Assembly: GCA_051313645.2 (NCBI GenBank)
Contig: JBNRSN020000020.1
Coordinates: forward strand, 93,186,001 to 93,250,000
DNA: 64,000 nucleotides
Reading direction: 5' to 3'
Source of the DNA: Centroscyllium fabricii
Taxonomy: Eukaryota
This document shows, piece by piece, positions 1-64,000 of this stretch. Position 1 is the first letter of the stretch; each line of letters begins with the position of its first letter. The notes under the pieces are model-generated. The model was not told the DNA's origin. It saw only the letters and a program-made list of their open reading frames with translations, and did not search any database. A program made the translations under genes and the position numbers.

Positions 1-539
1 TTCCTTCCTGCTTCCAAGGAGATGGGACCCGGCGGGGGACGGCTACCCGCCTCCTAGGAAGATGGCACGGAGGCGAGTTGGGCACCCGCCCCCAGATTCA
101 GCCATTTTCCCGGCAGTCCCGCCTCCAAACCCGTCTCCCCGGGGCCGGCAAAATCCAGCCCGACATTTCATAAGTACTTCACTGGCTGTGAAGCGCTTTG
201 GGACTTCCTGAGGCTGCGAAAGATCTTTTTCTTTTTCTTCTTTCTTTAAAAACGTTGAGCTGCAGAGGATTACCCGTGAGGTCGGGTGGGATGGAGAGTG
301 AAATTAGATTTGAGGTTCGGATCAGATCAGCCATGATCTTATTGAATGGCGGAGCGGGCTCGAGGGGCTGATTGGCCGACTCCTGCTCCAATTCATATGT
401 TCTTAATTGTGTTGCTGAGCAAATTAGACATCAGATGAATCAACGGCCTGTGAAATATCCATTATTAAATTATGGTGCAGATTATAATGCTTGTAAAACT
501 ATTACAGATGAGTTTTTTTTTAAACGTAAATGTACCCAG

Positions 540-3500
540 TGTAACCGTCAATAACGTCTTCGGAGTCGAATAGTTGGTTATAATAATCAGGCTTTTATTA
601 ACTACGTTAGCAATACACAACTGAGCTGACTGTCCCCAGAATGGCATGGGGGATGGGGGCAGTCGCTTATATACCTCCTCCAGCGGGGGAGGAGTCATGG
701 GCGGCGCCAGGTATGTTCCTGGGATCCCGTACAGGTATTACAGGGTATTACAGGTATTACAAGGTATTACAAGGTGATTCGTTATATACAGTGATATATG
801 GTTTATCACATTCACCCCTTCTTTAAAACAAAAGTACAGTGGGGTGAACAAAACACGGAAGTACAACGGGGTGAAAAAAAACTAATAATTACAAGGTGCT
901 CATTAACACAATATATACAATCAGAGTTCTTATGACTATAAATTCAGTCTGTCAGGCGGTTTCGTTATCCGCGCTGATCTTCGCACCGCTGGTGGTGCCT
1001 GTGGTGTTCGTTGTCGTGGAGTGGCTGGTTGTGTCGGTTGTTCCCTTGCTGCCGGTCGACTGGTGGTGGTTATATCACTTCTGGGTGGCGGTGATGCCCT
1101 TATTCTGACAGCAGGGGGCGCGTTCTCTCCTTCGTCCTCTGACTCTAGGGGGCGCGCGTTGTGGATCCAGGCTTGGGGCCGGGTCGTGCTGCTCGCAGGT
1201 GCCTTGTGGACATACTGGGGTACTGGGCCCACGTGTCGGGGCGTGTACTTCGGCCTCGGTGGCGCGGGGAGCGTCACAGGACGTTTTGGGAGCTCGGGCT
1301 ACCTGGCGGGGCTGGTTTTGGGGACTCCTGCTGGGGCTAGGTCCTTTATGGACACGGTGTCCTCCCTCCCGTCGGGGTACGCTATGTAAGCGTACTGGGG
1401 ATTGGCGTGCAGGAGGTGGACCCGTTCGACTAGGGGATCTGCCTTGTGTCCCCTCACATGCTTCCGCAGCAGGACCGGTCCCGGAGATAGCAGCCACGAT
1501 GGTAGCGAGGTCCCGGAAGCTGACTTCCTGGGGAAGGCAAAAAGTCTTTCGTGATGGGTGGCATTAGTGGCAGTGCACAGTAGGGACCGGATAGAGTGGA
1601 GGGCTTCAGGGAGAACGTCCTGCCATCGGGTGACTGGGAGGTCTTTGGACTTTAGGGCTAACTGGATGGCTTTCCAGACCGTGGCGTTCTCTCTCTCTAC
1701 CTGCCCGTTCCCCCGGGGGTTGTAGCTGGTAGTCCTGCTAGTCGCGATGCCTTTTGCTAGCAGGAACTGACGCAGCTCGTCACTCATAAAAGGGGCCCCC
1801 CGGTCACTATGGATATAGTTAGGGTACCCGAACAGGGAGAAGATGCTACTGAGGGCTTTGATGACGGTGGCTGAGGTCATGTCCTGGCAGGGTATGGCGA
1901 AGGGGAAACGGGAGTACTCATCTATAACATTGAGGAAATAGACGTTCCTGTTGGCTGAGGGAAGGGGCCCTTTAAAATCGACGCTGAGTCGTTCAAAGGG
2001 GCGAGTGGCCTTGATTAAGTGCGCCCGGTCGGGCCGGTAGAAGTGCGGCTTGCACTCCGCGCAGACCTGGCAGTTGCTGGTCATGGTCTTGACTTCTTCG
2101 ATGGAGTAGGGGAGGTTGCGGGACTTCACAAAGTGAACCAACCTGGTGACCCCCGGGTGGCAGAGGTCATTGTGAAGGGTTTGGAGACGGTCAGCCTGTG
2201 CGCTGGCACAGGTACCGCGGGATAGGGCGTCTGGGGGTTCGTTAAATATCCCGGGCCGGTACAAGATATCATAATTGAACGCCGATAGTTCAATTCTCCA
2301 CCTTAGTATCTTGTTGTTCTTGATCTTACCCCGCTCTTTGTTGTTGAACATAAAAGCGACTGAGCGTTGGTCAGTCAACAGGGTAAAACGCTTGCCGGCC
2401 AGGTAGTTCTTCCAGTGCCGCACTGCTTCAACAATGGCTTGGGCCTCCTTTTCAATTGAGGAATGGCGGGTTTCTGGGCCTTGGAGGGTACGTGAAAAGA
2501 AGGCCACGGGTCTGCCCGCCTGATTAAGGGTGGCGGCCAGGGCAAAGTCCGATACATCACTTTCCACTTGGAATGGGACGGACTCATCCACAGCGTGCAT
2601 TGTGGCTTTGGCGATGTCGTTTTTAATTCTGCAGAATGCCGAGTTGGCTTCTGCAGAAAGTGGGAAAGAGGTTGATTTTAATAGTGGGCGAGCTTTGTCC
2701 GCGTAATTGGGGACCCACTGGGCATAATAGGCAAAGAATCCCAAAATCCGTTTAAGAGATTTGGGGGAGTGGGGGAGGGGAAGCTCCATGAGGGGGCGCA
2801 TGCGGTCCGGGTCTGGACCGATGACTCCATTCTCCACCACGTTGCCGAGGATGGCAAGGCGGGTGGTGCTAAATACACATTTCTCCTTATTATACGTTAA
2901 ATTCAGGGCTTTGGCCGTGTGGAGAAATTTTTGGAGATTGGTGTTATGGTCCTGCTGGTCATGGCCGCAGATGGTCACGTTATCAAGGTACGGGAAGGTC
3001 GCTCGCAGCCTGTACCGATCAACCATTCGGTCCATCTCCCTTTGGAAGACCGAGACCCCGTTCGTGACTCCAAACGGAACCCTAAGGAAGTGGTAGAGGC
3101 GGCCGTCAGCCTCAAAGGCAGTATAGAGACGGTCCTCTGAGCGGTTGGGGAGCTGGTGATAAGCAGATTTAAGGTCAATGGTCGAGAACACTTTAAACTG
3201 GGCGATTTGGTTCACCATGTCCGCTATCCGGGGAAGGGGGTAGGCATCTAATTGGGTGAACCGGTTTATGGTCTGGCTGTAATCCACTACCATCCTATTC
3301 TTCTCCCCGGTTTTCACCACGACTACCTGTGCTCTCCAGGGGCTATTACTGGCCTCTATGACCCCTTCTTTTAGGAGGCGCTGCACCTCGGATTTTATAA
3401 ATGCCATGTCCCCAGCACTGTAGCGCCTACTCTTGGTGGCGACGGGCTTACAGTCTGGGGTGAGATTGGCAAAGAGGGATGGAGGGGCAACCTTAAGGGT

Positions 3501-5199
3501 TGAGAGACCACAGGTAGTGTACTGGGGGTGCCGCTTTGAGCCGCGGTTTGTGACCGTGAGAGGGGGAAGGGGTCCACCGAATGCCATTGTAACGCTCCGA
3601 AGATGGCACTGGAAATCCAGTCCCAGGAGTAGGGGGGCGCAGAGCTGCGGCAGCACGTAAAAACTAAAATCATTGAACATTGCGCCCTGTACATTAAGAG
3701 TTACAATACAGCGCCCGGTGACGTCAGCGGATTCTGACTTGGACGCCATAGATATTCTCTGGCGCGCAGGGATTACTTTAAGGGAGAGGCGCTTAACAGT
3801 ATTCTGGTGAACAAAACTTACTGTGCTCCCACTGTCGAACAGGCACACCACTTCTTCACCGTTAACTTCCACCGGCATCATCGACCTCTCCAGTGGCTGG
3901 ATTTTCCTCTGGTCTAGGCTCACGGATGCTAGTACCAGGTCCTCCAAAAAGTCTTGATCCGGAGAGTAGTTATCTTGGTCCGGAGAGTAGTTATCTTGAT
4001 CCGGAGAGTAGTCCTCCAGATCTGCTCCCCGAGATGGCTGCCGCCATGTGTTGCGCTGTTGAGTCCAAGATGGCCGCTGTTGCTGCCTCGAGTGCTGCCG
4101 AGTGGGGGATGGGTGAGCCCGATATTGCTGCTCCCCTGTTCCACACGCAGCGCTGCCCAGTCTTGATTTAGCATTTGGGCCTTTGCAAACCTTCGCATAG
4201 TGTCCCTTTTTGTCGCACTTGGAGCAGATCGCTTCTTTTGCGGGGCAGCTGCGTCTTGGATGCTGTGGTTGCCCACAGAAGTAGCATTTAGCTTTAGCGT
4301 GGGCCGCTGTGAGAAGTTCCTCTGGCGGTCTTTGCGCCAGTACTGTCCAAGATTGCGGGGCTGGGCCCGTATAGTTACTAGAGTAGGATGATAAATCCGT
4401 AGAGGCGCTATCTAGCGCGTGTCCCAAATCTGTAGTGGCCTGTAAGTCCTGGCCATTCTGCTCTAGCAGTCTTTGCCTAGCATAGTCCGATTTCAGGCCT
4501 GTTACATAGGCATCCCTGATGAGACTCTCCATATGCACTAGAGCCGTTTGCGCTCTGCAGTCACAGTCCTGTGCCAGAATTCTGAGGGCTCTTAGGAACT
4601 GCACACTCGACTCGTTATTCTGTTGTTTTCGGGTGGCGAGTATATGTCTCGCGTGGACTCTGTTTGGTGCCCGATTGTATTCCGCCTCGAGGATCCTGAG
4701 GGCTTCTTGGAATGATGGGGCGTCCACTATCATCGAATATACTTGCGGGCCCACCCGGGCGTGGAGGAGTCGTCGTTTTTGCTCCTCGGTCAGTATGACC
4801 GCTGCGTTGGCTCTAACGTATCCTTCAAGTACATTTCGCCAGTGTGAGAAAGCGTTTGATGCTCCAGGCGATCGGGGGTCAACTTCGAACACTGATGGTT
4901 TCAACATTGTAGTATCCATTTCCAGTCGTTAATAAAATTGTAACCGTCAATAACGTCTTCGGAGTCGAATAGTTGGTTATAATAATCAGGCTTTTATTAA
5001 CTACGTTAGCAATACACAACTGAGCTGACTGTCCCCAGAATGGCATGGGGGATGGGGGCAGTCGCTTATATACCTCCTCCAGTGGGGGAGGAGTCATGGG
5101 CGGCGCCAGGTATGTTCCTGGGATCCCGTACAGGTATTACAGGGTATTACAGGTATTACAAGGTGATTCGTTATATACAGTGATATATGGTTTATCACA
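540..5199 (-). mobile_element. Full-length Ty3/Gypsy LTR retrotransposon (element 1), young
   Basis: TG...CA LTRs at 540-810 and 4939-5199, differing by 1 substitution and one 10-bp AGGTATTACA unit. Flanks CCCAG/GCCAG (5-bp TSD, 1 mismatch). PPT AAAGAAGGGGTGAA next to the 3' LTR. Single gag-pol ORF. Confidence 0.97.
1299..4919 (-). CDS. Gag-Pol polyprotein of element 1 (two CCHC knuckles, protease, RT, RNase H, integrase)
   Basis: 1206-aa ORF with CYFCGQPQHPRRSC/CSKCDKKGHYAKVC, LFDSGS protease, RT YLDN, RNase H, HHCC zinc finger and DDE integrase (VDFKGP...SDRG...VEREN). A single TAG at 1299-1301 separates it from an in-frame Pro-rich tail running to 936. Confidence 0.93.
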   Translation of the reverse strand: MDTTMLKPSVFEVDPRSPGASNAFSHWRNVLEGYVRANAAVILTEEQKRRLLHARVGPQVYSMIVDAPSFQEALRILEAEYNRAPNRVHARHILATRKQQNNESSVQFLRALRILAQDCDCRAQTALVHMESLIRDAYVTGLKSDYARQRLLEQNGQDLQATTDLGHALDSASTDLSSYSSNYTGPAPQSWTVLAQRPPEELLTAAHAKAKCYFCGQPQHPRRSCPAKEAICSKCDKKGHYAKVCKGPNAKSRLGSAACGTGEQQYRAHPSPTRQHSRQQQRPSWTQQRNTWRQPSRGADLEDYSPDQDNYSPDQDNYSPDQDFLEDLVLASVSLDQRKIQPLERSMMPVEVNGEEVVCLFDSGSTVSFVHQNTVKRLSLKVIPARQRISMASKSESADVTGRCIVTLNVQGAMFNDFSFYVLPQLCAPLLLGLDFQCHLRSVTMAFGGPLPPLTVTNRGSKRHPQYTTCGLSTLKVAPPSLFANLTPDCKPVATKSRRYSAGDMAFIKSEVQRLLKEGVIEASNSPWRAQVVVVKTGEKNRMVVDYSQTINRFTQLDAYPLPRIADMVNQIAQFKVFSTIDLKSAYHQLPNRSEDRLYTAFEADGRLYHFLRVPFGVTNGVSVFQREMDRMVDRYRLRATFPYLDNVTICGHDQQDHNTNLQKFLHTAKALNLTYNKEKCVFSTTRLAILGNVVENGVIGPDPDRMRPLMELPLPHSPKSLKRILGFFAYYAQWVPNYADKARPLLKSTSFPLSAEANSAFCRIKNDIAKATMHAVDESVPFQVESDVSDFALAATLNQAGRPVAFFSRTLQGPETRHSSIEKEAQAIVEAVRHWKNYLAGKRFTLLTDQRSVAFMFNNKERGKIKNNKILRWRIELSAFNYDILYRPGIFNEPPDALSRGTCASAQADRLQTLHNDLCHPGVTRLVHFVKSRNLPYSIEEVKTMTSNCQVCAECKPHFYRPDRAHLIKATRPFERLSVDFKGPLPSANRNVYFLNVIDEYSRFPFAIPCQDMTSATVIKALSSIFSLFGYPNYIHSDRGAPFMSDELRQFLLAKGIATSRTTSYNPRGNGQVERENATVWKAIQLALKSKDLPVTRWQDVLPEALHSIRSLLCTATNATHHERLFAFPRKSASGTSLPSWLLSPGPVLLRKHVRGHKADPLVERVHLLHANPQYAYIAYPDGREDTVSIKDLAPAGVPKTSPAR

Positions 5200-6299
5200 G
5201 CCAGTACTACATTGAAGTAGCAGATTCGATCACATGCTTCAACCACCAACTTCCCATCGAGATATACTACAAAATTTATAAATAAAACCTGAAGGGTTTG
5301 AGTCAGGAGGATTTTTTTTTATCGCAACTGTCGCAGTTGTAAAAAGCTTGTTCCTGTTTTTCTGGTTGATTTTAAATTGAGTGAGTAAATGAATACACCA
5401 CAATATTTAGTTCAGTGTGCTCTCTGTCTCCTCAGCATCTGCTTTCAAGGGAAGAAAGAAAACAAAGGACACACACAATAGCCTAGAAATTTAGGTGTGC
5501 CTATTTTTAGGTATCTGGTGGGGTTGGGCGGGGGGGGGGGGGAAGGGTACAATCCCTATGCCTGAATGGTGAGGCCCGATGCGCCCCCAATATTGGGCCT
5601 CATTTCCTCCAAGCGGGTGAGCTGCGGCGAGTAAGAGGCTTCTTTCCCAGTGAAGCGTCACTGAAGATTGAGCAGCTGCGAGGCTAGCAGTGACCCTCAG
5701 GTAAGTGAGGAAGAGGGGCGATATTGAGGGGGTGGGGGGTGGTGAGATTAGTGGCTGGGGATTGGATTTGCTGGGGTTGGGTGTTTGGTCGGTGGAGGGC
5801 GGGGGGGCTTCAGTGGCCGTTTGAGGGTGGGGGGGCTGTATGGGACCATCCCAGGCTGCTTTACTGTGGGATCAGGAGGAATCCCGCTCCTCCCGGCTCC
5901 ACGTTCTGGTTAAGTATGGAGTCCTTCCTGCTGGTTAGTGCTACGTTGTGCTGTGAAAATTCAGCACGTGGCGAGTGAAGCCCTGGAGCATTCGAAAATT
6001 GAGAACTGGTCCCGCAAGAGGCACAGGGCCCTAACTCAAATAAATTATTACCGCTTTTGAATGTTCCCGACATGTGCTCCTGAAGCCCCCTCATCCAATA
6101 TAGTGGGCGGCGCACATCCAGCCGGAAATGTGCATCGGCTTCTTGCCAGAGACACGTTGATTGGGGCCATGTGCAGATGTCCATGTGGCATGCATTATGT
6201 AACTTATCCAGGAGCTGGAGAGTTAGGTCCTTGCTGCTTTGCTGCTGTTTTACTGGTGTATCTCTGTAGATGGCCAACAATAGTTTCCACAAAGTCAAA

Positions 6300-6755
6300 G
6301 CTCATGTCGTACGAGGAGAGATTGGGTCGACTGGGCCTCTATTCATGAGATTTTAGAAGAATGAGAGGGGATCTCATTGAAACGTATAAATTCTGACAGG
6401 GCGAGACAGACTGGATGCAGGGAGGCTGTTTCCCCTGGCTGGGGGGGTCTAGAATGAGGGGTCACAGTCTCAGGATACGGGGTAGGACATTTAGGACTGA
6501 GATGAGGAGAAATTTCTTCACTCAGAGGGTGGTGAATCTGTGGAATTCTCTACCACAGAAGGCTGTGGAAGCCAAGTCACTGAATATATTTAAGAAGGAG
6601 GTGGATAGATTTCTAGACACAAAAGGAGTTAAGGGGTATGGGGAGAGAGCGGGAATATGGTATTGAGATAAAGGATCAGCCATGATCATATTGAATGATG
6701 GAGCAGGCTCGAAGGGCCGAATGGCCGACTCCTGCTCCTATTTTTCTATGTTTGT
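6300..6755 (+). mobile_element. CR1 (HER1-like) LINE 3' end, 5'-truncated
   Basis: C-terminal RT-ORF peptide YEERLGRLGLYS...RGHSLRI...RNFFTQRVVNLWNSLP, then the shark CR1 tail GATCAGCCATGAT...GAATGG...CTCCTGCTCCTAT. Confidence 0.88.
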
Positions 6756-6906
6756 ACTGGCCTCTACTCCCGTATACCATGATGTCCTTTAATCACTTCA
6801 TCCATGCTTAAGAGCTTGGAGTGCGGGCGAGCCCGAGAGAATTCTCCAATAATCAGCATGTCCATCACCAGGGGCTGAGTCGGAGTGAGATAGCTGCGAG
6901 GCTGAA

Positions 6907-9900
6907 TGACGTATCGTCAATACCTTCGATTAAAAGAGTCGACGAGTAGTTACCGAAACTAAAGGCTTTTAATTGCTAAGAACGGAGCTACCCTCCGGAA
7001 CGAACTTCTGTACAGGAATGAGGAGCCTCGGTCAGATCTCACCTATAACGGGGCCTCACCTGGGGGAGGAGTTGGAGGTGTGGCTGACCTGGCTCCCAAC
7101 AGTGTCACAGTATACAGGGCTGTGCCTAACATCTGCACAGCCCATTATTAGCCATAATAATACAGTGGTAATGTTAACACAAAAGGGTTACCACATTCAC
7201 CCCTTCTTGAAAATTTTAAGTCCGGGGGGGGCGGGGGGTGAATGGGTCGAACAGTTCATGATAAGTCTGTCTGGCGGTCGTGTCTGCCTGGAGGACTGCC
7301 GGCGTTCCGGTGTTGGTGGTGGTGCCTCCTGGTTCGAATCGCCCGCATCTGCCGGTGCTGTGGCTACAGGTGGCGCTGGACTCGGCTGGTCCCCGCCGTC
7401 CGGGTCGTAGTTCAGTGCAGGCCACTGCTGGTGTTCGGGGAAACTCAGGGGCCATCGTGTGTCTGGTGGTTGATCGGCCTGCTGGCCGGCCGGGGGCTCT
7501 GCGGTGGTGCTTTCTGCGGGAGCCAGGTCCCTGATGGACACGGTGTCCTCACGCCCGTCCGGGAACTGCACGAAGGCGTAGTGCGGGTTTGCGTGTAGGA
7601 GCTGTACCTTGTCCACCAGGGGGTCTGTCTTGTGGCTCCGGACATGCCTTCTAAGCAAAACCGGCCCCGGAGTCGTCAGCCATGGCGGAAGGGCTGTCCC
7701 CGAAGTCGATTTCCTGTTGAAAGAGAAAATCAGATCGTGCGGGGTGGCGTTAGTGGCAGTACATAATAGAGAGCGTATAGAGTGCAGCGCGTCTGGGAGG
7801 ACTGCCTACCAATGTGACACTGGAAGGCCTCTGGACTTGAGAGCCAGGGTGACCGCCTTCCAAATGATCCCATTCTCCCTTTCTACCTGGCCGTTCCCCC
7901 GGGGGTTATAACTGGTCGTTCTGCTCGTGGCAACCCCTCTCTGGAGCAGAAACTGGCGCAGTTCATCGCTCATGAACGATGACCCCCGGTCGCTATGGAT
8001 GTAGCTGGGGAGACCGAAGATGGCGAACAGCATGGTGAAGTGTTTGATCACCGTTGCGCTCGTCATGTCTGGGCAGGGGAAGGCGAAGGGGAAGCGGGAG
8101 AACTCATCCACTACCGTGAGGAAGTATGAGTTGCGGTCGGTGGACGGGAGGGGGCCTTTGAAGTCCACGCTGAGACGTTCAAAGGGGCGGGTGGCCTTAA
8201 TGAGGTGCGCCGTGTCTGGCCGGAAAAAGTGGGGTTTGCACTCGGCGCAGACAGGGCACTCTCGGGTCATAGCCTTGATCTCCGTGATGGAGTAGGGGAG
8301 GCTACGGGACTTGACGAAGTGGGCGAGTCTGGTGACACCCGGGTGGCAAAGGCGGTCGTGGAGGTCCTTCAGCCGGTCTAGCTGGGCACTGGCGCACGTT
8401 CCCCTGGACAGTGCGTCCGGGGGTTCATTGAGTTTGCCTCGTCGGTAAAGAATGTCATACTCGTAAGTCGAGAGTTCGATCTGCCACCGCAGGATCTTAT
8501 CATTCTTGATTTTACCCCGTTGTTTATTGTTAAACATAAACGCCACCGACCGTTGGTCGGTGAGCAGGGTAAAACACTTACCGGCCAGGTAATGACGCCA
8601 GTAGCGCACGGACTCCATGATGGCCTGGGCCTCCTTTTCCACTGCTGAGTGGCGAGTTTCGGGTCCCTGTAGGGTGCGGGAGAAAAACGCTACGGGCCTG
8701 CCTGCCTGATTCAGGGTGGCAGCAAGGGCAAAGTCCGAAGCATCGCTCTCCACCTGGAAAGGGATGGATTCATCAATAGCGAGCATGGTCGCCTTGATAA
8801 TATCTTCCTTTATCCTTGCGAATGCCGTTTGGGCTTCTACAGAAAGGGGGAAGACGGCAGCCTTGAGGAGTGGTCTAGCCTTATCTGCGAACTGTGGGAC
8901 CCATTGTGCATAATAGGAGAAAAATCCTAGGCATCTCCTCAAGGCTTTGGGGTTGTGAGGTAGGGGCAGTTCTTGCAGGGGTCGCATACGCTGTGGGTCG
9001 GGGCCGAGGACCCCGTTCTCCACCACGTATCCAAGGATGGCGAGCCGGTCTGTATTAAAGACACATTTGTCTTTGTTATACGTAAGGTCCAGCTTGGCCG
9101 CCGTGTCGAGAAATTTGGCCAGATTGGCATCGTGGTCCTGCTGGTCGTGGCCGCAGATGGTCACGTTGTCCAGGTAAGGGAAAGTGGCCTGCAAGTCATT
9201 TTGGTCGACCATACGGTCCATCTCCCGTTGGAACACAGACACTCCGTTGGTCACGCCAAAGGGGACCCGGAGGAAGTGGTAGAGCCGACCGTTCGCCTCG
9301 AAGGCGGTGTAGGGGCGGTCGGCTTTCCGAATCGGGAGCTGATGATACGCCGATTTAAGGTCGATCGTGGAGAACACCTTGTACTGGGCGATCTGGTTGA
9401 CCATGTCTGAGATGCGGGGAAGGGGGTAGGCGTCGAGCCCGGTGTAGCGGTTGATAGTCTGGCTGTAATCGATAACCAGCCGCTGTTTCTCGCCAGACTT
9501 CACCACTACAACTTGGGCGCGCCAGGGGCTGGTGCTGGCTTCAATTATCCCCTCCTTCAGCATCCGCCCGACCTCCGACCTGATAAACGTGCGATCCCCC
9601 TCACTGTACCGCCGACTCTTAGTAGCAATGGGTTTGCACTTCGGATCGAGGTTGGCGAACAGCGAGGGGGGGTCGATTTTCAGGGTGGAGAGGCCGCAGG
9701 CCGGGCTCCGCTTTGGGAAGAGATTGTCCTGGCTACTGACGGTGAGGGGGGGCAAGGTCCCGCCGAACTCCATTGTCACGCTCCTGAAGTGGCACTGGAA
9801 GTCCAAACCTAGTAAGGCTGGGGCACACAACTGCTGGAGGGTATACAATTTAAAATTACGGTACACGCGCCCCTTGACGGTGAGCGTGACGGAGCAGTAG

Positions 9901-11633
9901 CCGGTGACGTCCGCGGTGTGGGACTGTGAAGCTAGGGAGACTTGGTAGTTGGTGGGCAGGACCTGCAGTCCGCAGCACCGCACTGTATCGGGGTGTACGA
10001 AACTCTCCGTGCTGCCTGTGTCGAAAAGGCAGTCGACAGTGTAGTCATTAATCTTAATCGGCATTATGGAGTTAGACAGGTTATGAGGCCTGTCCTGGCT
10101 AACTCTGATTCTGGTTGCCGCAGCCCCTGCTGATCGGGGCTGTGCACAAGATGGCGGCGCCCCTGGCTCGCGCATGGTGGGGCCCTGGGTACAAGATGGC
10201 GGTGCCCCAGGCTCGCACATGGAGGGGCCCTGGGTACAAAATGGCGTCGCCGAGGGGACGCTCATGGTGGGGCCCTGTGAACGCGCTGGCGGCGCCCGTG
10301 ATTCGCACGCAGCGGACCGCGGTGGTCGGGTTGGCGGTGCCCGTGATTCGCACGCAGCGGGACACGGTGGTCGGGTTGGCGGTGCCCGTGATTCGCACGC
10401 AGCCGGCCGCGTTGGGGGGTCGCGCTCGGCCGGCCTTTGCCGCATCGGGGTGGGGGGATGGGGGCGCTTGTTGTCTACCCCGTACCGTCGCTGGATCGCG
10501 CTGCTATTGCAGCTTACCTGGTGTCTGTCGGTGCTCTCACAGGCTGCACTGTTGTACCTTGGGTTGGGCGCTGCTGGAGCTGATCTGCAGGCTTTAGCGT
10601 AGTGTCCCTTCTTAGCACATTTCTCGCAGGTCGCTGTCCTGGCTGGGCATTTCGCTCTTGGGTGCAGTCCCTGGCTGCAGAAATAGCAGCGTTTATCTTT
10701 ATTGGCCGTCGTGGCCATCGTGAGGGCCTCGGCCCGTTGTGGTGCTGCCCAGGCCTGGGCCTGTTGTGGCGCGGCCCATATGTTGTAGGCTTGCGGGTTA
10801 GTGCCGCTGTACGCCTGTAACTTGTTTCGGGCCCCCTCTACTGATTTGGCTATCTTAGTCGCCTCCTCGAGGGATAAATCGTCTTTCTCTAGTAGCCGCT
10901 GGCGGGCTTCCACACACCTCAGTCCCGTAACGTAAGCGTCCCGAACGAGGAGTTCTGCCTCCTCTTCAGCTGTTCTGACTTGGCAGCCACAGACTCGTAC
11001 CAAGGCCAGGAGCGCTTGCTCGAACTCCTCATTGGACTCACCCGGTAGCTGAGATCTGGTCGCAAGCACATGGACCGGGCGCTCATAGTATTTTCGCAAT
11101 AGTCGTACGGCCGCTGTGTAGGTTGAGGCGTTCCTGATGAGGGTGAATACCCTGCTGGAGATTCTCGACCGTAGGACCTGCAATTTGTTCCTGTCCGATG
11201 TAGGCTTGGCGGCGTCCATGTAGGCCTCCAGGAGGCCGAACCAGTGTTCGTACGTGGTAGCAGCGGCAGGGTCCTGGGGACTGATGTCCAGCTTCTCAGG
11301 TTTAACTGCGCTGCTCTCCATTTTAAAAATAATTAGCAATTAAAATTGACGTATCGTCAATACCTTCAATTAAAAGAGTCGACAAGTAGTTACCGAAACT
11401 AAAGGCTTTTAATTGCTAAGAACGGAGCTACCCTCCGGAACGAACTTCTGTACAGGAATGAGGAGCCTCGGTCAGATCTCACCTATAACGGGGCCTCACC
11501 TGGGGGAGGAGTTGGAGGTGTGGCTGACCTGGCTCCCAACAGTGTCACAGTATACAGGGCTGTGCCTAACATCTGCACAGCTCATTATTAGCCATAATAA
11601 TAGTGGTAATGTTAACACAAAAGGGTTACCACA
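6907..11633 (-). mobile_element. Full-length Ty3/Gypsy LTR retrotransposon (element 2), same family as element 1
   Basis: LTRs 6907-7195 and 11347-11633 (3 substitutions, one 2-bp indel). Perfect 5-bp TSD CTGAA (6902-6906, 11634-11638). PPT AAGAAGGGGTGAA. Confidence 0.97.
7806..11321 (-). CDS. Gag-Pol polyprotein of element 2, premature stop in integrase C-terminal region
   Basis: ATG at 11321 (MESSAVKPEKLD), two CCHC, LFDTGS, YLDN, RNase H, integrase. TAG at 7806-7808, with the frame continuing in ORF 7197-7658. Confidence 0.9.
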   Translation of the reverse strand: MESSAVKPEKLDISPQDPAAATTYEHWFGLLEAYMDAAKPTSDRNKLQVLRSRISSRVFTLIRNASTYTAAVRLLRKYYERPVHVLATRSQLPGESNEEFEQALLALVRVCGCQVRTAEEEAELLVRDAYVTGLRCVEARQRLLEKDDLSLEEATKIAKSVEGARNKLQAYSGTNPQAYNIWAAPQQAQAWAAPQRAEALTMATTANKDKRCYFCSQGLHPRAKCPARTATCEKCAKKGHYAKACRSAPAAPNPRYNSAACESTDRHQVSCNSSAIQRRYGVDNKRPHPPTPMRQRPAERDPPTRPAACESRAPPTRPPCPAACESRAPPTRPPRSAACESRAPPARSQGPTMSVPSATPFCTQGPSMCEPGAPPSCTQGPTMREPGAPPSCAQPRSAGAAATRIRVSQDRPHNLSNSIMPIKINDYTVDCLFDTGSTESFVHPDTVRCCGLQVLPTNYQVSLASQSHTADVTGYCSVTLTVKGRVYRNFKLYTLQQLCAPALLGLDFQCHFRSVTMEFGGTLPPLTVSSQDNLFPKRSPACGLSTLKIDPPSLFANLDPKCKPIATKSRRYSEGDRTFIRSEVGRMLKEGIIEASTSPWRAQVVVVKSGEKQRLVIDYSQTINRYTGLDAYPLPRISDMVNQIAQYKVFSTIDLKSAYHQLPIRKADRPYTAFEANGRLYHFLRVPFGVTNGVSVFQREMDRMVDQNDLQATFPYLDNVTICGHDQQDHDANLAKFLDTAAKLDLTYNKDKCVFNTDRLAILGYVVENGVLGPDPQRMRPLQELPLPHNPKALRRCLGFFSYYAQWVPQFADKARPLLKAAVFPLSVEAQTAFARIKEDIIKATMLAIDESIPFQVESDASDFALAATLNQAGRPVAFFSRTLQGPETRHSAVEKEAQAIMESVRYWRHYLAGKCFTLLTDQRSVAFMFNNKQRGKIKNDKILRWQIELSTYEYDILYRRGKLNEPPDALSRGTCASAQLDRLKDLHDRLCHPGVTRLAHFVKSRSLPYSITEIKAMTRECPVCAECKPHFFRPDTAHLIKATRPFERLSVDFKGPLPSTDRNSYFLTVVDEFSRFPFAFPCPDMTSATVIKHFTMLFAIFGLPSYIHSDRGSSFMSDELRQFLLQRGVATSRTTSYNPRGNGQVERENGIIWKAVTLALKSRGLPVSHW

Positions 11634-14169
11634 CTGAATCACTCAGGATCAAAAAAAAAAGAGTAACCATTAACAAGGAAAGGAAACCGACCTGTATATT
11701 TTATCTCCTATCAGTTACTATACAAATCATATATGAAAAATGTTTTAGTGTTACATTTGTTCAAAATTTATTTTTAAAAATTATTTTATGGAATCAGGAC
11801 ATCGCTGGCAAGGCCCAGCATTTAATGCCCATCCTTAGTTGCCCTTGAGAAGGTGGTGGTGAGCCACCTTCTTGAACCGCTGCAGTCCATGTGGTGAAGG
11901 TACTCCCACAGTGCTGTTCGGGAGGGAGTTCCAGGATTTTGAGCCAGCGATGATGAAGGATCGACGATATATTTCTCAGTCAGGACAATGTGTGACTTGG
12001 AGGAGAACTTGGAGGTGGTGGTGTTCCCATGCGCCTGCTGCACTTTACCTTCTAGGTGGAAGAGGTCGCGGGTTTGGGAGGTACTGCCGAAGAAGCCTTG
12101 GCGAGTTGCTGCAGTGCAAGTTGTAGATGGTACACACTGCAGCCACGAAACGCTGGTGGTAGAGGGAGTGAATGTTTAAGGTGGTGGATGGGGTGCCATT
12201 CAAGTGAGCTGCTTTGTCCTGGATGGTGTTGAGTTTATTGAGTGTTGTTGGAACTGCACTCATCCAGGCAAGTGGAGAGTATTCCATCACACTACTTACT
12301 TGTGCCTTGTATATGGTGGAAAGGCTTTGTGGAGTCAGGAGGTGAGATACTTGCCGCAGAATACCTTGCTTCTGACCTGCTCTTATTGCCACAGTATTTA
12401 TGTGGCTGGTCCAGTTAAGTTTCTGGTTAATGGTGACCCCCAAGATGTTGATAGTGGGGGATTTGGCGATGGTAATGCCATTAAATGTCAAGTGGAGGTG
12501 GTTAGACTCTCGCTTGTTGGAGATAGTCATTGCCTGGCACTTCTGTGGCATGAATATTACCTGCCACTTATCAGCCCAAGCCTGAACGGCATCCAGGTCT
12601 TGTTGCATGCGGGCATGGACTGCTTCATTAGCCTTGATGCTAGACTCTGTCAAATGCTGCCTTGATGTCAAGGGCAGTCACTCTCACCTCACCTCTTGAT
12701 TTCAGCTCCTTTGTCCATGTTTGGACCAAGGCTGTAATGAGGTCGGGAGCCGAGTGGTCTTGGCGGAACCCAAACTGGGCATCAGTGAGCAGGTTATTGG
12801 TGATTAAGTGCCACTTGATAGCACTGTCGATGACACCTTCCATCACTTTGCTGATGATTAAGAGAAGACTGATGGGGCGGTAATTGGCTGGGTTTGATTT
12901 GTCCTGCTTTTTGTGGACAGGACATACCTGGACAGTTTTCCACATTGTCGGATAGATGCCAGTGTTGTAGCTGTAGTGGAACAGCTTGGCTAGTTCTGGA
13001 GCACAGGTCTTCAGCACGATAGCTGGGATGTTGTCGGGGCCCATAGCCTTTGCTGCATCCAGTGCACTCAGCCGTTTCTTGATATCACGTGAAGTGAATC
13101 GAATTGGCTGAAAAATGGCTTCTGTGAAGGTGGGGACCTCTGGAGTAGGCCGATACGGACCATCCACTTGGCACTTCTGGCTGAAGTTGGTTGCAAACTC
13201 TTCAGCCTTGCCTTTTGCACTCACGTGCTGGGCTCCACCATCATTGAGGATGGGGATATTCTTGGAGCCTCCTCCTCCTGTTAGTTGTTTAATGGTCCAC
13301 CACCATTCACGCCTGGATGTGGCAGGGCTGCAGAGCTTTGATCTGATCTGTTGATTGTAGGATCGCTTAGCCCTGTCTATAGCATGCTGCTTCTGCTTTT
13401 TAGCATGCATGTAGTCCTGTGTTGCAGCTTCCCAAGGTTGGCACCTCATTTTTAGGTACACCTGGTGGTGCTCCTGGCATGCTCTTCTACACTTGTTGTT
13501 GAACCAGGGTTCGTCCTCTGGCTTGATGGTAATGGCAGAATGAGGGATATGCCGGGCCAGGAGGTTACAGATTGTGGTGGAATAAAATTCTGCTGCTGCT
13601 GCTGGCCCACAGCGCCTCATTGATGCCCAGTTTTGAGCTGCTAGATCTGTTCTGAATCTGTCCCATTTAGCACAGTGGTAGTGCCACGCAACACGATGGA
13701 AGGTGTTCTCAGTGTAAAGACGGGACTTTGTCTCCACAATGACTGTGCGGTGTTCACTGCTACCAATACTGTCATGGACAGATGCATCTGTGGCAGGTAG
13801 ATTGGTGAGGATGAGGTCAAGTAAAATTTTCCCTTGTGTTGGTTCACTCACCACCTGTCGCAGGCCCAGACTGGCACTTATATCCGTCAGGACTCGGCCA
13901 GCTCGGTCAGTGGTGGTGCCACCGAGCCACTCTTGGTGATGGACATTGAAGTCCCCCACCCAGAGTACATTTTATGCCCTTGCTACTCTCCGTGCTTCTT
14001 CCAAGTGGTGTTCAACATGGAGGAGTACTGATTCATCAGCCGAAGGAGGTTGGTAGGTGGTAATCAGCCGGAGGTTTCCTTGCCCATGCTTGGCCTGAAG
14101 CTATGAGACTTCATAGGGTCTGGAGTCAATGTTGAGGACTCCCAGGGCCACTCCCTCCCAACTGTATAT

Positions 14170-14566
14170 GGGCAGCACGGTAGCATAGTGGTTAGCACTG
14201 TTGCCTTACAGCACTAGAGACCCGGGTTCAAATCCAGCCTCGGGTGACTATCTGTGTGGAGTTTGCACATTCTCCCCGTGTCTGCGTGGGTTTTCTCCGG
14301 GTGCTCCGGTTTCCTCCCACAGTCCAAAGATGTGCGGGTTAGGTTGATTGGCCATGATAAATTGACCCTTAGTGTTAGGGGGATTGAATGTGCGGGGATA
14401 GGGTGGGATATGTGTCGGTGTGGGCTCGATGGGGATTGAGGGATGTGGGGAGAGGGCAGGGACAGGGTGCTCGGTTTGGGTGATCAGCCATGATCTCATT
14501 GAATGGTGGAGCAGGCTCGAAGGGCCAAATGGCCTACTCCTGCTCCTATGTTTCTATGTTTCTATG
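14170..14566 (+). mobile_element. HE1-type V-SINE
   Basis: tRNA-like head GGGCAGCACGGTAGCATAGTGGTTAGCAC...GGTTCAAATCC, V-domain CTGTGTGGAGTTTGCACATTCTCCCCGTGTCTGCGTGGG, CR1-derived tail ending in TTCTATGT repeats. Confidence 0.9.
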
Positions 14567-14847
14567 TATACCACTGTGCCACCACCCTGGTGGGTCTGTC
14601 CTGTCGGTGGGACATACCCAGGGATTGTGATAGAGGAGCTCAGGACATTGGCTGAAAGGTATGATTCTGTGAGTATGACTAAGTCAGGCTTGACTCATCT
14701 GTGGGACAGCTCTCAAAATTTTGGTACAAGTCCCTAGATGTTGGTGAGGATGGCTTTGCAAGCTTGCCTGGGCTGGATGTGCCATTGCCGTGTCCATAGC
14801 CGGTGCCGAGGTTGATGCCGGGTGGTCCTTCCGATTTCATTCTTATT

Positions 14848-15616
14848 GGCCCAGAAATTGCAGTGGAGCCTTCGTGCGGGGGCAGTACCTGCTTAACGCA
14901 CTTTAATTGCCCATATTCAGTTTTGCTTTTTTGCACTGAGAAATTCCCGTTAGCCCAGCCTGTCAGAGCTCCATGCGAGTTTCATGGGCATCTGAAGGGC
15001 GTAATTAGTGCGAGGTGGCTTTTGAGACCACGTGATTGGCAGGGAGCCAATCAGTGGAAGCAATTCTCCATTCAAAACTTCCACAGAGAAATCTGTGCGA
15101 GTTTTGAAGAGAGAGATTCCCAAAAGACATTTAAACACAAAAATAAAATTTTACAAACACCACATTTTTTAAATATTACCCCAACTAACACAAATAACCT
15201 ATTTTAAAGAAAAAATAAATATTTGCAGAAATTGTTTTCCACTTCCAACAGGTCTAAAAAAATACTTACCTGTCTTTAAAGTTATCAACAATTAAAAACC
15301 TGAAAAAACAACAATTAAAATCAATAAAATACACACTTACCAGATAAAAACGGGTGTTTACGACTCCTATTTTCCAGCGTTGAATTTTCTGCTCTTGGTC
15401 CGTAGAAAAACTTTTAAAAAACATCGGAAAGACTGGGTGATCCCGTAGTTCGCTGCTTCCTGCACTGGACCTCGCAGGAAGCAGCAACCCCCCCCCCCCC
15501 CCGCTGGGCGGCACAGGAAAACCCGGAGCGTGCGCTCCGGCTGCTTCCTGCGGGTTTAATCTCTGGTGCGCTCGCAGAGCTTAAACCTGATATGCACAGA
15601 CTGCAATTTCTGGGCC
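14848..15616. mobile_element. Non-autonomous DNA transposon (Harbinger-like MITE)
   Basis: Terminal inverted repeat GGCCCAGAAATTGCAGT, AT-rich 3-bp flanks, interrupts the LINE. Confidence 0.7.
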
Positions 15617-16414
15617 ATTATGTTTCGTAGCAGTTTGTTACAACTGACTGATTTGCTGGGCCATTTCAGAGAGCAGTTAAGTATCAACCACATTGCTGTG
15701 GGTCTGGAATCACATATAGACCAGACCAGGTAAGGACGGCAGATTTCCTTCCCTATTTGTATTGACGCAGTTATGGTTGTACGTATTTTTATTACTGCAT
15801 TTTATTTATGCTTGTAAAATTTAGACTATAACATGCTTTATATAAACACTAGTGAATAAATTGATACCACATTAAAATTTTATCAGTTTCAATTTTTAAT
15901 GTGTAAATACTCCAATTGTACATACATTCAAAATGGCTCCGTGGGAATTTAAGACTGAAGGAAGCTGCATCTATTGGAAAAAAGAACTTTCCAACTGCAA
16001 TGAATAAGCTGCAGTCATTTATAAACAATGGCAAGAACTCAGACAGAATTACAGGGAATATACAGCTCAGGAACAGGCCATTCGGCCCAACCAGTCTGTG
16101 CTGGTGTATATATTCCACGAGTCTCCTCATCTCAGCCTTTCAGCATATCTTTCTAATCCCTTTTCTCTTATATACAGGTCTAATTTCCTTTGGAAAGCAT
16201 CTAAGCAATTTGCCTCAATCACTTCCTTTGGTATTGAAATTCACATTCTAACTACTCTCTGAGTAAACAAATTTCTCCTTATTTCCCTGTTGGATTTACG
16301 AGTAACTATCTTGGACTTATGGTCCCTCGTTTTGGATTCTCCCACAAGTGGAAAGATTCTCTCCACATCCACCCTGGCCAACCCATTCATAATTTTAAAG
16401 ACCTCTATCAGTGG

Positions 16415-16972
16415 GCTGTCCTTGAAAATCCCACAGAATGATTTTTAAAAACAAGGATTTTTCTTACTGAAAATCACAGAACAAGCCAAAGATGGTTCGA
16501 GTCTGGATGACTCTACGTCAGGCGGGGTCACATGTAGCGCGACATAAATCCAATATCACGGTTGAGGCCATGCTCATGGGTGTGGAACTTGGCTATCAGC
16601 CTCTGCTCGACGATTTTGCGTTGTGTGTCTCGAAGGCCACCTTGGAGAATGCTTACTGTAACAGCAGACTGTAACGTTTGACCCTTTGTGACTGCACCCT
16701 TTGATCTCAGGCTGAATGATATGTTAGAACACCTTTGATTGCTTTGATGTCCCTCAGCTGAGGTGTGATGTGAAACAGCTGGAGAGACCACATTGTTCTC
16801 TCTCTCTCTCTCTATATATGTGCTATGTTTAAATGAATCTCGACACTTCGCCTGGCGAAGGGGCAGACGCTCCGAAAGCTTGTGATTTCAAATAAAACTG
16901 TTGGACTATAACCTGGTGTTGGGACTTCTTGCATTTGTCCACCCCAGTCCAACACCGGCACCTCCACATCAT
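16415..16972. mobile_element. Penelope-like element fragment with internal inversion
   Basis: Minus-strand peptide QRKIVEQRLIAKFHTHEHGLNRDIGFMSRY resembles the C-terminus of a PLE GIY-YIG endonuclease. Degenerate hammerhead cores at about 16497-16522 (-) and 16851-16885 (+). Confidence 0.75.
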
Positions 16973-17145
16973 CATCTATACAAGTTTAACATACCTTCAC
17001 TACTTTTGAATTCTATACCCCTAGAAATAAATCCCAGTGCTTTGTTAGCATTTTGAATTGCTTTGCTGACCTGAGATGCTTTTTTAATGATTTGTTCACC
17101 TGTCTCCCTCGATCCCTTTGCTCTTTGACCAAATTCAGATTCTTA

Positions 17146-18507
17146 GGGGGAGAAGTTTGGTTGGTTAGCGCCTCCTCTTAGCACCTCCGAGGAGCGATAA
17201 CGGGAAGCTAACATCTTATCGTCCGGGCATGGCCATGTTACTGCCGCCCGCGGAATCCACCTGGCGGTTTGCGGCAGCGGTAGTCCCTAGCGCCACAAAT
17301 CCTGCACCTGGAGATCGTGACGCTACCCGGCTGCGTGGCACGCTGGTAGCGCCACGGATCCGAACTTCGGTTCCGCTCGGCCCGAAAACACCGGCAGTCG
17401 CAGGGGGGGTGTTCATCGGGAGGTCAGACGCTTCGGGGGCGATACTTAAAGGCGAGGTGGCCGAGGTAAGTATAACTAATTCTGAAATGCTCTTTCTCTT
17501 TTTTTCCCCCTTTGTCTTCACCAGCCATCGATCGGCCCAGTACTCTGCTGCAGTGCATCGGGCTGGATCGCGGTTGCCGTCAGGGACCAGGTAAAGCCCC
17601 GCTTTCACTGGAGGCTAAGAATATCAAGAATATCAAGAATCGTCACGTATCGAAATTCGTGGCGATTCGGCAAAAAATGTGAAAATTCGTGGTGGATTCG
17701 GGAGGAGCTACGAATCCACTACGAATTGATTACGAATTATTCGTGCCGAATGTCAAGAATGGTTTAAGAAACAAGTACGAATTCAAAGAATCAGGTAAGA
17801 ATTTAACGAACTCACTTACGAATGTGCCGAATTACTGTACGAATCCACTACGACCGATTCGTACTTGATTCGTACCTGATTCGTGGACATTCGTGCCTGT
17901 TTCGTGATGTATTCGGCGTGGGTCCACGAATTTGAGGGAGTCAAGAATGCCCAAGAATAGACAAGAATGCAGAAGAAGCGATTAAGAAACGGTTAAGAAG
18001 GATAAGAAAGGGTTAAGAACGATAAGAAAGGGTCACGAATTGTTTAGGAATCTATCACGAATTTGACATTCGTTAACCCTCCCACGAAATTTTTTGACAA
18101 ACAAAAACTTTCTTGAAAAATCAAAGAAATCACGCGAACTTACGCGAACTCTACGAATCCTCTACGAATCAACCACGAATCAACCACGAATCGGTTACGA
18201 ATTGCAAGAATTACCCACGAATCGGACAAATTTCAGATTCGGGACGATTCGGCAATTCGTAGCCTCCAGTGAAAGCGGGGCTTAAGTTTTCCCCTTGCAG
18301 AGCCTGCAGCGATGGCCCTTCCTTTAATGGGGGGGGAAAGGAGTCTTCCAACGCGGCAGTGCTGCACATCTACCGCTCCAACTGCTGCCTTCCTGCGGCG
18401 CTAAAACTAAATTTTTTAAAAGTTGGGAATCATTAACACCTGCCACTCAGTTTCTCAGCTTTCAAACGTTAGTGCCTGAAATGGGGCGATACTGAATTTC
18501 TTCCCCC
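17146..18507. mobile_element. Harbinger-like MITE (host of a second MITE)
   Basis: Ends GGGGGAGAAG... / ...GAATTTCTTCCCCC with TTA TSD on both sides. Homologous to 40266-41265. Confidence 0.75.
17595..18282. mobile_element. Young PIF/Harbinger-type MITE rich in ACGAAT/AAGAAT motifs
   Basis: Perfect 23-bp TIR AGCCCCGCTTTCACTGGAGGCTA. TAA TSD (17592-17594, 18283-18285). Empty site visible in the paralogous repeat near 40720. Confidence 0.9.
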
Positions 18508-19623
18508 TTATTCTCTAAGGTGTTTGTGATGTTTCTGTTTTTCCCACCAAAGTGCATCATCTCACGTTTGTCTATGTTAACGTTAATTTGCCACTTAACT
18601 GCCCACTCTGCATGCTTTCTCATGTTTTCTTTTATTATGCTGTATTCTTCCTCAGTGTTAGCTGTAACCCCCAGTTTGGTATAATCTGCAAAGCCATTAT
18701 GCTGCGTGGGTCAGTAAAAACGTTTACTGTCTGGGGGGTCACCAATGTAGGAGTCTGTGATCTCCTAACATAATAGATCAGCTAACTCGGAGGAAAAACT
18801 GCAAAACTGATCGTTTTAGTTCAAACTCCAAAAACATTCGAAACTGAAAAAGCCCGCGGAACGCGCAATGACGTCACACTTGGGCACAATGGGTCTGTTT
18901 TCCCTCTCTCTTAAAGGGGAGGGGAAACCTGTAAGTTAAAGGGGATTTTACACGCAATTATTATGTACAGACATTTATTCACTGATGTGGAAATGCCACA
19001 TTGTGTTAGTTATTCCTAAGTCTAAATCATTAATGTAAATTATGAATTACAGTGGCCCCAGCACTGATCCTTATGGAACATCGCTTTCTACCTTCCTCTA
19101 ATCTGAATAACTATTCTTTATCCCTACTCTCTGCTTTTTATTTTTTTGCCACATTGACATCATTCAGCTATTTGTCCCCAGATTCCACATGCCCTAACCA
19201 TTGTCCTGAGCCAATCGTGTGCTACCTTAGCAAAGCGTTTTTGAAAATCTAAGTACAGGGTATATGACATCTATTACACTACCCATGTCTACTCTCTCTC
19301 TTACCTTTTCAAAGAATTCTATCAGGTTAGTTAAGCACGATTTAGCCTTTTGGAATCTATGCTGACTATTTTTTGTTATATTTATGTCTCTAGATTGTAC
19401 TTCCAACTTTTCTTTTAGTATAGATTCCAGTATCTTTTCAATCACTGATGTTAAGCTGACTGGTCTATAGCTCCCAGGTTTGGTTCTATCTCCCTTTTTG
19501 TACATGGGAACAACATTAGCTACCACCAGTCCTCTGGCACCATCCCCTCTTTTATGGATTTTTTGTATATATATATATATTTATATAAACTAGTGCCTCT
19601 GCGATCTCCTCCCTAGTTTTCTT

Positions 19624-19912
19624 AATAATAATAATTCAACTTTATTGTCATTATACAATGTACAAGTACATGAACAACGAAATGTGATCTTGCAAGCTCC
19701 CAAGAGTCCAGCAAAGCCGCTGCGTCTGTGCGCGCCGCCATTCCATCATTCCGACAATCTTCAGCCAACCGCCCCTCCCCGGGGCTCCTTTCGTGACCTT
19801 CTGCACCTGGTATTCCCTGGTGGTCACCCATCCAAGTACTAACCAGGCCTGGCTCTGCTCAGCTTCCAAGCCTTGGCCAGTGACCCTGGCCCTAGTCCTA
19901 GGAACAGGGCTG
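19624..19912 (-). mobile_element. 5S rRNA-derived SINE (SINE3-like) with Rex1-like tail
   Basis: 19870-19798 reads CTTGGAAGCTGAGCAGAGCCAGGCCTGGTTAGTACTTGGATGGGTGACCACCAGGGAATACCAGGTGCAG (5S internal control region and 3' half). Tail CATTTCGTTG...AATGACAATAAAG(TTA)n. Confidence 0.72.
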
Positions 19913-20554
19913 TCTGGGCATACCATCTGGACGTGGTGTCTTATCCTCTTTTAGTTTTGCTAGTTTGTCTATTATTTTCACCCTTTCAATCCCAACTTTA
20001 TTACTTTTCTTTTTAAGTTCATCCTCTAGTGAGTGTCTATTTTGTTATAGTCCTCGGTAATAACTAAGGTGAAGTCGTTATTCAATGCTATTTCTCTATC
20101 ATTATTAGATTTATGTCAGTTTCCCTGACTAACTCCTACAGTAAGGGGCAGGAAACGTTTCAGAAGCTGCTCCACAGGCTCCCCTCTAATAAAACTGACA
20201 CAGGCAGCTACAGATCCATTAGTCTCACTTCCATTCATGGCAAATATTGGAACTTATTGTTGGGAGTAAACTTGAGAAGTATCTGCAGAATGATAACCTA
20301 GTAAAGAGTAAGATCGATTCGGAAGGGGAAGGTATCACCTGACTAACCATCTTAACTTCTTTGAGGAATTAACATCCCCAGTGGAATCTGGAAAGCCCTA
20401 TGATTTTCAAAAGGCATTTGACAAAGTCCCTCGTGAAAGGCTATTAGTTAGACCCAAAGCTCTGGGTATTCAGCGTAAACCCTGGGAATGGATAAGAAAC
20501 TGTCTGAATGGTACCAAGAAACTAATGCTCATTCGAAAAGAAAGAAAGAAAAAA

Positions 20555-21270
20555 AGAACTTGCAATTTATATAGTGTCTTTCATGACCTCAGGATACCCC
20601 AAAGTATTTCACAGCCAATGAAGTATTTTTGAGACGTAGTCACTGTTGTTATGTGTACAGCAAGGTCCCACAAACAGCAATTAGATGAATGAACAAATAA
20701 TCTGTTTCATAGAATCATAGAAGATAGGAGCAGGAGTAGGCCATTCGGCCCTTCGAGCCTGCTCCGCCATTCAACGAGATCATGGCTGATCTTACACGTT
20801 CAGTACCCAGTCCCTGCCTTCTCCCCATATCCCTTAATCCCTTTAGCCTGAAGAAATATATCCCTCTTGAATATATTCAATGAACCGGCCTCCACCGCCC
20901 TCTGTGGCAAGGAATTCCACAGGTTCACCACTCTCTGTGTGAAGAATTTCCTCCTCATCTCAGTCCTACAGGAGGAAATTCTTCACACAGAGAGTGATGA
21001 ACCTGTGGAATTCTGTTTAAGTGAGGGATAAATATTGGCCAGGACACTGGAAGAACTCTTTGAATAGTTCTATGGAATCTTTTACATCCACCTGAGATGG
21101 CAGGAGGGGCCTCAGTTTAACGTCTCACTCAAAGGATGGCAGTTCTGACAGTGCAGCACTCTCTTATCTGGGAATGCTGCACTGTCGGGATCAGCCTGGA
21201 TTATGGGCTCAAGCTCTGGAGGGGGGCTTGATCCCACGACTTTCTGGCTGAGAGTCAAGAGTTTGATGCT
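20555..21270 (-). mobile_element. SacSINE1/Deu-domain-like SINE interrupted by a CR1 3' fragment (20708-21013)
   Basis: Reverse complement of the element at 25985-26435. CR1 insert flanked by a TCTGTTT duplication. Confidence 0.65.
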
Positions 21271-21419
21271 GAGAAAAAGCTAACCCCTTAGAGGAGTTAT
21301 GGTGGGGTCGAGGTGTGGGAGGGGAATGGGTACTAAGTGGGGTGCTGCAAGGCCCGGTATTGGGACCGCTACTATTTCTCATTTACATCAGTGACCTGGA
21401 CTCAAACTCAATGTAAGTT

Positions 21420-21810
21420 GATGATGAGGAGGTGCCGGTGTTGGACTGGGGTGGACAATTGTAAGAAGTCACACAACACCAGGTTATAGTCCAACAGTTT
21501 TATTTGAAATCACAAGCTTTCGGAGCGCTGCTCCTTCCTCAGGTGAGATTCATTTAAACATAGCATATATAGAGAGAGAGAACAATGTGGTCTCTCCAAC
21601 TGTTTCACATCACACCTCAGCTGAGAGACATCAAAGCAATCAAAGGTGTTCTAACATATCAGTCAGCCTGAGATCAAAGGGTGCAGTCACAAAGGGTCAA
21701 ATGTTACAGTCTGGTGTCTGTGAAAATCCCACAGAATGATTTTTTTTTAAACGGATTTTTCTTACTGAAAATCGCAGAACAAGCCAAAGATGATTCAAGT
21801 CTGGATGACT
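21420..21810 (-). mobile_element. Penelope-like pseudo-LTR fragment
   Basis: Same family as 16415-16972, 34085-35013 and 40769-41007. Carries a hammerhead core followed by AATAAA. Confidence 0.75.
21510..21546 (-). ncRNA. Minimal type I hammerhead ribozyme motif (PLE-type)
   Basis: UCAC-CUGAGGA-A-GGAGC-AGC-GCUCC-GAAA-GC-UU-GUGA: intact core, stem I UCAC/GUGA, 5-bp stem II, palindromic AGCU stem III. Confidence 0.75.
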
Positions 21811-21995
21811 ATAAGTTGATTACATTTGCTGATGATACCAAACTGGGAGGAGCAGTGGAATTGGAGAGAGCAACTCAAGTTACAGAATGTGTTGGACAAA
21901 AGAAGTATGCGGGCAGCTCATAGCAGCTGAAATTCAATTCAACTGAAAGGCAAAGTAAAACAATAAGCAACACATGTACCACATGAATGGTTTTC

Positions 21996-22313
21996 CTAAG
22001 ACCTAGCGTTAGCATAAATTGCCATTTCAGAGTCCTGTGGAGTATCAAGTGATGGAGGTTCTCTGTTGTTCTTTGGGGGCTGGCTTTGAACCTTGATACC
22101 ACTGTAGATGACACTGTCCTCGTTGTTAACTGAGTGCCTTGCCACCTTACTGCTCCGTGTTGTCGATTTCTTTTGAAACTGCACTCTTGCATACGTGATT
22201 TCATTTTCGTCGTTACTCAACTGGGCAGTTCCCTCGCTGGGTGTTTCTACTGAGCTACGTCGAATGTGCTCTACACTTGCGTATAAAGTGCTGCCTTCTG
22301 CTGCTGCCAATTG
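21996..22313 (-). CDS. CD300/pIgR-like (MDIR-like) receptor exon 7: cytoplasmic tail with ITSM/ITIM-like motifs, stop codon
   Basis: Acceptor tattttattttag|CAA, phase 0. Encodes QLAAAEGSTLYASV...ITYARV...VIYSGI...AIYANARS*. Confidence 0.88.
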   Translation of the reverse strand, partial: QLAAAEGSTLYASVEHIRRSSVETPSEGTAQLSNDENEITYARVQFQKKSTTRSSKVARHSVNNEDSVIYSGIKVQSQPPKNNREPPSLDTPQDSEMAIYANARS

Positions 22314-22425
22314 CTAAAATAAAATAATACAAGGTCCAGTTGATTTCTGATTAACTTGAATGGTGATTTGTGCTGTTAAGAGGAGAAATCTATTTCTAGA
22401 TTGTTACAAGTCAGTTTACAAAGTA

Positions 22426-22977
22426 CAGGTTGTGCACCGAAAATCCGTGACCCGAAACGCCGGCAGCTTCAGTCTGCTGGAACAAATTGCCCCGACTGCA
22501 CTGCGCATGCGCAAGATGGCAGCCGCGATCGCGGCTTCGGCGAATGATCTGCGCATGCGCCGCCGAACGGCAAGCGCATGTGCAGATCATTCAAAACGGC
22601 TGCCGGGTGTTTTGAATGATCTGCGCATGCGTCGCCGGACGGCTAGCGCATGCGCAGATCACTCAAAACGGCCGCCGGGCCTTCCGTGGCATCAGGGCGC
22701 GGTGGCTTGCGCCGCGTTTTGAATGTGCGAGTCCCGAGCGCCCGCCAAGGTGAAGCGCGCGGTTTCCCGGAGCAGCCTGCAGGCCGTCATCATGAGCAAC
22801 AAACCGCAGCTGAGACTCCACAAAGACGTTCGGCGGCCATTTCCAATGCTGTGCGCATGCGCGCGGCCATTTTTCATGGTGCGCGCATGCGCACTGACCG
22901 ACTTCATTCTGCCGGTTTTTTTACTTTCCTGGCACGGGCCTGGTCCCACCCGTGCCGGATTTCCGGTGCTCAACCTG
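22426..22977. mobile_element. Tc1/pogo-like MITE, GC-rich, with GCGCATGCGC repeats
   Basis: TA flanks. TIR CAGGTTG(T/A)GCACCG(A/G)AAATCCG. Confidence 0.85.
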
Positions 22978-22999
22978 TATTACAAAGTACGACAAATTA

Positions 23000-23423
23000 T
23001 TTAGAACACTGAAACAGGCCATTCGGCCCAACTGGTCCGTGCCGGTGTTGTTGTTCCACACGAGCCTCCTCCCACCCCTCGTCTGCTCACCCCATCAACA
23101 TCTCCTTCTATTCCTTTCTCCCTCATGTGCTTATCTAGCTTGCCCTTGAATGTATTTATGCTTCTCACCTCAACCGCTCCCTGTGGTAGCGAGGTCCCCA
23201 TTCTGACCACTCTCTGGGTAAAGAAGTTTCTGCTGAATTCCCTATTGGATTTATTGGTGACTGTCTTGTAGTTATTGCCCCTAGTTGTGGTCTCGCCCAC
23301 AAGTGGAAACATCTTCTCTACGTCTCCACCATCAAACCCTTTCATAATCCTGAAGATCTCTATCAGGTAACCCCTCAGTCTTCTCTTTTCAGTAATGTGC
23401 CCCAGCCTGTTAAATCTTTCCAT
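23000..23423 (-). mobile_element. CR1 LINE 3' fragment
   Basis: Peptide EKRRLRGYLIEIFRIMKGFD...RNFFTQRVVR followed by a CR1 tail. Confidence 0.8.
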
Positions 23424-23484
23424 AAGTTTTTAATTTTCCAAGAGATTATGATAACACCTTACATATCACCATCTCATAGGTGAC

Positions 23485-24115
23485 GTAGCAGGGCTTCATA
23501 AATAGAAGTATTGAGCACAAAAGTAGAGAAGTTAACCTTTATAAAGCGCTGGTTAGGCCACAACTGGAGTATTGCGTCAAGTACTGGTCACCACACTTTA
23601 GGAAGAATGTGAAGGCACTTGAGAGGGTGCAGAGGAGATTTACCAGAATGGTTCCGGGGATGGGGAATCTTAGCTACAAGTACAGGTTAGAGAAGCTGGA
23701 TTTGTTTTCATTAGAGCAAAGGAGGTTGAGGGGTGATTTGATCGAGGTGTACAAGATTATGACGGGTTTGGATAGGCTAGACGGGGAAAGGCTGTTCCCA
23801 CTAGTTGATGGTACAAGGACTAGGGGACCCAGATTTAAGGTTTTGGGCAAGAGATACAGGGTGGGGTGGGGGGGGGATGTGAGGAAAAACTTTTTTACAC
23901 AGCGAGTGGTGAGGACCTGGAACTCGCTGCCGACAGAAGTGGTGGAAACGGAGACACTCCATGTTTTCAAGGGGAGACTGGATAGGCACTTGAGGAAAAT
24001 AAACTTGTAGGGCTACGGGGATAGAGCGGGGGAATGGGACTGGCTGGATTGCTCCACAGAGAGCCGGCATGGACTCGATGGGCCGAATGGCCTCCTTCTG
24101 TGACGTTTTGACTCT
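23485..24115 (+). mobile_element. CR1 LINE 3' fragment
   Basis: ALERVQRRFTRMVPG...LEQRRLRGDLIEVYKI...FFTQRVVRTWNSLP, then tail. Confidence 0.85.
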
Positions 24116-24374
24116 ATGGTCTGGATTTTGATTCTGGAGGCGTGTAGGAGGCGGGACTACAACTTTCGGGGTTGTAGTCCCGCCTCCATCGAGTTGTGGC
24201 CAACCCACGCGATTTTCATTTGATTGACCTTGTTGAGCCCACTCAGTGGGCTCAGCAGGCCAATTAAGGGCCACTCAGCAACAGGTGACATCACAGATTG
24301 ACATTTCATCTGTCAAGAGCTGTGAAACCTGGCGTGGACACAATTGGCTTGCTGACTATCAGCTGCAAGTCATA

Positions 24375-24773
24375 GGGCGGCACGGTGGCACAGTGGTTAG
24401 CACTGTTACCTCACAGCACTGGAGACCTGGGTTCAAATCTGGCCTCGGGTACCATCTGTGTGGAGTTTGCACATTCTCCCCGTGTCTGCGTGGGTTTTCT
24501 CTGGGTGCTCCGGTTTCCTCCCACAGTCCAAAGATGTGCGGGTTAGGTTGATTGGCCAGGATAAATTGACCCTTAGTGTTAGGGCGATTGAATGTGGGGT
24601 TACGGGGATAGGGTGGGATATGTGTCGGTGCAGGCTCAATAGGGATCAAGAGATATGGGGACAGGGCAGGGATAGGGTACTGGGTTTGGATGATCAGCCA
24701 TGATCTCATTGAATGGCGGAGCAGGCTCGAAGGGCCGAATGGCCTACTCCTGCTCCTATCTTCTATGTTTCTA
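24375..24773 (+). mobile_element. HE1-type V-SINE (inside a MITE-like repeat at about 24118-25265)
   Basis: tRNA head, V-domain and CR1-derived tail, as at 14170. Confidence 0.9.
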
Positions 24774-25475
24774 TTCAATCAGCTGTACCAGAAGACGTCC
24801 CTGGGCAGCAGCCTGCAGGAGGGATAACTGTATCCCCAGGGTGTACAATATCAGTGGGAAACAAGCTTTCAGAAACTCACCTTCCAGCTCATTTTTAATG
24901 TTTGACAGAAAGCTCTCCACTAGCTGTCAATGAAAGGGGTCTGCTGTAGCAGGTCCCAGTGAAACTGACCTAAAGCTGTCAGTCAAGGGCTGTGGTTTTA
25001 CTAGGCATTGAAACTTACTTGAGGCTGTCAGTTAAAGGCTGTGGTTTTACCAGGCATTGAAACTTGGCTCTGGTCTTTAAGCAGCTGGCACCCCGCCGCC
25101 TTTCAGACTGAAAATAGTCAAGTGGCAAGGGTTCCCACACGCGGGGAATTAATTGGCCAATTGAGCCAAAATTGCATGGGGCTCCCAGGCCCTTGAACAT
25201 TCGTGTCAGAAACCTGACCCGCCCAAAACCCGCCAATTCCCCACACCTATAGGAAAATTGACACTTATGACTCTATGACCTGAAATCAATATTAACTACA
25301 TCTATATTTGCTGATCGGGTTAGATGAAGATGGGTGGGAGGAGGCTCGTGTGGCGCATAAACGCCGGCATAGACCAGTTGAGCCGAATGGCCTGTTTCTG
25401 TGCAGTAAATTCTAAGTAATCCAGATTTGCAAATTTCAAAACATTGTTCAGTGAATTCATACTTAATATCCTTAC

Positions 25476-25528
25476 CTGATTATCAGTAAGAGCATCGTCT
25501 CCGCCACGACATATTATGCAGTTTGAAT
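25476..25528 (-). CDS. Receptor exon 6 (membrane-proximal cytoplasmic)
   Basis: ttttttcag|AT...CAG|gtaagg; 53 nt, phase 1 to 0, bridging exons 5 and 7 in frame. Encodes DSNCIICRGGDDALTDNQ. Confidence 0.8.
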
Positions 25529-25984
25529 CTGAAAAAATTACAATGTTACCGTTGAAAGCTATAACAGGAACGGTTAATATGTTTAAAATGTCCAAACTGA
25601 GCATGTGTTTCAGTGTACACAGCCTTACATAAATCTACATTCATGTGAACCTAATCTGCATTGCACCCATGATTCCCAACATAGAACATAAAACTGCTCT
25701 GATTATTATGCATAATATTCAGAAAGGATGGAGGTAACTTTCACCTTCACCGTCTGATGCAGCAGATCACCTGCCTGTTGTAGAACCCGATTTTCATCCC
25801 GTTGATTTCTACGAGGTGCTCGGTCAGATTATCGCCCAAGATGTGAAGGTATAAGTTAGCCTCCTGTGTATTTAGGGCTTTGCGAGCCAAAGATCGATCA
25901 ATTTTACCCTGAAAATGAGGACCTGATCTGTTGTGCCATTACTGGCAGGCCAATCAATTCATCACAGAGAGCACTCAGAGTCGG

Positions 25985-26435
25985 TGAGTGGCTCAGTTGG
26001 TAAGACCCTCGCCTCTGAGTCAGAATGCTGTGGGTTCAAGTCCCACTGCAGAGACCTTTACACAAAAATGTAGGCCGACACTCCCGTGCAGTACTGAGGG
26101 AGTGCCGCACTGTCGGAGGTGCCGTCTTTTGGATGAGACGTTAATCTGAAGCCCCGTCTGCTCTCTCAGGTGGACGTAAAAGATCCTGTGGCCACTATTT
26201 TGAAGAATAGCAGGGGAGTTATCCCTGGTGTCCTGGCCAATGTTTATCCCTCAGCCAACATAACAAAAACAGATTAACTGTCCATTATCACATTGCTGTT
26301 TGTGGGAGCTTGCTGTGTGCAAATTGGCTGCTGTGTTTCCTACATTATAGCAGTGACTACACTTAAAAAAATAAGGTACTTAATTGGCTGTAAAGCATTT
26401 TGTGACATCCGATGGTTGTGAAAGGCGCTATAGAA
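25985..26435 (+). mobile_element. SacSINE1/Deu-domain-like SINE
   Basis: tRNA-like head GTGGCTCAGTTGG...GGTTCAAGTCC, core GCAGTACTGAGGGAGTGCCGCACTGTCGGAGGTGCCGTCTTT, L2-like tail TGTAAAGCATTTTG...AAAGGCGCTATAGAAAT. Confidence 0.75.
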
Positions 26436-27637
26436 ATATTTCTTTTTTCTGTTGACGTAACTATATCAGCCAATGAGTTGCACTCTGTCAGCCAATGAGT
26501 TGGAAGTGGGGCTGGATTCATTTATTTTATAGCAAACAAAATCTATTTAATAAGAAAACAGTAACGCAAACAATGTCTATTTACCCAGCAAAGTCTATTT
26601 CAACAGTGCATTGCAGCAAACAGTCTACAGAGTCTACTTAAAAAGAGTCTCTATGAACTAGAGGAGCAGAACTCATGATCGAAACTATGGCCACTTCTCC
26701 TGATAAAAACAAGATGATTTCTCCAGACAAATGCAGTGAGTGAAGGGTCGTTACATAATACAAATTGATTATTTCTCCAGCAAAATGTGGTGTGGAAGAT
26801 AGCTACGTGCAAATTGTGGTAATATTGAACAGACTTCCGGGGGAAGACGAAGGGGTGAACTCTGTACATGTCACTTCCTGTTTCCTGTTACTATAAGTAC
26901 TCAAACTGCTCAGTATGGGGAGAAAGCTTCACCTGGAAGCATGGTAAAACCCGGCTTTGTACATAGTGATAAAGTAGTGGATTAAAGCTTTGCTTTAAGT
27001 TATTGATGTATCAGAGTCCTTTATTACATCACAAATTATGTGCATAAAATCAATCCCCGTCACTTACAGCAGTTCAGTCTCCAGGCGTGATTGACAGGGA
27101 ATTACCCAATCATCTCCATGGCCATAAATTGTGGTTTCACTATAAGCAGCTGGGAGAAATCTTAGAGGTTGTCACCTCAGCGATCTCAGGGGCAGCTTTA
27201 GCAGCAGAAAATTCATCCTCCTTGTTGGTCCATGAATAACATTTGTCTCAGAGAACCATCGCTGTTTGTGGCAGCTCTTTGCTGGAGCAATCCAAAATTA
27301 TCGCTAATGCCTTTGCTCGCTCTTCAATGCTCTGCTTCAAATCATTAGCCAATTTCCCTGTAAAAGACCCTGGGGTCTTTACCACTCCCTGTGACAAAGC
27401 ATTCCATGCTCCAATAACCCTCTGAATAAAGAACCATCTCCTCACTCTCTTGGTAACAATTTTAAATTGATGATCCCCTCATGACCGACTCCCCAACCAG
27501 ACAAAATAATTTTTCTCTATTCACTCGCTCAGAACGTTCATATCTTTGAAAACCTCTGTTAAACGAGAAGGGGACGGGAAGGAAATATGAGGTAACTTAG
27601 AAAAGAAAGAAGAAAGGAAACAAGTTTTTTGTTAATA

Positions 27638-28079
27638 CAGCTGCGGCACCGTTAATCCGGACACTGGTAATCCGGAAACTTCAGTCGTCCGAACGAATCC
27701 GGCCGACTGGTCTGCGCATGCGCAAAATGGCCACCATGCTTGGCTGCGCATGTCCGGGCCTCTCCCCGACTGCCAGACTGGTCTGCGCATGCGCAAAATG
27801 GCCACCGTGCTTGGCTGCGCATGCGCAAAATGGCCGCCGTGCTTGGCTGCGCATGCGCAAAATGGCCACCGTGCTGGGCTGCGCATGCCCGGGCCCCTCC
27901 CCAAATGATTGATGCTTTGGCGAGCGTATGCACAGACCATTCAAAATGGCCGCCGGCCTTCGCGGCAGCCATTTTGAATGGTCTGCACATGCACTCGCCG
28001 AAGCTTCAATCGTTCGGATTTTTCACTAGTCCGGCATCGGCCTGGTCCCGCCGGTGCCGGATTAACGGTGTCGGACCTT
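27638..28079. mobile_element. Tc1/pogo-like MITE with tandem GCGCATGCGCAAAATGGCC units
   Basis: TA flanks; imperfect TIR sharing CACCGTTAATCCGG; related to 22426-22977. Confidence 0.75.
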
Positions 28080-28369
28080 TAATATATAGTTTGTACATAC
28101 AGCGATGATTTTAAAGTTGCGTGATTATCATGATAACATTAGGACCAGATTTAATAAATCCCCACCTTTAAACACCTGTCTCTTAATGAAATAATTAGAG
28201 GATGGTTTCTACTGGAATCCTGCTGACCCGGTGCTCTTACTGACAGTTATGAGTTGTGAAACATGGGCAACTTGACTTTATTGCACCATCTGTGCTGAGG
28301 TGCAACAACTGTTTGCACAACTCCTTCCTCTCAAACTTACAAGCTGCTTCAAGATTAACTTCTTCAAAC

Positions 28370-28690
28370 TTCCTGTTGGCGGAAGGGCTGAGAACCAGAG
28401 GATTTAAGGTGATTGGCAGAAGAACCAAAGGCGACGTGAGGAAAAACTTTTTTACGCAGCGAGTGGTTAGGATCTGGAATGCACGGCCTGAAAGGGCGGT
28501 GGAGGCAGATTCAATCGTGGCTTTCAAAAGGGAGTTGGATAAGTACCTGAAGGAATAAAAGTTGTAGGGGTACGGGGAAAGGGCGGGGGAGTGGGCCTAT
28601 CTGAAGTGCGCTTGCGGAGAGCCGGCACGGGCTCGACGGGCCAAATGGCTTCCTGCTGTGCTGCAACCATTCTATGATTCTTTGATTCTA
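28370..28690 (+). mobile_element. CR1 LINE 3' fragment
   Basis: KNFFTQRVVRIWNA...AFKRELDKYL, then ATTCT-type tail. Confidence 0.78.
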
Positions 28691-30455
28691 TTTAAAAACA
28701 GTAACAATGGGTGAAAAATTAGAAGATTGTGGATTTTATTAACTTTTCTAAACTTCTTGTGTTGTCTCTGCTTTAGCTGCCAAGCCAGAACATCCCAACC
28801 AGCACGTGTCATCTTTAGGGCTCAGCCTTTGGAATTTCACATCTGAATTTTTTAGTTCGGACATCAAAGCCAAACGCATCTGGATTCCCGCCCTAGAAAG
28901 CTTTGGCTTCAGATAATCAATCAAATCTGAACCGATGTTCTAATCCAAAATATCACACGGAAAATCTTTTGAGCTGCAACTTTTTTTTCTACGAGTGCTC
29001 AAGGTGCTCTCAGCAAATTCATGCGAGCATGAGTTTAAGGCAATCATGAACCCATTTCATTCATGACTGCCTTAAGTTATTGCTGACAGGTTTGCATGCT
29101 GTATGCACTCATACTGACAGATCACTCACTGAAAACATTTCCCGTCATATGACTAGGGGAAGGATTGGCTTGGTCTTAAACAGATCTAATTACAAAAAGA
29201 AGCTAAACCGCATTAGATTTTACTCATACAGCAGCCAGTCCCACAGGGAATTGAGAATCTGCTTGAGTAAACAGTAACTAGAATTTCGGGTGCCTCAAAC
29301 CAGATGCCCACGCACGAACGGGTCCAAAATGCCCACGGATCTGAGATTTCCAATGCTGAGGGAGAAGGGCCCTCAGCATCAAACGCAGGAGTGAGTTGCA
29401 CCCAGAATTTGAGATCCAAAAGGGTGATTTTTGGTCAGTGATTCTGTGGGCAACAGGCCCACAAGCTGCACGGGAGAAAACCAGTTGTAACTCGTGCGTG
29501 ACGGAGTAAAATGCGTTTTTAAACAAGTTAAGTTATTTTTTGACCTTTAATTTTAAGTTTTAACAGTTTTGGGGAGTAATGTGGCCAGATCGGTATCAAT
29601 AAATTTGGATGTTAAAGTTTTTTTTAAAAAATTACAAATCTGATTTTGAATTGCTATACCTGTTCCAAATCGCTAATTTTTAAATTTAGTGTTCTGAAAT
29701 TTTTAACTAATTTAGTGAAGTTAAAAAACTAAGAGAAAAAATCGCTGACTTACCTTCAGTCAAAAGCTGGTCTGGCCGCGCTGCTCACTGCCGAGTCTGT
29801 GAGTGCAGCGCCTCACGTCCCTGCTCTCTCAAAGGTCCGACTCGGGATCTGTGGGCGTTTTTTAATTTAAATTGGGGATCTGTGGGCGTTTTAAAATTTA
29901 AATTGGGGATCTGTGGGCGGAGCATACACTGCGCTCCTAGCGTGGCTGGACTGCCACGTTGCGCAGGAAGGGGGCGGAGCCAAGCCGAAATGCTGGGAGT
30001 AAAAAAAGTGCGATGTTGGTGCGGTTTGTTAGGGATCCGCATGGTCCTAGTTCCCCACCAACCGGCAAACCCGAACTTCTGGCCCAATATTGGTCATCTG
30101 ACTCCCTGACCAATTCTCTGAAATGTCTTGTATTTGCCTGCAACTTATTACAACTGGGCCAAAGCAGAGAAATGTAGCTGATTAAATCCTGAACACTTTC
30201 AATTACAACAGCTGCGACCCAGCAGCTGAGTCTGATAGTTGAAAGACCAAGTCCTATCTGAAACTCACTTCTAGCGAATCACTTCCTGTCATACACCTCG
30301 ATCTTTCTAAACCATTGTTCAATTTTGCTTCCTGCAGAGCTCAAGGGAATATTGGCTGTTACCGAACAAGAGTAACAACTTAGTTATTCTTCCATGTTTT
30401 ATACATCTAGACTAGAATGTGCGGTATATTACAATCGTAGGTGCTTGTTGATTAC

Positions 30456-30737
30456 TGTGGTAACCGTCATTACTATCTGTATATAGTTGTGGGTTCATCG
30501 GCGGGCCTTGTACACTGTGGGGTCACATATGGATGTATTTACCTGTATACTGTATGTAAGGCCAGGTCAGCCACACCTCTAACTCCTCCCCTCAGGTGGG
30601 AGCTTATAGGTGAGGGCCGCCCTGCCCCCGCTCATTCTCGCCTTGAACTCGACTGGAGACTAGCTCCATTATAAGTTAATAAAAGCCTATAGTTAAGGTA
30701 ACTACTCGTCTTTCTTGTCTTGATTGACGATACGTCA
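30456..30737 (+). mobile_element. Solo LTR of the Gypsy family of elements 1-3
   Basis: TGTGGTAACC...TACGTCA, perfect 5-bp TSD ATTAC, strongly similar to 43120-43400. Confidence 0.92.
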
Positions 30738-30818
30738 ATTACAACAAACTTATGTTCTCTTCATATTCTGCAGCAAACTATTGACATATAATGAAATAAT
30801 TGAAAACCAGAAACTCAC

Positions 30819-30907
30819 CCTTGTTGTTTTGCATCCGGTAGAAAAGTAGAGAAACAGCAAGCACAACAATAAGGGCCGCCAGCACTCCGAGCACAATATA
30901 AATCAGG
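30819..30907 (-). CDS. Receptor exon 5 (transmembrane)
   Basis: ctctataccacag|C...AAG G|gtgagt; 89 nt, phase 2 to 1. Encodes SLIYIVLGVLAALIVVLAVSLLFYRMQNNK, an uncharged TM. Confidence 0.9.
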
Positions 30908-31284
30908 CTGTGGTATAGAGAATAGGTAAGGGTCAGCACTGGGTCTCAATTGATTCTTGGCCATTTGTTTAAAGAAAGAACTTGCATTTATATAGCACCT
31001 TTCACAGCCTCAGGACATCCCAAAGTGCTTTACAGCCAATGAAGCACTTTTGAATAACAACAGCAAATGCTGGAAAAACTCAGCGGGCCCGGCAGCCTCG
31101 GTGGAGAGAAATAGAGTCGACGTTTCGGGGTCGGACAATTTGTCAAAACTAAAGATGGGGAATGAAACACAGGCAGGAAGGCCGGGGGGGTGGGGGGGGG
31201 GGGGGGGGGGGGTGGAAGAACATAGAAGTTCTTTCCCCCCCCCCCACACCCGCCCTCCTGCTTGTGTTTCATTCCTCAGCTTTA

Positions 31285-32524
31285 CAGAACATAGAACATA
31301 GAACATACAGCACTGTACAGGCCCTTGGGCCCTCAATGTAGTGCCGCCCTTATTCCGTCTCTGATTTTTCCTGTCCCCCCTACTCTTCCTTCCCCTCCAT
31401 GTACCTGTCTATCATCCTTTTAAAAGCTCCCAGACTGTCCACATCCACTATTTCAGATGGTAGCCTATTCCACTCCCCGACCACTCTCTGCGTAAAGAAC
31501 TTGCCCCTGCCATCCCTTCTGAATCTTCCTCCTTGAATCTTGTGCTCGTGCCCTCTTGTTGTCGTTCTTCCCACCCGGGGAAACAGTCTCTGCACGTTTA
31601 CTCTATCGATCCCCTTCATCATCTTGAACGTCTCTATTAAGTCCCCCCTCTTCCTTCTCCGCTCCAGGGAGAAGAGTCCCAGCTCCCTCAACCTCTCCTC
31701 GTACGACTTTCCCCCCATTCCCGGCAGCATCCTGGTGAATCTCCTCTGCACCCTCTCCAACGCCTCCACATCCCTCCTGTAGTACGGTGCCCAGAACTGT
31801 ACACAGTACTCCAAGTGTGGTCTCACCAGTGACCTGTACAGCTGTAGCATGACCTCCCGGTTCTTAAACTCTATTCCCCTGTTGATGAAGGCCAATACAC
31901 CATAGGCCTTTTTTACTGCCTTATCCACCTGGGTGGCAGCCTTCAATGATCTGTGTACATATACTCCCAGATCCCTTTGCTCCTCTGTTTCGCTCAGGAC
32001 CCTCCCGTTGACCCTATATTCCCTATTCCTATTTGTCCTTCCGAAGTGTATCACCTCGCATTTCCCCATGTTGAACTCCATTTGCCATTCTTCAGCCCAG
32101 CTCTGCATCCTATCTATATCCCTCTGAAGCCTTCTACTTCCTTCCTCCTCATCCACTACTCCCCCAATCTTTGTGTCATCTGCAAATTTGCTGACCCACC
32201 CCTCAGTCCCCTCCTCCAAGTCATCGATAAAGATTACAAACAGTAGTGGCCCCAACACCGACCCCTGTGGCACCCCACTGGTGACCGGTCTCCAACCCGA
32301 GTATTGGCCCTCTACCACTACCCTCTGCTTTCTCTGAGCCAGCCAGTTCTCAATCCATCCCACTACTTCATTGTTTACCCCGCAACTCCTTATTTTCTTC
32401 ATGAGTCGACCGTGCGGGACCTTGTCGAACGCCTTGCTGAAGTCCATATATATGACATCAACCGCCTTTCCCTCGTCCACACACTTGGTCACCTCTTCAA
32501 AGAATTCTATCAGGTTGGTCAGGT
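31285..32524 (-). mobile_element. Young CR1 LINE 3' portion with uninterrupted RT frame
   Basis: ORF 31380-32492 (DFSKAFDKVPH, GVPQGSVLGPLLF, KFADDTK) and TGTTCTA-repeat tail. Confidence 0.92.
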
Positions 32525-33079
32525 TAGTTTTGACAAATTGTCCGACCCCAAAACGTCAACTCTCTTTCTCTCCACCGATGCTGCCGGGCCTGCTGAGTTT
32601 TTCCAGCATTTTCTGTTGTTATTTCGGACTTCCAGCATCTGCAGTATTTTGCTATCGTACAAGTACTTTTGAATGTACTGCTGTAATATAGGAATTGTGG
32701 CATTCAATTTGCGCACAGCAAGGTCCCACAAACAGATAATCTGTTTTTTTAGTGATGTTGTTAATAGGATAAATATTGGCCAGGCCTCTAAGGAGAACTC
32801 CCCTGCTCTTGTTGGAAAATTGCCATGGGATCTGTTACTTCCACCTGAGAGGGCAGATGGGCCCTTGGTATAATGTCTCATCTTTATTTTTATTCGTTCC
32901 TGGGATGTGGGCGTCGCTGGCAAGGCCAGCATTTATTGCCCATCCCTAGTTGCCCTTGAGAAGGTGCTGGGGAGCCACCTTCTTGAACCACTGCAGTCCC
33001 TGTGGTGAAGGTGCTCCCACGGTGCTGTTAGGGAGGGAGTTCCAGGATTTTGACCCAGCGACGATGAAGGATCGGCGAT

Positions 33080-33488
33080 ATAGAAACATAGAAACATAGA
33101 AGATAAGAGCAGGAGTAGGCCATTCGGCCCTTCGAGCCTGCTCCGCCATTCAATGAGATCATGGCTGATCATCCAAACCCAGCACCCCGCCCCTGCCCTC
33201 TCCCCATATCCCTCGATCCCTATCGAGCCTGCACCGACACATATCCCACCCTATCCCCGTAACAACACATATTTAATCCCCCCAACACTAAGGGTCAATT
33301 TATCCTGGCCAATCAACCTAACCCGCACATCTTTGGACTGTGGGAGGAAACCGGAGCACCCGGAGGAAACCCACGCAGACACGGGGAGAATGTGCAAACT
33401 CCACATAGATAGTAGCCGAGGCTGGATTTGAACCCGGGTCGCCAGTGCTGTGTGGCAACAGTGCTACCACTATGCCACCGTGCCGCCC
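33080..33488 (-). mobile_element. HE1-type V-SINE (inserted in a LINE 3' fragment, about 32890-33610)
   Basis: Reverse complement of the 24375 element. Confidence 0.9.
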
Positions 33489-34084
33489 ATACTTCCAAGT
33501 CAGGATGATGTGTGACTTGGAGGGGAAACTTGAAGGTAGTGGTGTTCCCATGCGCCTGCTGCCCTTGTCCTTCTAGGTGGTAGAGGTTGTGGGTTTGGGA
33601 GGTGCTGTCAAAGCAGACCTGAAAGATCTGAAAGACAGCACCCCCGACAGCGTAGCACTCCCTCAGTACAGCACTGGAGTGTCAGCGTAGATATTGCGCT
33701 CAAGTCTCTGGAGCGGGGCGTGAATCCACAACCTACTGCCAGAAGGTGAGTGTGTCTCCCACTGAGCCATTTTAATGCGTGGTAAGTTTCACATACAAAA
33801 AACAGAACAAAAAAATACCTGGTGACAGCTGAAAAAATAGAAGGAACAACAGTTGCATGCACTATGTGGATTTTATATTCAGATGATCTTCATAGTCAAA
33901 TTTATATAACAGAACAGACATAGGGATATGCCCTAAAATAAAATGCTTAGATTTTCAACATTTCTTACATACTGATCTGGTTAAAATAAATACACTGCAT
34001 GTGCTAGAAATCTGAAAGAAAAACAGAAGTTGCTGGAAACACTCAGCAGATCAGTCGGAATCTGCGGGGTGAACAGATATTTTT

Positions 34085-35013
34085 AGCCATAATGTGGAGG
34101 TGCCGGTGTTGGACTGGGGTGGACAAATGCAAGAAGTCACACAAACACCAGATTATAGTCCAACAGTTTTATTTTAAATCACAAGCTTTCGGAGCGTCCG
34201 CCCCTTCCTCAGGCGAAAGAGAGGTTAATTTGAAGTGAGCAGTCTACTCTCTTCCAATATCACACCTCAGCAGAGACACACAGAGCAGACAAAGGTGTTT
34301 CAACATATTTTAACATATTAATCGGGCACCAGTCTGAGATCAATGAGGCACAGTCACAAAGGGTCAAATGTTGCAGTCTTGTGTCTGTGAAAACACACAG
34401 AATGATTTAAAAAAAAAAGGATTTTCCTTACAAGACCAAGACGGCTCCTTTGAGCAATGATGTGGAGGTGCCGGTGTTGGACTGGGGTGGACAAATGCAA
34501 GAAGTCACACAAACACCAGGTTATAGTCCAACAGTTTTATTTGAAATCACAAGCTTTCAGAGCGCTGCTCCTTCCTCAGAGTTGTTGATCCAAAGACAGC
34601 ACATATACAAGGGAGAGAAATCTGATCTCTCCCGCATCTCTTGTGACCCTGCCTGACGTAGAGTCATCCAGACTAGAGTCGTCTTTGTCTTGTAAGGAAA
34701 ATCTTTTTTTTTTAAATCATTGTGTGTGTTTTCACATACACAGGACTGCAGCATTTGACCCTTTGTGACTGTGCCTCATTGATCTCAGACTGATGCCTGA
34801 TTAATATGTTAAAATATGTTAAAACACCGTTGTCTGCTCTGTGTGTCTCTCTGCTGAAGTGAGATGTGGGAGAGATCAGATTTCTCTCTCACTTGTATAT
34901 ATGCTGTCTTTGGATCAACTTCTCTTTCGCCTGAGGAAGGAGCAGAAGCTCCGAAAGCTTGTGATTTAAAATAAAACTGTTGGACTATAATCTGGTGGTG
35001 TGTGACTTCTTGC
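34085..35013. mobile_element. Penelope-like pseudo-LTR cluster: two tandem copies plus one inverted copy
   Basis: Repeats start ATGTGGAGGTGCCGGTGTTGG at about 34092 and 34461; inverted copy at about 34675-35013. Hammerhead cores at about 34180-34215 (-), 34550-34580 (-) and 34927-34965 (+). Confidence 0.78.
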
Positions 35014-35405
35014 AGATATTTTTAGGTTCTGGTGTGATCTGGAATTCTGAAGAAGTGCTGCCCCCGAACCACAAATGTGTCTGTTTTCTCCACAGGTGCG
35101 GACGGAGCTGCTGTGTGTTTCCAGCAGTCTCTGATTTTGTTTGATGTTTAGTTGGTGTTTTGTCCTTAGTACCATTGCAACTTCAAAGACCCAATTCCTT
35201 AGTTAGAACAACAGAATACTAGATGACAATACCCAATCACTGTTGTAACTTCAAAGACCCAATTCCTTAGTCTTTACATTGGGCTACAATTCCTGTTGCT
35301 TATTGCCTACAGCCTGGGTTAATAATACGGAAATGAGAAGTGAGTTATGTTAATTGAATATTTACATCCACATTGGGTGAAATATATAGCCAGAGAATAT
35401 GATTA

Positions 35406-35800
35406 CATAGAAACTAGGAGCAGGAGTAGGCCATTCGGCCCTTCGAGCCTGCTCCGCCATTCAATGAGATCATGGCTGATCATCCAAACCCAGCACCCCG
35501 CCCCTGCCCTCGCCCATATCCCTCGATCCCTCTCGAGCCTGCACTGACACATATCCCACCCTATCCCCGTAACCCCGCATATTCAATCCCCCTAACACTA
35601 AGGGTCAATTTATCCTGGCCAATCAACCTAACCCGCACATCTTTGGACTGTGGGAGGAAACCGGAGCACCCGGAGGAAACCAACGCAGACACGGGGAGAA
35701 TGTGCAAACTCCACACAGATAGTCACCCGAGGCCGGATTTGAACCCGGGTCTCCAGTGCTGTGAGACAACAGTGCTAACCACTGTGCCACCGTGCCGCCC
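35406..35800 (-). mobile_element. HE1-type V-SINE
   Basis: Same three-part structure. Confidence 0.9.
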
Positions 35801-36739
35801 ATTGGAGAAAACCTGCTCCAAGCCCTGACTTAAAGCGGCACCACTAAAAACGAGTCCCCTGCCATCAACATCCGAGGGGTCGCTGTTGCCCAGAAGCTTA
35901 ACTGGACCAGCCACGCCAACACTGGCTACAAAAGCAGGGCCGATGCTGGGTATTCTGCAACGAGTGGCTCACCCCCGATCTCTCAATGCCTCTCCATCAT
36001 CTGCAGTGCTCAAGTTAGGAGTGTGATGGAATACTTGGATGGGTGCAGCTGTTACAATATTCAAGAGGCTCGCCACTATTTAAGACAAAGCAGTCCATAT
36101 GGTCAGTGCCCCTGCCACCGAGTTCAATGTCCACCCCCTCCACCGCTGGCGCACGGTGGCTACAGTGCGTACTATCTACAGGACACAATGCAGCAACGCC
36201 CACAGCCTGAGAATCAATGAAAAAATACTTTCCCAGCTTCACTTAAAATCACCTCTGAACCCAATGGCCTGCACCGCCAAAAAGGCCAAGACATCCAACA
36301 TCACGAGACCACCACCTCCTCAAGGTTACACACTTTTCTGGCTTGGAACTACACTGTTGTTTCTTTACTGTTCTTAACTCAAAATCATGGAATTTCTTAC
36401 TTCACACCATTGGCCAGCAGATCAAGAAGAAGGCCCAGCACCCACTTCCCAGGGTAACTAGCGACGGGCAATAAATGTGACCTTGTCAGCATTGCTCTCC
36501 TCCCAGGAACAAATTTTAAGAAAAGAAACTTCCTGCAGTTGTCGTGACCGACACTGAGAACTGGACCAAAGCTGCAAGATGTCGCTCACTCGTGATATCA
36601 GGGACCGTGCAGATATGTCGCTGTGATTGCTCCCTTTCACCAGCAGAAACTTTTCCATCAGTGCCACACCAGAACAGGTGTCGGCAAGGTAAGTGTGGCA
36701 AGCGCAACTCATCTCACGCCATGAGGTTAGGTTAGCGGT

Positions 36740-38062
36740 GAAGTAAACATTGCAAGGAGCACCATCTGAGTGGCGGCAAAATGGAGGTGCTTACTTCTTA
36801 TATTTAAGTTTTAAGTGAACATATAACTAAATTTTAAAAACTAAACTTAATTTAATAAACTAAACGAGGTAAATAATTTGATTAACACTAAACTAATTAA
36901 TTAAATAAATAAGATAATCAGGAGATGTGTTGCTGCTGCAATATGTGGGAGATTGTGGACATTTTTGTCCAGGGCGACTACATCTGCGGTAAGTGTCTGC
37001 GACTCGAGGAACTTCGGCTCCGAGTTGAGGAGCTGGAGTCCGAGCTGCAGACATTGCGAGACATCAGGGAGGGAGAAAGTTACCTGGAGCTTTTGCTCCA
37101 GGAGGCAGCCACACCCCTTAGATTAAATACTTTAGAATTGACATGTGGTCAGGGACAGGAGGGTGTGACTGCGAGTGAGGCAGGTACGGGGATCCAGGAG
37201 GTAGTATTGCACAAGCCTCAGTCCCTGCACCTGTCCAATAGATTTGAGGCTCTTGCAACCCTTGTGGCCAAGTGCGGGGACTGCGGGGAGGACGAGCAAA
37301 CTGACCACGGCACCATGGTACAGGAAGCCGTTCAAGTGGGGGGAGTAAAAAGGAAGGTGGTTGTAGTAGGTGACAGTAGAATTAGGGGGTTAGACACTGT
37401 TCTCTGCAGCCAGGAGCGTGAGTCCCGAAGGCTATGTTGTCTGCCCAGTGCCGGGGTAAAGGATATCTCCTCCGGGCTGGAAACATAGAAACATAGAAGA
37501 TAGGAGCAGGAGTAGGCCATTCGGCCCTTCGAGCCTGCTCCGCCATTCAATGAGATCATGGCTGATCATCCAAACCCAGTACCCCACCTCTGCCCTCTCC
37601 CCATATCCCTCGATCCCTATCGAGCCTGCATCGACACCCTATCCCCGTAACCCCACATATTCAATCCCCCTAACACTAAGGGTCAATTTATCATGGCCAA
37701 TCAACCTAACCCGCACATCTTTGGACTGTGGGAGGAAACCGGAGCACCCGGAGGAAACCCACGCAGACACGGGGAGAATGTGCAAACTCCACACAGATAG
37801 TACCCGAGGCTGGATTTGAACCCGGGTCTCCAGCGCTGTGAGGCAGCAGCGCTAACCACTGTGCCACCGTGCCGAAGAATTTGGAGTGGGATGGGGAGGA
37901 TCCAGTTGTCGTGGTCCATGTAGGTACCAACGACATAGGTAGGACAAAGAAAGAGGTTCTGCTGAGAGAGTTTGAGCAGCGAGGGATTAAATTAAAAAGC
38001 AGAACCACAAAGGTCATAACCTCTGGATTATTACCGGAGCCACAAACAAATTGGCATAGGGT
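36740..38062 (+). mobile_element. CR1 LINE 5' region, ORF1 (zinc finger/leucine zipper + SGNH esterase-like), split by a SINE
   Basis: CCCCNMWE...YICGKCLRLEELRLRVEELESEL; VVVVGDS; CLPSA; VVVHVGTNDIG resumes after the SINE. Confidence 0.82.
37480..37875 (-). mobile_element. HE1-type V-SINE
   Basis: Same three-part structure; interrupts CR1 ORF1. Confidence 0.9.
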
Positions 38063-38186
38063 CGGTGGGAGGCGACGAAACAAAAAAAAACGCAAAGAGC
38101 GTTTCAGATTTTTTTTCAACCTATCTCGGCCACCTTGCCTTTAAGTATCGGCCCTGAAGCTCCCGGCATTCCAATCGACGCCTCCT

Positions 38187-38585
38187 GGGATCTCATTGAA
38201 ACGTATAAAATTCTGACAGGGCTAGACAGACTGGATGTAGGGAGGATGTTTCCCGTGGCTGGGGGATCGAGACCGAGGGGTCACAGTCTCAGGATACGGG
38301 GTAGGACATTTAGGACTGCGATGAGGAGAAATTTCTTCACTCAGAGGCTGGTGAACCTGTGGAATTCTCTACCACAGAAGGCTGTGGAGGCCAAGTCACT
38401 GAATATATTTAAGAAGGAGATCGATAGATTTCTAGAAACAAAAGGCATCAAGGGGTATGGGGAGAGAGCGGGAATATGGTATTGAGATCGAGGATCAGCC
38501 ATGATCGTATTGAATGGCGGAGCAGGCTCGACGGGCCGAATGGCCGACTCCTGCTCCTATTTTTCTATGTTCGATGTTTCTATTT
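38187..38585 (+). mobile_element. CR1 (HER1-like) LINE 3' end
   Basis: Highly similar to 6369-6755. Confidence 0.85.
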
Positions 38586-38684
38586 CCTACCACAGAGTTA
38601 GCACCTTCATTCAGGAGCTAACACAACAGCATGATGTAAACCCAGCCAGCATTTCCCTTCTGAGGAGCTGCATTCCGAAATAAT

Positions 38685-39510
38685 GGGGGGAATTTTCATG
38701 TCCCCGTGAGGCGGGGTTTTGGGCGGCCCGGCCGGCAAAATAGCGGAACCGGCGGGTCCCGCCGGATCCCCGCCGCTTTCTTATTTTCCCGCCCCCAGAT
38801 TCCCCGCCCCGAAACCTTCCCGCCGCCGACCGGCGGGGATGGGTTGTCACCTCGTTAAGGGCCCTTAATTGGCATCTTTAATGCCATTTTAAGGGCCCTC
38901 AGCCATTTTGCCGTGTTTTCCGCTCTAACCCCACCACCTTAAACCCCGCTGGGTGAAACCCAGCAGTAGCACAGCGCTGCTTATAACTTTTGCACGATAA
39001 CCTGGTGTTGTGTGAGTTCCTGAATTTATTACTTTCTCCTTTAAGGTCTGAAGGACATGCTGCCAAATGCTTGGCATGCCTCCAGCACTTTAGAGGAGAT
39101 AGAAACTCTGTTCTGCCTTCAGTATCAGCTCTGACCAGAAACTGAGCAATCTCAGTTCTCACAATGTCCTCACAGCTTGCACCGGCTGTGAGCGATTCGG
39201 AGCCCGCCCACCCGCCTGTCAGTCACCAGCACTTGGCCTTTCCAATTGGCTCCACTCCACTGTGATGTCACAGTGGAGTGTTGCCATGGGAACTGACAAC
39301 AACCAGTGCTGGAACTGTGAATCAAAGTGCTCGCAGCTCTGCTGCAGCCCGACTCGATTCACCTAATTACCTCACGCTGCCGCCGACGGGGATTTAACAA
39401 CCTCATTAACCTAAAATTGCGTGGGCTTCCCAGCTGTTTGGGTGGGCAGGACCGGATGCCACCCAGACGAATCCCCACCAGGTTCCCGCCCTTCCGGAAA
39501 AATTCCCCCC
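38685..39510. mobile_element. Harbinger-like MITE
   Basis: TIR GGGGGGAATTTTC / GAAAATTCCCCCC with AAT flanks. Confidence 0.65.
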
Positions 39511-39611
39511 AATAAATGAGTTTCACCCCTTATGACAAAATTATTAAAGAACATTTAATCTCTCACATGGAAGCAGTGCCAATCAAAACACCAGCAATGA
39601 GAACATTGTAC

Positions 39612-39723
39612 CTTGGCAATTTGGATCCTGAAGTTTGGTTTCGATTATCAATGGTATTTGTACCTGTGGAATGTGTAGTTGTTGGTGATACTGTTGAAAA
39701 ACCTTCACAAGAATATTCAGGTC
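39612..39723 (-). CDS. Receptor exon 4 (Ser/Thr-rich stalk)
   Basis: ccttgtttcaatag|GA...CCA AG|gtacaa; 112 nt, phase 1 to 2, matching the TM exon. Encodes GPEYSCEGFSTVSPTTTHSTGTNTIDNRNQTSGSKLP. Confidence 0.82.
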
Positions 39724-40265
39724 CTATTGAAACAAGGGAATAAAATTCAGATTCACCTCATTCTCACTTGTCGTCAACCAAGAGAGCACTATTGACAAAT
39801 AGAACCTCAGTACTTGAGTAAAAGCCTGGTTGATATAATGGATTTGGATGATTTAATTCCTGTGTAATTTCCCTCTCTGGTAACCAGGAGAGATGCTGCT
39901 GACCCCTGACGGTGGCCCATTTTTACTGATAATTTCTGTTTCTTTCCCATATCTGAGAGTTGGTGGCACAGAGTCACTATTGGGGCAGTTAAAGGGATCA
40001 GGTTGGTGGGACTACGAACCAGGTATCCCCATTTTTTCCCGTAAAGGGAAGTTCCAGCCAGCGAGCTGGCCTCTGCCACCACCGTAAAATGTATTTCTGG
40101 GGACCGAGCAAACAGAATTCTGTCCTGGAGAGAAGTCCTCAGTGGAAAAGGAACGGCTGCTGTGCATTGAGTGCAGAGGGAAATATTAGACCAGGAATCA
40201 CTGCTCTCGATATTAGTGGACAAGCAGTTAAAATTCAAAATGGTGTTTTTCTGTTAAAAGAATGT

Positions 40266-41265
40266 GGGCAAGAAATTCGGTGCCTGAGCAACTCCCGTTA
40301 GCGCCTGCGGTGGGCGATAACCGGGCGCTAAGGACTCTCCGCCCGGGTGTGGCGATGTTATGGTTGCCTGCGAAATTCACCTGCTGATTTACAGCGGTGT
40401 TAAACCGTAGCGCCACGATCTCCTGCGCAGGAGATCGTGATGTCATCCAACTGTGCATCACCCCGGTAACGCCCCGGACCCGAAAATCAATTCCACCTCC
40501 TGCAGCATCGCCGGGCGATGACACCGACAGCTGCAGGAGGCGTCGATCGGGATGCCGGGAGCTTCGGGGCCGATACTTAAAGGCGAGGTGGCCGAGGTAG
40601 TTTAAAAAAAAATCTGAAATGCTCTTTGCGTTTTTTTTTGTTTTATCGCCTCCCATCGATCAACCCGGCATTCTGCTGCATCGGGCTGAATGGGATGGAT
40701 AATGGCTGCCGTCGGCGACTAGGTACGTTTTCCTCTTGCAGAGCCCGCAGCGATGACCCTTCCCTTTAATGTGGAGGTGCCGGTGTTGGACTGGGGAGGA
40801 CAAATGCAAGAAGTCACACAACACCAGGTTATAGTCCAACAGTTTTATTTGAAATCAAAAGCTTTCGGAGCGCTGCTCCTTGTATACGTGCTGTCTTTAA
40901 ATGAACTTCTCTTTCACCTGAGGAAGGAGCAGCGCTCCGAAAGCTTGTGATTTCAAATAAAACTGTTGGACTATAACCTGGTGTTGGGTGACTTCTTGCA
41001 TTTGTCCTTTACTTTAAGGAAGGGCAGGAGCCTTCCAACGCGGCCGTGCTGCACGGCCCAGTGTACAGCGCCGCTCACCTACCGCCCCGCCCGCTGCCTG
41101 TTGCACTCCAGGAATGAAGTGGTGTGCTTGATTTAACGTCCCGCTTCCTTCCTGGGGCACAAAGCCACATTTTTTTTAAAGTTGAGAAAGATGAGCAGCT
41201 GCCGCTAATTTTCTCAACTTTTAAAAGTTAACGCCCCAAACGGGGCTATAACGAATTTCTCCCCC
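40266..41265. mobile_element. Harbinger-like MITE (paralog of 17146-18507) containing an inverted Penelope-like insert (40769-41007)
   Basis: Ends GGGCAAGAAATTCG / CGAATTTCTCCCCC; shared internal sequence GATACTTAAAGGCGAGGTGGCCGAGGTA. Confidence 0.72.
40914..40950 (+). ncRNA. Minimal type I hammerhead ribozyme motif (PLE-type)
   Basis: TCAC CTGAGGA A GGAGC AGC GCTCC GAAA GC TT GTGA, identical to 21510-21546. Confidence 0.72.
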
Positions 41266-41506
41266 TGCTTCTGTCAAAATAATCGACAGACGAATGTCGC
41301 GCGAAGACATTAAACAGTCGCCTGCTGATATTGGCAATGGTCATTTCCTGTCTCTTGGGCTGGGATTTCTGAGCTTGCGGTAGCGACGGCAAACAGCACA
41401 CACCGGCAGTGGGTATCACAGATCAGGGACTGGCTCACAAACTGTTTCAATAGACATTAATTAAAAAAATTAATTGACCATATTGTTTGTTCAAAGTAAC
41501 ACTTAC

Positions 41507-41830
41507 CAATGTCGCTGATTTGTGTCACATAACGGCAGGTCTTCCCTGCTCTGTTGAAGACTGACACGTTAACCATTCCACTGGATTTTTGTCCCTGAGT
41601 ATTTGAGGCTGTGCAGTAATATTGATGATGTTGCTGTTTGAAGGATTGACAATGTAGATCCAGTTTATTGGTGTCAGAGATCTTTGAATCTTCAGACGAG
41701 GTCTTTTCGTACCATGTGTACTGAATGGGAAGGGATCCCTGGACAGACTCACAGGAGACTGACACTGAGCCCCCAAAACATGAGGCATTTGGTGGCGATA
41801 AATATCTAAGTACAGGAACTGACACGGATT
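41507..41830 (-). CDS. Receptor exon 3 (IgC2-like domain)
   Basis: tttctttcccacag|AA...ATT G|gtaagt; 324 nt, phase 1/1. VSVSC...GSLPIQYTWY...YYCTASN pattern typical of FcR-like/CD2-type C2 domains. Confidence 0.92.
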
Positions 41831-42500
41831 CTGTGGGAAAGAAACAAACATTCAGATAATGACTGAACATCTAAAAATCAAATACTCTTTAATTTCCAGC
41901 ACTTGTGTATCACAGCCAGGGCCTGCCATGTTGGAATCTCACCGGCATCTCTACCTCTCCATGTCTCTCCACCCTCCGATCAGCCTGAACTACCATGTCT
42001 GCCATTATAGAAGAACATAGCAGGGCTCCCGATCCGGACAGCAGCCATGATTCTGAGGATGTGTCAACGTGAAAATCAGGGCTAACAATTTCTCTCAGTA
42101 ACAGGTAGCCGGCCTCCAATGCTGTTTGATTGTTTGACTCGCGAACATGAATTAGTTGGAGAGAGTCCCAGAAAACCACAGCCGAATATGAGGGCAAAAA
42201 ATTGGAAGATATCTGTTACATGTTTTGTGGCTTTAAATCACTTTTCTACTCACACTCCCAGATTCACTGTAAATTTAACAGGTGGTCCAGAACATGGAAA
42301 AGGGAGGAGGCCATTCAGCCCCTCGAACCTGTTCCGCCATTCAATTAGATCACAGCTGATCTGTATCTTAACTCCATCTACCCACCTTGGTTCCATCACC
42401 CTTAATAGCCTTGCCGAACAAAAATCTGTCAATTTCAGTCTTGACATTTTCAACTGACCCCCAGCCTCAACAGATTTCTGGGCTAGAGAGTTCCAGATTT

Positions 42501-42903
42501 CATAGAAACATAGAAGATAGGAGCAGGAGTAGGCCATTCGGCCCTTCGAGCCTGCTCCGCCATTCAATGAGATCATGGCTGATCATCCAAACCCAGTATC
42601 CCGCCCCCGCCCTCTCCCCATATCCCTCGATCCCGCTCGAGCCTGCACCGACACATATCCCACCCTATCCCCGCAACCCCACATATTCAATCCCCCTAAC
42701 ACTAAGGGTCAATTTATCCTGGCCAATCAACCTAACCCGCACATCGTTGGACTGTGGGAGGAAACCGGAGCACCCGGAGGAAACCCACGCAGACACGGGG
42801 AGAATGTGCAAACTCCACACAGATAGTACCCGAGGCTGGATTTGAACCCGGATCTCCAGTGCTGTGAGGCAACAGTGCTAACCACTATGCCACCGTGCCG
42901 CCC
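42501..42903 (-). mobile_element. HE1-type V-SINE (inserted in a CR1 3' fragment)
   Basis: Same three-part structure. Confidence 0.9.
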
Positions 42904-45675
42904 TTTGTGTGAAGAAGTGTTACCTGACATCACCCTCAAGATGTGCTTCAGTTGCCTTGACAGATCTGGAGGCACCCTTCAGTACTCACCATTCAGGGTC
43001 TCTAGAATGATCGTGGTTTGCTGCGCTCGGCACGACATTGCCCAGCAGCGAGATTGGAGCTACAGGAGGAACAAGGCGCCGAGCACACATTGTCCACGGA
43101 CGAATCCGAGAGGGAGGAGTGTGGTAACCGTATTACCACTTGTATATAGTTGCTTGTATAGTTGCGGGTGCATGGGCGGGACTTCTACACTGTGGGGTCA
43201 CTTATGTATAGATACTGTATGTAAGGCCAGGTCAGCCACACCTCTAACTCCTCCCCTCAGGTGGGAGCTTATAGGTAAGGTCTACCTTGCCCCCGTTCAT
43301 TCTCGCCTTGTGCTCGACTGGAGATTAGCTCCATTATAAAGTTAATAAAAGCCTGTAGTTAAGGTAACTACTCGTCTTTTGTATTATGGAGGATACGTCA
43401 ATTTTATTAACTTTATTTTTAAAATGGAGAGTAACGCAGTGAAACCGGACAGACTGGATATAAATCCACAAGAACCAGATGCTGCTAACAATTTCGAACA
43501 TTGGTACGGCCTAGTCGAGGCCTACATGAAGGCCGCAAAGGCAACGAGTGACGAGGACAAACTGCAGGTCCTCTCGTCAAGAATCAGCAGCCGGGTGTAC
43601 TCCTTCATCCGCGGCCTCACAACATACACGGAGGCGGTGAAAAAGTTGAAGGACTGCTACTTGCGCCCGGTCCACTCGGTCTATGCCAGACATGTCCTGG
43701 TGACCAGACAACAGCGACTCGGCGAGTCAAATGAACAATTCCTTTTGGCGCTTCAAGCCCTCGCACGGGCCTGCGACTGCCAGCGAAGAACGGCGCAGGA
43801 GGAGACGAATCTTATCGTACGGGACGCATACGTGGCTGGAATCAGGTCCAACCAGGCCTGCCAGCGGCTGCTGGAAAAGGACACTCTGTCACTGGAAGAG
43901 GCAATCTCGATTTCGAATGCGGTGGATGGAGCGCGCCGCAAGCTAGAGGCTTATGGCGGCCAGGGCCCACATGATAACCTCGATCCCTGGGCGCCACCAC
44001 GACGGGTCGAGACCCCATGATGGCAGCGGCAGCTGCGAAGACGCCGGCGGGGCGAAAGTGCTACTTCTGCGGCCAGGGACAACACCCGCGAGCGCAGTGC
44101 CCCACGAAGAGCGAGACCTGCGAGCAGTGCACCAAAAAGGGACACTACGCCAGAGCCTGCAAGTCGACCCCAGCGTCCAGCTCCAGACCCAACAGCGCGG
44201 CCTGTGAGAACTCCCAACGCCATCCCATGGCCTAAGGCAACATGTTGCAGCGCGACCCAGCAGCGGTCCGGGGGTAAATCGCGGGCGATTCAGTCCCCCA
44301 TATCTGTACGGCGGAGGCCGGCTGCGCGCGCGGCACAGGCGCCGCCACCCCAGAGGCGACAGCGGCCGGCCATGTGCGAACCACGGCCGCCGCCACCTCG
44401 TCCACCGCGGTCCGCCGTGTGCAAATCACGGGCACCGCCACCTCGTCCACCGCGGTCTGCCGCGTGCGAATCACGGGCGCCGCCATCTCATCCACCGCGG
44501 TCCGCCGCGTGCGAATCACGGGCGCCGCCATCTCATCCACCGCGGTCCGTCGCGTGCGAATCACGGGCGCCGCCATCTTGTCCACCGCGGTCAGCCGCGT
44601 GCGAACCACGGGCGCCGCCATTTTGTCCACAACAGCCAGACTCAAACGTGCTGCCAGCGCCGCCATCTTGTGAGCGGCCATCCTGCCAACTGCCCAGGCT
44701 GTTTTTTGAACATGGAGAGCAGCGCAGTAAAACCGGATCGCCTTGATATCAACCCTCAGGCGCCCGATGCTGCGAACAATTTCGAACATTGGTTTGGCTG
44801 TGTCGAGGCCTACATGAAGGCTGTGAAAGTGACCAGCAATGAGGACAAATTACAAGTACTGGCATCCAGGATCAGCGGCCGGGTGTATTCCTTCATCAGA
44901 GACATCAAGACCGATAAAGAAGCTGCCAAGAAGCTGAAGGACAGCTATATGTGCCCGGTCCACTCGGTTTACGCCAGACACATATTGGCGACCAGAAGGC
45001 AACAGCTGGGTGAGTCAAACGAAGAATTTTTGTTAGCGCTCCAAGCCCTCGTACGGGCCTGCGACTGCCAGGCAACGACGGCAGAGGAAGGGGCCAACCT
45101 CCTGGTCCGCGATGCGTCTGTAGCAGGACTCAGGTCCAGCCAGGCCCGACAACGGCTGCTGGAACAAGAGACTCTATCGCTCGAGTCCGCTATCACGCTG
45201 TCTAATGCGGTGGACGAAGCGCTCAAGCGTATGGACGCTTACAGGGACAATGACTCTCACGCAGGCCCACCTAACCTCTGGGCACCGCAGACAACAGCAG
45301 CGGCAGCTGCGAAGACGCCGGCGGGTTCCAAGTGCTACTTCTGCGGCCAGGCAAAACACCCGCGAGCGCTGTGCCCCGCGAGGAACGCGACCTGCGCATG
45401 GTGCGGGAAGAAGGGACATTTTGCGAAAGCTTGCAAATCCAGCCCGACCGCAAGACCCAACAGCGCGGCCTGTGAAGCCAACGATGCCACTCTGTGGCCA
45501 CAGGTACGGTGCTGCAGCGCGACCCAGCAGCGGTCAGCTGGGTGCAAATCGCAGGCGTCGCCATCCCCTTTAAAATCACAGCGGCAGCCAGCCGCGCGCG
45601 CGGCACAGGCGCCGCAATCGTCAGCGCGACCGCGGCCGGCCATGTGCGACCCACCAGCGCCACCATCTTCCACAC

Positions 45676-46230
45676 AGCGGTCAGCCGCGTGCAAACCACG
45701 GGCGCCGCCATCTTGCCCACAGCGGTCAGCCGCGTGCGAACCACGGGCGCCGCCATCTTGACCACAGCGGTCAGCCGCGTGCGAACCACGGGCGCCGCCA
45801 TCTTCCCCACAGCGGTCGGCCGCGTGCGAACCACAGGCGCCGCCATCTTGCCCACAGCGGTCAGCTGCGTGCGAACCACGGGCGCCGCCATCTTGCCCAC
45901 AGCGGTCAGCCGCATGCGAACCACGGGTGCGGCCATCTTGCCCACAGCGGTCAGCCACGTGCGAACCGCGGGCGCCGCCATCTTGACCACAGCGGTCAGC
46001 CGCGTGCGAACCACGGGTGCTGCCATCTTGCCCACAGCGGTCAGCCGCGTGCGAACCACAGGCGCCACCATCTTGCCCACAGCGGTCAGCCGCGTGTGAA
46101 CCGCGAGCGCCGCCATCTTGCCCACAGCGGTAAGCCGCATGTGATCCACGGGCGCCGCCATCTTTGCCGCGGCCGCCATGTTACCCTCGGCGGTCAGCCG
46201 CGTGCGAATCACGGGCGCCGCCATCTTTGC
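45676..46230 (+). repeat. 45-bp tandem repeat (about 12 units) in the gag-protease linker
   Basis: Unit CAGCGGTCAGCCGCGTGCGAACCACGGGCGCCGCCATCTTGCCCA (QRSAACEPRAPPSCP). Shorter arrays at about 44370-44625 and 10140-10410. Confidence 0.9.
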
Positions 46231-49200
46231 CATAACAATGGCTAGACACGTGCGAAATGCCAGCGGCGCCATCTTCGGAGCGGCCATCTTGCCACTCGCC
46301 CCAGACGGGGCCCCAGCGAGCGGAGGGCCCCCACACACACACAACGTCGGCCTCAGCCACAGTCGATCAGGCCAGGCCGCACGCCTTATCCAACTCCATG
46401 ATGGGGATCAAGGTGGAGAGGCACACCACTAACTGCCTGTTCGACACCGGTAGCACAGAGAGCTTTATTCACCCCGACACAGTGCGGCGCTACGCACTGC
46501 AGACCCAGCCCATGCATTCCCAAATCTCCCTAGCCTCAAAGTCCCACACGGCGGACATCACCGGCTACTGCAGCGTCACGCTCACCATCAGGGACCGCAC
46601 TTACCGTAATTTTAAGCTGTCCGTTCTCCCGCAGCTGTGCGCCCCATTATTACTGGGACTGGATTTCCAGTGTCACGTGAAGAGCGTGACGATGGAATAT
46701 GGTGGGTCCCTGGCCCCCCTCACCGTCAGTAGCCGGGACGGTCCCGACCTAACGCGGCGCTCGACTTGCGGCCTGTCCACACTGAAAGTCGACCCCCCCT
46801 CGCAGTTTGCCAACCTCGACCCCGAGTGCAAACCCATTGCAACCAAAAGTCGGCGGTACAGTGCAGGGGACCGTGCGTTTATCGGGTCGCAGGTCGAGCG
46901 CCTGCTAAAAGAAGGGATCATTGAGGCCCGCACCAGCCCTTGGAGAGCCCAGGTCGTGGTGGTTAAGACAGGCGAGAAACTGCGCATGGTCATAGACTAT
47001 AGTCAGACGATTAACCGCTACACCGGGCTCGACGCCTACCCCCTCCCCTGCATCTCGGATATGGTAAACCAGATCGCCCAGTACAAGGTCTTCTCCACAA
47101 TTGACCTCAAGTCGGCGTATCACCAGCTCCCCATCCGGAATTAGGACCGCCGGTACACCACCTTCGATGCGAACGGCTGGCTCTACCACTTCCTCCGGGT
47201 CCCCTTCGGCATGACCAACGGAGTGTCGGTCTTCCAACGGGAGATGGACCGGATGGTTGACCAAAACGAGTTGCAGGACACTTTCTCCTACCTGGACAAC
47301 GTGACCATCTGCGGCCATAACCAGCAGGGCCACGATGCCAACCTCGCCAAATTCTTTAACGGCCAAACGGCTGAACCTGACGTATAATAAGGACAAGTGC
47401 GTCTTTAGTACGGACTGGCTCGCCATCCTCGGCTACGTGGTGGAAAACGGGGTCCTCTTCCCCGATCCCCAACGTATGCGTCCCCTGCAGGAGCTGCCCT
47501 TACCCCACAATCTCAAAGCCCTGAAGAGATGCCTGGGGTTTTTCTCCTATTACGCACAATGGGTTCCCCAGTATGCGGATAAGGCATCCTCAAGGCCGAC
47601 GTCTTCCCACTCCTGTCAGAAGCCCAAACGGCATTCGCCCAGATCAAGGAAGACATCATCAAGGCGACCATGCATGTCGTTGATGAGTCCATCACCTTCC
47701 AGGTGGAAAGTGATGCATCGGACTTTGCCCTCGTCACCACCCTCAACCAGGCGGGCAGGCCCGTAGCGTTCTTCTCCCGGACCCTACAGGGACCCGAAAT
47801 TCGCCACTCCGCAGTGGAAAAGGAGGCCCAGGCTATTGTGGAGGCAGTGCGCTTCTGGCGCCACTACCTGGCTGGTAAGAGATTTACCCTAATCACCGAC
47901 CAACGGTTGGTGGCGTTTATGTTTAACACTAAACAGCGGGGTAAAATTAAGAATGATAAGATCCTTCAGTGGTAGATCGAGCTCTCGACGTACGAGTACG
48001 ACATTCTTTACCGGCCAGGTAAGCTTAACGAGCCCCCGGACGCATTGTCCAGGGGAACGTGCGCCAGCACCCAGCTTGACCGGCTGCAGGACCTCCACGA
48101 TCGCCTCTGCCACCCGGGTGTCACCAGACTCGCCCACTTCGTCAAGTCCCGCAGCCTCCCCTACTCCATCTCGGAGATCAAGGCTGCGCTGAATGCAAAC
48201 CCCAAATTTACAGGCCAGACAGGGCGCACATCATCAAGGCCACCCGTCCCTTCGAGCGCCTGAGTGTGGAACCCTCCCCTCCACTGACCGCGACTCGTAT
48301 TTTCTCACGGTCATCGACGAGTTCTCCCGCTTCCCCTTTGCCTTCCCCTGCCCAGATATGACGAGCTCAACGGTGATCAAACACTTCACCACGCTGCTCG
48401 CCATTTTCTGTCTCCCCAGCTACATCCACAGCGACCGGGGGTCATCGTTCATGAGTGACGAGCTGCGTCAGCTTCTGCTCCAGAAGGGGATTGCCTCGAG
48501 CTGAACGACCAGTTACAACCCCCGGGGGAACGGCCAGGTAGAAAGGGAGAACGGGGCTATCTGGAGGGCGGTCACCCTGGCCCTGAAGTCCAGAGGCCTT
48601 CCAGTATCCCGTTGGCAGCAGGTCCTCCCCGACGCGCTCCATTCCATCCGCTCTCTGCTACCAATGCCACACCTCACGAACAATTGTTTTCCTTCCCCAG
48701 GAAATCGACTTCGGGGACACCGCTCCCGCTGTGGCTGACCACCCCGGGGCCAGTCCGGCTTAGGAAGCATGTCCACAGCCACAAGACGGACCCCCTGGTG
48801 GAACGGGTGCACCTGCTAAACGCCAACTCGCAATATGCGTACGTGGCATACCCAGACGGGCGCGAAGACACAGTCTCAATCAGGGACCTGGCGCCCACCG
48901 GGACCACGATCACGGAACCCCCGGTTGAGCCTCAGCTCCACCAGCCACCACCCAGCGAACACTGGTCCCCATACACACACACACCGAGGCCCTGGACATC
49001 AACGGGCGACGAACAGAGGTCAGACATTGCACCGCTGCCACCATTGGCGGACAACACGACCCCGACCCCGCGACCAGAACCACCATCACCGGCACCCCGT
49101 CGGTCCCTCAGGCAGACACGTCCACCCGAGAGACTGATCACAGAAGGTTAAATTGCCAACTGTGTTAACGCACGTTCAGCCCGCCGGACTCATTTTTAAA

Positions 49201-49442
49201 GAAGGGGTGAATGTGGTAAATGTGTATTTACCATCTGTATATAATGTCCACACCAGTAATGACCTGACGGCATTACTGGTCACATACCTGTATATCTGTA
49301 AATACCTGACGGCAGGAACTGTCCCACCTCTAACCCCTCCCCTCAGGTCGGAGTACATAGGTGGCTTGCTGACCATTCACCGTCTTAACCTCATCCGGAG
49401 ACCAGCTCCATTTATAGTTAATAAAAGCCTTCAGTTGAGGTA

Positions 49443-49838
49443 ACATAGAAACATAGAAGATAGGAGCAGGAGTAGGCCGTTCGGCCCTTCGAGCCTGCTC
49501 CGCCATTCAGTGAGATCATGGCTGATCATCCAAACCCAGCACCCCGCCCCTGCCCTCTCCCCATATCCCTATCGAGCCTGCACCGACACATATCCCACCC
49601 GATCCCCGTAACCCCACATATTTAATCCCCCCTAACACTAAGGGTCAATTTATCCTGGCCAATCAACCTAACCCGCACATCTTTGGCCTGTGGGAGGAAA
49701 CTGGAGCACCCGGAGGAAACCCACGCAGATACGGGGAGAATGTGCAAACTCCACACAGATAGTACCCGAGGCCGGATTTGAACCCGGGTCTCCAGTGCTG
49801 TGAGGCAACAATGGTAACCACTATGCCACCGTGCCGCC
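49443..49838 (-). mobile_element. HE1-type V-SINE inside the 3' LTR of element 3
   Basis: LTR U5 sequence resumes after 49838 and ends ...TTGACGATACGTCA. Confidence 0.9.
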
Positions 49839-50762
49839 CTACGATTCGTCTTTGTGTCTTAATTGACGATACGTCACTGCGTAAATATAATTATCGATTT
49901 TCTTTAGACTTTCGATCACTAAAAATCGAACGAAAGCTTTTTTTTTACATTTACCTACACTGATATTTATAATTTGTTAAATAAAACCGTTCAGACGGGA
50001 GAAATGGGTTGCTGAAAAAATTCTTGCTGTCCTCTGGATCGGTTACGGAGGCTTTACTCCTCCTTTGACTGTGCGCAAACACTTGAACACTTACACGCAG
50101 TCCAGCAAGCATGAAATCGGCGGAAGTGCATTGCGCCCGCACTTCATTTCAGCTCTATGCGTTCGGGACTCTGGCCTCTTCTGGCAGAGAATCGGAAATG
50201 CCGTTTTCCTGCGCATGCGTGGTGCATGCGGGAAACCGGTAATTCCGATCGCTAGCAGCGGGAGTACCAGGTGCGTTGTTACCCTAATTTCTGGGCCATT
50301 AGAGCCACACATCATATCAGGAAACCTACGAAACCTGTTAAGCTCTGTGGATTGATTCTATTATTATTTTCTAAGAATTTATACCATCAGTAATGACTTG
50401 CTGCTTATTGCTTTTGATATTGTCTGACTATTAGTTTTAGTCTGAATGCACACATCTGACATTTAATACAGTTCAAAGACAAGAAAATGTGGTGAGCATC
50501 CCACATGATGTCTGGCACAATAGTCTGTAGTTAACGAAATTGTTTGTCCCATAATACTTGAAATTCTTGGTCAGCTAGTTTGACCGGCCACGAATTGGGA
50601 ATGTGCAACATGAGTCGGATTTCCCGACCTCTGCCCGCTACCTGGGAGACTCTGCACTGCTGCGGAGCCTCGGGATATCGGAACTGTCGTGTTTCCTCCC
50701 AGATCAAACATTGACCCGATATTTCAGTCGAGAGTAATAAAGTAAATCGCTGAGAAATGTAC

Positions 50763-51083
50763 CGTAAGATATTTGTAGCTTTACAGCAAATTTTGGATCG
50801 ACGCCAGATTGTTCAATCCCACAGCTGTACCATCCTGTATCTCCTGGACGAAGATCCTCCATAGTAACAACAAATATTCTTGCAGTCTTGTTATCTGTGA
50901 TTGACATTCTTCCTCGTCTTCCATGTTGGTCATTTGTTTTTACTAAATCTGAACAACTCACAGTTGTCCCATCACACCAATATTTCACATATGACTGGTA
51001 CCCTTCGTCATAGTAACATTCTATTGTGATCGCTCTTCCCACAACTCCTCTTACGTTTTTGTTTGCCCACAATGCACCTGAAA
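50763..51083 (-). CDS. Receptor exon 2 (CD300/pIgR/TREM-type IgV domain)
   Basis: tctcctcag|TT...TAC G|gtacat; 321 nt, phase 1/1. ITIECYY...KYWC-x6-C...RMSITDN...FVVTMEDLRPGDTGWYSCG, with the extra C-C' cysteine pair of the CD300/pIgR family. Confidence 0.95.
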
Positions 51084-51327
51084 CTGAGGAGACAACATTA
51101 CAGAAATTTATCAGGAAATAACTGCTTCATACAAACAGATACATTTCAATAAGAGTTACCACTCTGTACAGAGGAATCTCTCCACTCCATCTATTAATAC
51201 AGTTGAATTCCTTCTAGTTTGTGATGAAAGTAAACATTAATTTAGTGTCTCATCACATCCTCAGGATGTGCCACAGCACTCCACAGCCAATGATTTACTT
51301 TTGAAGTAAAGTCACTATAGTTATCGT

Positions 51328-51628
51328 GTCAGCTGTGGCTCAGTGTTCGCACTCTCGACTCTGAATCAGTAGATTGTGGGCTCATAGTCCCAGTCCAGAG
51401 ACTCTGAGCAGAAAATCGAGACTGACATTCCAGCACAGTATTGAGGGAGTGCTGCACTGTTGGAGGTGCCATCTTTCAGATGAGACATTAAACCCAGACC
51501 GTGTCTACCCTCTCAGGTGGATGTAAAAATTCCCAGGGAACTATTTGAAAAAAGAGCTAGGGAATTCTTCCCAGCGTCCTGGCCCACATTTATCTTTCAA
51601 CCAGCAATCAATATGAAACAGATAATCT
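51328..51628 (+). mobile_element. SacSINE1/Deu-domain-like SINE fragment
   Basis: Similar to 25985-26280. Confidence 0.68.
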
Positions 51629-51646
51629 GGGGGAAAAATTGGATTG

Positions 51647-51882
51647 TGTGGTAATCGTGTAATACCACTGTAAATAGTTGCTGGTTCACCTATACTGTAT
51701 TGTAGGCCAGGTCAGCCACACCCCTAACTCCTCCCCTCAGGTCGGAGCATATAGGTGAGGGCTGCCCTGCCCCCGCTCATTCTTCACCTTGACCTCATCA
51801 GGAGACCAGCTCCATTCTTAGTTAATAAAAGCCTGTAGTTTAGGTAACTACTCGTCTTTGTGTATCAATTGACGATTCGTCA
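51647..51882 (+). mobile_element. Solo LTR of the same Gypsy family (shorter U3)
   Basis: TGTGGTAATC...TTCGTCA, flanks GATTG/GGTTG, shares AGGCCAGGTCAGCCACACC and GTTAATAAAAGCC. Confidence 0.88.
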
Positions 51883-53110
51883 GGTTGCGCCCCAAAAATA
51901 GTTAGCGCCGTTCCGCCTGAAATTAAGTTTTAGCGCCCCAAGTAGGGGGTGGGGCGTTACTGCAAGCGCCCCACCTCGTTCCTTGTGCGCAACAACTCAA
52001 TTTCGGCCGCTGCACCACGCTCTGCAGCACGCTGCGCCGCGGTACTGCAGGCCTCCCTCCCCTTCTTAAAGGGGAGTGGCTTAGCGCGGCGCGGACCTGG
52101 GTCCCGCTGGACCACCGGGGATCGGAGTGCCAGCAAAGGAGCCCGGCACTTGAGGGAAGTGCCGGGCTCATGGAGCACAGCCAGCATTCCACGGAGCAGA
52201 AAGAGAAAAGGATATAGGAAAGATAAAAGAGGGAAACGGGGAGTTAAAGACATCAAATCAGAAAGAGGAAGGATTGGAAAGAGGACGATTACCAAACAGA
52301 CAGAGGCACATGGCAGTTGCATGTAGATAAGTACATAAAATATTCTGTGTAAAATTGGTAAGCTAGAGGCACAAACCTTTATGGGGAGGTTTGATGTAAT
52401 AGAATTAACGGTCGTGGCTTAGGGTAGGGTGGGGCTGGGAGTTCGACATTGCTGGTAACAAAGATTTGTCATAAACAGAGGAGAGTTATATTAATCAAAA
52501 CTTCCATTACAGCATAATATCGTAGGGTTAATGTGGGGCGGGAGTGAAAAAGCTAAATCTACTTTGTTAGAGTTAAAGAGTGAGAAGAAAGCGGTTACTT
52601 ACTGGAAGAGTAATATAGACCAACCCTCTACCAGTGAGGAACAGTGTCACTGACAGAGTCTCATGAAATAATATTTCATCAGCTGTACTTTAAATAACAG
52701 AAACAATTGTAAACTCGAGACATGTTCAGTGTGAGGGATTATTACTGTTGTGATCTTCAGTGTATATTGGACAGTAGACTACATAAAAAATCACTTTTTA
52801 CAGATTAAAATGGGTTACATTTGCATTTGGTTATGTTACTCGTGTAGCTTTTAAAAACATTAAATGGTCTTATTTTCCATTCACAATGAATAATGCAGTT
52901 TAGTATATATTGGTAAATATTTGTCTGGCACAATAGTACAGTCAAAAAGAGATGACAAGACTTCACACAAATATTATTCATGTATATTTTTGCCGGGTAT
53001 TTTGTGCCTTTACATGTCTACAAGTATTTAAACCGCTCTGCTCTATAATCCGTACACTAGACTCAAACTGACGCTGATTATCTGAATATCCCGCCCTGGC
53101 TGTCACTCAC

Positions 53111-53147
53111 CGGGCAGGGAACAAATGAGAAGAATCAGAACCCACAT
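53111..53147 (-). CDS. Receptor exon 1 (signal peptide)
   Basis: ATG TGG GTT CTG ATT CTT CTC ATT TGT TCC CTG CCC G|gtgagt. With exon 2 gives MWVLILLICSLPVSGALWA. Total CDS 1254 nt = 417 aa + stop. Confidence 0.88.
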
Positions 53148-53179
53148 CGTTTTCTTCGCGAAGACCAGATCCGCACTTG

Positions 53180-53370
53180 TCGTCAGTCATCCAGCTCTTA
53201 GTTCTCATATGTGATTAAGTATCTGATATAAATCATACACAGAATTTAAATGAGGAAGAAGAAAGCAGGAAGCCAGGTCATCAAACCACAAAAGCCAGCT
53301 GATGAAATTTGACCCTTAAGAACTTGAAATACTGTCAGTTATATTTAACAAACGAAAGGAAACTAATCAT
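53180..53370 (-). promoter_or_regulatory. Putative proximal promoter with ETS/PU.1 and RUNX motifs
   Basis: GAGGAAG (53252), CAGGAAG (53266), AACCACA (53284-53290) and an IRF-like GAAAGGAAACT (about 53354) just upstream of the ATG. Motif match only. Confidence 0.4.
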
Positions 53371-54321
53371 TGTCCAAGGTTAGGAAATGGTGAATAACAA
53401 GAGAGTTAAAATCTTTGAATCCTAGAATTATTTAATAGTTACAGCACAGAAGGAGGCCATTCGGCTTGTCGAGCACATGCCCGCTCTCTGCAAGAGCACT
53501 TCAGCTAGTCCCACTCCCCCACCCTTTCCCCGTAGGCCTTCCATTTTATTTCCTTCAGATACTTATCCAATTCCCTTTTGAAAGCCACAATTGAGTCTGC
53601 CTCCACCACCCTTGCAGGCAGTGCACTCCAGATCCAAACCACTCGCTGCGTGAAAAAGCTTTTCCTCATCTCACCTTTGGTTCTTTAGCCAATCACCTTG
53701 AATCTGTGTCCTCTGGTTCTTGACCCTTCCACCAATGGGAACAGTTTCTCTCTACCTAATCTGTCCAGGCCCCTCATGATTTTGAACATCTCTATCAAAT
53801 CTCCTCTCAACCTTCTCTGCTCTAAGGAAAACAGATTGTCTAGTCTAACCACGTAACTAGAATCCCTCATCCCTGGAATCATTCTAGTAAATCTTTTCTG
53901 CACCCTCTCTAAGGCCTTCACATCCTTCCTAAAGTGCTGTGCCCAGAATTGGACACAATACTCCAGTTGAGGCTGAACCAGTGTTTTATGAAGGTTCATC
54001 ATAACTTCCTTGCTTTTGCACTCTATGGGCTGGATTTTGTGAATGGAGACATGTTGGAGTCAGGGCTGCTGCTTGTCAGGTCTCAGTTCCGCCTCCATCA
54101 GCGTCTGGCCAGCCAGTGGGAGTTTCCCCTGATTGAGCTTGTTAAGTCTGCCCTGCGGACTCAGCAGGCCAATTAGGGGGAAGTTTCATCTGACGTGCCA
54201 CCTCTCAAGACGTCTTGAAAAAAGAAATGTCAGCGTTTGACAGCTCTGTGAAGCTGTTAAACCCTGACTTTCTATGTAGCTTGATGAGCCCTTGTGTTCA
54301 GGACTCATCAAACCTTTCTAG

Positions 54322-57300
54322 TGTGGCGACACGCCCACCAACAACATCGAACCCGCATCGGGAGCGCTGCAAGACGGTCCCGCCCACCGGGCGGCGTGCT
54401 GACGTCACCGCGACTTCCGGCGTGATGACGTCGCCAGGTGGAGACCCGGCAGTGACGTCACCTACCGCGGGACCTTTAAATACCTGGGCTCCCGGTGGTT
54501 CAGTCCCTTTTCCACCTAGCCCTAGCTACAGTAACATTAAATGATAACTTTCCGACTCATCTGTGTCCAGTGTGGTTCTTCGGCCCTGCATGCCTCTACA
54601 GTGGTGACCTCGATACTTGGGACGATTTCCAAGAGAACAATGAAGCAGTCACTGCAGGACTGAGGGCCAAGCTGCCTCAGTTGAATCGCAACCACCATGC
54701 CAGCAAGGATCGAAACAGCACGCCACCACAGACGGGGCCAGCACTTCGGCCACATCCCAATCCAACCTGAGTTCTGGGAACTCCGTCCAGCGGCCTGGTT
54801 CCTCAACACTGAGAACACCTTCCGCATCCATGGCGTGCAGGGGACGATCGCTACAGCCTGCTCTTCGCAGCCCTTGCGCAGCCCACAATCGACCGAATGT
54901 GGGACTCCATCGAGCAAGAACCAACTGCTGGCAGGTATGAATCGCTTAAGGCCACGCTGCTCCAAAAATTTACCCCCACCATTTTTGAGCGCGACTGCCA
55001 AGTCATTAATCTCCCCGAACTGGGGGACGCAGACCCCACCGACCTGTGGGCCCAATTCGAAGCGCTTAACCCAGACCCGGCCACTCTCAAGCGCGCCTTG
55101 TACCTCCTTAAACTGCCCCACTCCGTCAGACCGGCTCTGACGCTCCTGTAGCACCTCTCAACCAAGCAACTTGCTCAGGAGGCAGACAAGCTGATAAAGG
55201 CCGAGCGCACCCGTGCCGCCATGCACCGTAACGCTGCCGCTCCACCGGAGCAGCACTACGCGCAACCCAGGCACCAAGCCAGAGCGGTGCGAACCCACAA
55301 AAAGCCACGCACTACGGGCCCAGGCTGGTGCTACTACCACACCAGGTTTGAAGCCAAAGCGCAGCGCTGCGTCCAGCCCTGCACCTTCAAACCCCAAACC
55401 AGCCCCAGCCCCACCATGTCCGTAGGCCGCTCCGGAGCACTGCTCTTCGTCATAGACGGTGTCTCAGGCCTCCGCTTCCTCTGCGACACAGGCGCGCAGC
55501 ACAGCATCGTGCCAGCCTCCCCCACAGAAACCAAGCAAGGCACCCAAGGCCCGCCACTCGAAGCCGCAAACGGCTCCGAGATACTTACGTTCGGCACCCG
55601 CCAGCTTACCATCAAGCTGGCAGGCCACATGTACACGTGGGACTTTATCACAGCACAAGTTAAAATACCCCTACTCGGGGCCGACTTTCTGTGCGCCCAC
55701 GGCCTCCTGGTCGACGTTACCCGACGCCGCCTGGTCGACATCCACAACATGTCGACCATCCCATGCTCCACAAGGCCGGCACACCAGACCCACGCAGCGG
55801 CCCACTGCCGAGCCCGGAACTCCGACACGTACGCCACGCTGCTCGCGGAGTTCCCAGCCCTAACCAACCCCACCTTCACAGCCCGCACGGCCAAGCACGG
55901 GGTGGAGCACCACATCACCACCACAGGCCCCCCAGTCCATGCCCACGCACGCAGGCTGGACCCGGCCAAGCTGGAGATCGCGCACGCCGAGTTCCACATC
56001 ATGGAACAACTCGGCATAATCCGCCACTCCAGCAGCCCCTGGGCCTCCCCCCTCCACATCGCCCCCAAAACCGACGGCGGCTGGCGCCCCTGCGGAGACT
56101 ACCGCCACCTTAACAACGCCACCACCCCAGACAGGTACCCCGTTCCCCACATCCAGGATTTTTCAGCAAGGCTAGCCGGCTGCACGGTCTTTTCAAAGAT
56201 CGACCTGGTTCGGGGCTACCACCAGGTACCCGTGCACCCGGCGGACGTCCCTAAGACAGCCGTCATTACCCCATTCGGCCTGTTCGAATTCCTCCGAATG
56301 CCCTTCGGACTCAAAAACGCGGCCCAGGCCTTCCAGCGCCTCATGGACTCAGTCCTACGGGACCTGCAGTTCACATTCGTCTATCTCGACGACATCCTCG
56401 TGGCCAGCACCTCCCCCCAGGAACACCTCCTCCACATCAGGGCCCTTTTCAACCGTTTGGCCGAACACGGCCTCATATTAAGCCCCTCCAAGTGTCGATT
56501 CGGCCTCGAGGCTATCGACTTCCTCGGCCACCACATCTCCCAGACCGGGGCCATACCCCTGCCCTCCAAGGTGCAGGCGGTCCAGGAATTCCCTCGCCCG
56601 CACTCCATCAAGGGGCTGCAGGAATTCCTTGGGATGGTTAACTTCTACAACCGCTTCATCCCAGGAGCAGCCGCTCTCATGGCTCCCCTCTACCACGCCA
56701 CCCGCGGGCAGTCCAACAAAGCCGCGGTCGAGTGGACGGCCGAAGCCTCCACCGCCTTTACCGCAACCAAAACTGCCCTGGCCAATGCCACGCTCCTCAG
56801 CCACCCTAGGCCCAACGCCAGAGTAGCCCTCACCACCGACGCCTCCGACCACGCTGTCGGAGCAGTCTTCGAGCAGTGGACGGGCAACTCCTGGCAGCCA
56901 CTGGCCTTTTTCAGCCGACAACTCCGGCCCCCTGAGGTCAAGTACAGCGCCTTCGATAGGGAGCTACTCGCTCTCTACCTCGCGGTGCGCCACTTCCGCT
57001 TCCTCTTAGAGGGCCGCCACTTCACAGCCTTCGTGGATCACAAGCCACTCGTGTCCGCAATAGCTAAGATCTCCGAACCCTGGTCGGCCAGGCAGCAGCG
57101 CCAGCTCGCGGCCGTGTCGGAATTCACTACCGACATCCAGCACATCGCCAGCCACGACAACGTGGTCGCTGACTGCCTCTCACGCCCCACCATCGGCAAA
57201 GCGGCCTCCGACCACCCCCCACGCCCCGCCATCGACAACGTGGTCGCCGACTGCCTCCCACACCCCACCACCGACAGCGTCTGCGCGCACTGCCTCTCAC

Positions 57301-59116
57301 GCCCCACCATCAACTCCGTCCAAACAGCCGTCGATTATAGTAAAATGGCGGCCGACCAACTAACCGACCCCGATCTGCTCGACCCCGCCACCAACCTCCC
57401 CGGCCTGCTCTTGGCCACCGTAGCACACGGGCCCACAGCCACAGAGGTCCGCTGCGATATCTCCCTCCCCCAGCCCAGACCCGTCGTCCCCCACACATGG
57501 AGGCGACACATCTTCCAGACCCTCCATGACCTGTCCCACCCCGGCGTCCGCGCGTCCACCAAACTCATCTCTGCGCGATTCGTTTGGCGCAGCCTACGCA
57601 AAGATGTCCGCGCCTGGACCAACTCGTGCAATGACTGCCAGCGCGCCAAGGTGCACAACCACATCAAAGCACCGCTCGAAACCATCGCCATCCCAGCTAG
57701 ACGCTTCAGCCACGTACACGTCGACCTGGTCGGACCACTACCACCATCACGAGGACATTCACACATCCTAACGATGGTTGACCACACCACCCGCTGGCCA
57801 GAAGCGGTCCCCCTCACCGCTACCACCACCGCCGACCTCGCCAGGGCCTTCATTGCCACCTGGGTCGCCCGCTTTCCCGTCCCCACCGACATCACTTCAG
57901 ACAGGGGCCCCCAATTTACCTCAACCCTATGGGCAACCATTGCCCACGACCTCGGGGCAACCCTGCACCGAACCACCGCCTACCACCCACAGGCCAACGG
58001 CCTCTGCGAACGGTTCCACCGCTCCTTCAAGGCTTCCTTGCGGGCCAGCCTCCAAGACGCGACCTGGACCGACCGGCTGCCCTGGGTAATGCTCGGCCTG
58101 CGTTCAGCGGCCAAGGAAGACCTGCACGCCTCAGCAGCTGAACTGGTCTATGGCCAACCACTAACTGTACCGGGCGAGTTCGTGGCAGAAACCAACGAAC
58201 CCTGGTCAGCCGAGCGCTGCCTCAGAGACTTTAATAATCAGGCAGCCGCATTCAAACCACTTCTGGTGGCCCGGCACGGACAGCCGGCAACATGTGTTCC
58301 AGACGGCATCCAAAATGCCAAGTATGTGTTTGTCCGCCACGACGCACATCGAACACCACTACAACCACCGTACGATGGACCATTCAGAGTGCTTCGGGCG
58401 GGACCCAAAACTTTTGAAATTAAAATGGGCAACAGAGCTGAGACTGTCTCAATTGACCGGCTCAAACCGGCACACGTAACGGCGGGCGAGACAACAGTCC
58501 CCGCACAGCCACCAAAGCGCGGACGCCCTACCGCACCAAACCCCACCCACACTCCTACGCAGAACAAGGAGCAGCGCACGACACGTACTGGCCGCATCAT
58601 CAGGCCACCTCAGCGCCTCACCTGAGACGACAGGTGCAGGCTACGTCATCAGCCCGCCTCAACATCGCATTTCGAATATGGAACAGCACACGACACGTGC
58701 GGGCCACACCATCAGGCCACCTCGGCAAACCGCCGGACATTCTATGTTAAACTCAAAATTTGTGTGTGCTCTCCTTTGTGTCTCCTTCTCCTCTAGGTCT
58801 AGCCTCGCTCTCCCTCACGGATTCTGGGGGGGAGCTGTGTGGCGACACGCCCACCAACAACATCGAACCCGCATCGGGAGCGCTGCAAGATGGTCCCGCC
58901 CACCGGGCGGCGTGCTGACGTCACCGCGACTTCCGGCGTGATTACATCGCCAGGTGGAGACCCGGCAGTGATGTCACCTACCGCGGGACCTTTAAATACC
59001 TGGGCTCCAGGTGGTTCAGTCCCTTTTCCACCTAGCCCTAGCTACAGTAACATTAAATGATAACTTTCCGACTCATCTGTGTCCAGTGTGGTTCTTCGGC
59101 CCTGCATGCCTCTACA
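54322..59116 (+). mobile_element. Full-length Ty3/Gypsy element 4, CsRn1-like
   Basis: 279-bp LTRs 54322-54600 and 58838-59116 (about 5 differences). 4-bp TSD CTAG. PBS TGGTGACCTCGA (tRNA-Trp-like). PPT GGGGGGGAG. Confidence 0.95.
55221..58625 (+). CDS. Gag C-terminus + Pol of element 4 (upstream gag frameshifted)
   Basis: WCYYH...RCVQPC CHCC motif, LCDTGA protease, YLDD RT, RNase H (TDASD), HHCC + DDE integrase, GPF module. Confidence 0.92.
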   Translation: MHRNAAAPPEQHYAQPRHQARAVRTHKKPRTTGPGWCYYHTRFEAKAQRCVQPCTFKPQTSPSPTMSVGRSGALLFVIDGVSGLRFLCDTGAQHSIVPASPTETKQGTQGPPLEAANGSEILTFGTRQLTIKLAGHMYTWDFITAQVKIPLLGADFLCAHGLLVDVTRRRLVDIHNMSTIPCSTRPAHQTHAAAHCRARNSDTYATLLAEFPALTNPTFTARTAKHGVEHHITTTGPPVHAHARRLDPAKLEIAHAEFHIMEQLGIIRHSSSPWASPLHIAPKTDGGWRPCGDYRHLNNATTPDRYPVPHIQDFSARLAGCTVFSKIDLVRGYHQVPVHPADVPKTAVITPFGLFEFLRMPFGLKNAAQAFQRLMDSVLRDLQFTFVYLDDILVASTSPQEHLLHIRALFNRLAEHGLILSPSKCRFGLEAIDFLGHHISQTGAIPLPSKVQAVQEFPRPHSIKGLQEFLGMVNFYNRFIPGAAALMAPLYHATRGQSNKAAVEWTAEASTAFTATKTALANATLLSHPRPNARVALTTDASDHAVGAVFEQWTGNSWQPLAFFSRQLRPPEVKYSAFDRELLALYLAVRHFRFLLEGRHFTAFVDHKPLVSAIAKISEPWSARQQRQLAAVSEFTTDIQHIASHDNVVADCLSRPTIGKAASDHPPRPAIDNVVADCLPHPTTDSVCAHCLSRPTINSVQTAVDYSKMAADQLTDPDLLDPATNLPGLLLATVAHGPTATEVRCDISLPQPRPVVPHTWRRHIFQTLHDLSHPGVRASTKLISARFVWRSLRKDVRAWTNSCNDCQRAKVHNHIKAPLETIAIPARRFSHVHVDLVGPLPPSRGHSHILTMVDHTTRWPEAVPLTATTTADLARAFIATWVARFPVPTDITSDRGPQFTSTLWATIAHDLGATLHRTTAYHPQANGLCERFHRSFKASLRASLQDATWTDRLPWVMLGLRSAAKEDLHASAAELVYGQPLTVPGEFVAETNEPWSAERCLRDFNNQAAAFKPLLVARHGQPATCVPDGIQNAKYVFVRHDAHRTPLQPPYDGPFRVLRAGPKTFEIKMGNRAETVSIDRLKPAHVTAGETTVPAQPPKRGRPTAPNPTHTPTQNKEQRTTRTGRIIRPPQRLT

Positions 59117-61719
59117 CTAGTTTGTAGAAATCGGATGACTGTTGGTTCAGAGGATCCAACAGCCAGTCTGTGAAATCAACAATGAAGACGTCGGGACTCC
59201 AGAACCACCGTGGCTTAAGGCTGTAGGCAGAAACAAAGGTAAGTGAACATTTTATAACAGTTTACACTCATCTCACTTACTCAACACTCCACACTTGCAC
59301 CCATCACTCATCTCTACATCACACTTTCAGTTCCCTCCGACCCCCGCAAACCTCCTACTCGACTCCTCCAACCCAATGGGGTTCTCCGAGGTCGGGAAGC
59401 CTGCATTTGAAAAGGTAAAATTGGACTAATCCTTTTTTCTGCCTGTTAACTACCTCTTAACAGGCCGTTAGCAGGATTTAATCCCTTTCCCTCCTTGAGG
59501 AGACAGGACCCAGGGCAGGACAGCTTCCCGCCTCCTGGTAAAAGGGCATTGGAGGCGGGATGGGGGCGGGTTTGCCTTCCGCCCCCACGCAACTTTACCA
59601 GCAGTCCCGCCTCCTCGGGTCTGACAAAATCCAACCCTAGGCTTCTATTTATGAAGCCCAGGATCTCATTTGCTTTTTTAACCGCTTGCTCAACCTGACC
59701 TGCCACCTTCAATGATTTGTGCACATATACCCCCAGGTCCCTCGGTTCATGCACTAACTTTAGGATGGTACCCTTTAGTTTATATTGCCTCATCTCGTTC
59801 TTTCTACCAAAATGTATCACTTCACACTTTTCTGCATTAAATTTCATCAGCCACATGCCTGCCCGTCCCACCAGCCTGTCTATGTCCTCTTCAAGTCGAA
59901 CACTATTCTCTTCACTGTTCACTATACTTCCAAGTTTTGTGTCATTTGCAAATTTTGAAATTGTGCCCTGTACACCCAAGTCCAAGTCATTAATATATAT
60001 CAAGAAAAGCAGTGGTCCTAATACCGACCCCTGGGGAACCCCACTGTATACATTCCCCCAGTCCGAAAAACAACCGTTCACCACTACTCTCTGCTTCCTC
60101 TCACTTAGCCAATTCGTATCCATGCTGCCACTGACCCTTTTATTCCATGGGCTTCAACTTTGCTGGTAAGCATATTCTGTGGCACTTTATCAAACGCCTT
60201 TTGTAAGTCCACATACACCACATCAACCGCATTGCCCTCATCAACCCTCTATGCTACCTCATCAAAAAACTCGATCAAGTTAGTGAAACACGATTTACTT
60301 TCCTTAATTAATCCACACTTGTCCAAGTGAGTGTTAATTTTGTCCCTGATTATCATTCCTAAAAACTTTCCCACTATTGAGGTTAAACTGACTGGCCTGT
60401 AGTTGCTGGGTTTATTCTTGCACCTTTTTTTGAACAATGGTGTAACATTTGCAATTCCCCAGTCCTCTGGCACCACCCCCCTATCTAAGGAGGGTTGGAA
60501 GATTATGGGGAGTACCTCCGCGAGTTCCTCCTTAACTTCCCTCAGCATCCTAGAAGGCATCCCATCTGGTCCTGGTGACATATCAACTTTAAGTACAGAC
60601 AACCTTTCTACTGCCTCATCTTTATCAATTTTTACCTCATCCAGTCTCTCCACTAACTCCTCTTTCACTATGACTTTGGCAGCATCTTCTTCAGATGCAA
60701 AGTAATCATCTTGTGCCCCAGCCACACCCTCTGCCTCCATGCGTAGGTCTACTTTTTGGCCCCTAATTGGCCACACCCCTCCTTTTACTACCATTTATTA
60801 TTTATATGCGTATAGAAGACTTTTGAATTTCCTTTTATGTTAACTGCTAATCTATTCTCATACCCTCTCTTTGCCCCTCGTATTTTCTTTTTCACTTTCC
60901 CACTGAACTTTCTATATTCAGCCTAATGCTTACTTGTATTCTCAACCTGACATCTGCCATATGGATTCTTTTACTTCTTCATCTTGTTCTCTATCTCTTT
61001 TGTCATCCAGGGTGCTCGGGTTTAGTTGCCCAAATTTCCCCCTCGTGGGAATGTTTAAGACCCACTACTCTCCTTTTTCGAGCCAGGTCTCCGTTATCTC
61101 TATGACATCATATTCCCATGTGGCTATTGGCGCCTGTAGCTCACCAGCCTTATTTACCAAGCTTCGTGCGTTTAAACACATGCACGGTAATCCTGTCTTA
61201 GACCTTCTCGTATTCTCTCTTAATCTAACCCTACCTAATACCTCACTATTCCTTACTCTAGTGCTCTCTGTCTCTCCCCATCCTTTGTGCACCTTGTTTC
61301 TCCTTTCCAATGTTACATCCTGGTGCCCAGCCCTTGGCCAAATGAGTTTAAACCCTCCGCAACAGCACCAGCAAACCCCACCGCGAGGACATTGGTTCCA
61401 ACTCTGTTGAGCTGCAAACCATTCGGCCTGTACAGGTCCCACCTCCCCCAGAAACGGTCCCAAAGTCCCAGGAATCTGAAGCCCCCTCTCCTGCACCATC
61501 TCTCCAGCCACACATTCATCTGTTCTAACCTCCTATTTCTATACTCACTAGCCCTATCAACGGAGAATCATTTCACAGAGCGGGATAGAGCCAGCAGCGG
61601 GGCAGTAACCTACCACCGACATCACCCACACTGGACTCGCCAAGGTAAGTAAAATCCCGGCCCTTCTGTTTACACTGTGATCTTAGTACAGTGTATCAAT
61701 GTAGAGCACCAGAGCCAAA

Positions 61720-62385
61720 GGATTACATAGGATTACACAGGATATACGGCACAGAAACAGGCCATTCGGCCCAACCAGTCAATGCCAGTGTTTATGCTCC
61801 ACTCGAGCCTCCTCCCGTCTTTCCTCATCGAACTCTATCAGCGTAACCCTCGATTCCCTTCTCCCTCATAGGCTTGTCTAGCCTCCCCTTAAATCCATCG
61901 ACACTATTCACTTCAACCACTCCCTGTGATAGCAAGTTCCACATTCTCACCACTCTCTGGGTAAAGACATTTCTTCTGAATTCCCTATTTGATTTCTTGG
62001 TGACTATCTTATTTTGATGGCCTCTAGTTATTCTCTTCCCCACAAGTGGAAACACTCTCTCTGTATCCACTCTATCAAAACCTTTCAGAACTTTAAAGAC
62101 ACCCATCAACCTTCTTTTTCAAGCGAAAAGAGACCCAGCCTGTTCATCCTTTCCTGATAGGTGTACCCTCGCATTCCTGGTCTCATCTTTGCAAATCTTC
62201 TCTGCACCCTCTCCAGTGCCTCTCCTTTCTATAATATGGGGACCAGAATTTTACACAATACTCCAAGTGTGGTCTAACCAGGGTTCAATACAAATTTAGC
62301 ATAACTTCACTACTTTCCAATTCTTTCCCTCTGGAAATAAACCCGAGTGCTTTGTTTGCTTTTTTCTGGTCTTGTTAACCTGCTT
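61720..62385 (-). mobile_element. CR1 LINE 3' fragment
   Basis: FRRNVFTQRVVRMWN peptide and CR1 tail. Confidence 0.8.
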
Positions 62386-62489
62386 TAGCTGGGAAAGTAA
62401 ACTAATGTTTGACTTAAGGAGGAAAGTCATCTTTGTGATCATTAGATAAAGATCAAACGAAGCAAACATCATCAACATGTCCACAATAG

Positions 62490-64000
62490 ATAGCGGAACA
62501 CTTCCTCAACAACTCGGACCCTCGACGTATGTGGCAAGGCATACAGTCCATCACGGACTACAAGTGCAGAAACACCAGCCCCCCGACCGGCGATGCCTCC
62601 CTACCGGAGGAACTCAACAACTTCTACGCTCGCTTCGACAGGGACAACAAGGAGCCAACCACCAAAGTCCTGCAATCCCCGGAAGACCAGCCATTAACAC
62701 TGTCCTGTTCCGACGTTAGAGGTGCTCTACGTAGAGTGAACGCACGGAAGGCCGCGGGTCCTGATGACATCCCCGGCCGGGCACTCAAAGAATGTGCCGA
62801 CCAACTGGCTAAAGTCTTCACTGACATCTTCAACCTGTCACTGGCGAAGGCAGCTGTCCCTACCTGCTTCAAGACCGCCACCATCATCCCTGTGCCCAAG
62901 AAAACGGCCGTGACGTGCCTGAACGACTACTGCCCTGTTGCACTTACACCCATTATCATGAAGTGTTTCGAGCGGCTAGTCCTGGCCCACATCAAAGCCA
63001 GCATCCCCGCCACCCTGGACCAATACCAGTTCGCCTACCGGGGGAACAGATCTACAGAGGATGCTATCACTACGGCTCTTCACTCTGCACTAAACCACCT
63101 GGATAGCAAAGATACATATATCAGAATGCTGTTTATTGACTACAGCTCAGCATTCAACACCATCGTCCCCAGCAAATTGTCTACCAAACTCCTCACCCTC
63201 GGCCTGAACACCTCCCTCTGCAACTGGACCCTGGACTTCCTAACCAACAGACCACAGTCTGTGAAGTTAGGCAACCTCACCTCCCCCCCCTTACCCTGAA
63301 CACGGGGGCCCCACAAGGTTGTGTGCTCAGCCCCCTCCTCTACTCCCTCTTCACTCACGACTGTGCGGCTGTCCATGGCTCCAACACGATCATCAAGTTC
63401 GCGGATGACACCACGGTGGTTGGCCAGATCACCAACAACGACGAGTCAGCCTACAGGGATGAGATCCAGCGCCTTGTGGGTTGGTGTGCCGACAACAACC
63501 TGGCACTGAACACCAAGAAAACGAAGGAGATCATAGTGGACTTCCGGAGGACTGGAAGCAGAAGACACACCCCCATCTTCATCCAAGGGGCTGAGGTGGA
63601 AAGGGTGTCCAGCTTCAAGTTCCTCGGGGTCCACATCTCGGAAGATCTCTCCTGGTCACTAAACACCTCCTCTCTAGTTAAGAAGGCCCAACAGCGCCTG
63701 TACTTCCTTAGGAAGCTGAAGAAAGCCAGGCTGGCATCCGGCATCCTCTCCAACTTCTACCGCTGCACAATAGAAAGCATACTGACAAGCTGCATCACTG
63801 TCTGGTATGGTAATTGCACTATCTCGGACCGGAAAACCCTGCAGCGGGTAGTCAAAACTGCCCAACGAATTACCGGTACACAGCTACCGTCAGTGGAAAG
63901 CATCTACCTCAAACGCTGCTTACGGAGGTCTATGAACATTATAAAAGACCCCACACACCCCAGCCACAGTCTGTTTGCCCCTCTGCCCTCCGGGAGACGC
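62490..64000 (+). mobile_element. Rex1/Babar LINE, 5'-truncated, runs off the window; frameshift in C-run near 63290
   Basis: [81 protein letters not shown]. Confidence 0.92.

Follow-up and report, generated by a model that had tools for sequence, protein, structure and literature searches.

Replacement of the last aspartate of the YxDD motif by asparagine inactivates the reverse transcriptases (RTs) of HIV-1 and MLV (PMC554778). In Ty1, the D211N RT polymerises 223-fold more slowly and the D211E RT does not, asparagine being tolerated in vitro; D211N elements cannot transpose without RNase H suppressors, which restore 5-10% transposition, and flexibility of the third aspartate of Ty3 is cited in the same paper (PMC2148107). 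Natural YVDN motifs are reported from the nematode Bel/Pao (Belpaoviridae) elements Cer7-Cer12 and from Atlas, and the passages of this 2005 paper that deal with them leave open whether natural YxDN enzymes work (PMC554778). The sequence-only reading of the locus described here considered the second aspartate of the motif almost invariant and its change to asparagine damaging; the damage holds for HIV-1 and MLV, but the statement was too strong in view of Ty1 D211N and of the Bel/Pao elements. Arguments about what this third RT aspartate does have so far relied on engineered mutants, which are no longer mobile, and a search limited to openly accessible literature retrieved natural YxDN RTs for Bel/Pao only and none for Ty3/gypsy. 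Regarding priming, self-priming has been reported for Tf1/Sushi and plant TAR elements, and in Tf1 an RNase H cut makes the primer (PMC7175516 for Tf1).

The window, i.e., the whole stretch of 64,000 nucleotides analysed, harbors three elements. Element 1 (540..5199, minus strand) is a Ty3/gypsy LTR retrotransposon with a 5' LTR at 5199-4939 and a 3' LTR at 810-540, which differ at one mismatch and are unequal in length by 10 nt (261 vs. 271 nt); its flanks (CTGGC/CTGGG) agree at four of five positions. It encodes gag, PR, RT, RNase H and IN in one frame (1299..4919, minus strand), which stops early within the C-terminal tail, with 1209 codons vs. 1330-1348 in long sibling copies. Its motif lies at 2979..2990 (minus strand; TAC CTT GAT AAC; Y647-N650 in stop-to-stop numbering). 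Element 2 (6907..11633, minus strand; 5' LTR 11633-11347, 3' LTR 7195-6907) belongs to a related family and is flanked by an exact 5-bp target-site duplication (TTCAG); its LTRs show three mismatches and two gap columns, its frame begins at 11321 and has an in-frame stop at 7808-7806, in the integrase region, and its motif is at 9165..9176 (minus strand; TAC CTG GAC AAC). Element 3 (43190..49876, plus strand) is a broken composite: a 5' part with an LTR (about 43190-43400) and the front of gag, followed by 45-nt repeats, then a second gag from about 44700 (two gag starts in all) and a frameshifted pol reaching about 48920, with the motif at 47289..47300 (plus strand; TAC CTG GAC AAC). Its 3' LTR (49211-49876) is that of another subfamily and is interrupted by an insertion; the two LTRs are only about 74% alike and the flanks do not match.

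All three motif sites translate as YLDN in the RT frame, as had been read from the codons; asparagine thus replaces the canonical last aspartate in 3/3 window copies. The near-identical LTR pairs pointed out for elements 1 and 2 are real, but they do not prove mobility, since the full family frame is present in none of the three copies; therefore, the mobility claim is carried by genome-wide counts and not by the window alone.

The assignment to the Ty3/gypsy gag-pol type is clear. Pfam searches on elements 1 and 2 returned the order gag-PR-RT-RNaseH-IN, gag zinc knuckles are visible in the translations, and the elements possess TG...CA LTRs, a polypurine tract and 5-bp target-site duplications. 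The best match of the RT is the Ty3 RT 4OL8 (sequence E 2e-36, fold E 2e-31), and in the structure model the YLDN motif sits on a normal beta-hairpin. An env frame is absent. One frame of about 1200 codons and LTRs near 250 bp presumably fit Cigr-1, a Ty3/gypsy clade with a Ciona founder. This clade is present in tunicates and molluscs, and the text passages and supplements searched in that source mention neither YLDN nor a priming site (PMC6238403). The name "Selgy" denotes a plant lineage that is irrelevant to these elements.

Counting sites with the same flanks over the whole genome gave 222,611 YLDN (one per about 32 kb) and 445 YLDD, with 489 YLDS as the A>G control for the latter; among the first 100 YLDD matches, 30 belong to a single separate old family. 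Counts anchored upstream were similar (215,589 N vs. 387 D), 138 of the N sites belonging to another gypsy family, in which the proportions are reversed (about 15,300 D vs. 138 N). YLDN was found in all 20 sibling copies fetched, which were chosen for their long frames through a search whose query contained YLDN; in three of them the two LTRs are identical, and the flanks displayed show an exact 5-bp duplication in 13. An old YLDD family of the same clade was amplified in this genome too, but it is small and is the sole in-clade D family seen here; the motif frame exceeds 543 codons in 0/10 of its copies, whose paired LTRs are 95-97% alike. As the earlier reading had proposed, YLDN is, then, the amplifying state of the family in this genome and not a product of decay; most copies are not YLDD. 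It follows that intactness filters demanding YxDD would discard a very abundant family of this genome.

A-to-I editing turns AAY into GAY, and the codon might be recoded in this way, or the asparagine might deamidate, the working enzyme being YLDD. Edited genomic RNA would leave G fixed in each fresh insertion, yet D copies within the family do not outnumber the neighbouring A>G control, YLDS, to any notable degree; moreover, asparagine followed by valine or isoleucine deamidates slowly. We consider this the most improbable of the explanations, with hardly any chance of being correct.

Among 120 homologues, the motif-A catalytic aspartate (D585 of element 1, 3174..3176, minus strand) and the first aspartate of the motif are kept in 120/120, while the last position holds asparagine in 98 and aspartate in 22; the acidic residues of RNase H are conserved as well. 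Over the RT core (218 codons), elements 1 and 2 differ with a dN of 0.126 and a saturated dS, and five unsaturated between-family pairs gave dN/dS values of 0.05-0.11, which points to purifying selection on the polymerase core. The case for RT activity is built on selection and copy number: the amplified N state, the selection and the retention of the other two aspartates together make it very likely that the YLDN enzyme is active in cis. The alternative is a dead polymerase whose frame is kept for protease, RNase H and integrase, while the RT of another element copies it in trans. The inactivation of HIV-1 and MLV RTs and the block of Ty1 transposition by the same change would agree with it, and the roughly 15,300 YxDD sites of the other gypsy family could supply a helper. 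Nevertheless, rows with asparagine (N rows) keep the motif-A aspartate in 166/168 cases over synonymous-saturated distances, they outnumber the candidate helper by about 14 to 1 as elements, and the sole in-clade D family is the small, old one described above. Mobilisation in trans, against which the selection on the polymerase core also argues, appears to us very unlikely.

The site varies in a restricted manner. Among representatives at 50% identity, aspartate or asparagine occupies it in 63/64 in-clade rows, and asparagine in 0/63 outside rows. The tree contains 24 D/N changes, at least 11 of them forced by starred (well-supported) branches, and its basal rows are D; monophyly of the N rows was rejected by a tree test, and D lineages that lie within N groups form clusters with several members. 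In the clade as a whole, with relatives from across the animals, aspartate and asparagine are almost the sole residues at the site, which has switched many times. CpG-driven D-to-N pressure was considered and found unsupported (first Asp codon GAC in 5/13 D loci and 22/50 N loci).

Taken together, we think it probable, on the basis of these comparisons, that this is a Ty3/gypsy RT with asparagine at the third catalytic position that still copies its own RNA. The enzyme would use the two retained aspartates, with the side chain of the asparagine taking the place of the third ligand. Early in the clade, a change in the RT-RNase H background, spread over several residues, would have made the third carboxylate dispensable while the shape of this group stayed required, so that the site would now toggle between D and N near-neutrally.

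Concerning compensation, one would expect it because Ty1 D211N is slow and immobile without suppressors, yet no RT-RNase H column switches together with D/N, which speaks against this explanation; the independent-pair tests listed for co-switching, with at most 10 pairs, were all non-significant. A threonine two places past the motif is characteristic of the crown group, with frequencies of 93% in N rows, 90% in D rows and 24% in basal rows, and is missing from several N rows. Besides this residue (T652), V621, G624 and L716 are typical of the crown group, whereas R532, Q534, S551 and Q854 occur clade-wide.

Near-neutral toggling leaves two patterns unexplained. The rows of the shark clade comprise 27 N and three single-copy D mutants, with no amplified D family; furthermore, 17/18 hand-picked named arthropod rows are D (one unread), whereas asparagine is present in 8/8 named rows from cnidarians or elasmobranchs. 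Both would be expected if selection actively favoured asparagine in certain hosts or lineages (sharks, rays, cnidarians), with an active enzyme and an adaptive toggle; a polymerase that is slower or poor in excision might, for instance, be better matched to the rate of RNase H, to metal supply or to control by the host. The absence of amplified D revertants among the shark N families, although these are one transition away, and the D copies no commoner than the control are in line with such an advantage; on the other hand, D families adjoin N families at short distance many times, the old D family amplified in this very genome, and the host pattern may reflect only the ancestry of the sampled lineages. 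An advantage of asparagine is a possibility to be kept in mind, albeit one we doubt.

The leader of element 1 at the primer-binding position (4928..4937, minus strand) does not start with a tRNA-type TGG and pairs over 10 nt (13 nt in siblings) with a target in the 5' LTR (4992..5001, minus strand, read 5001-4992) whose end coincides with the A-run of AATAAA. The position of a TATA-like word (5072-5066), about 65 nt before this target, suggests that the latter is internal and probably not at the transcript 5' end. The leader of element 2 (11333..11345, minus strand) forms a 13-nt pairing with 11419-11407, where the signal is the ATTAAA variant, the sequence being altered on both sides relative to element 1, and the front-part leader of element 3 (43402..43416, plus strand) forms a 15-nt pairing with 43336-43350. 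Exact pairing of at least 10 nt was detected in 34 of 44 LTR-paired copies; at 22 hand-picked junctions, no more than 4 of 2000 shuffles reached the pairing observed there. The length of the target is 9-18 nt, and the A-run at which it ends lies 23-65 nt from the end of the LTR, on its inner side. The z-scores for folding gave no uniform picture (0.61, -2.77, -2.22 and -0.95), so the argument for pairing draws on its position and the two-sided sequence changes rather than on energy. As in Tf1-type self-priming, a tRNA site is absent and the leader complements LTR RNA of the same element. Priming would thus be tRNA-free, with the leader folded back on the LTR stretch ending in the A-run, where RNase H would cut and free the primer, as in Tf1. 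That the hairpin serves solely to mask the poly(A) signal was rejected, since L122, L125 and L126 have GTTAAA or TTTAAA, not AATAAA, as the target; masking may be a second role. The openly accessible titles and abstracts searched contained nothing on self-priming in this clade.

The sequence-only reading had suggested that YLDN might be co-adapted with this priming structure. All 19 hand-picked N rows with a tested 5' junction do show the fold-back (9-18 nt), but so do three YLDD lineages, which is why the link fails: the old shark family (15 nt; L063, L070), L132 (14 nt) and the lineage of L174 and L192, in which 11 nt were tested between the LTR of the former and the leader of the latter (two copies, one clade). 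The site toggles repeatedly within a clade in which the fold-back is retained at every readable junction; in addition, the self-priming Tf1/Sushi and plant TAR elements have RTs which we take to keep YxDD. Co-adaptation is largely refuted and we regard it as unlikely indeed; the putative fold-back priming appears common to members of both types and offers no explanation for the asparagine.

A bolder interpretation is that the polymerase of an entire Ty3/gypsy lineage of animals has been remodelled to work with two aspartates, with asparagine preferred in sharks and cnidarians. The enzyme would be kinetically distinct (altered metal use or no pyrophosphorolysis), priming through an internal cut in the element's RNA, next to the poly(A) signal, would be a second, independent self-priming, and this enzyme would have written at least a tenth of a 7-Gb vertebrate genome. 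We advance it as speculation that is rather doubtful as a whole.

In comparison with known systems, these elements resemble Tf1/Sushi in lacking a tRNA site and in having a leader that pairs with their own LTR-derived RNA; however, Tf1 pairs the first 11 transcript bases, whereas the target here has 9-18 nt and is probably not at the 5' end. Moreover, the Tf1/Sushi chromoviruses carry a chromodomain at the integrase C-terminus, while Pfam found none in the scanned frames of elements 1 and 2, that of element 1 being covered as far as its stop. With Cer7-Cer12 and Atlas they share a natural change of aspartate to asparagine at the last YXDD position in intact LTR elements (PMC554778). Bel/Pao is, however, another superfamily, while the elements described here are of Ty3/gypsy type, lack an env frame and belong to a clade that switches repeatedly between D and N; their asparagine likely originated independently, as the best solved RT match, Ty3, suggests. 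Lastly, Ty1 D211N and the Ty3 third aspartate concern the same position, but those are engineered mutants that lose mobility, whereas asparagine is here the state of a highly successful family amplified to more than 200,000 copies, and nature provides closely related sister enzymes of the D and N types, so that the role of the residue and its compensation are directly testable without engineering.

The last position of the YXDD motif is Asn (N) rather than Asp (D) in all three Ty3/gypsy elements of the window, and the motif codons, re-read in the RT frame, are TAC CTT GAT AAC in element 1 (540..5199, minus strand; motif at 2990-2979) and TAC CTG GAC AAC in both element 2 (6907..11633, minus strand; 9176-9165) and element 3 (43190..49876, plus strand; 47289-47300). 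Elements 1 and 2 harbor protease, RT, RNase H, and integrase in a single frame, and their near-identical LTR pairs were confirmed. None of the three is a whole copy: the frame of element 1 stops after 1209 codons (1330-1348 in long siblings), the integrase region of element 2 is interrupted by a stop, and element 3, a composite, has two starts of gag and LTRs that do not match. Among named proteins, the closest come from sharks and rays. Elements 2 and 3 contain 45-nt tandem repeats of variable copy number in the linker between gag and protease (10150-10415, 44225-44680, and 45540-46240). Further LTR copies, akin to the 5' LTR of element 3 and probably either truncated or solo, lie at 30547-30737 and 51692-51882; the window also embeds non-LTR retrotransposon RT fragments (12045-13971, 31380-32555, and 62490-64000) and dispersed 130-300-nt repeats present in many copies.

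Whole-genome pattern counts with identical flanks retrieved 222,611 YLDN vs. 445 YLDD sites from the 7.2-Gb genome; the control YLDS (A>G at the next base) gave 489. One separate family accounted for 30 of the first 100 YLDD matches, eight others with readable LTRs had leaders from several different subfamilies, and D represented two of the first 100 matches in one subfamily. Since D is rare, scattered over subfamilies, and close to the control level, the in-family YLDD copies are background mutation. A second pattern, anchored upstream and hence independent of the downstream flank, retrieved 215,589 N (138 from another gypsy family) vs. 387 D. That other family, which we take to be chromovirus-like from its motif, is the mirror image, with about 15,300 D (15,661 less 387) vs. 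138 N; the D-to-N change arises there too, without spreading. The N counts, the control-level D, and the mirror family bear out the proposal of the sequence-only reading that YLDN is the mobile state and not decay. By the same counts, most copies do not carry YLDD. Of 20 siblings of element 1 with long frames, taken from a search that had the motif in its query, every one has YLDN, with identical LTRs in three and an exact 5-bp duplication in 13. There is one YLDN site per about 32 kb of genome, so that YLDN elements would represent a tenth or more of it, provided that the copies are mostly close to full length.

In the polymerase core (218 codons), elements 1 and 2 differ by a dN of 0.126, with saturated synonymous sites; dN/dS is 0.05-0.11 in five unsaturated between-family pairs, 0.09-0.25 in closer subfamily pairs, and 0.89 in one near-identical pair, as expected from decay after insertion. 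The motif-A Asp and the first motif Asp are kept in 120/120 homologues, whose last motif position is N in 98 and D in 22, and the acidic residues of RNase H are likewise conserved. An AlphaFold model (mean pLDDT 85.8) places the motif on the usual beta-hairpin, with Ty3 RT as best match. A single D family of the clade was seen in the genome (L061-L070, G000 C1); it is small and old, is placed by the tree outside the N group of the shark, and has the same fold-back leader as the N elements; no copy out of ten has a motif frame longer than 543 codons. Purifying selection on the core, the kept catalytic residues, and the small, old D family strongly imply that the YLDN enzyme is active in cis, and the natural activity of a YxDN RT, as previously suggested, is probably right.

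The leader begins 0-1 base past the LTR CA in nearly all copies and lacks the tRNA-type TGG. In 34 of 44 LTR-paired copies it pairs exactly, over 10 nt or more, with a part of the LTR that ends in an A-run; six pair over 6-9 nt, three do not pair, and one has no end called. In 22 hand-picked distinct junctions, both sides of the pairing (9-18 nt) change together, and no more than 4 out of 2000 single-base shuffles reach as much. Element 4, an unrelated gypsy (54322-59116, plus strand; YLDD at 56382-56393) whose primer site is of the tRNA type (TGG), whose LTRs are 98% identical, and which has a 4-bp duplication (CTAG), served as control; it pairs over 4 nt and has no fold-back. The fold-back leader is a real feature. 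The pairing target is probably internal to the transcript, being about 65 nt downstream of a TATA-like word in element 1. By analogy with Tf1, where the first 11 bases reportedly pair and are then cut by RNase H (PMC7175516), the cut would fall just after the paired A-run. The suggested co-adaptation of YLDN with this priming did not hold: the fold-back also occurs in the old shark family, locus L132, and the L174/L192 clade, all three of them D lineages, and does not co-segregate with Asn.

Among 50%-identity representatives, the clade includes 23 N, 40 D, and one other, and more distant gypsy rows are D in 63/63. An RT-RNase H tree of 261 rows (168 N, 78 D, and one other in the clade) was built without the last motif column; locus rows carrying neither D nor N (seven in the 50%-identity analysis) were left out, three of its D rows are single-copy shark mutants, and the label L074 stands on a neighbouring N element. 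This tree needs 24 changes, 11 of them forced by starred branches, and all but one of its basal rows are D. N monophyly was rejected (p-AU 7e-36; 42 rows, chosen after seeing the 261-row tree). The D lineages nested among N are real families: within each of five D clusters and five N clusters, the members that could be read all agree, except for one YLDM. A D-seeded search added 97 rows (85 D, 11 N, and one unread). No column of the RT-RNase H alignment was found to switch with the D/N state. Clade-wide RT signatures (element 1 residues 532-554 and 854) are R532, Q534, the absence of the Arg that normally follows the fingers 'DY', together with an insertion of one residue, and Gln854 next to Asp853 of RNase H. 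Among hand-picked named members, with ancestry uncontrolled, those from arthropods and nematodes are D and those from corals, anemones, sharks, and rays are N.

YLDN is a real, ancient, and selected feature. We found no report of it in Ty3/gypsy in the literature searched, most subscription papers and Repbase being outside its scope. Natural YxDN is already known from another superfamily, with a biochemical rationale: YVDN occurs in the nematode Bel/Pao elements Cer7-12 and Atlas (PMC554778, PMC9094657), its activity being left open in 2005 (PMC554778). New here are the scale of YLDN, the repeated switching between D and N within a Ty3/gypsy lineage, and the pairs of natural D and N enzymes that this lineage offers. 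In Ty1, D211N is described as slowing polymerisation 223-fold, with Mn2+ preferred and transposition lost, and RNase H suppressors partly rescue it (PMC2148107). The site in our clade accepts Asp or Asn and little else, matching Ty1, where Asn but not Glu is reported to have kept polymerase activity at the equivalent site (PMC2148107).
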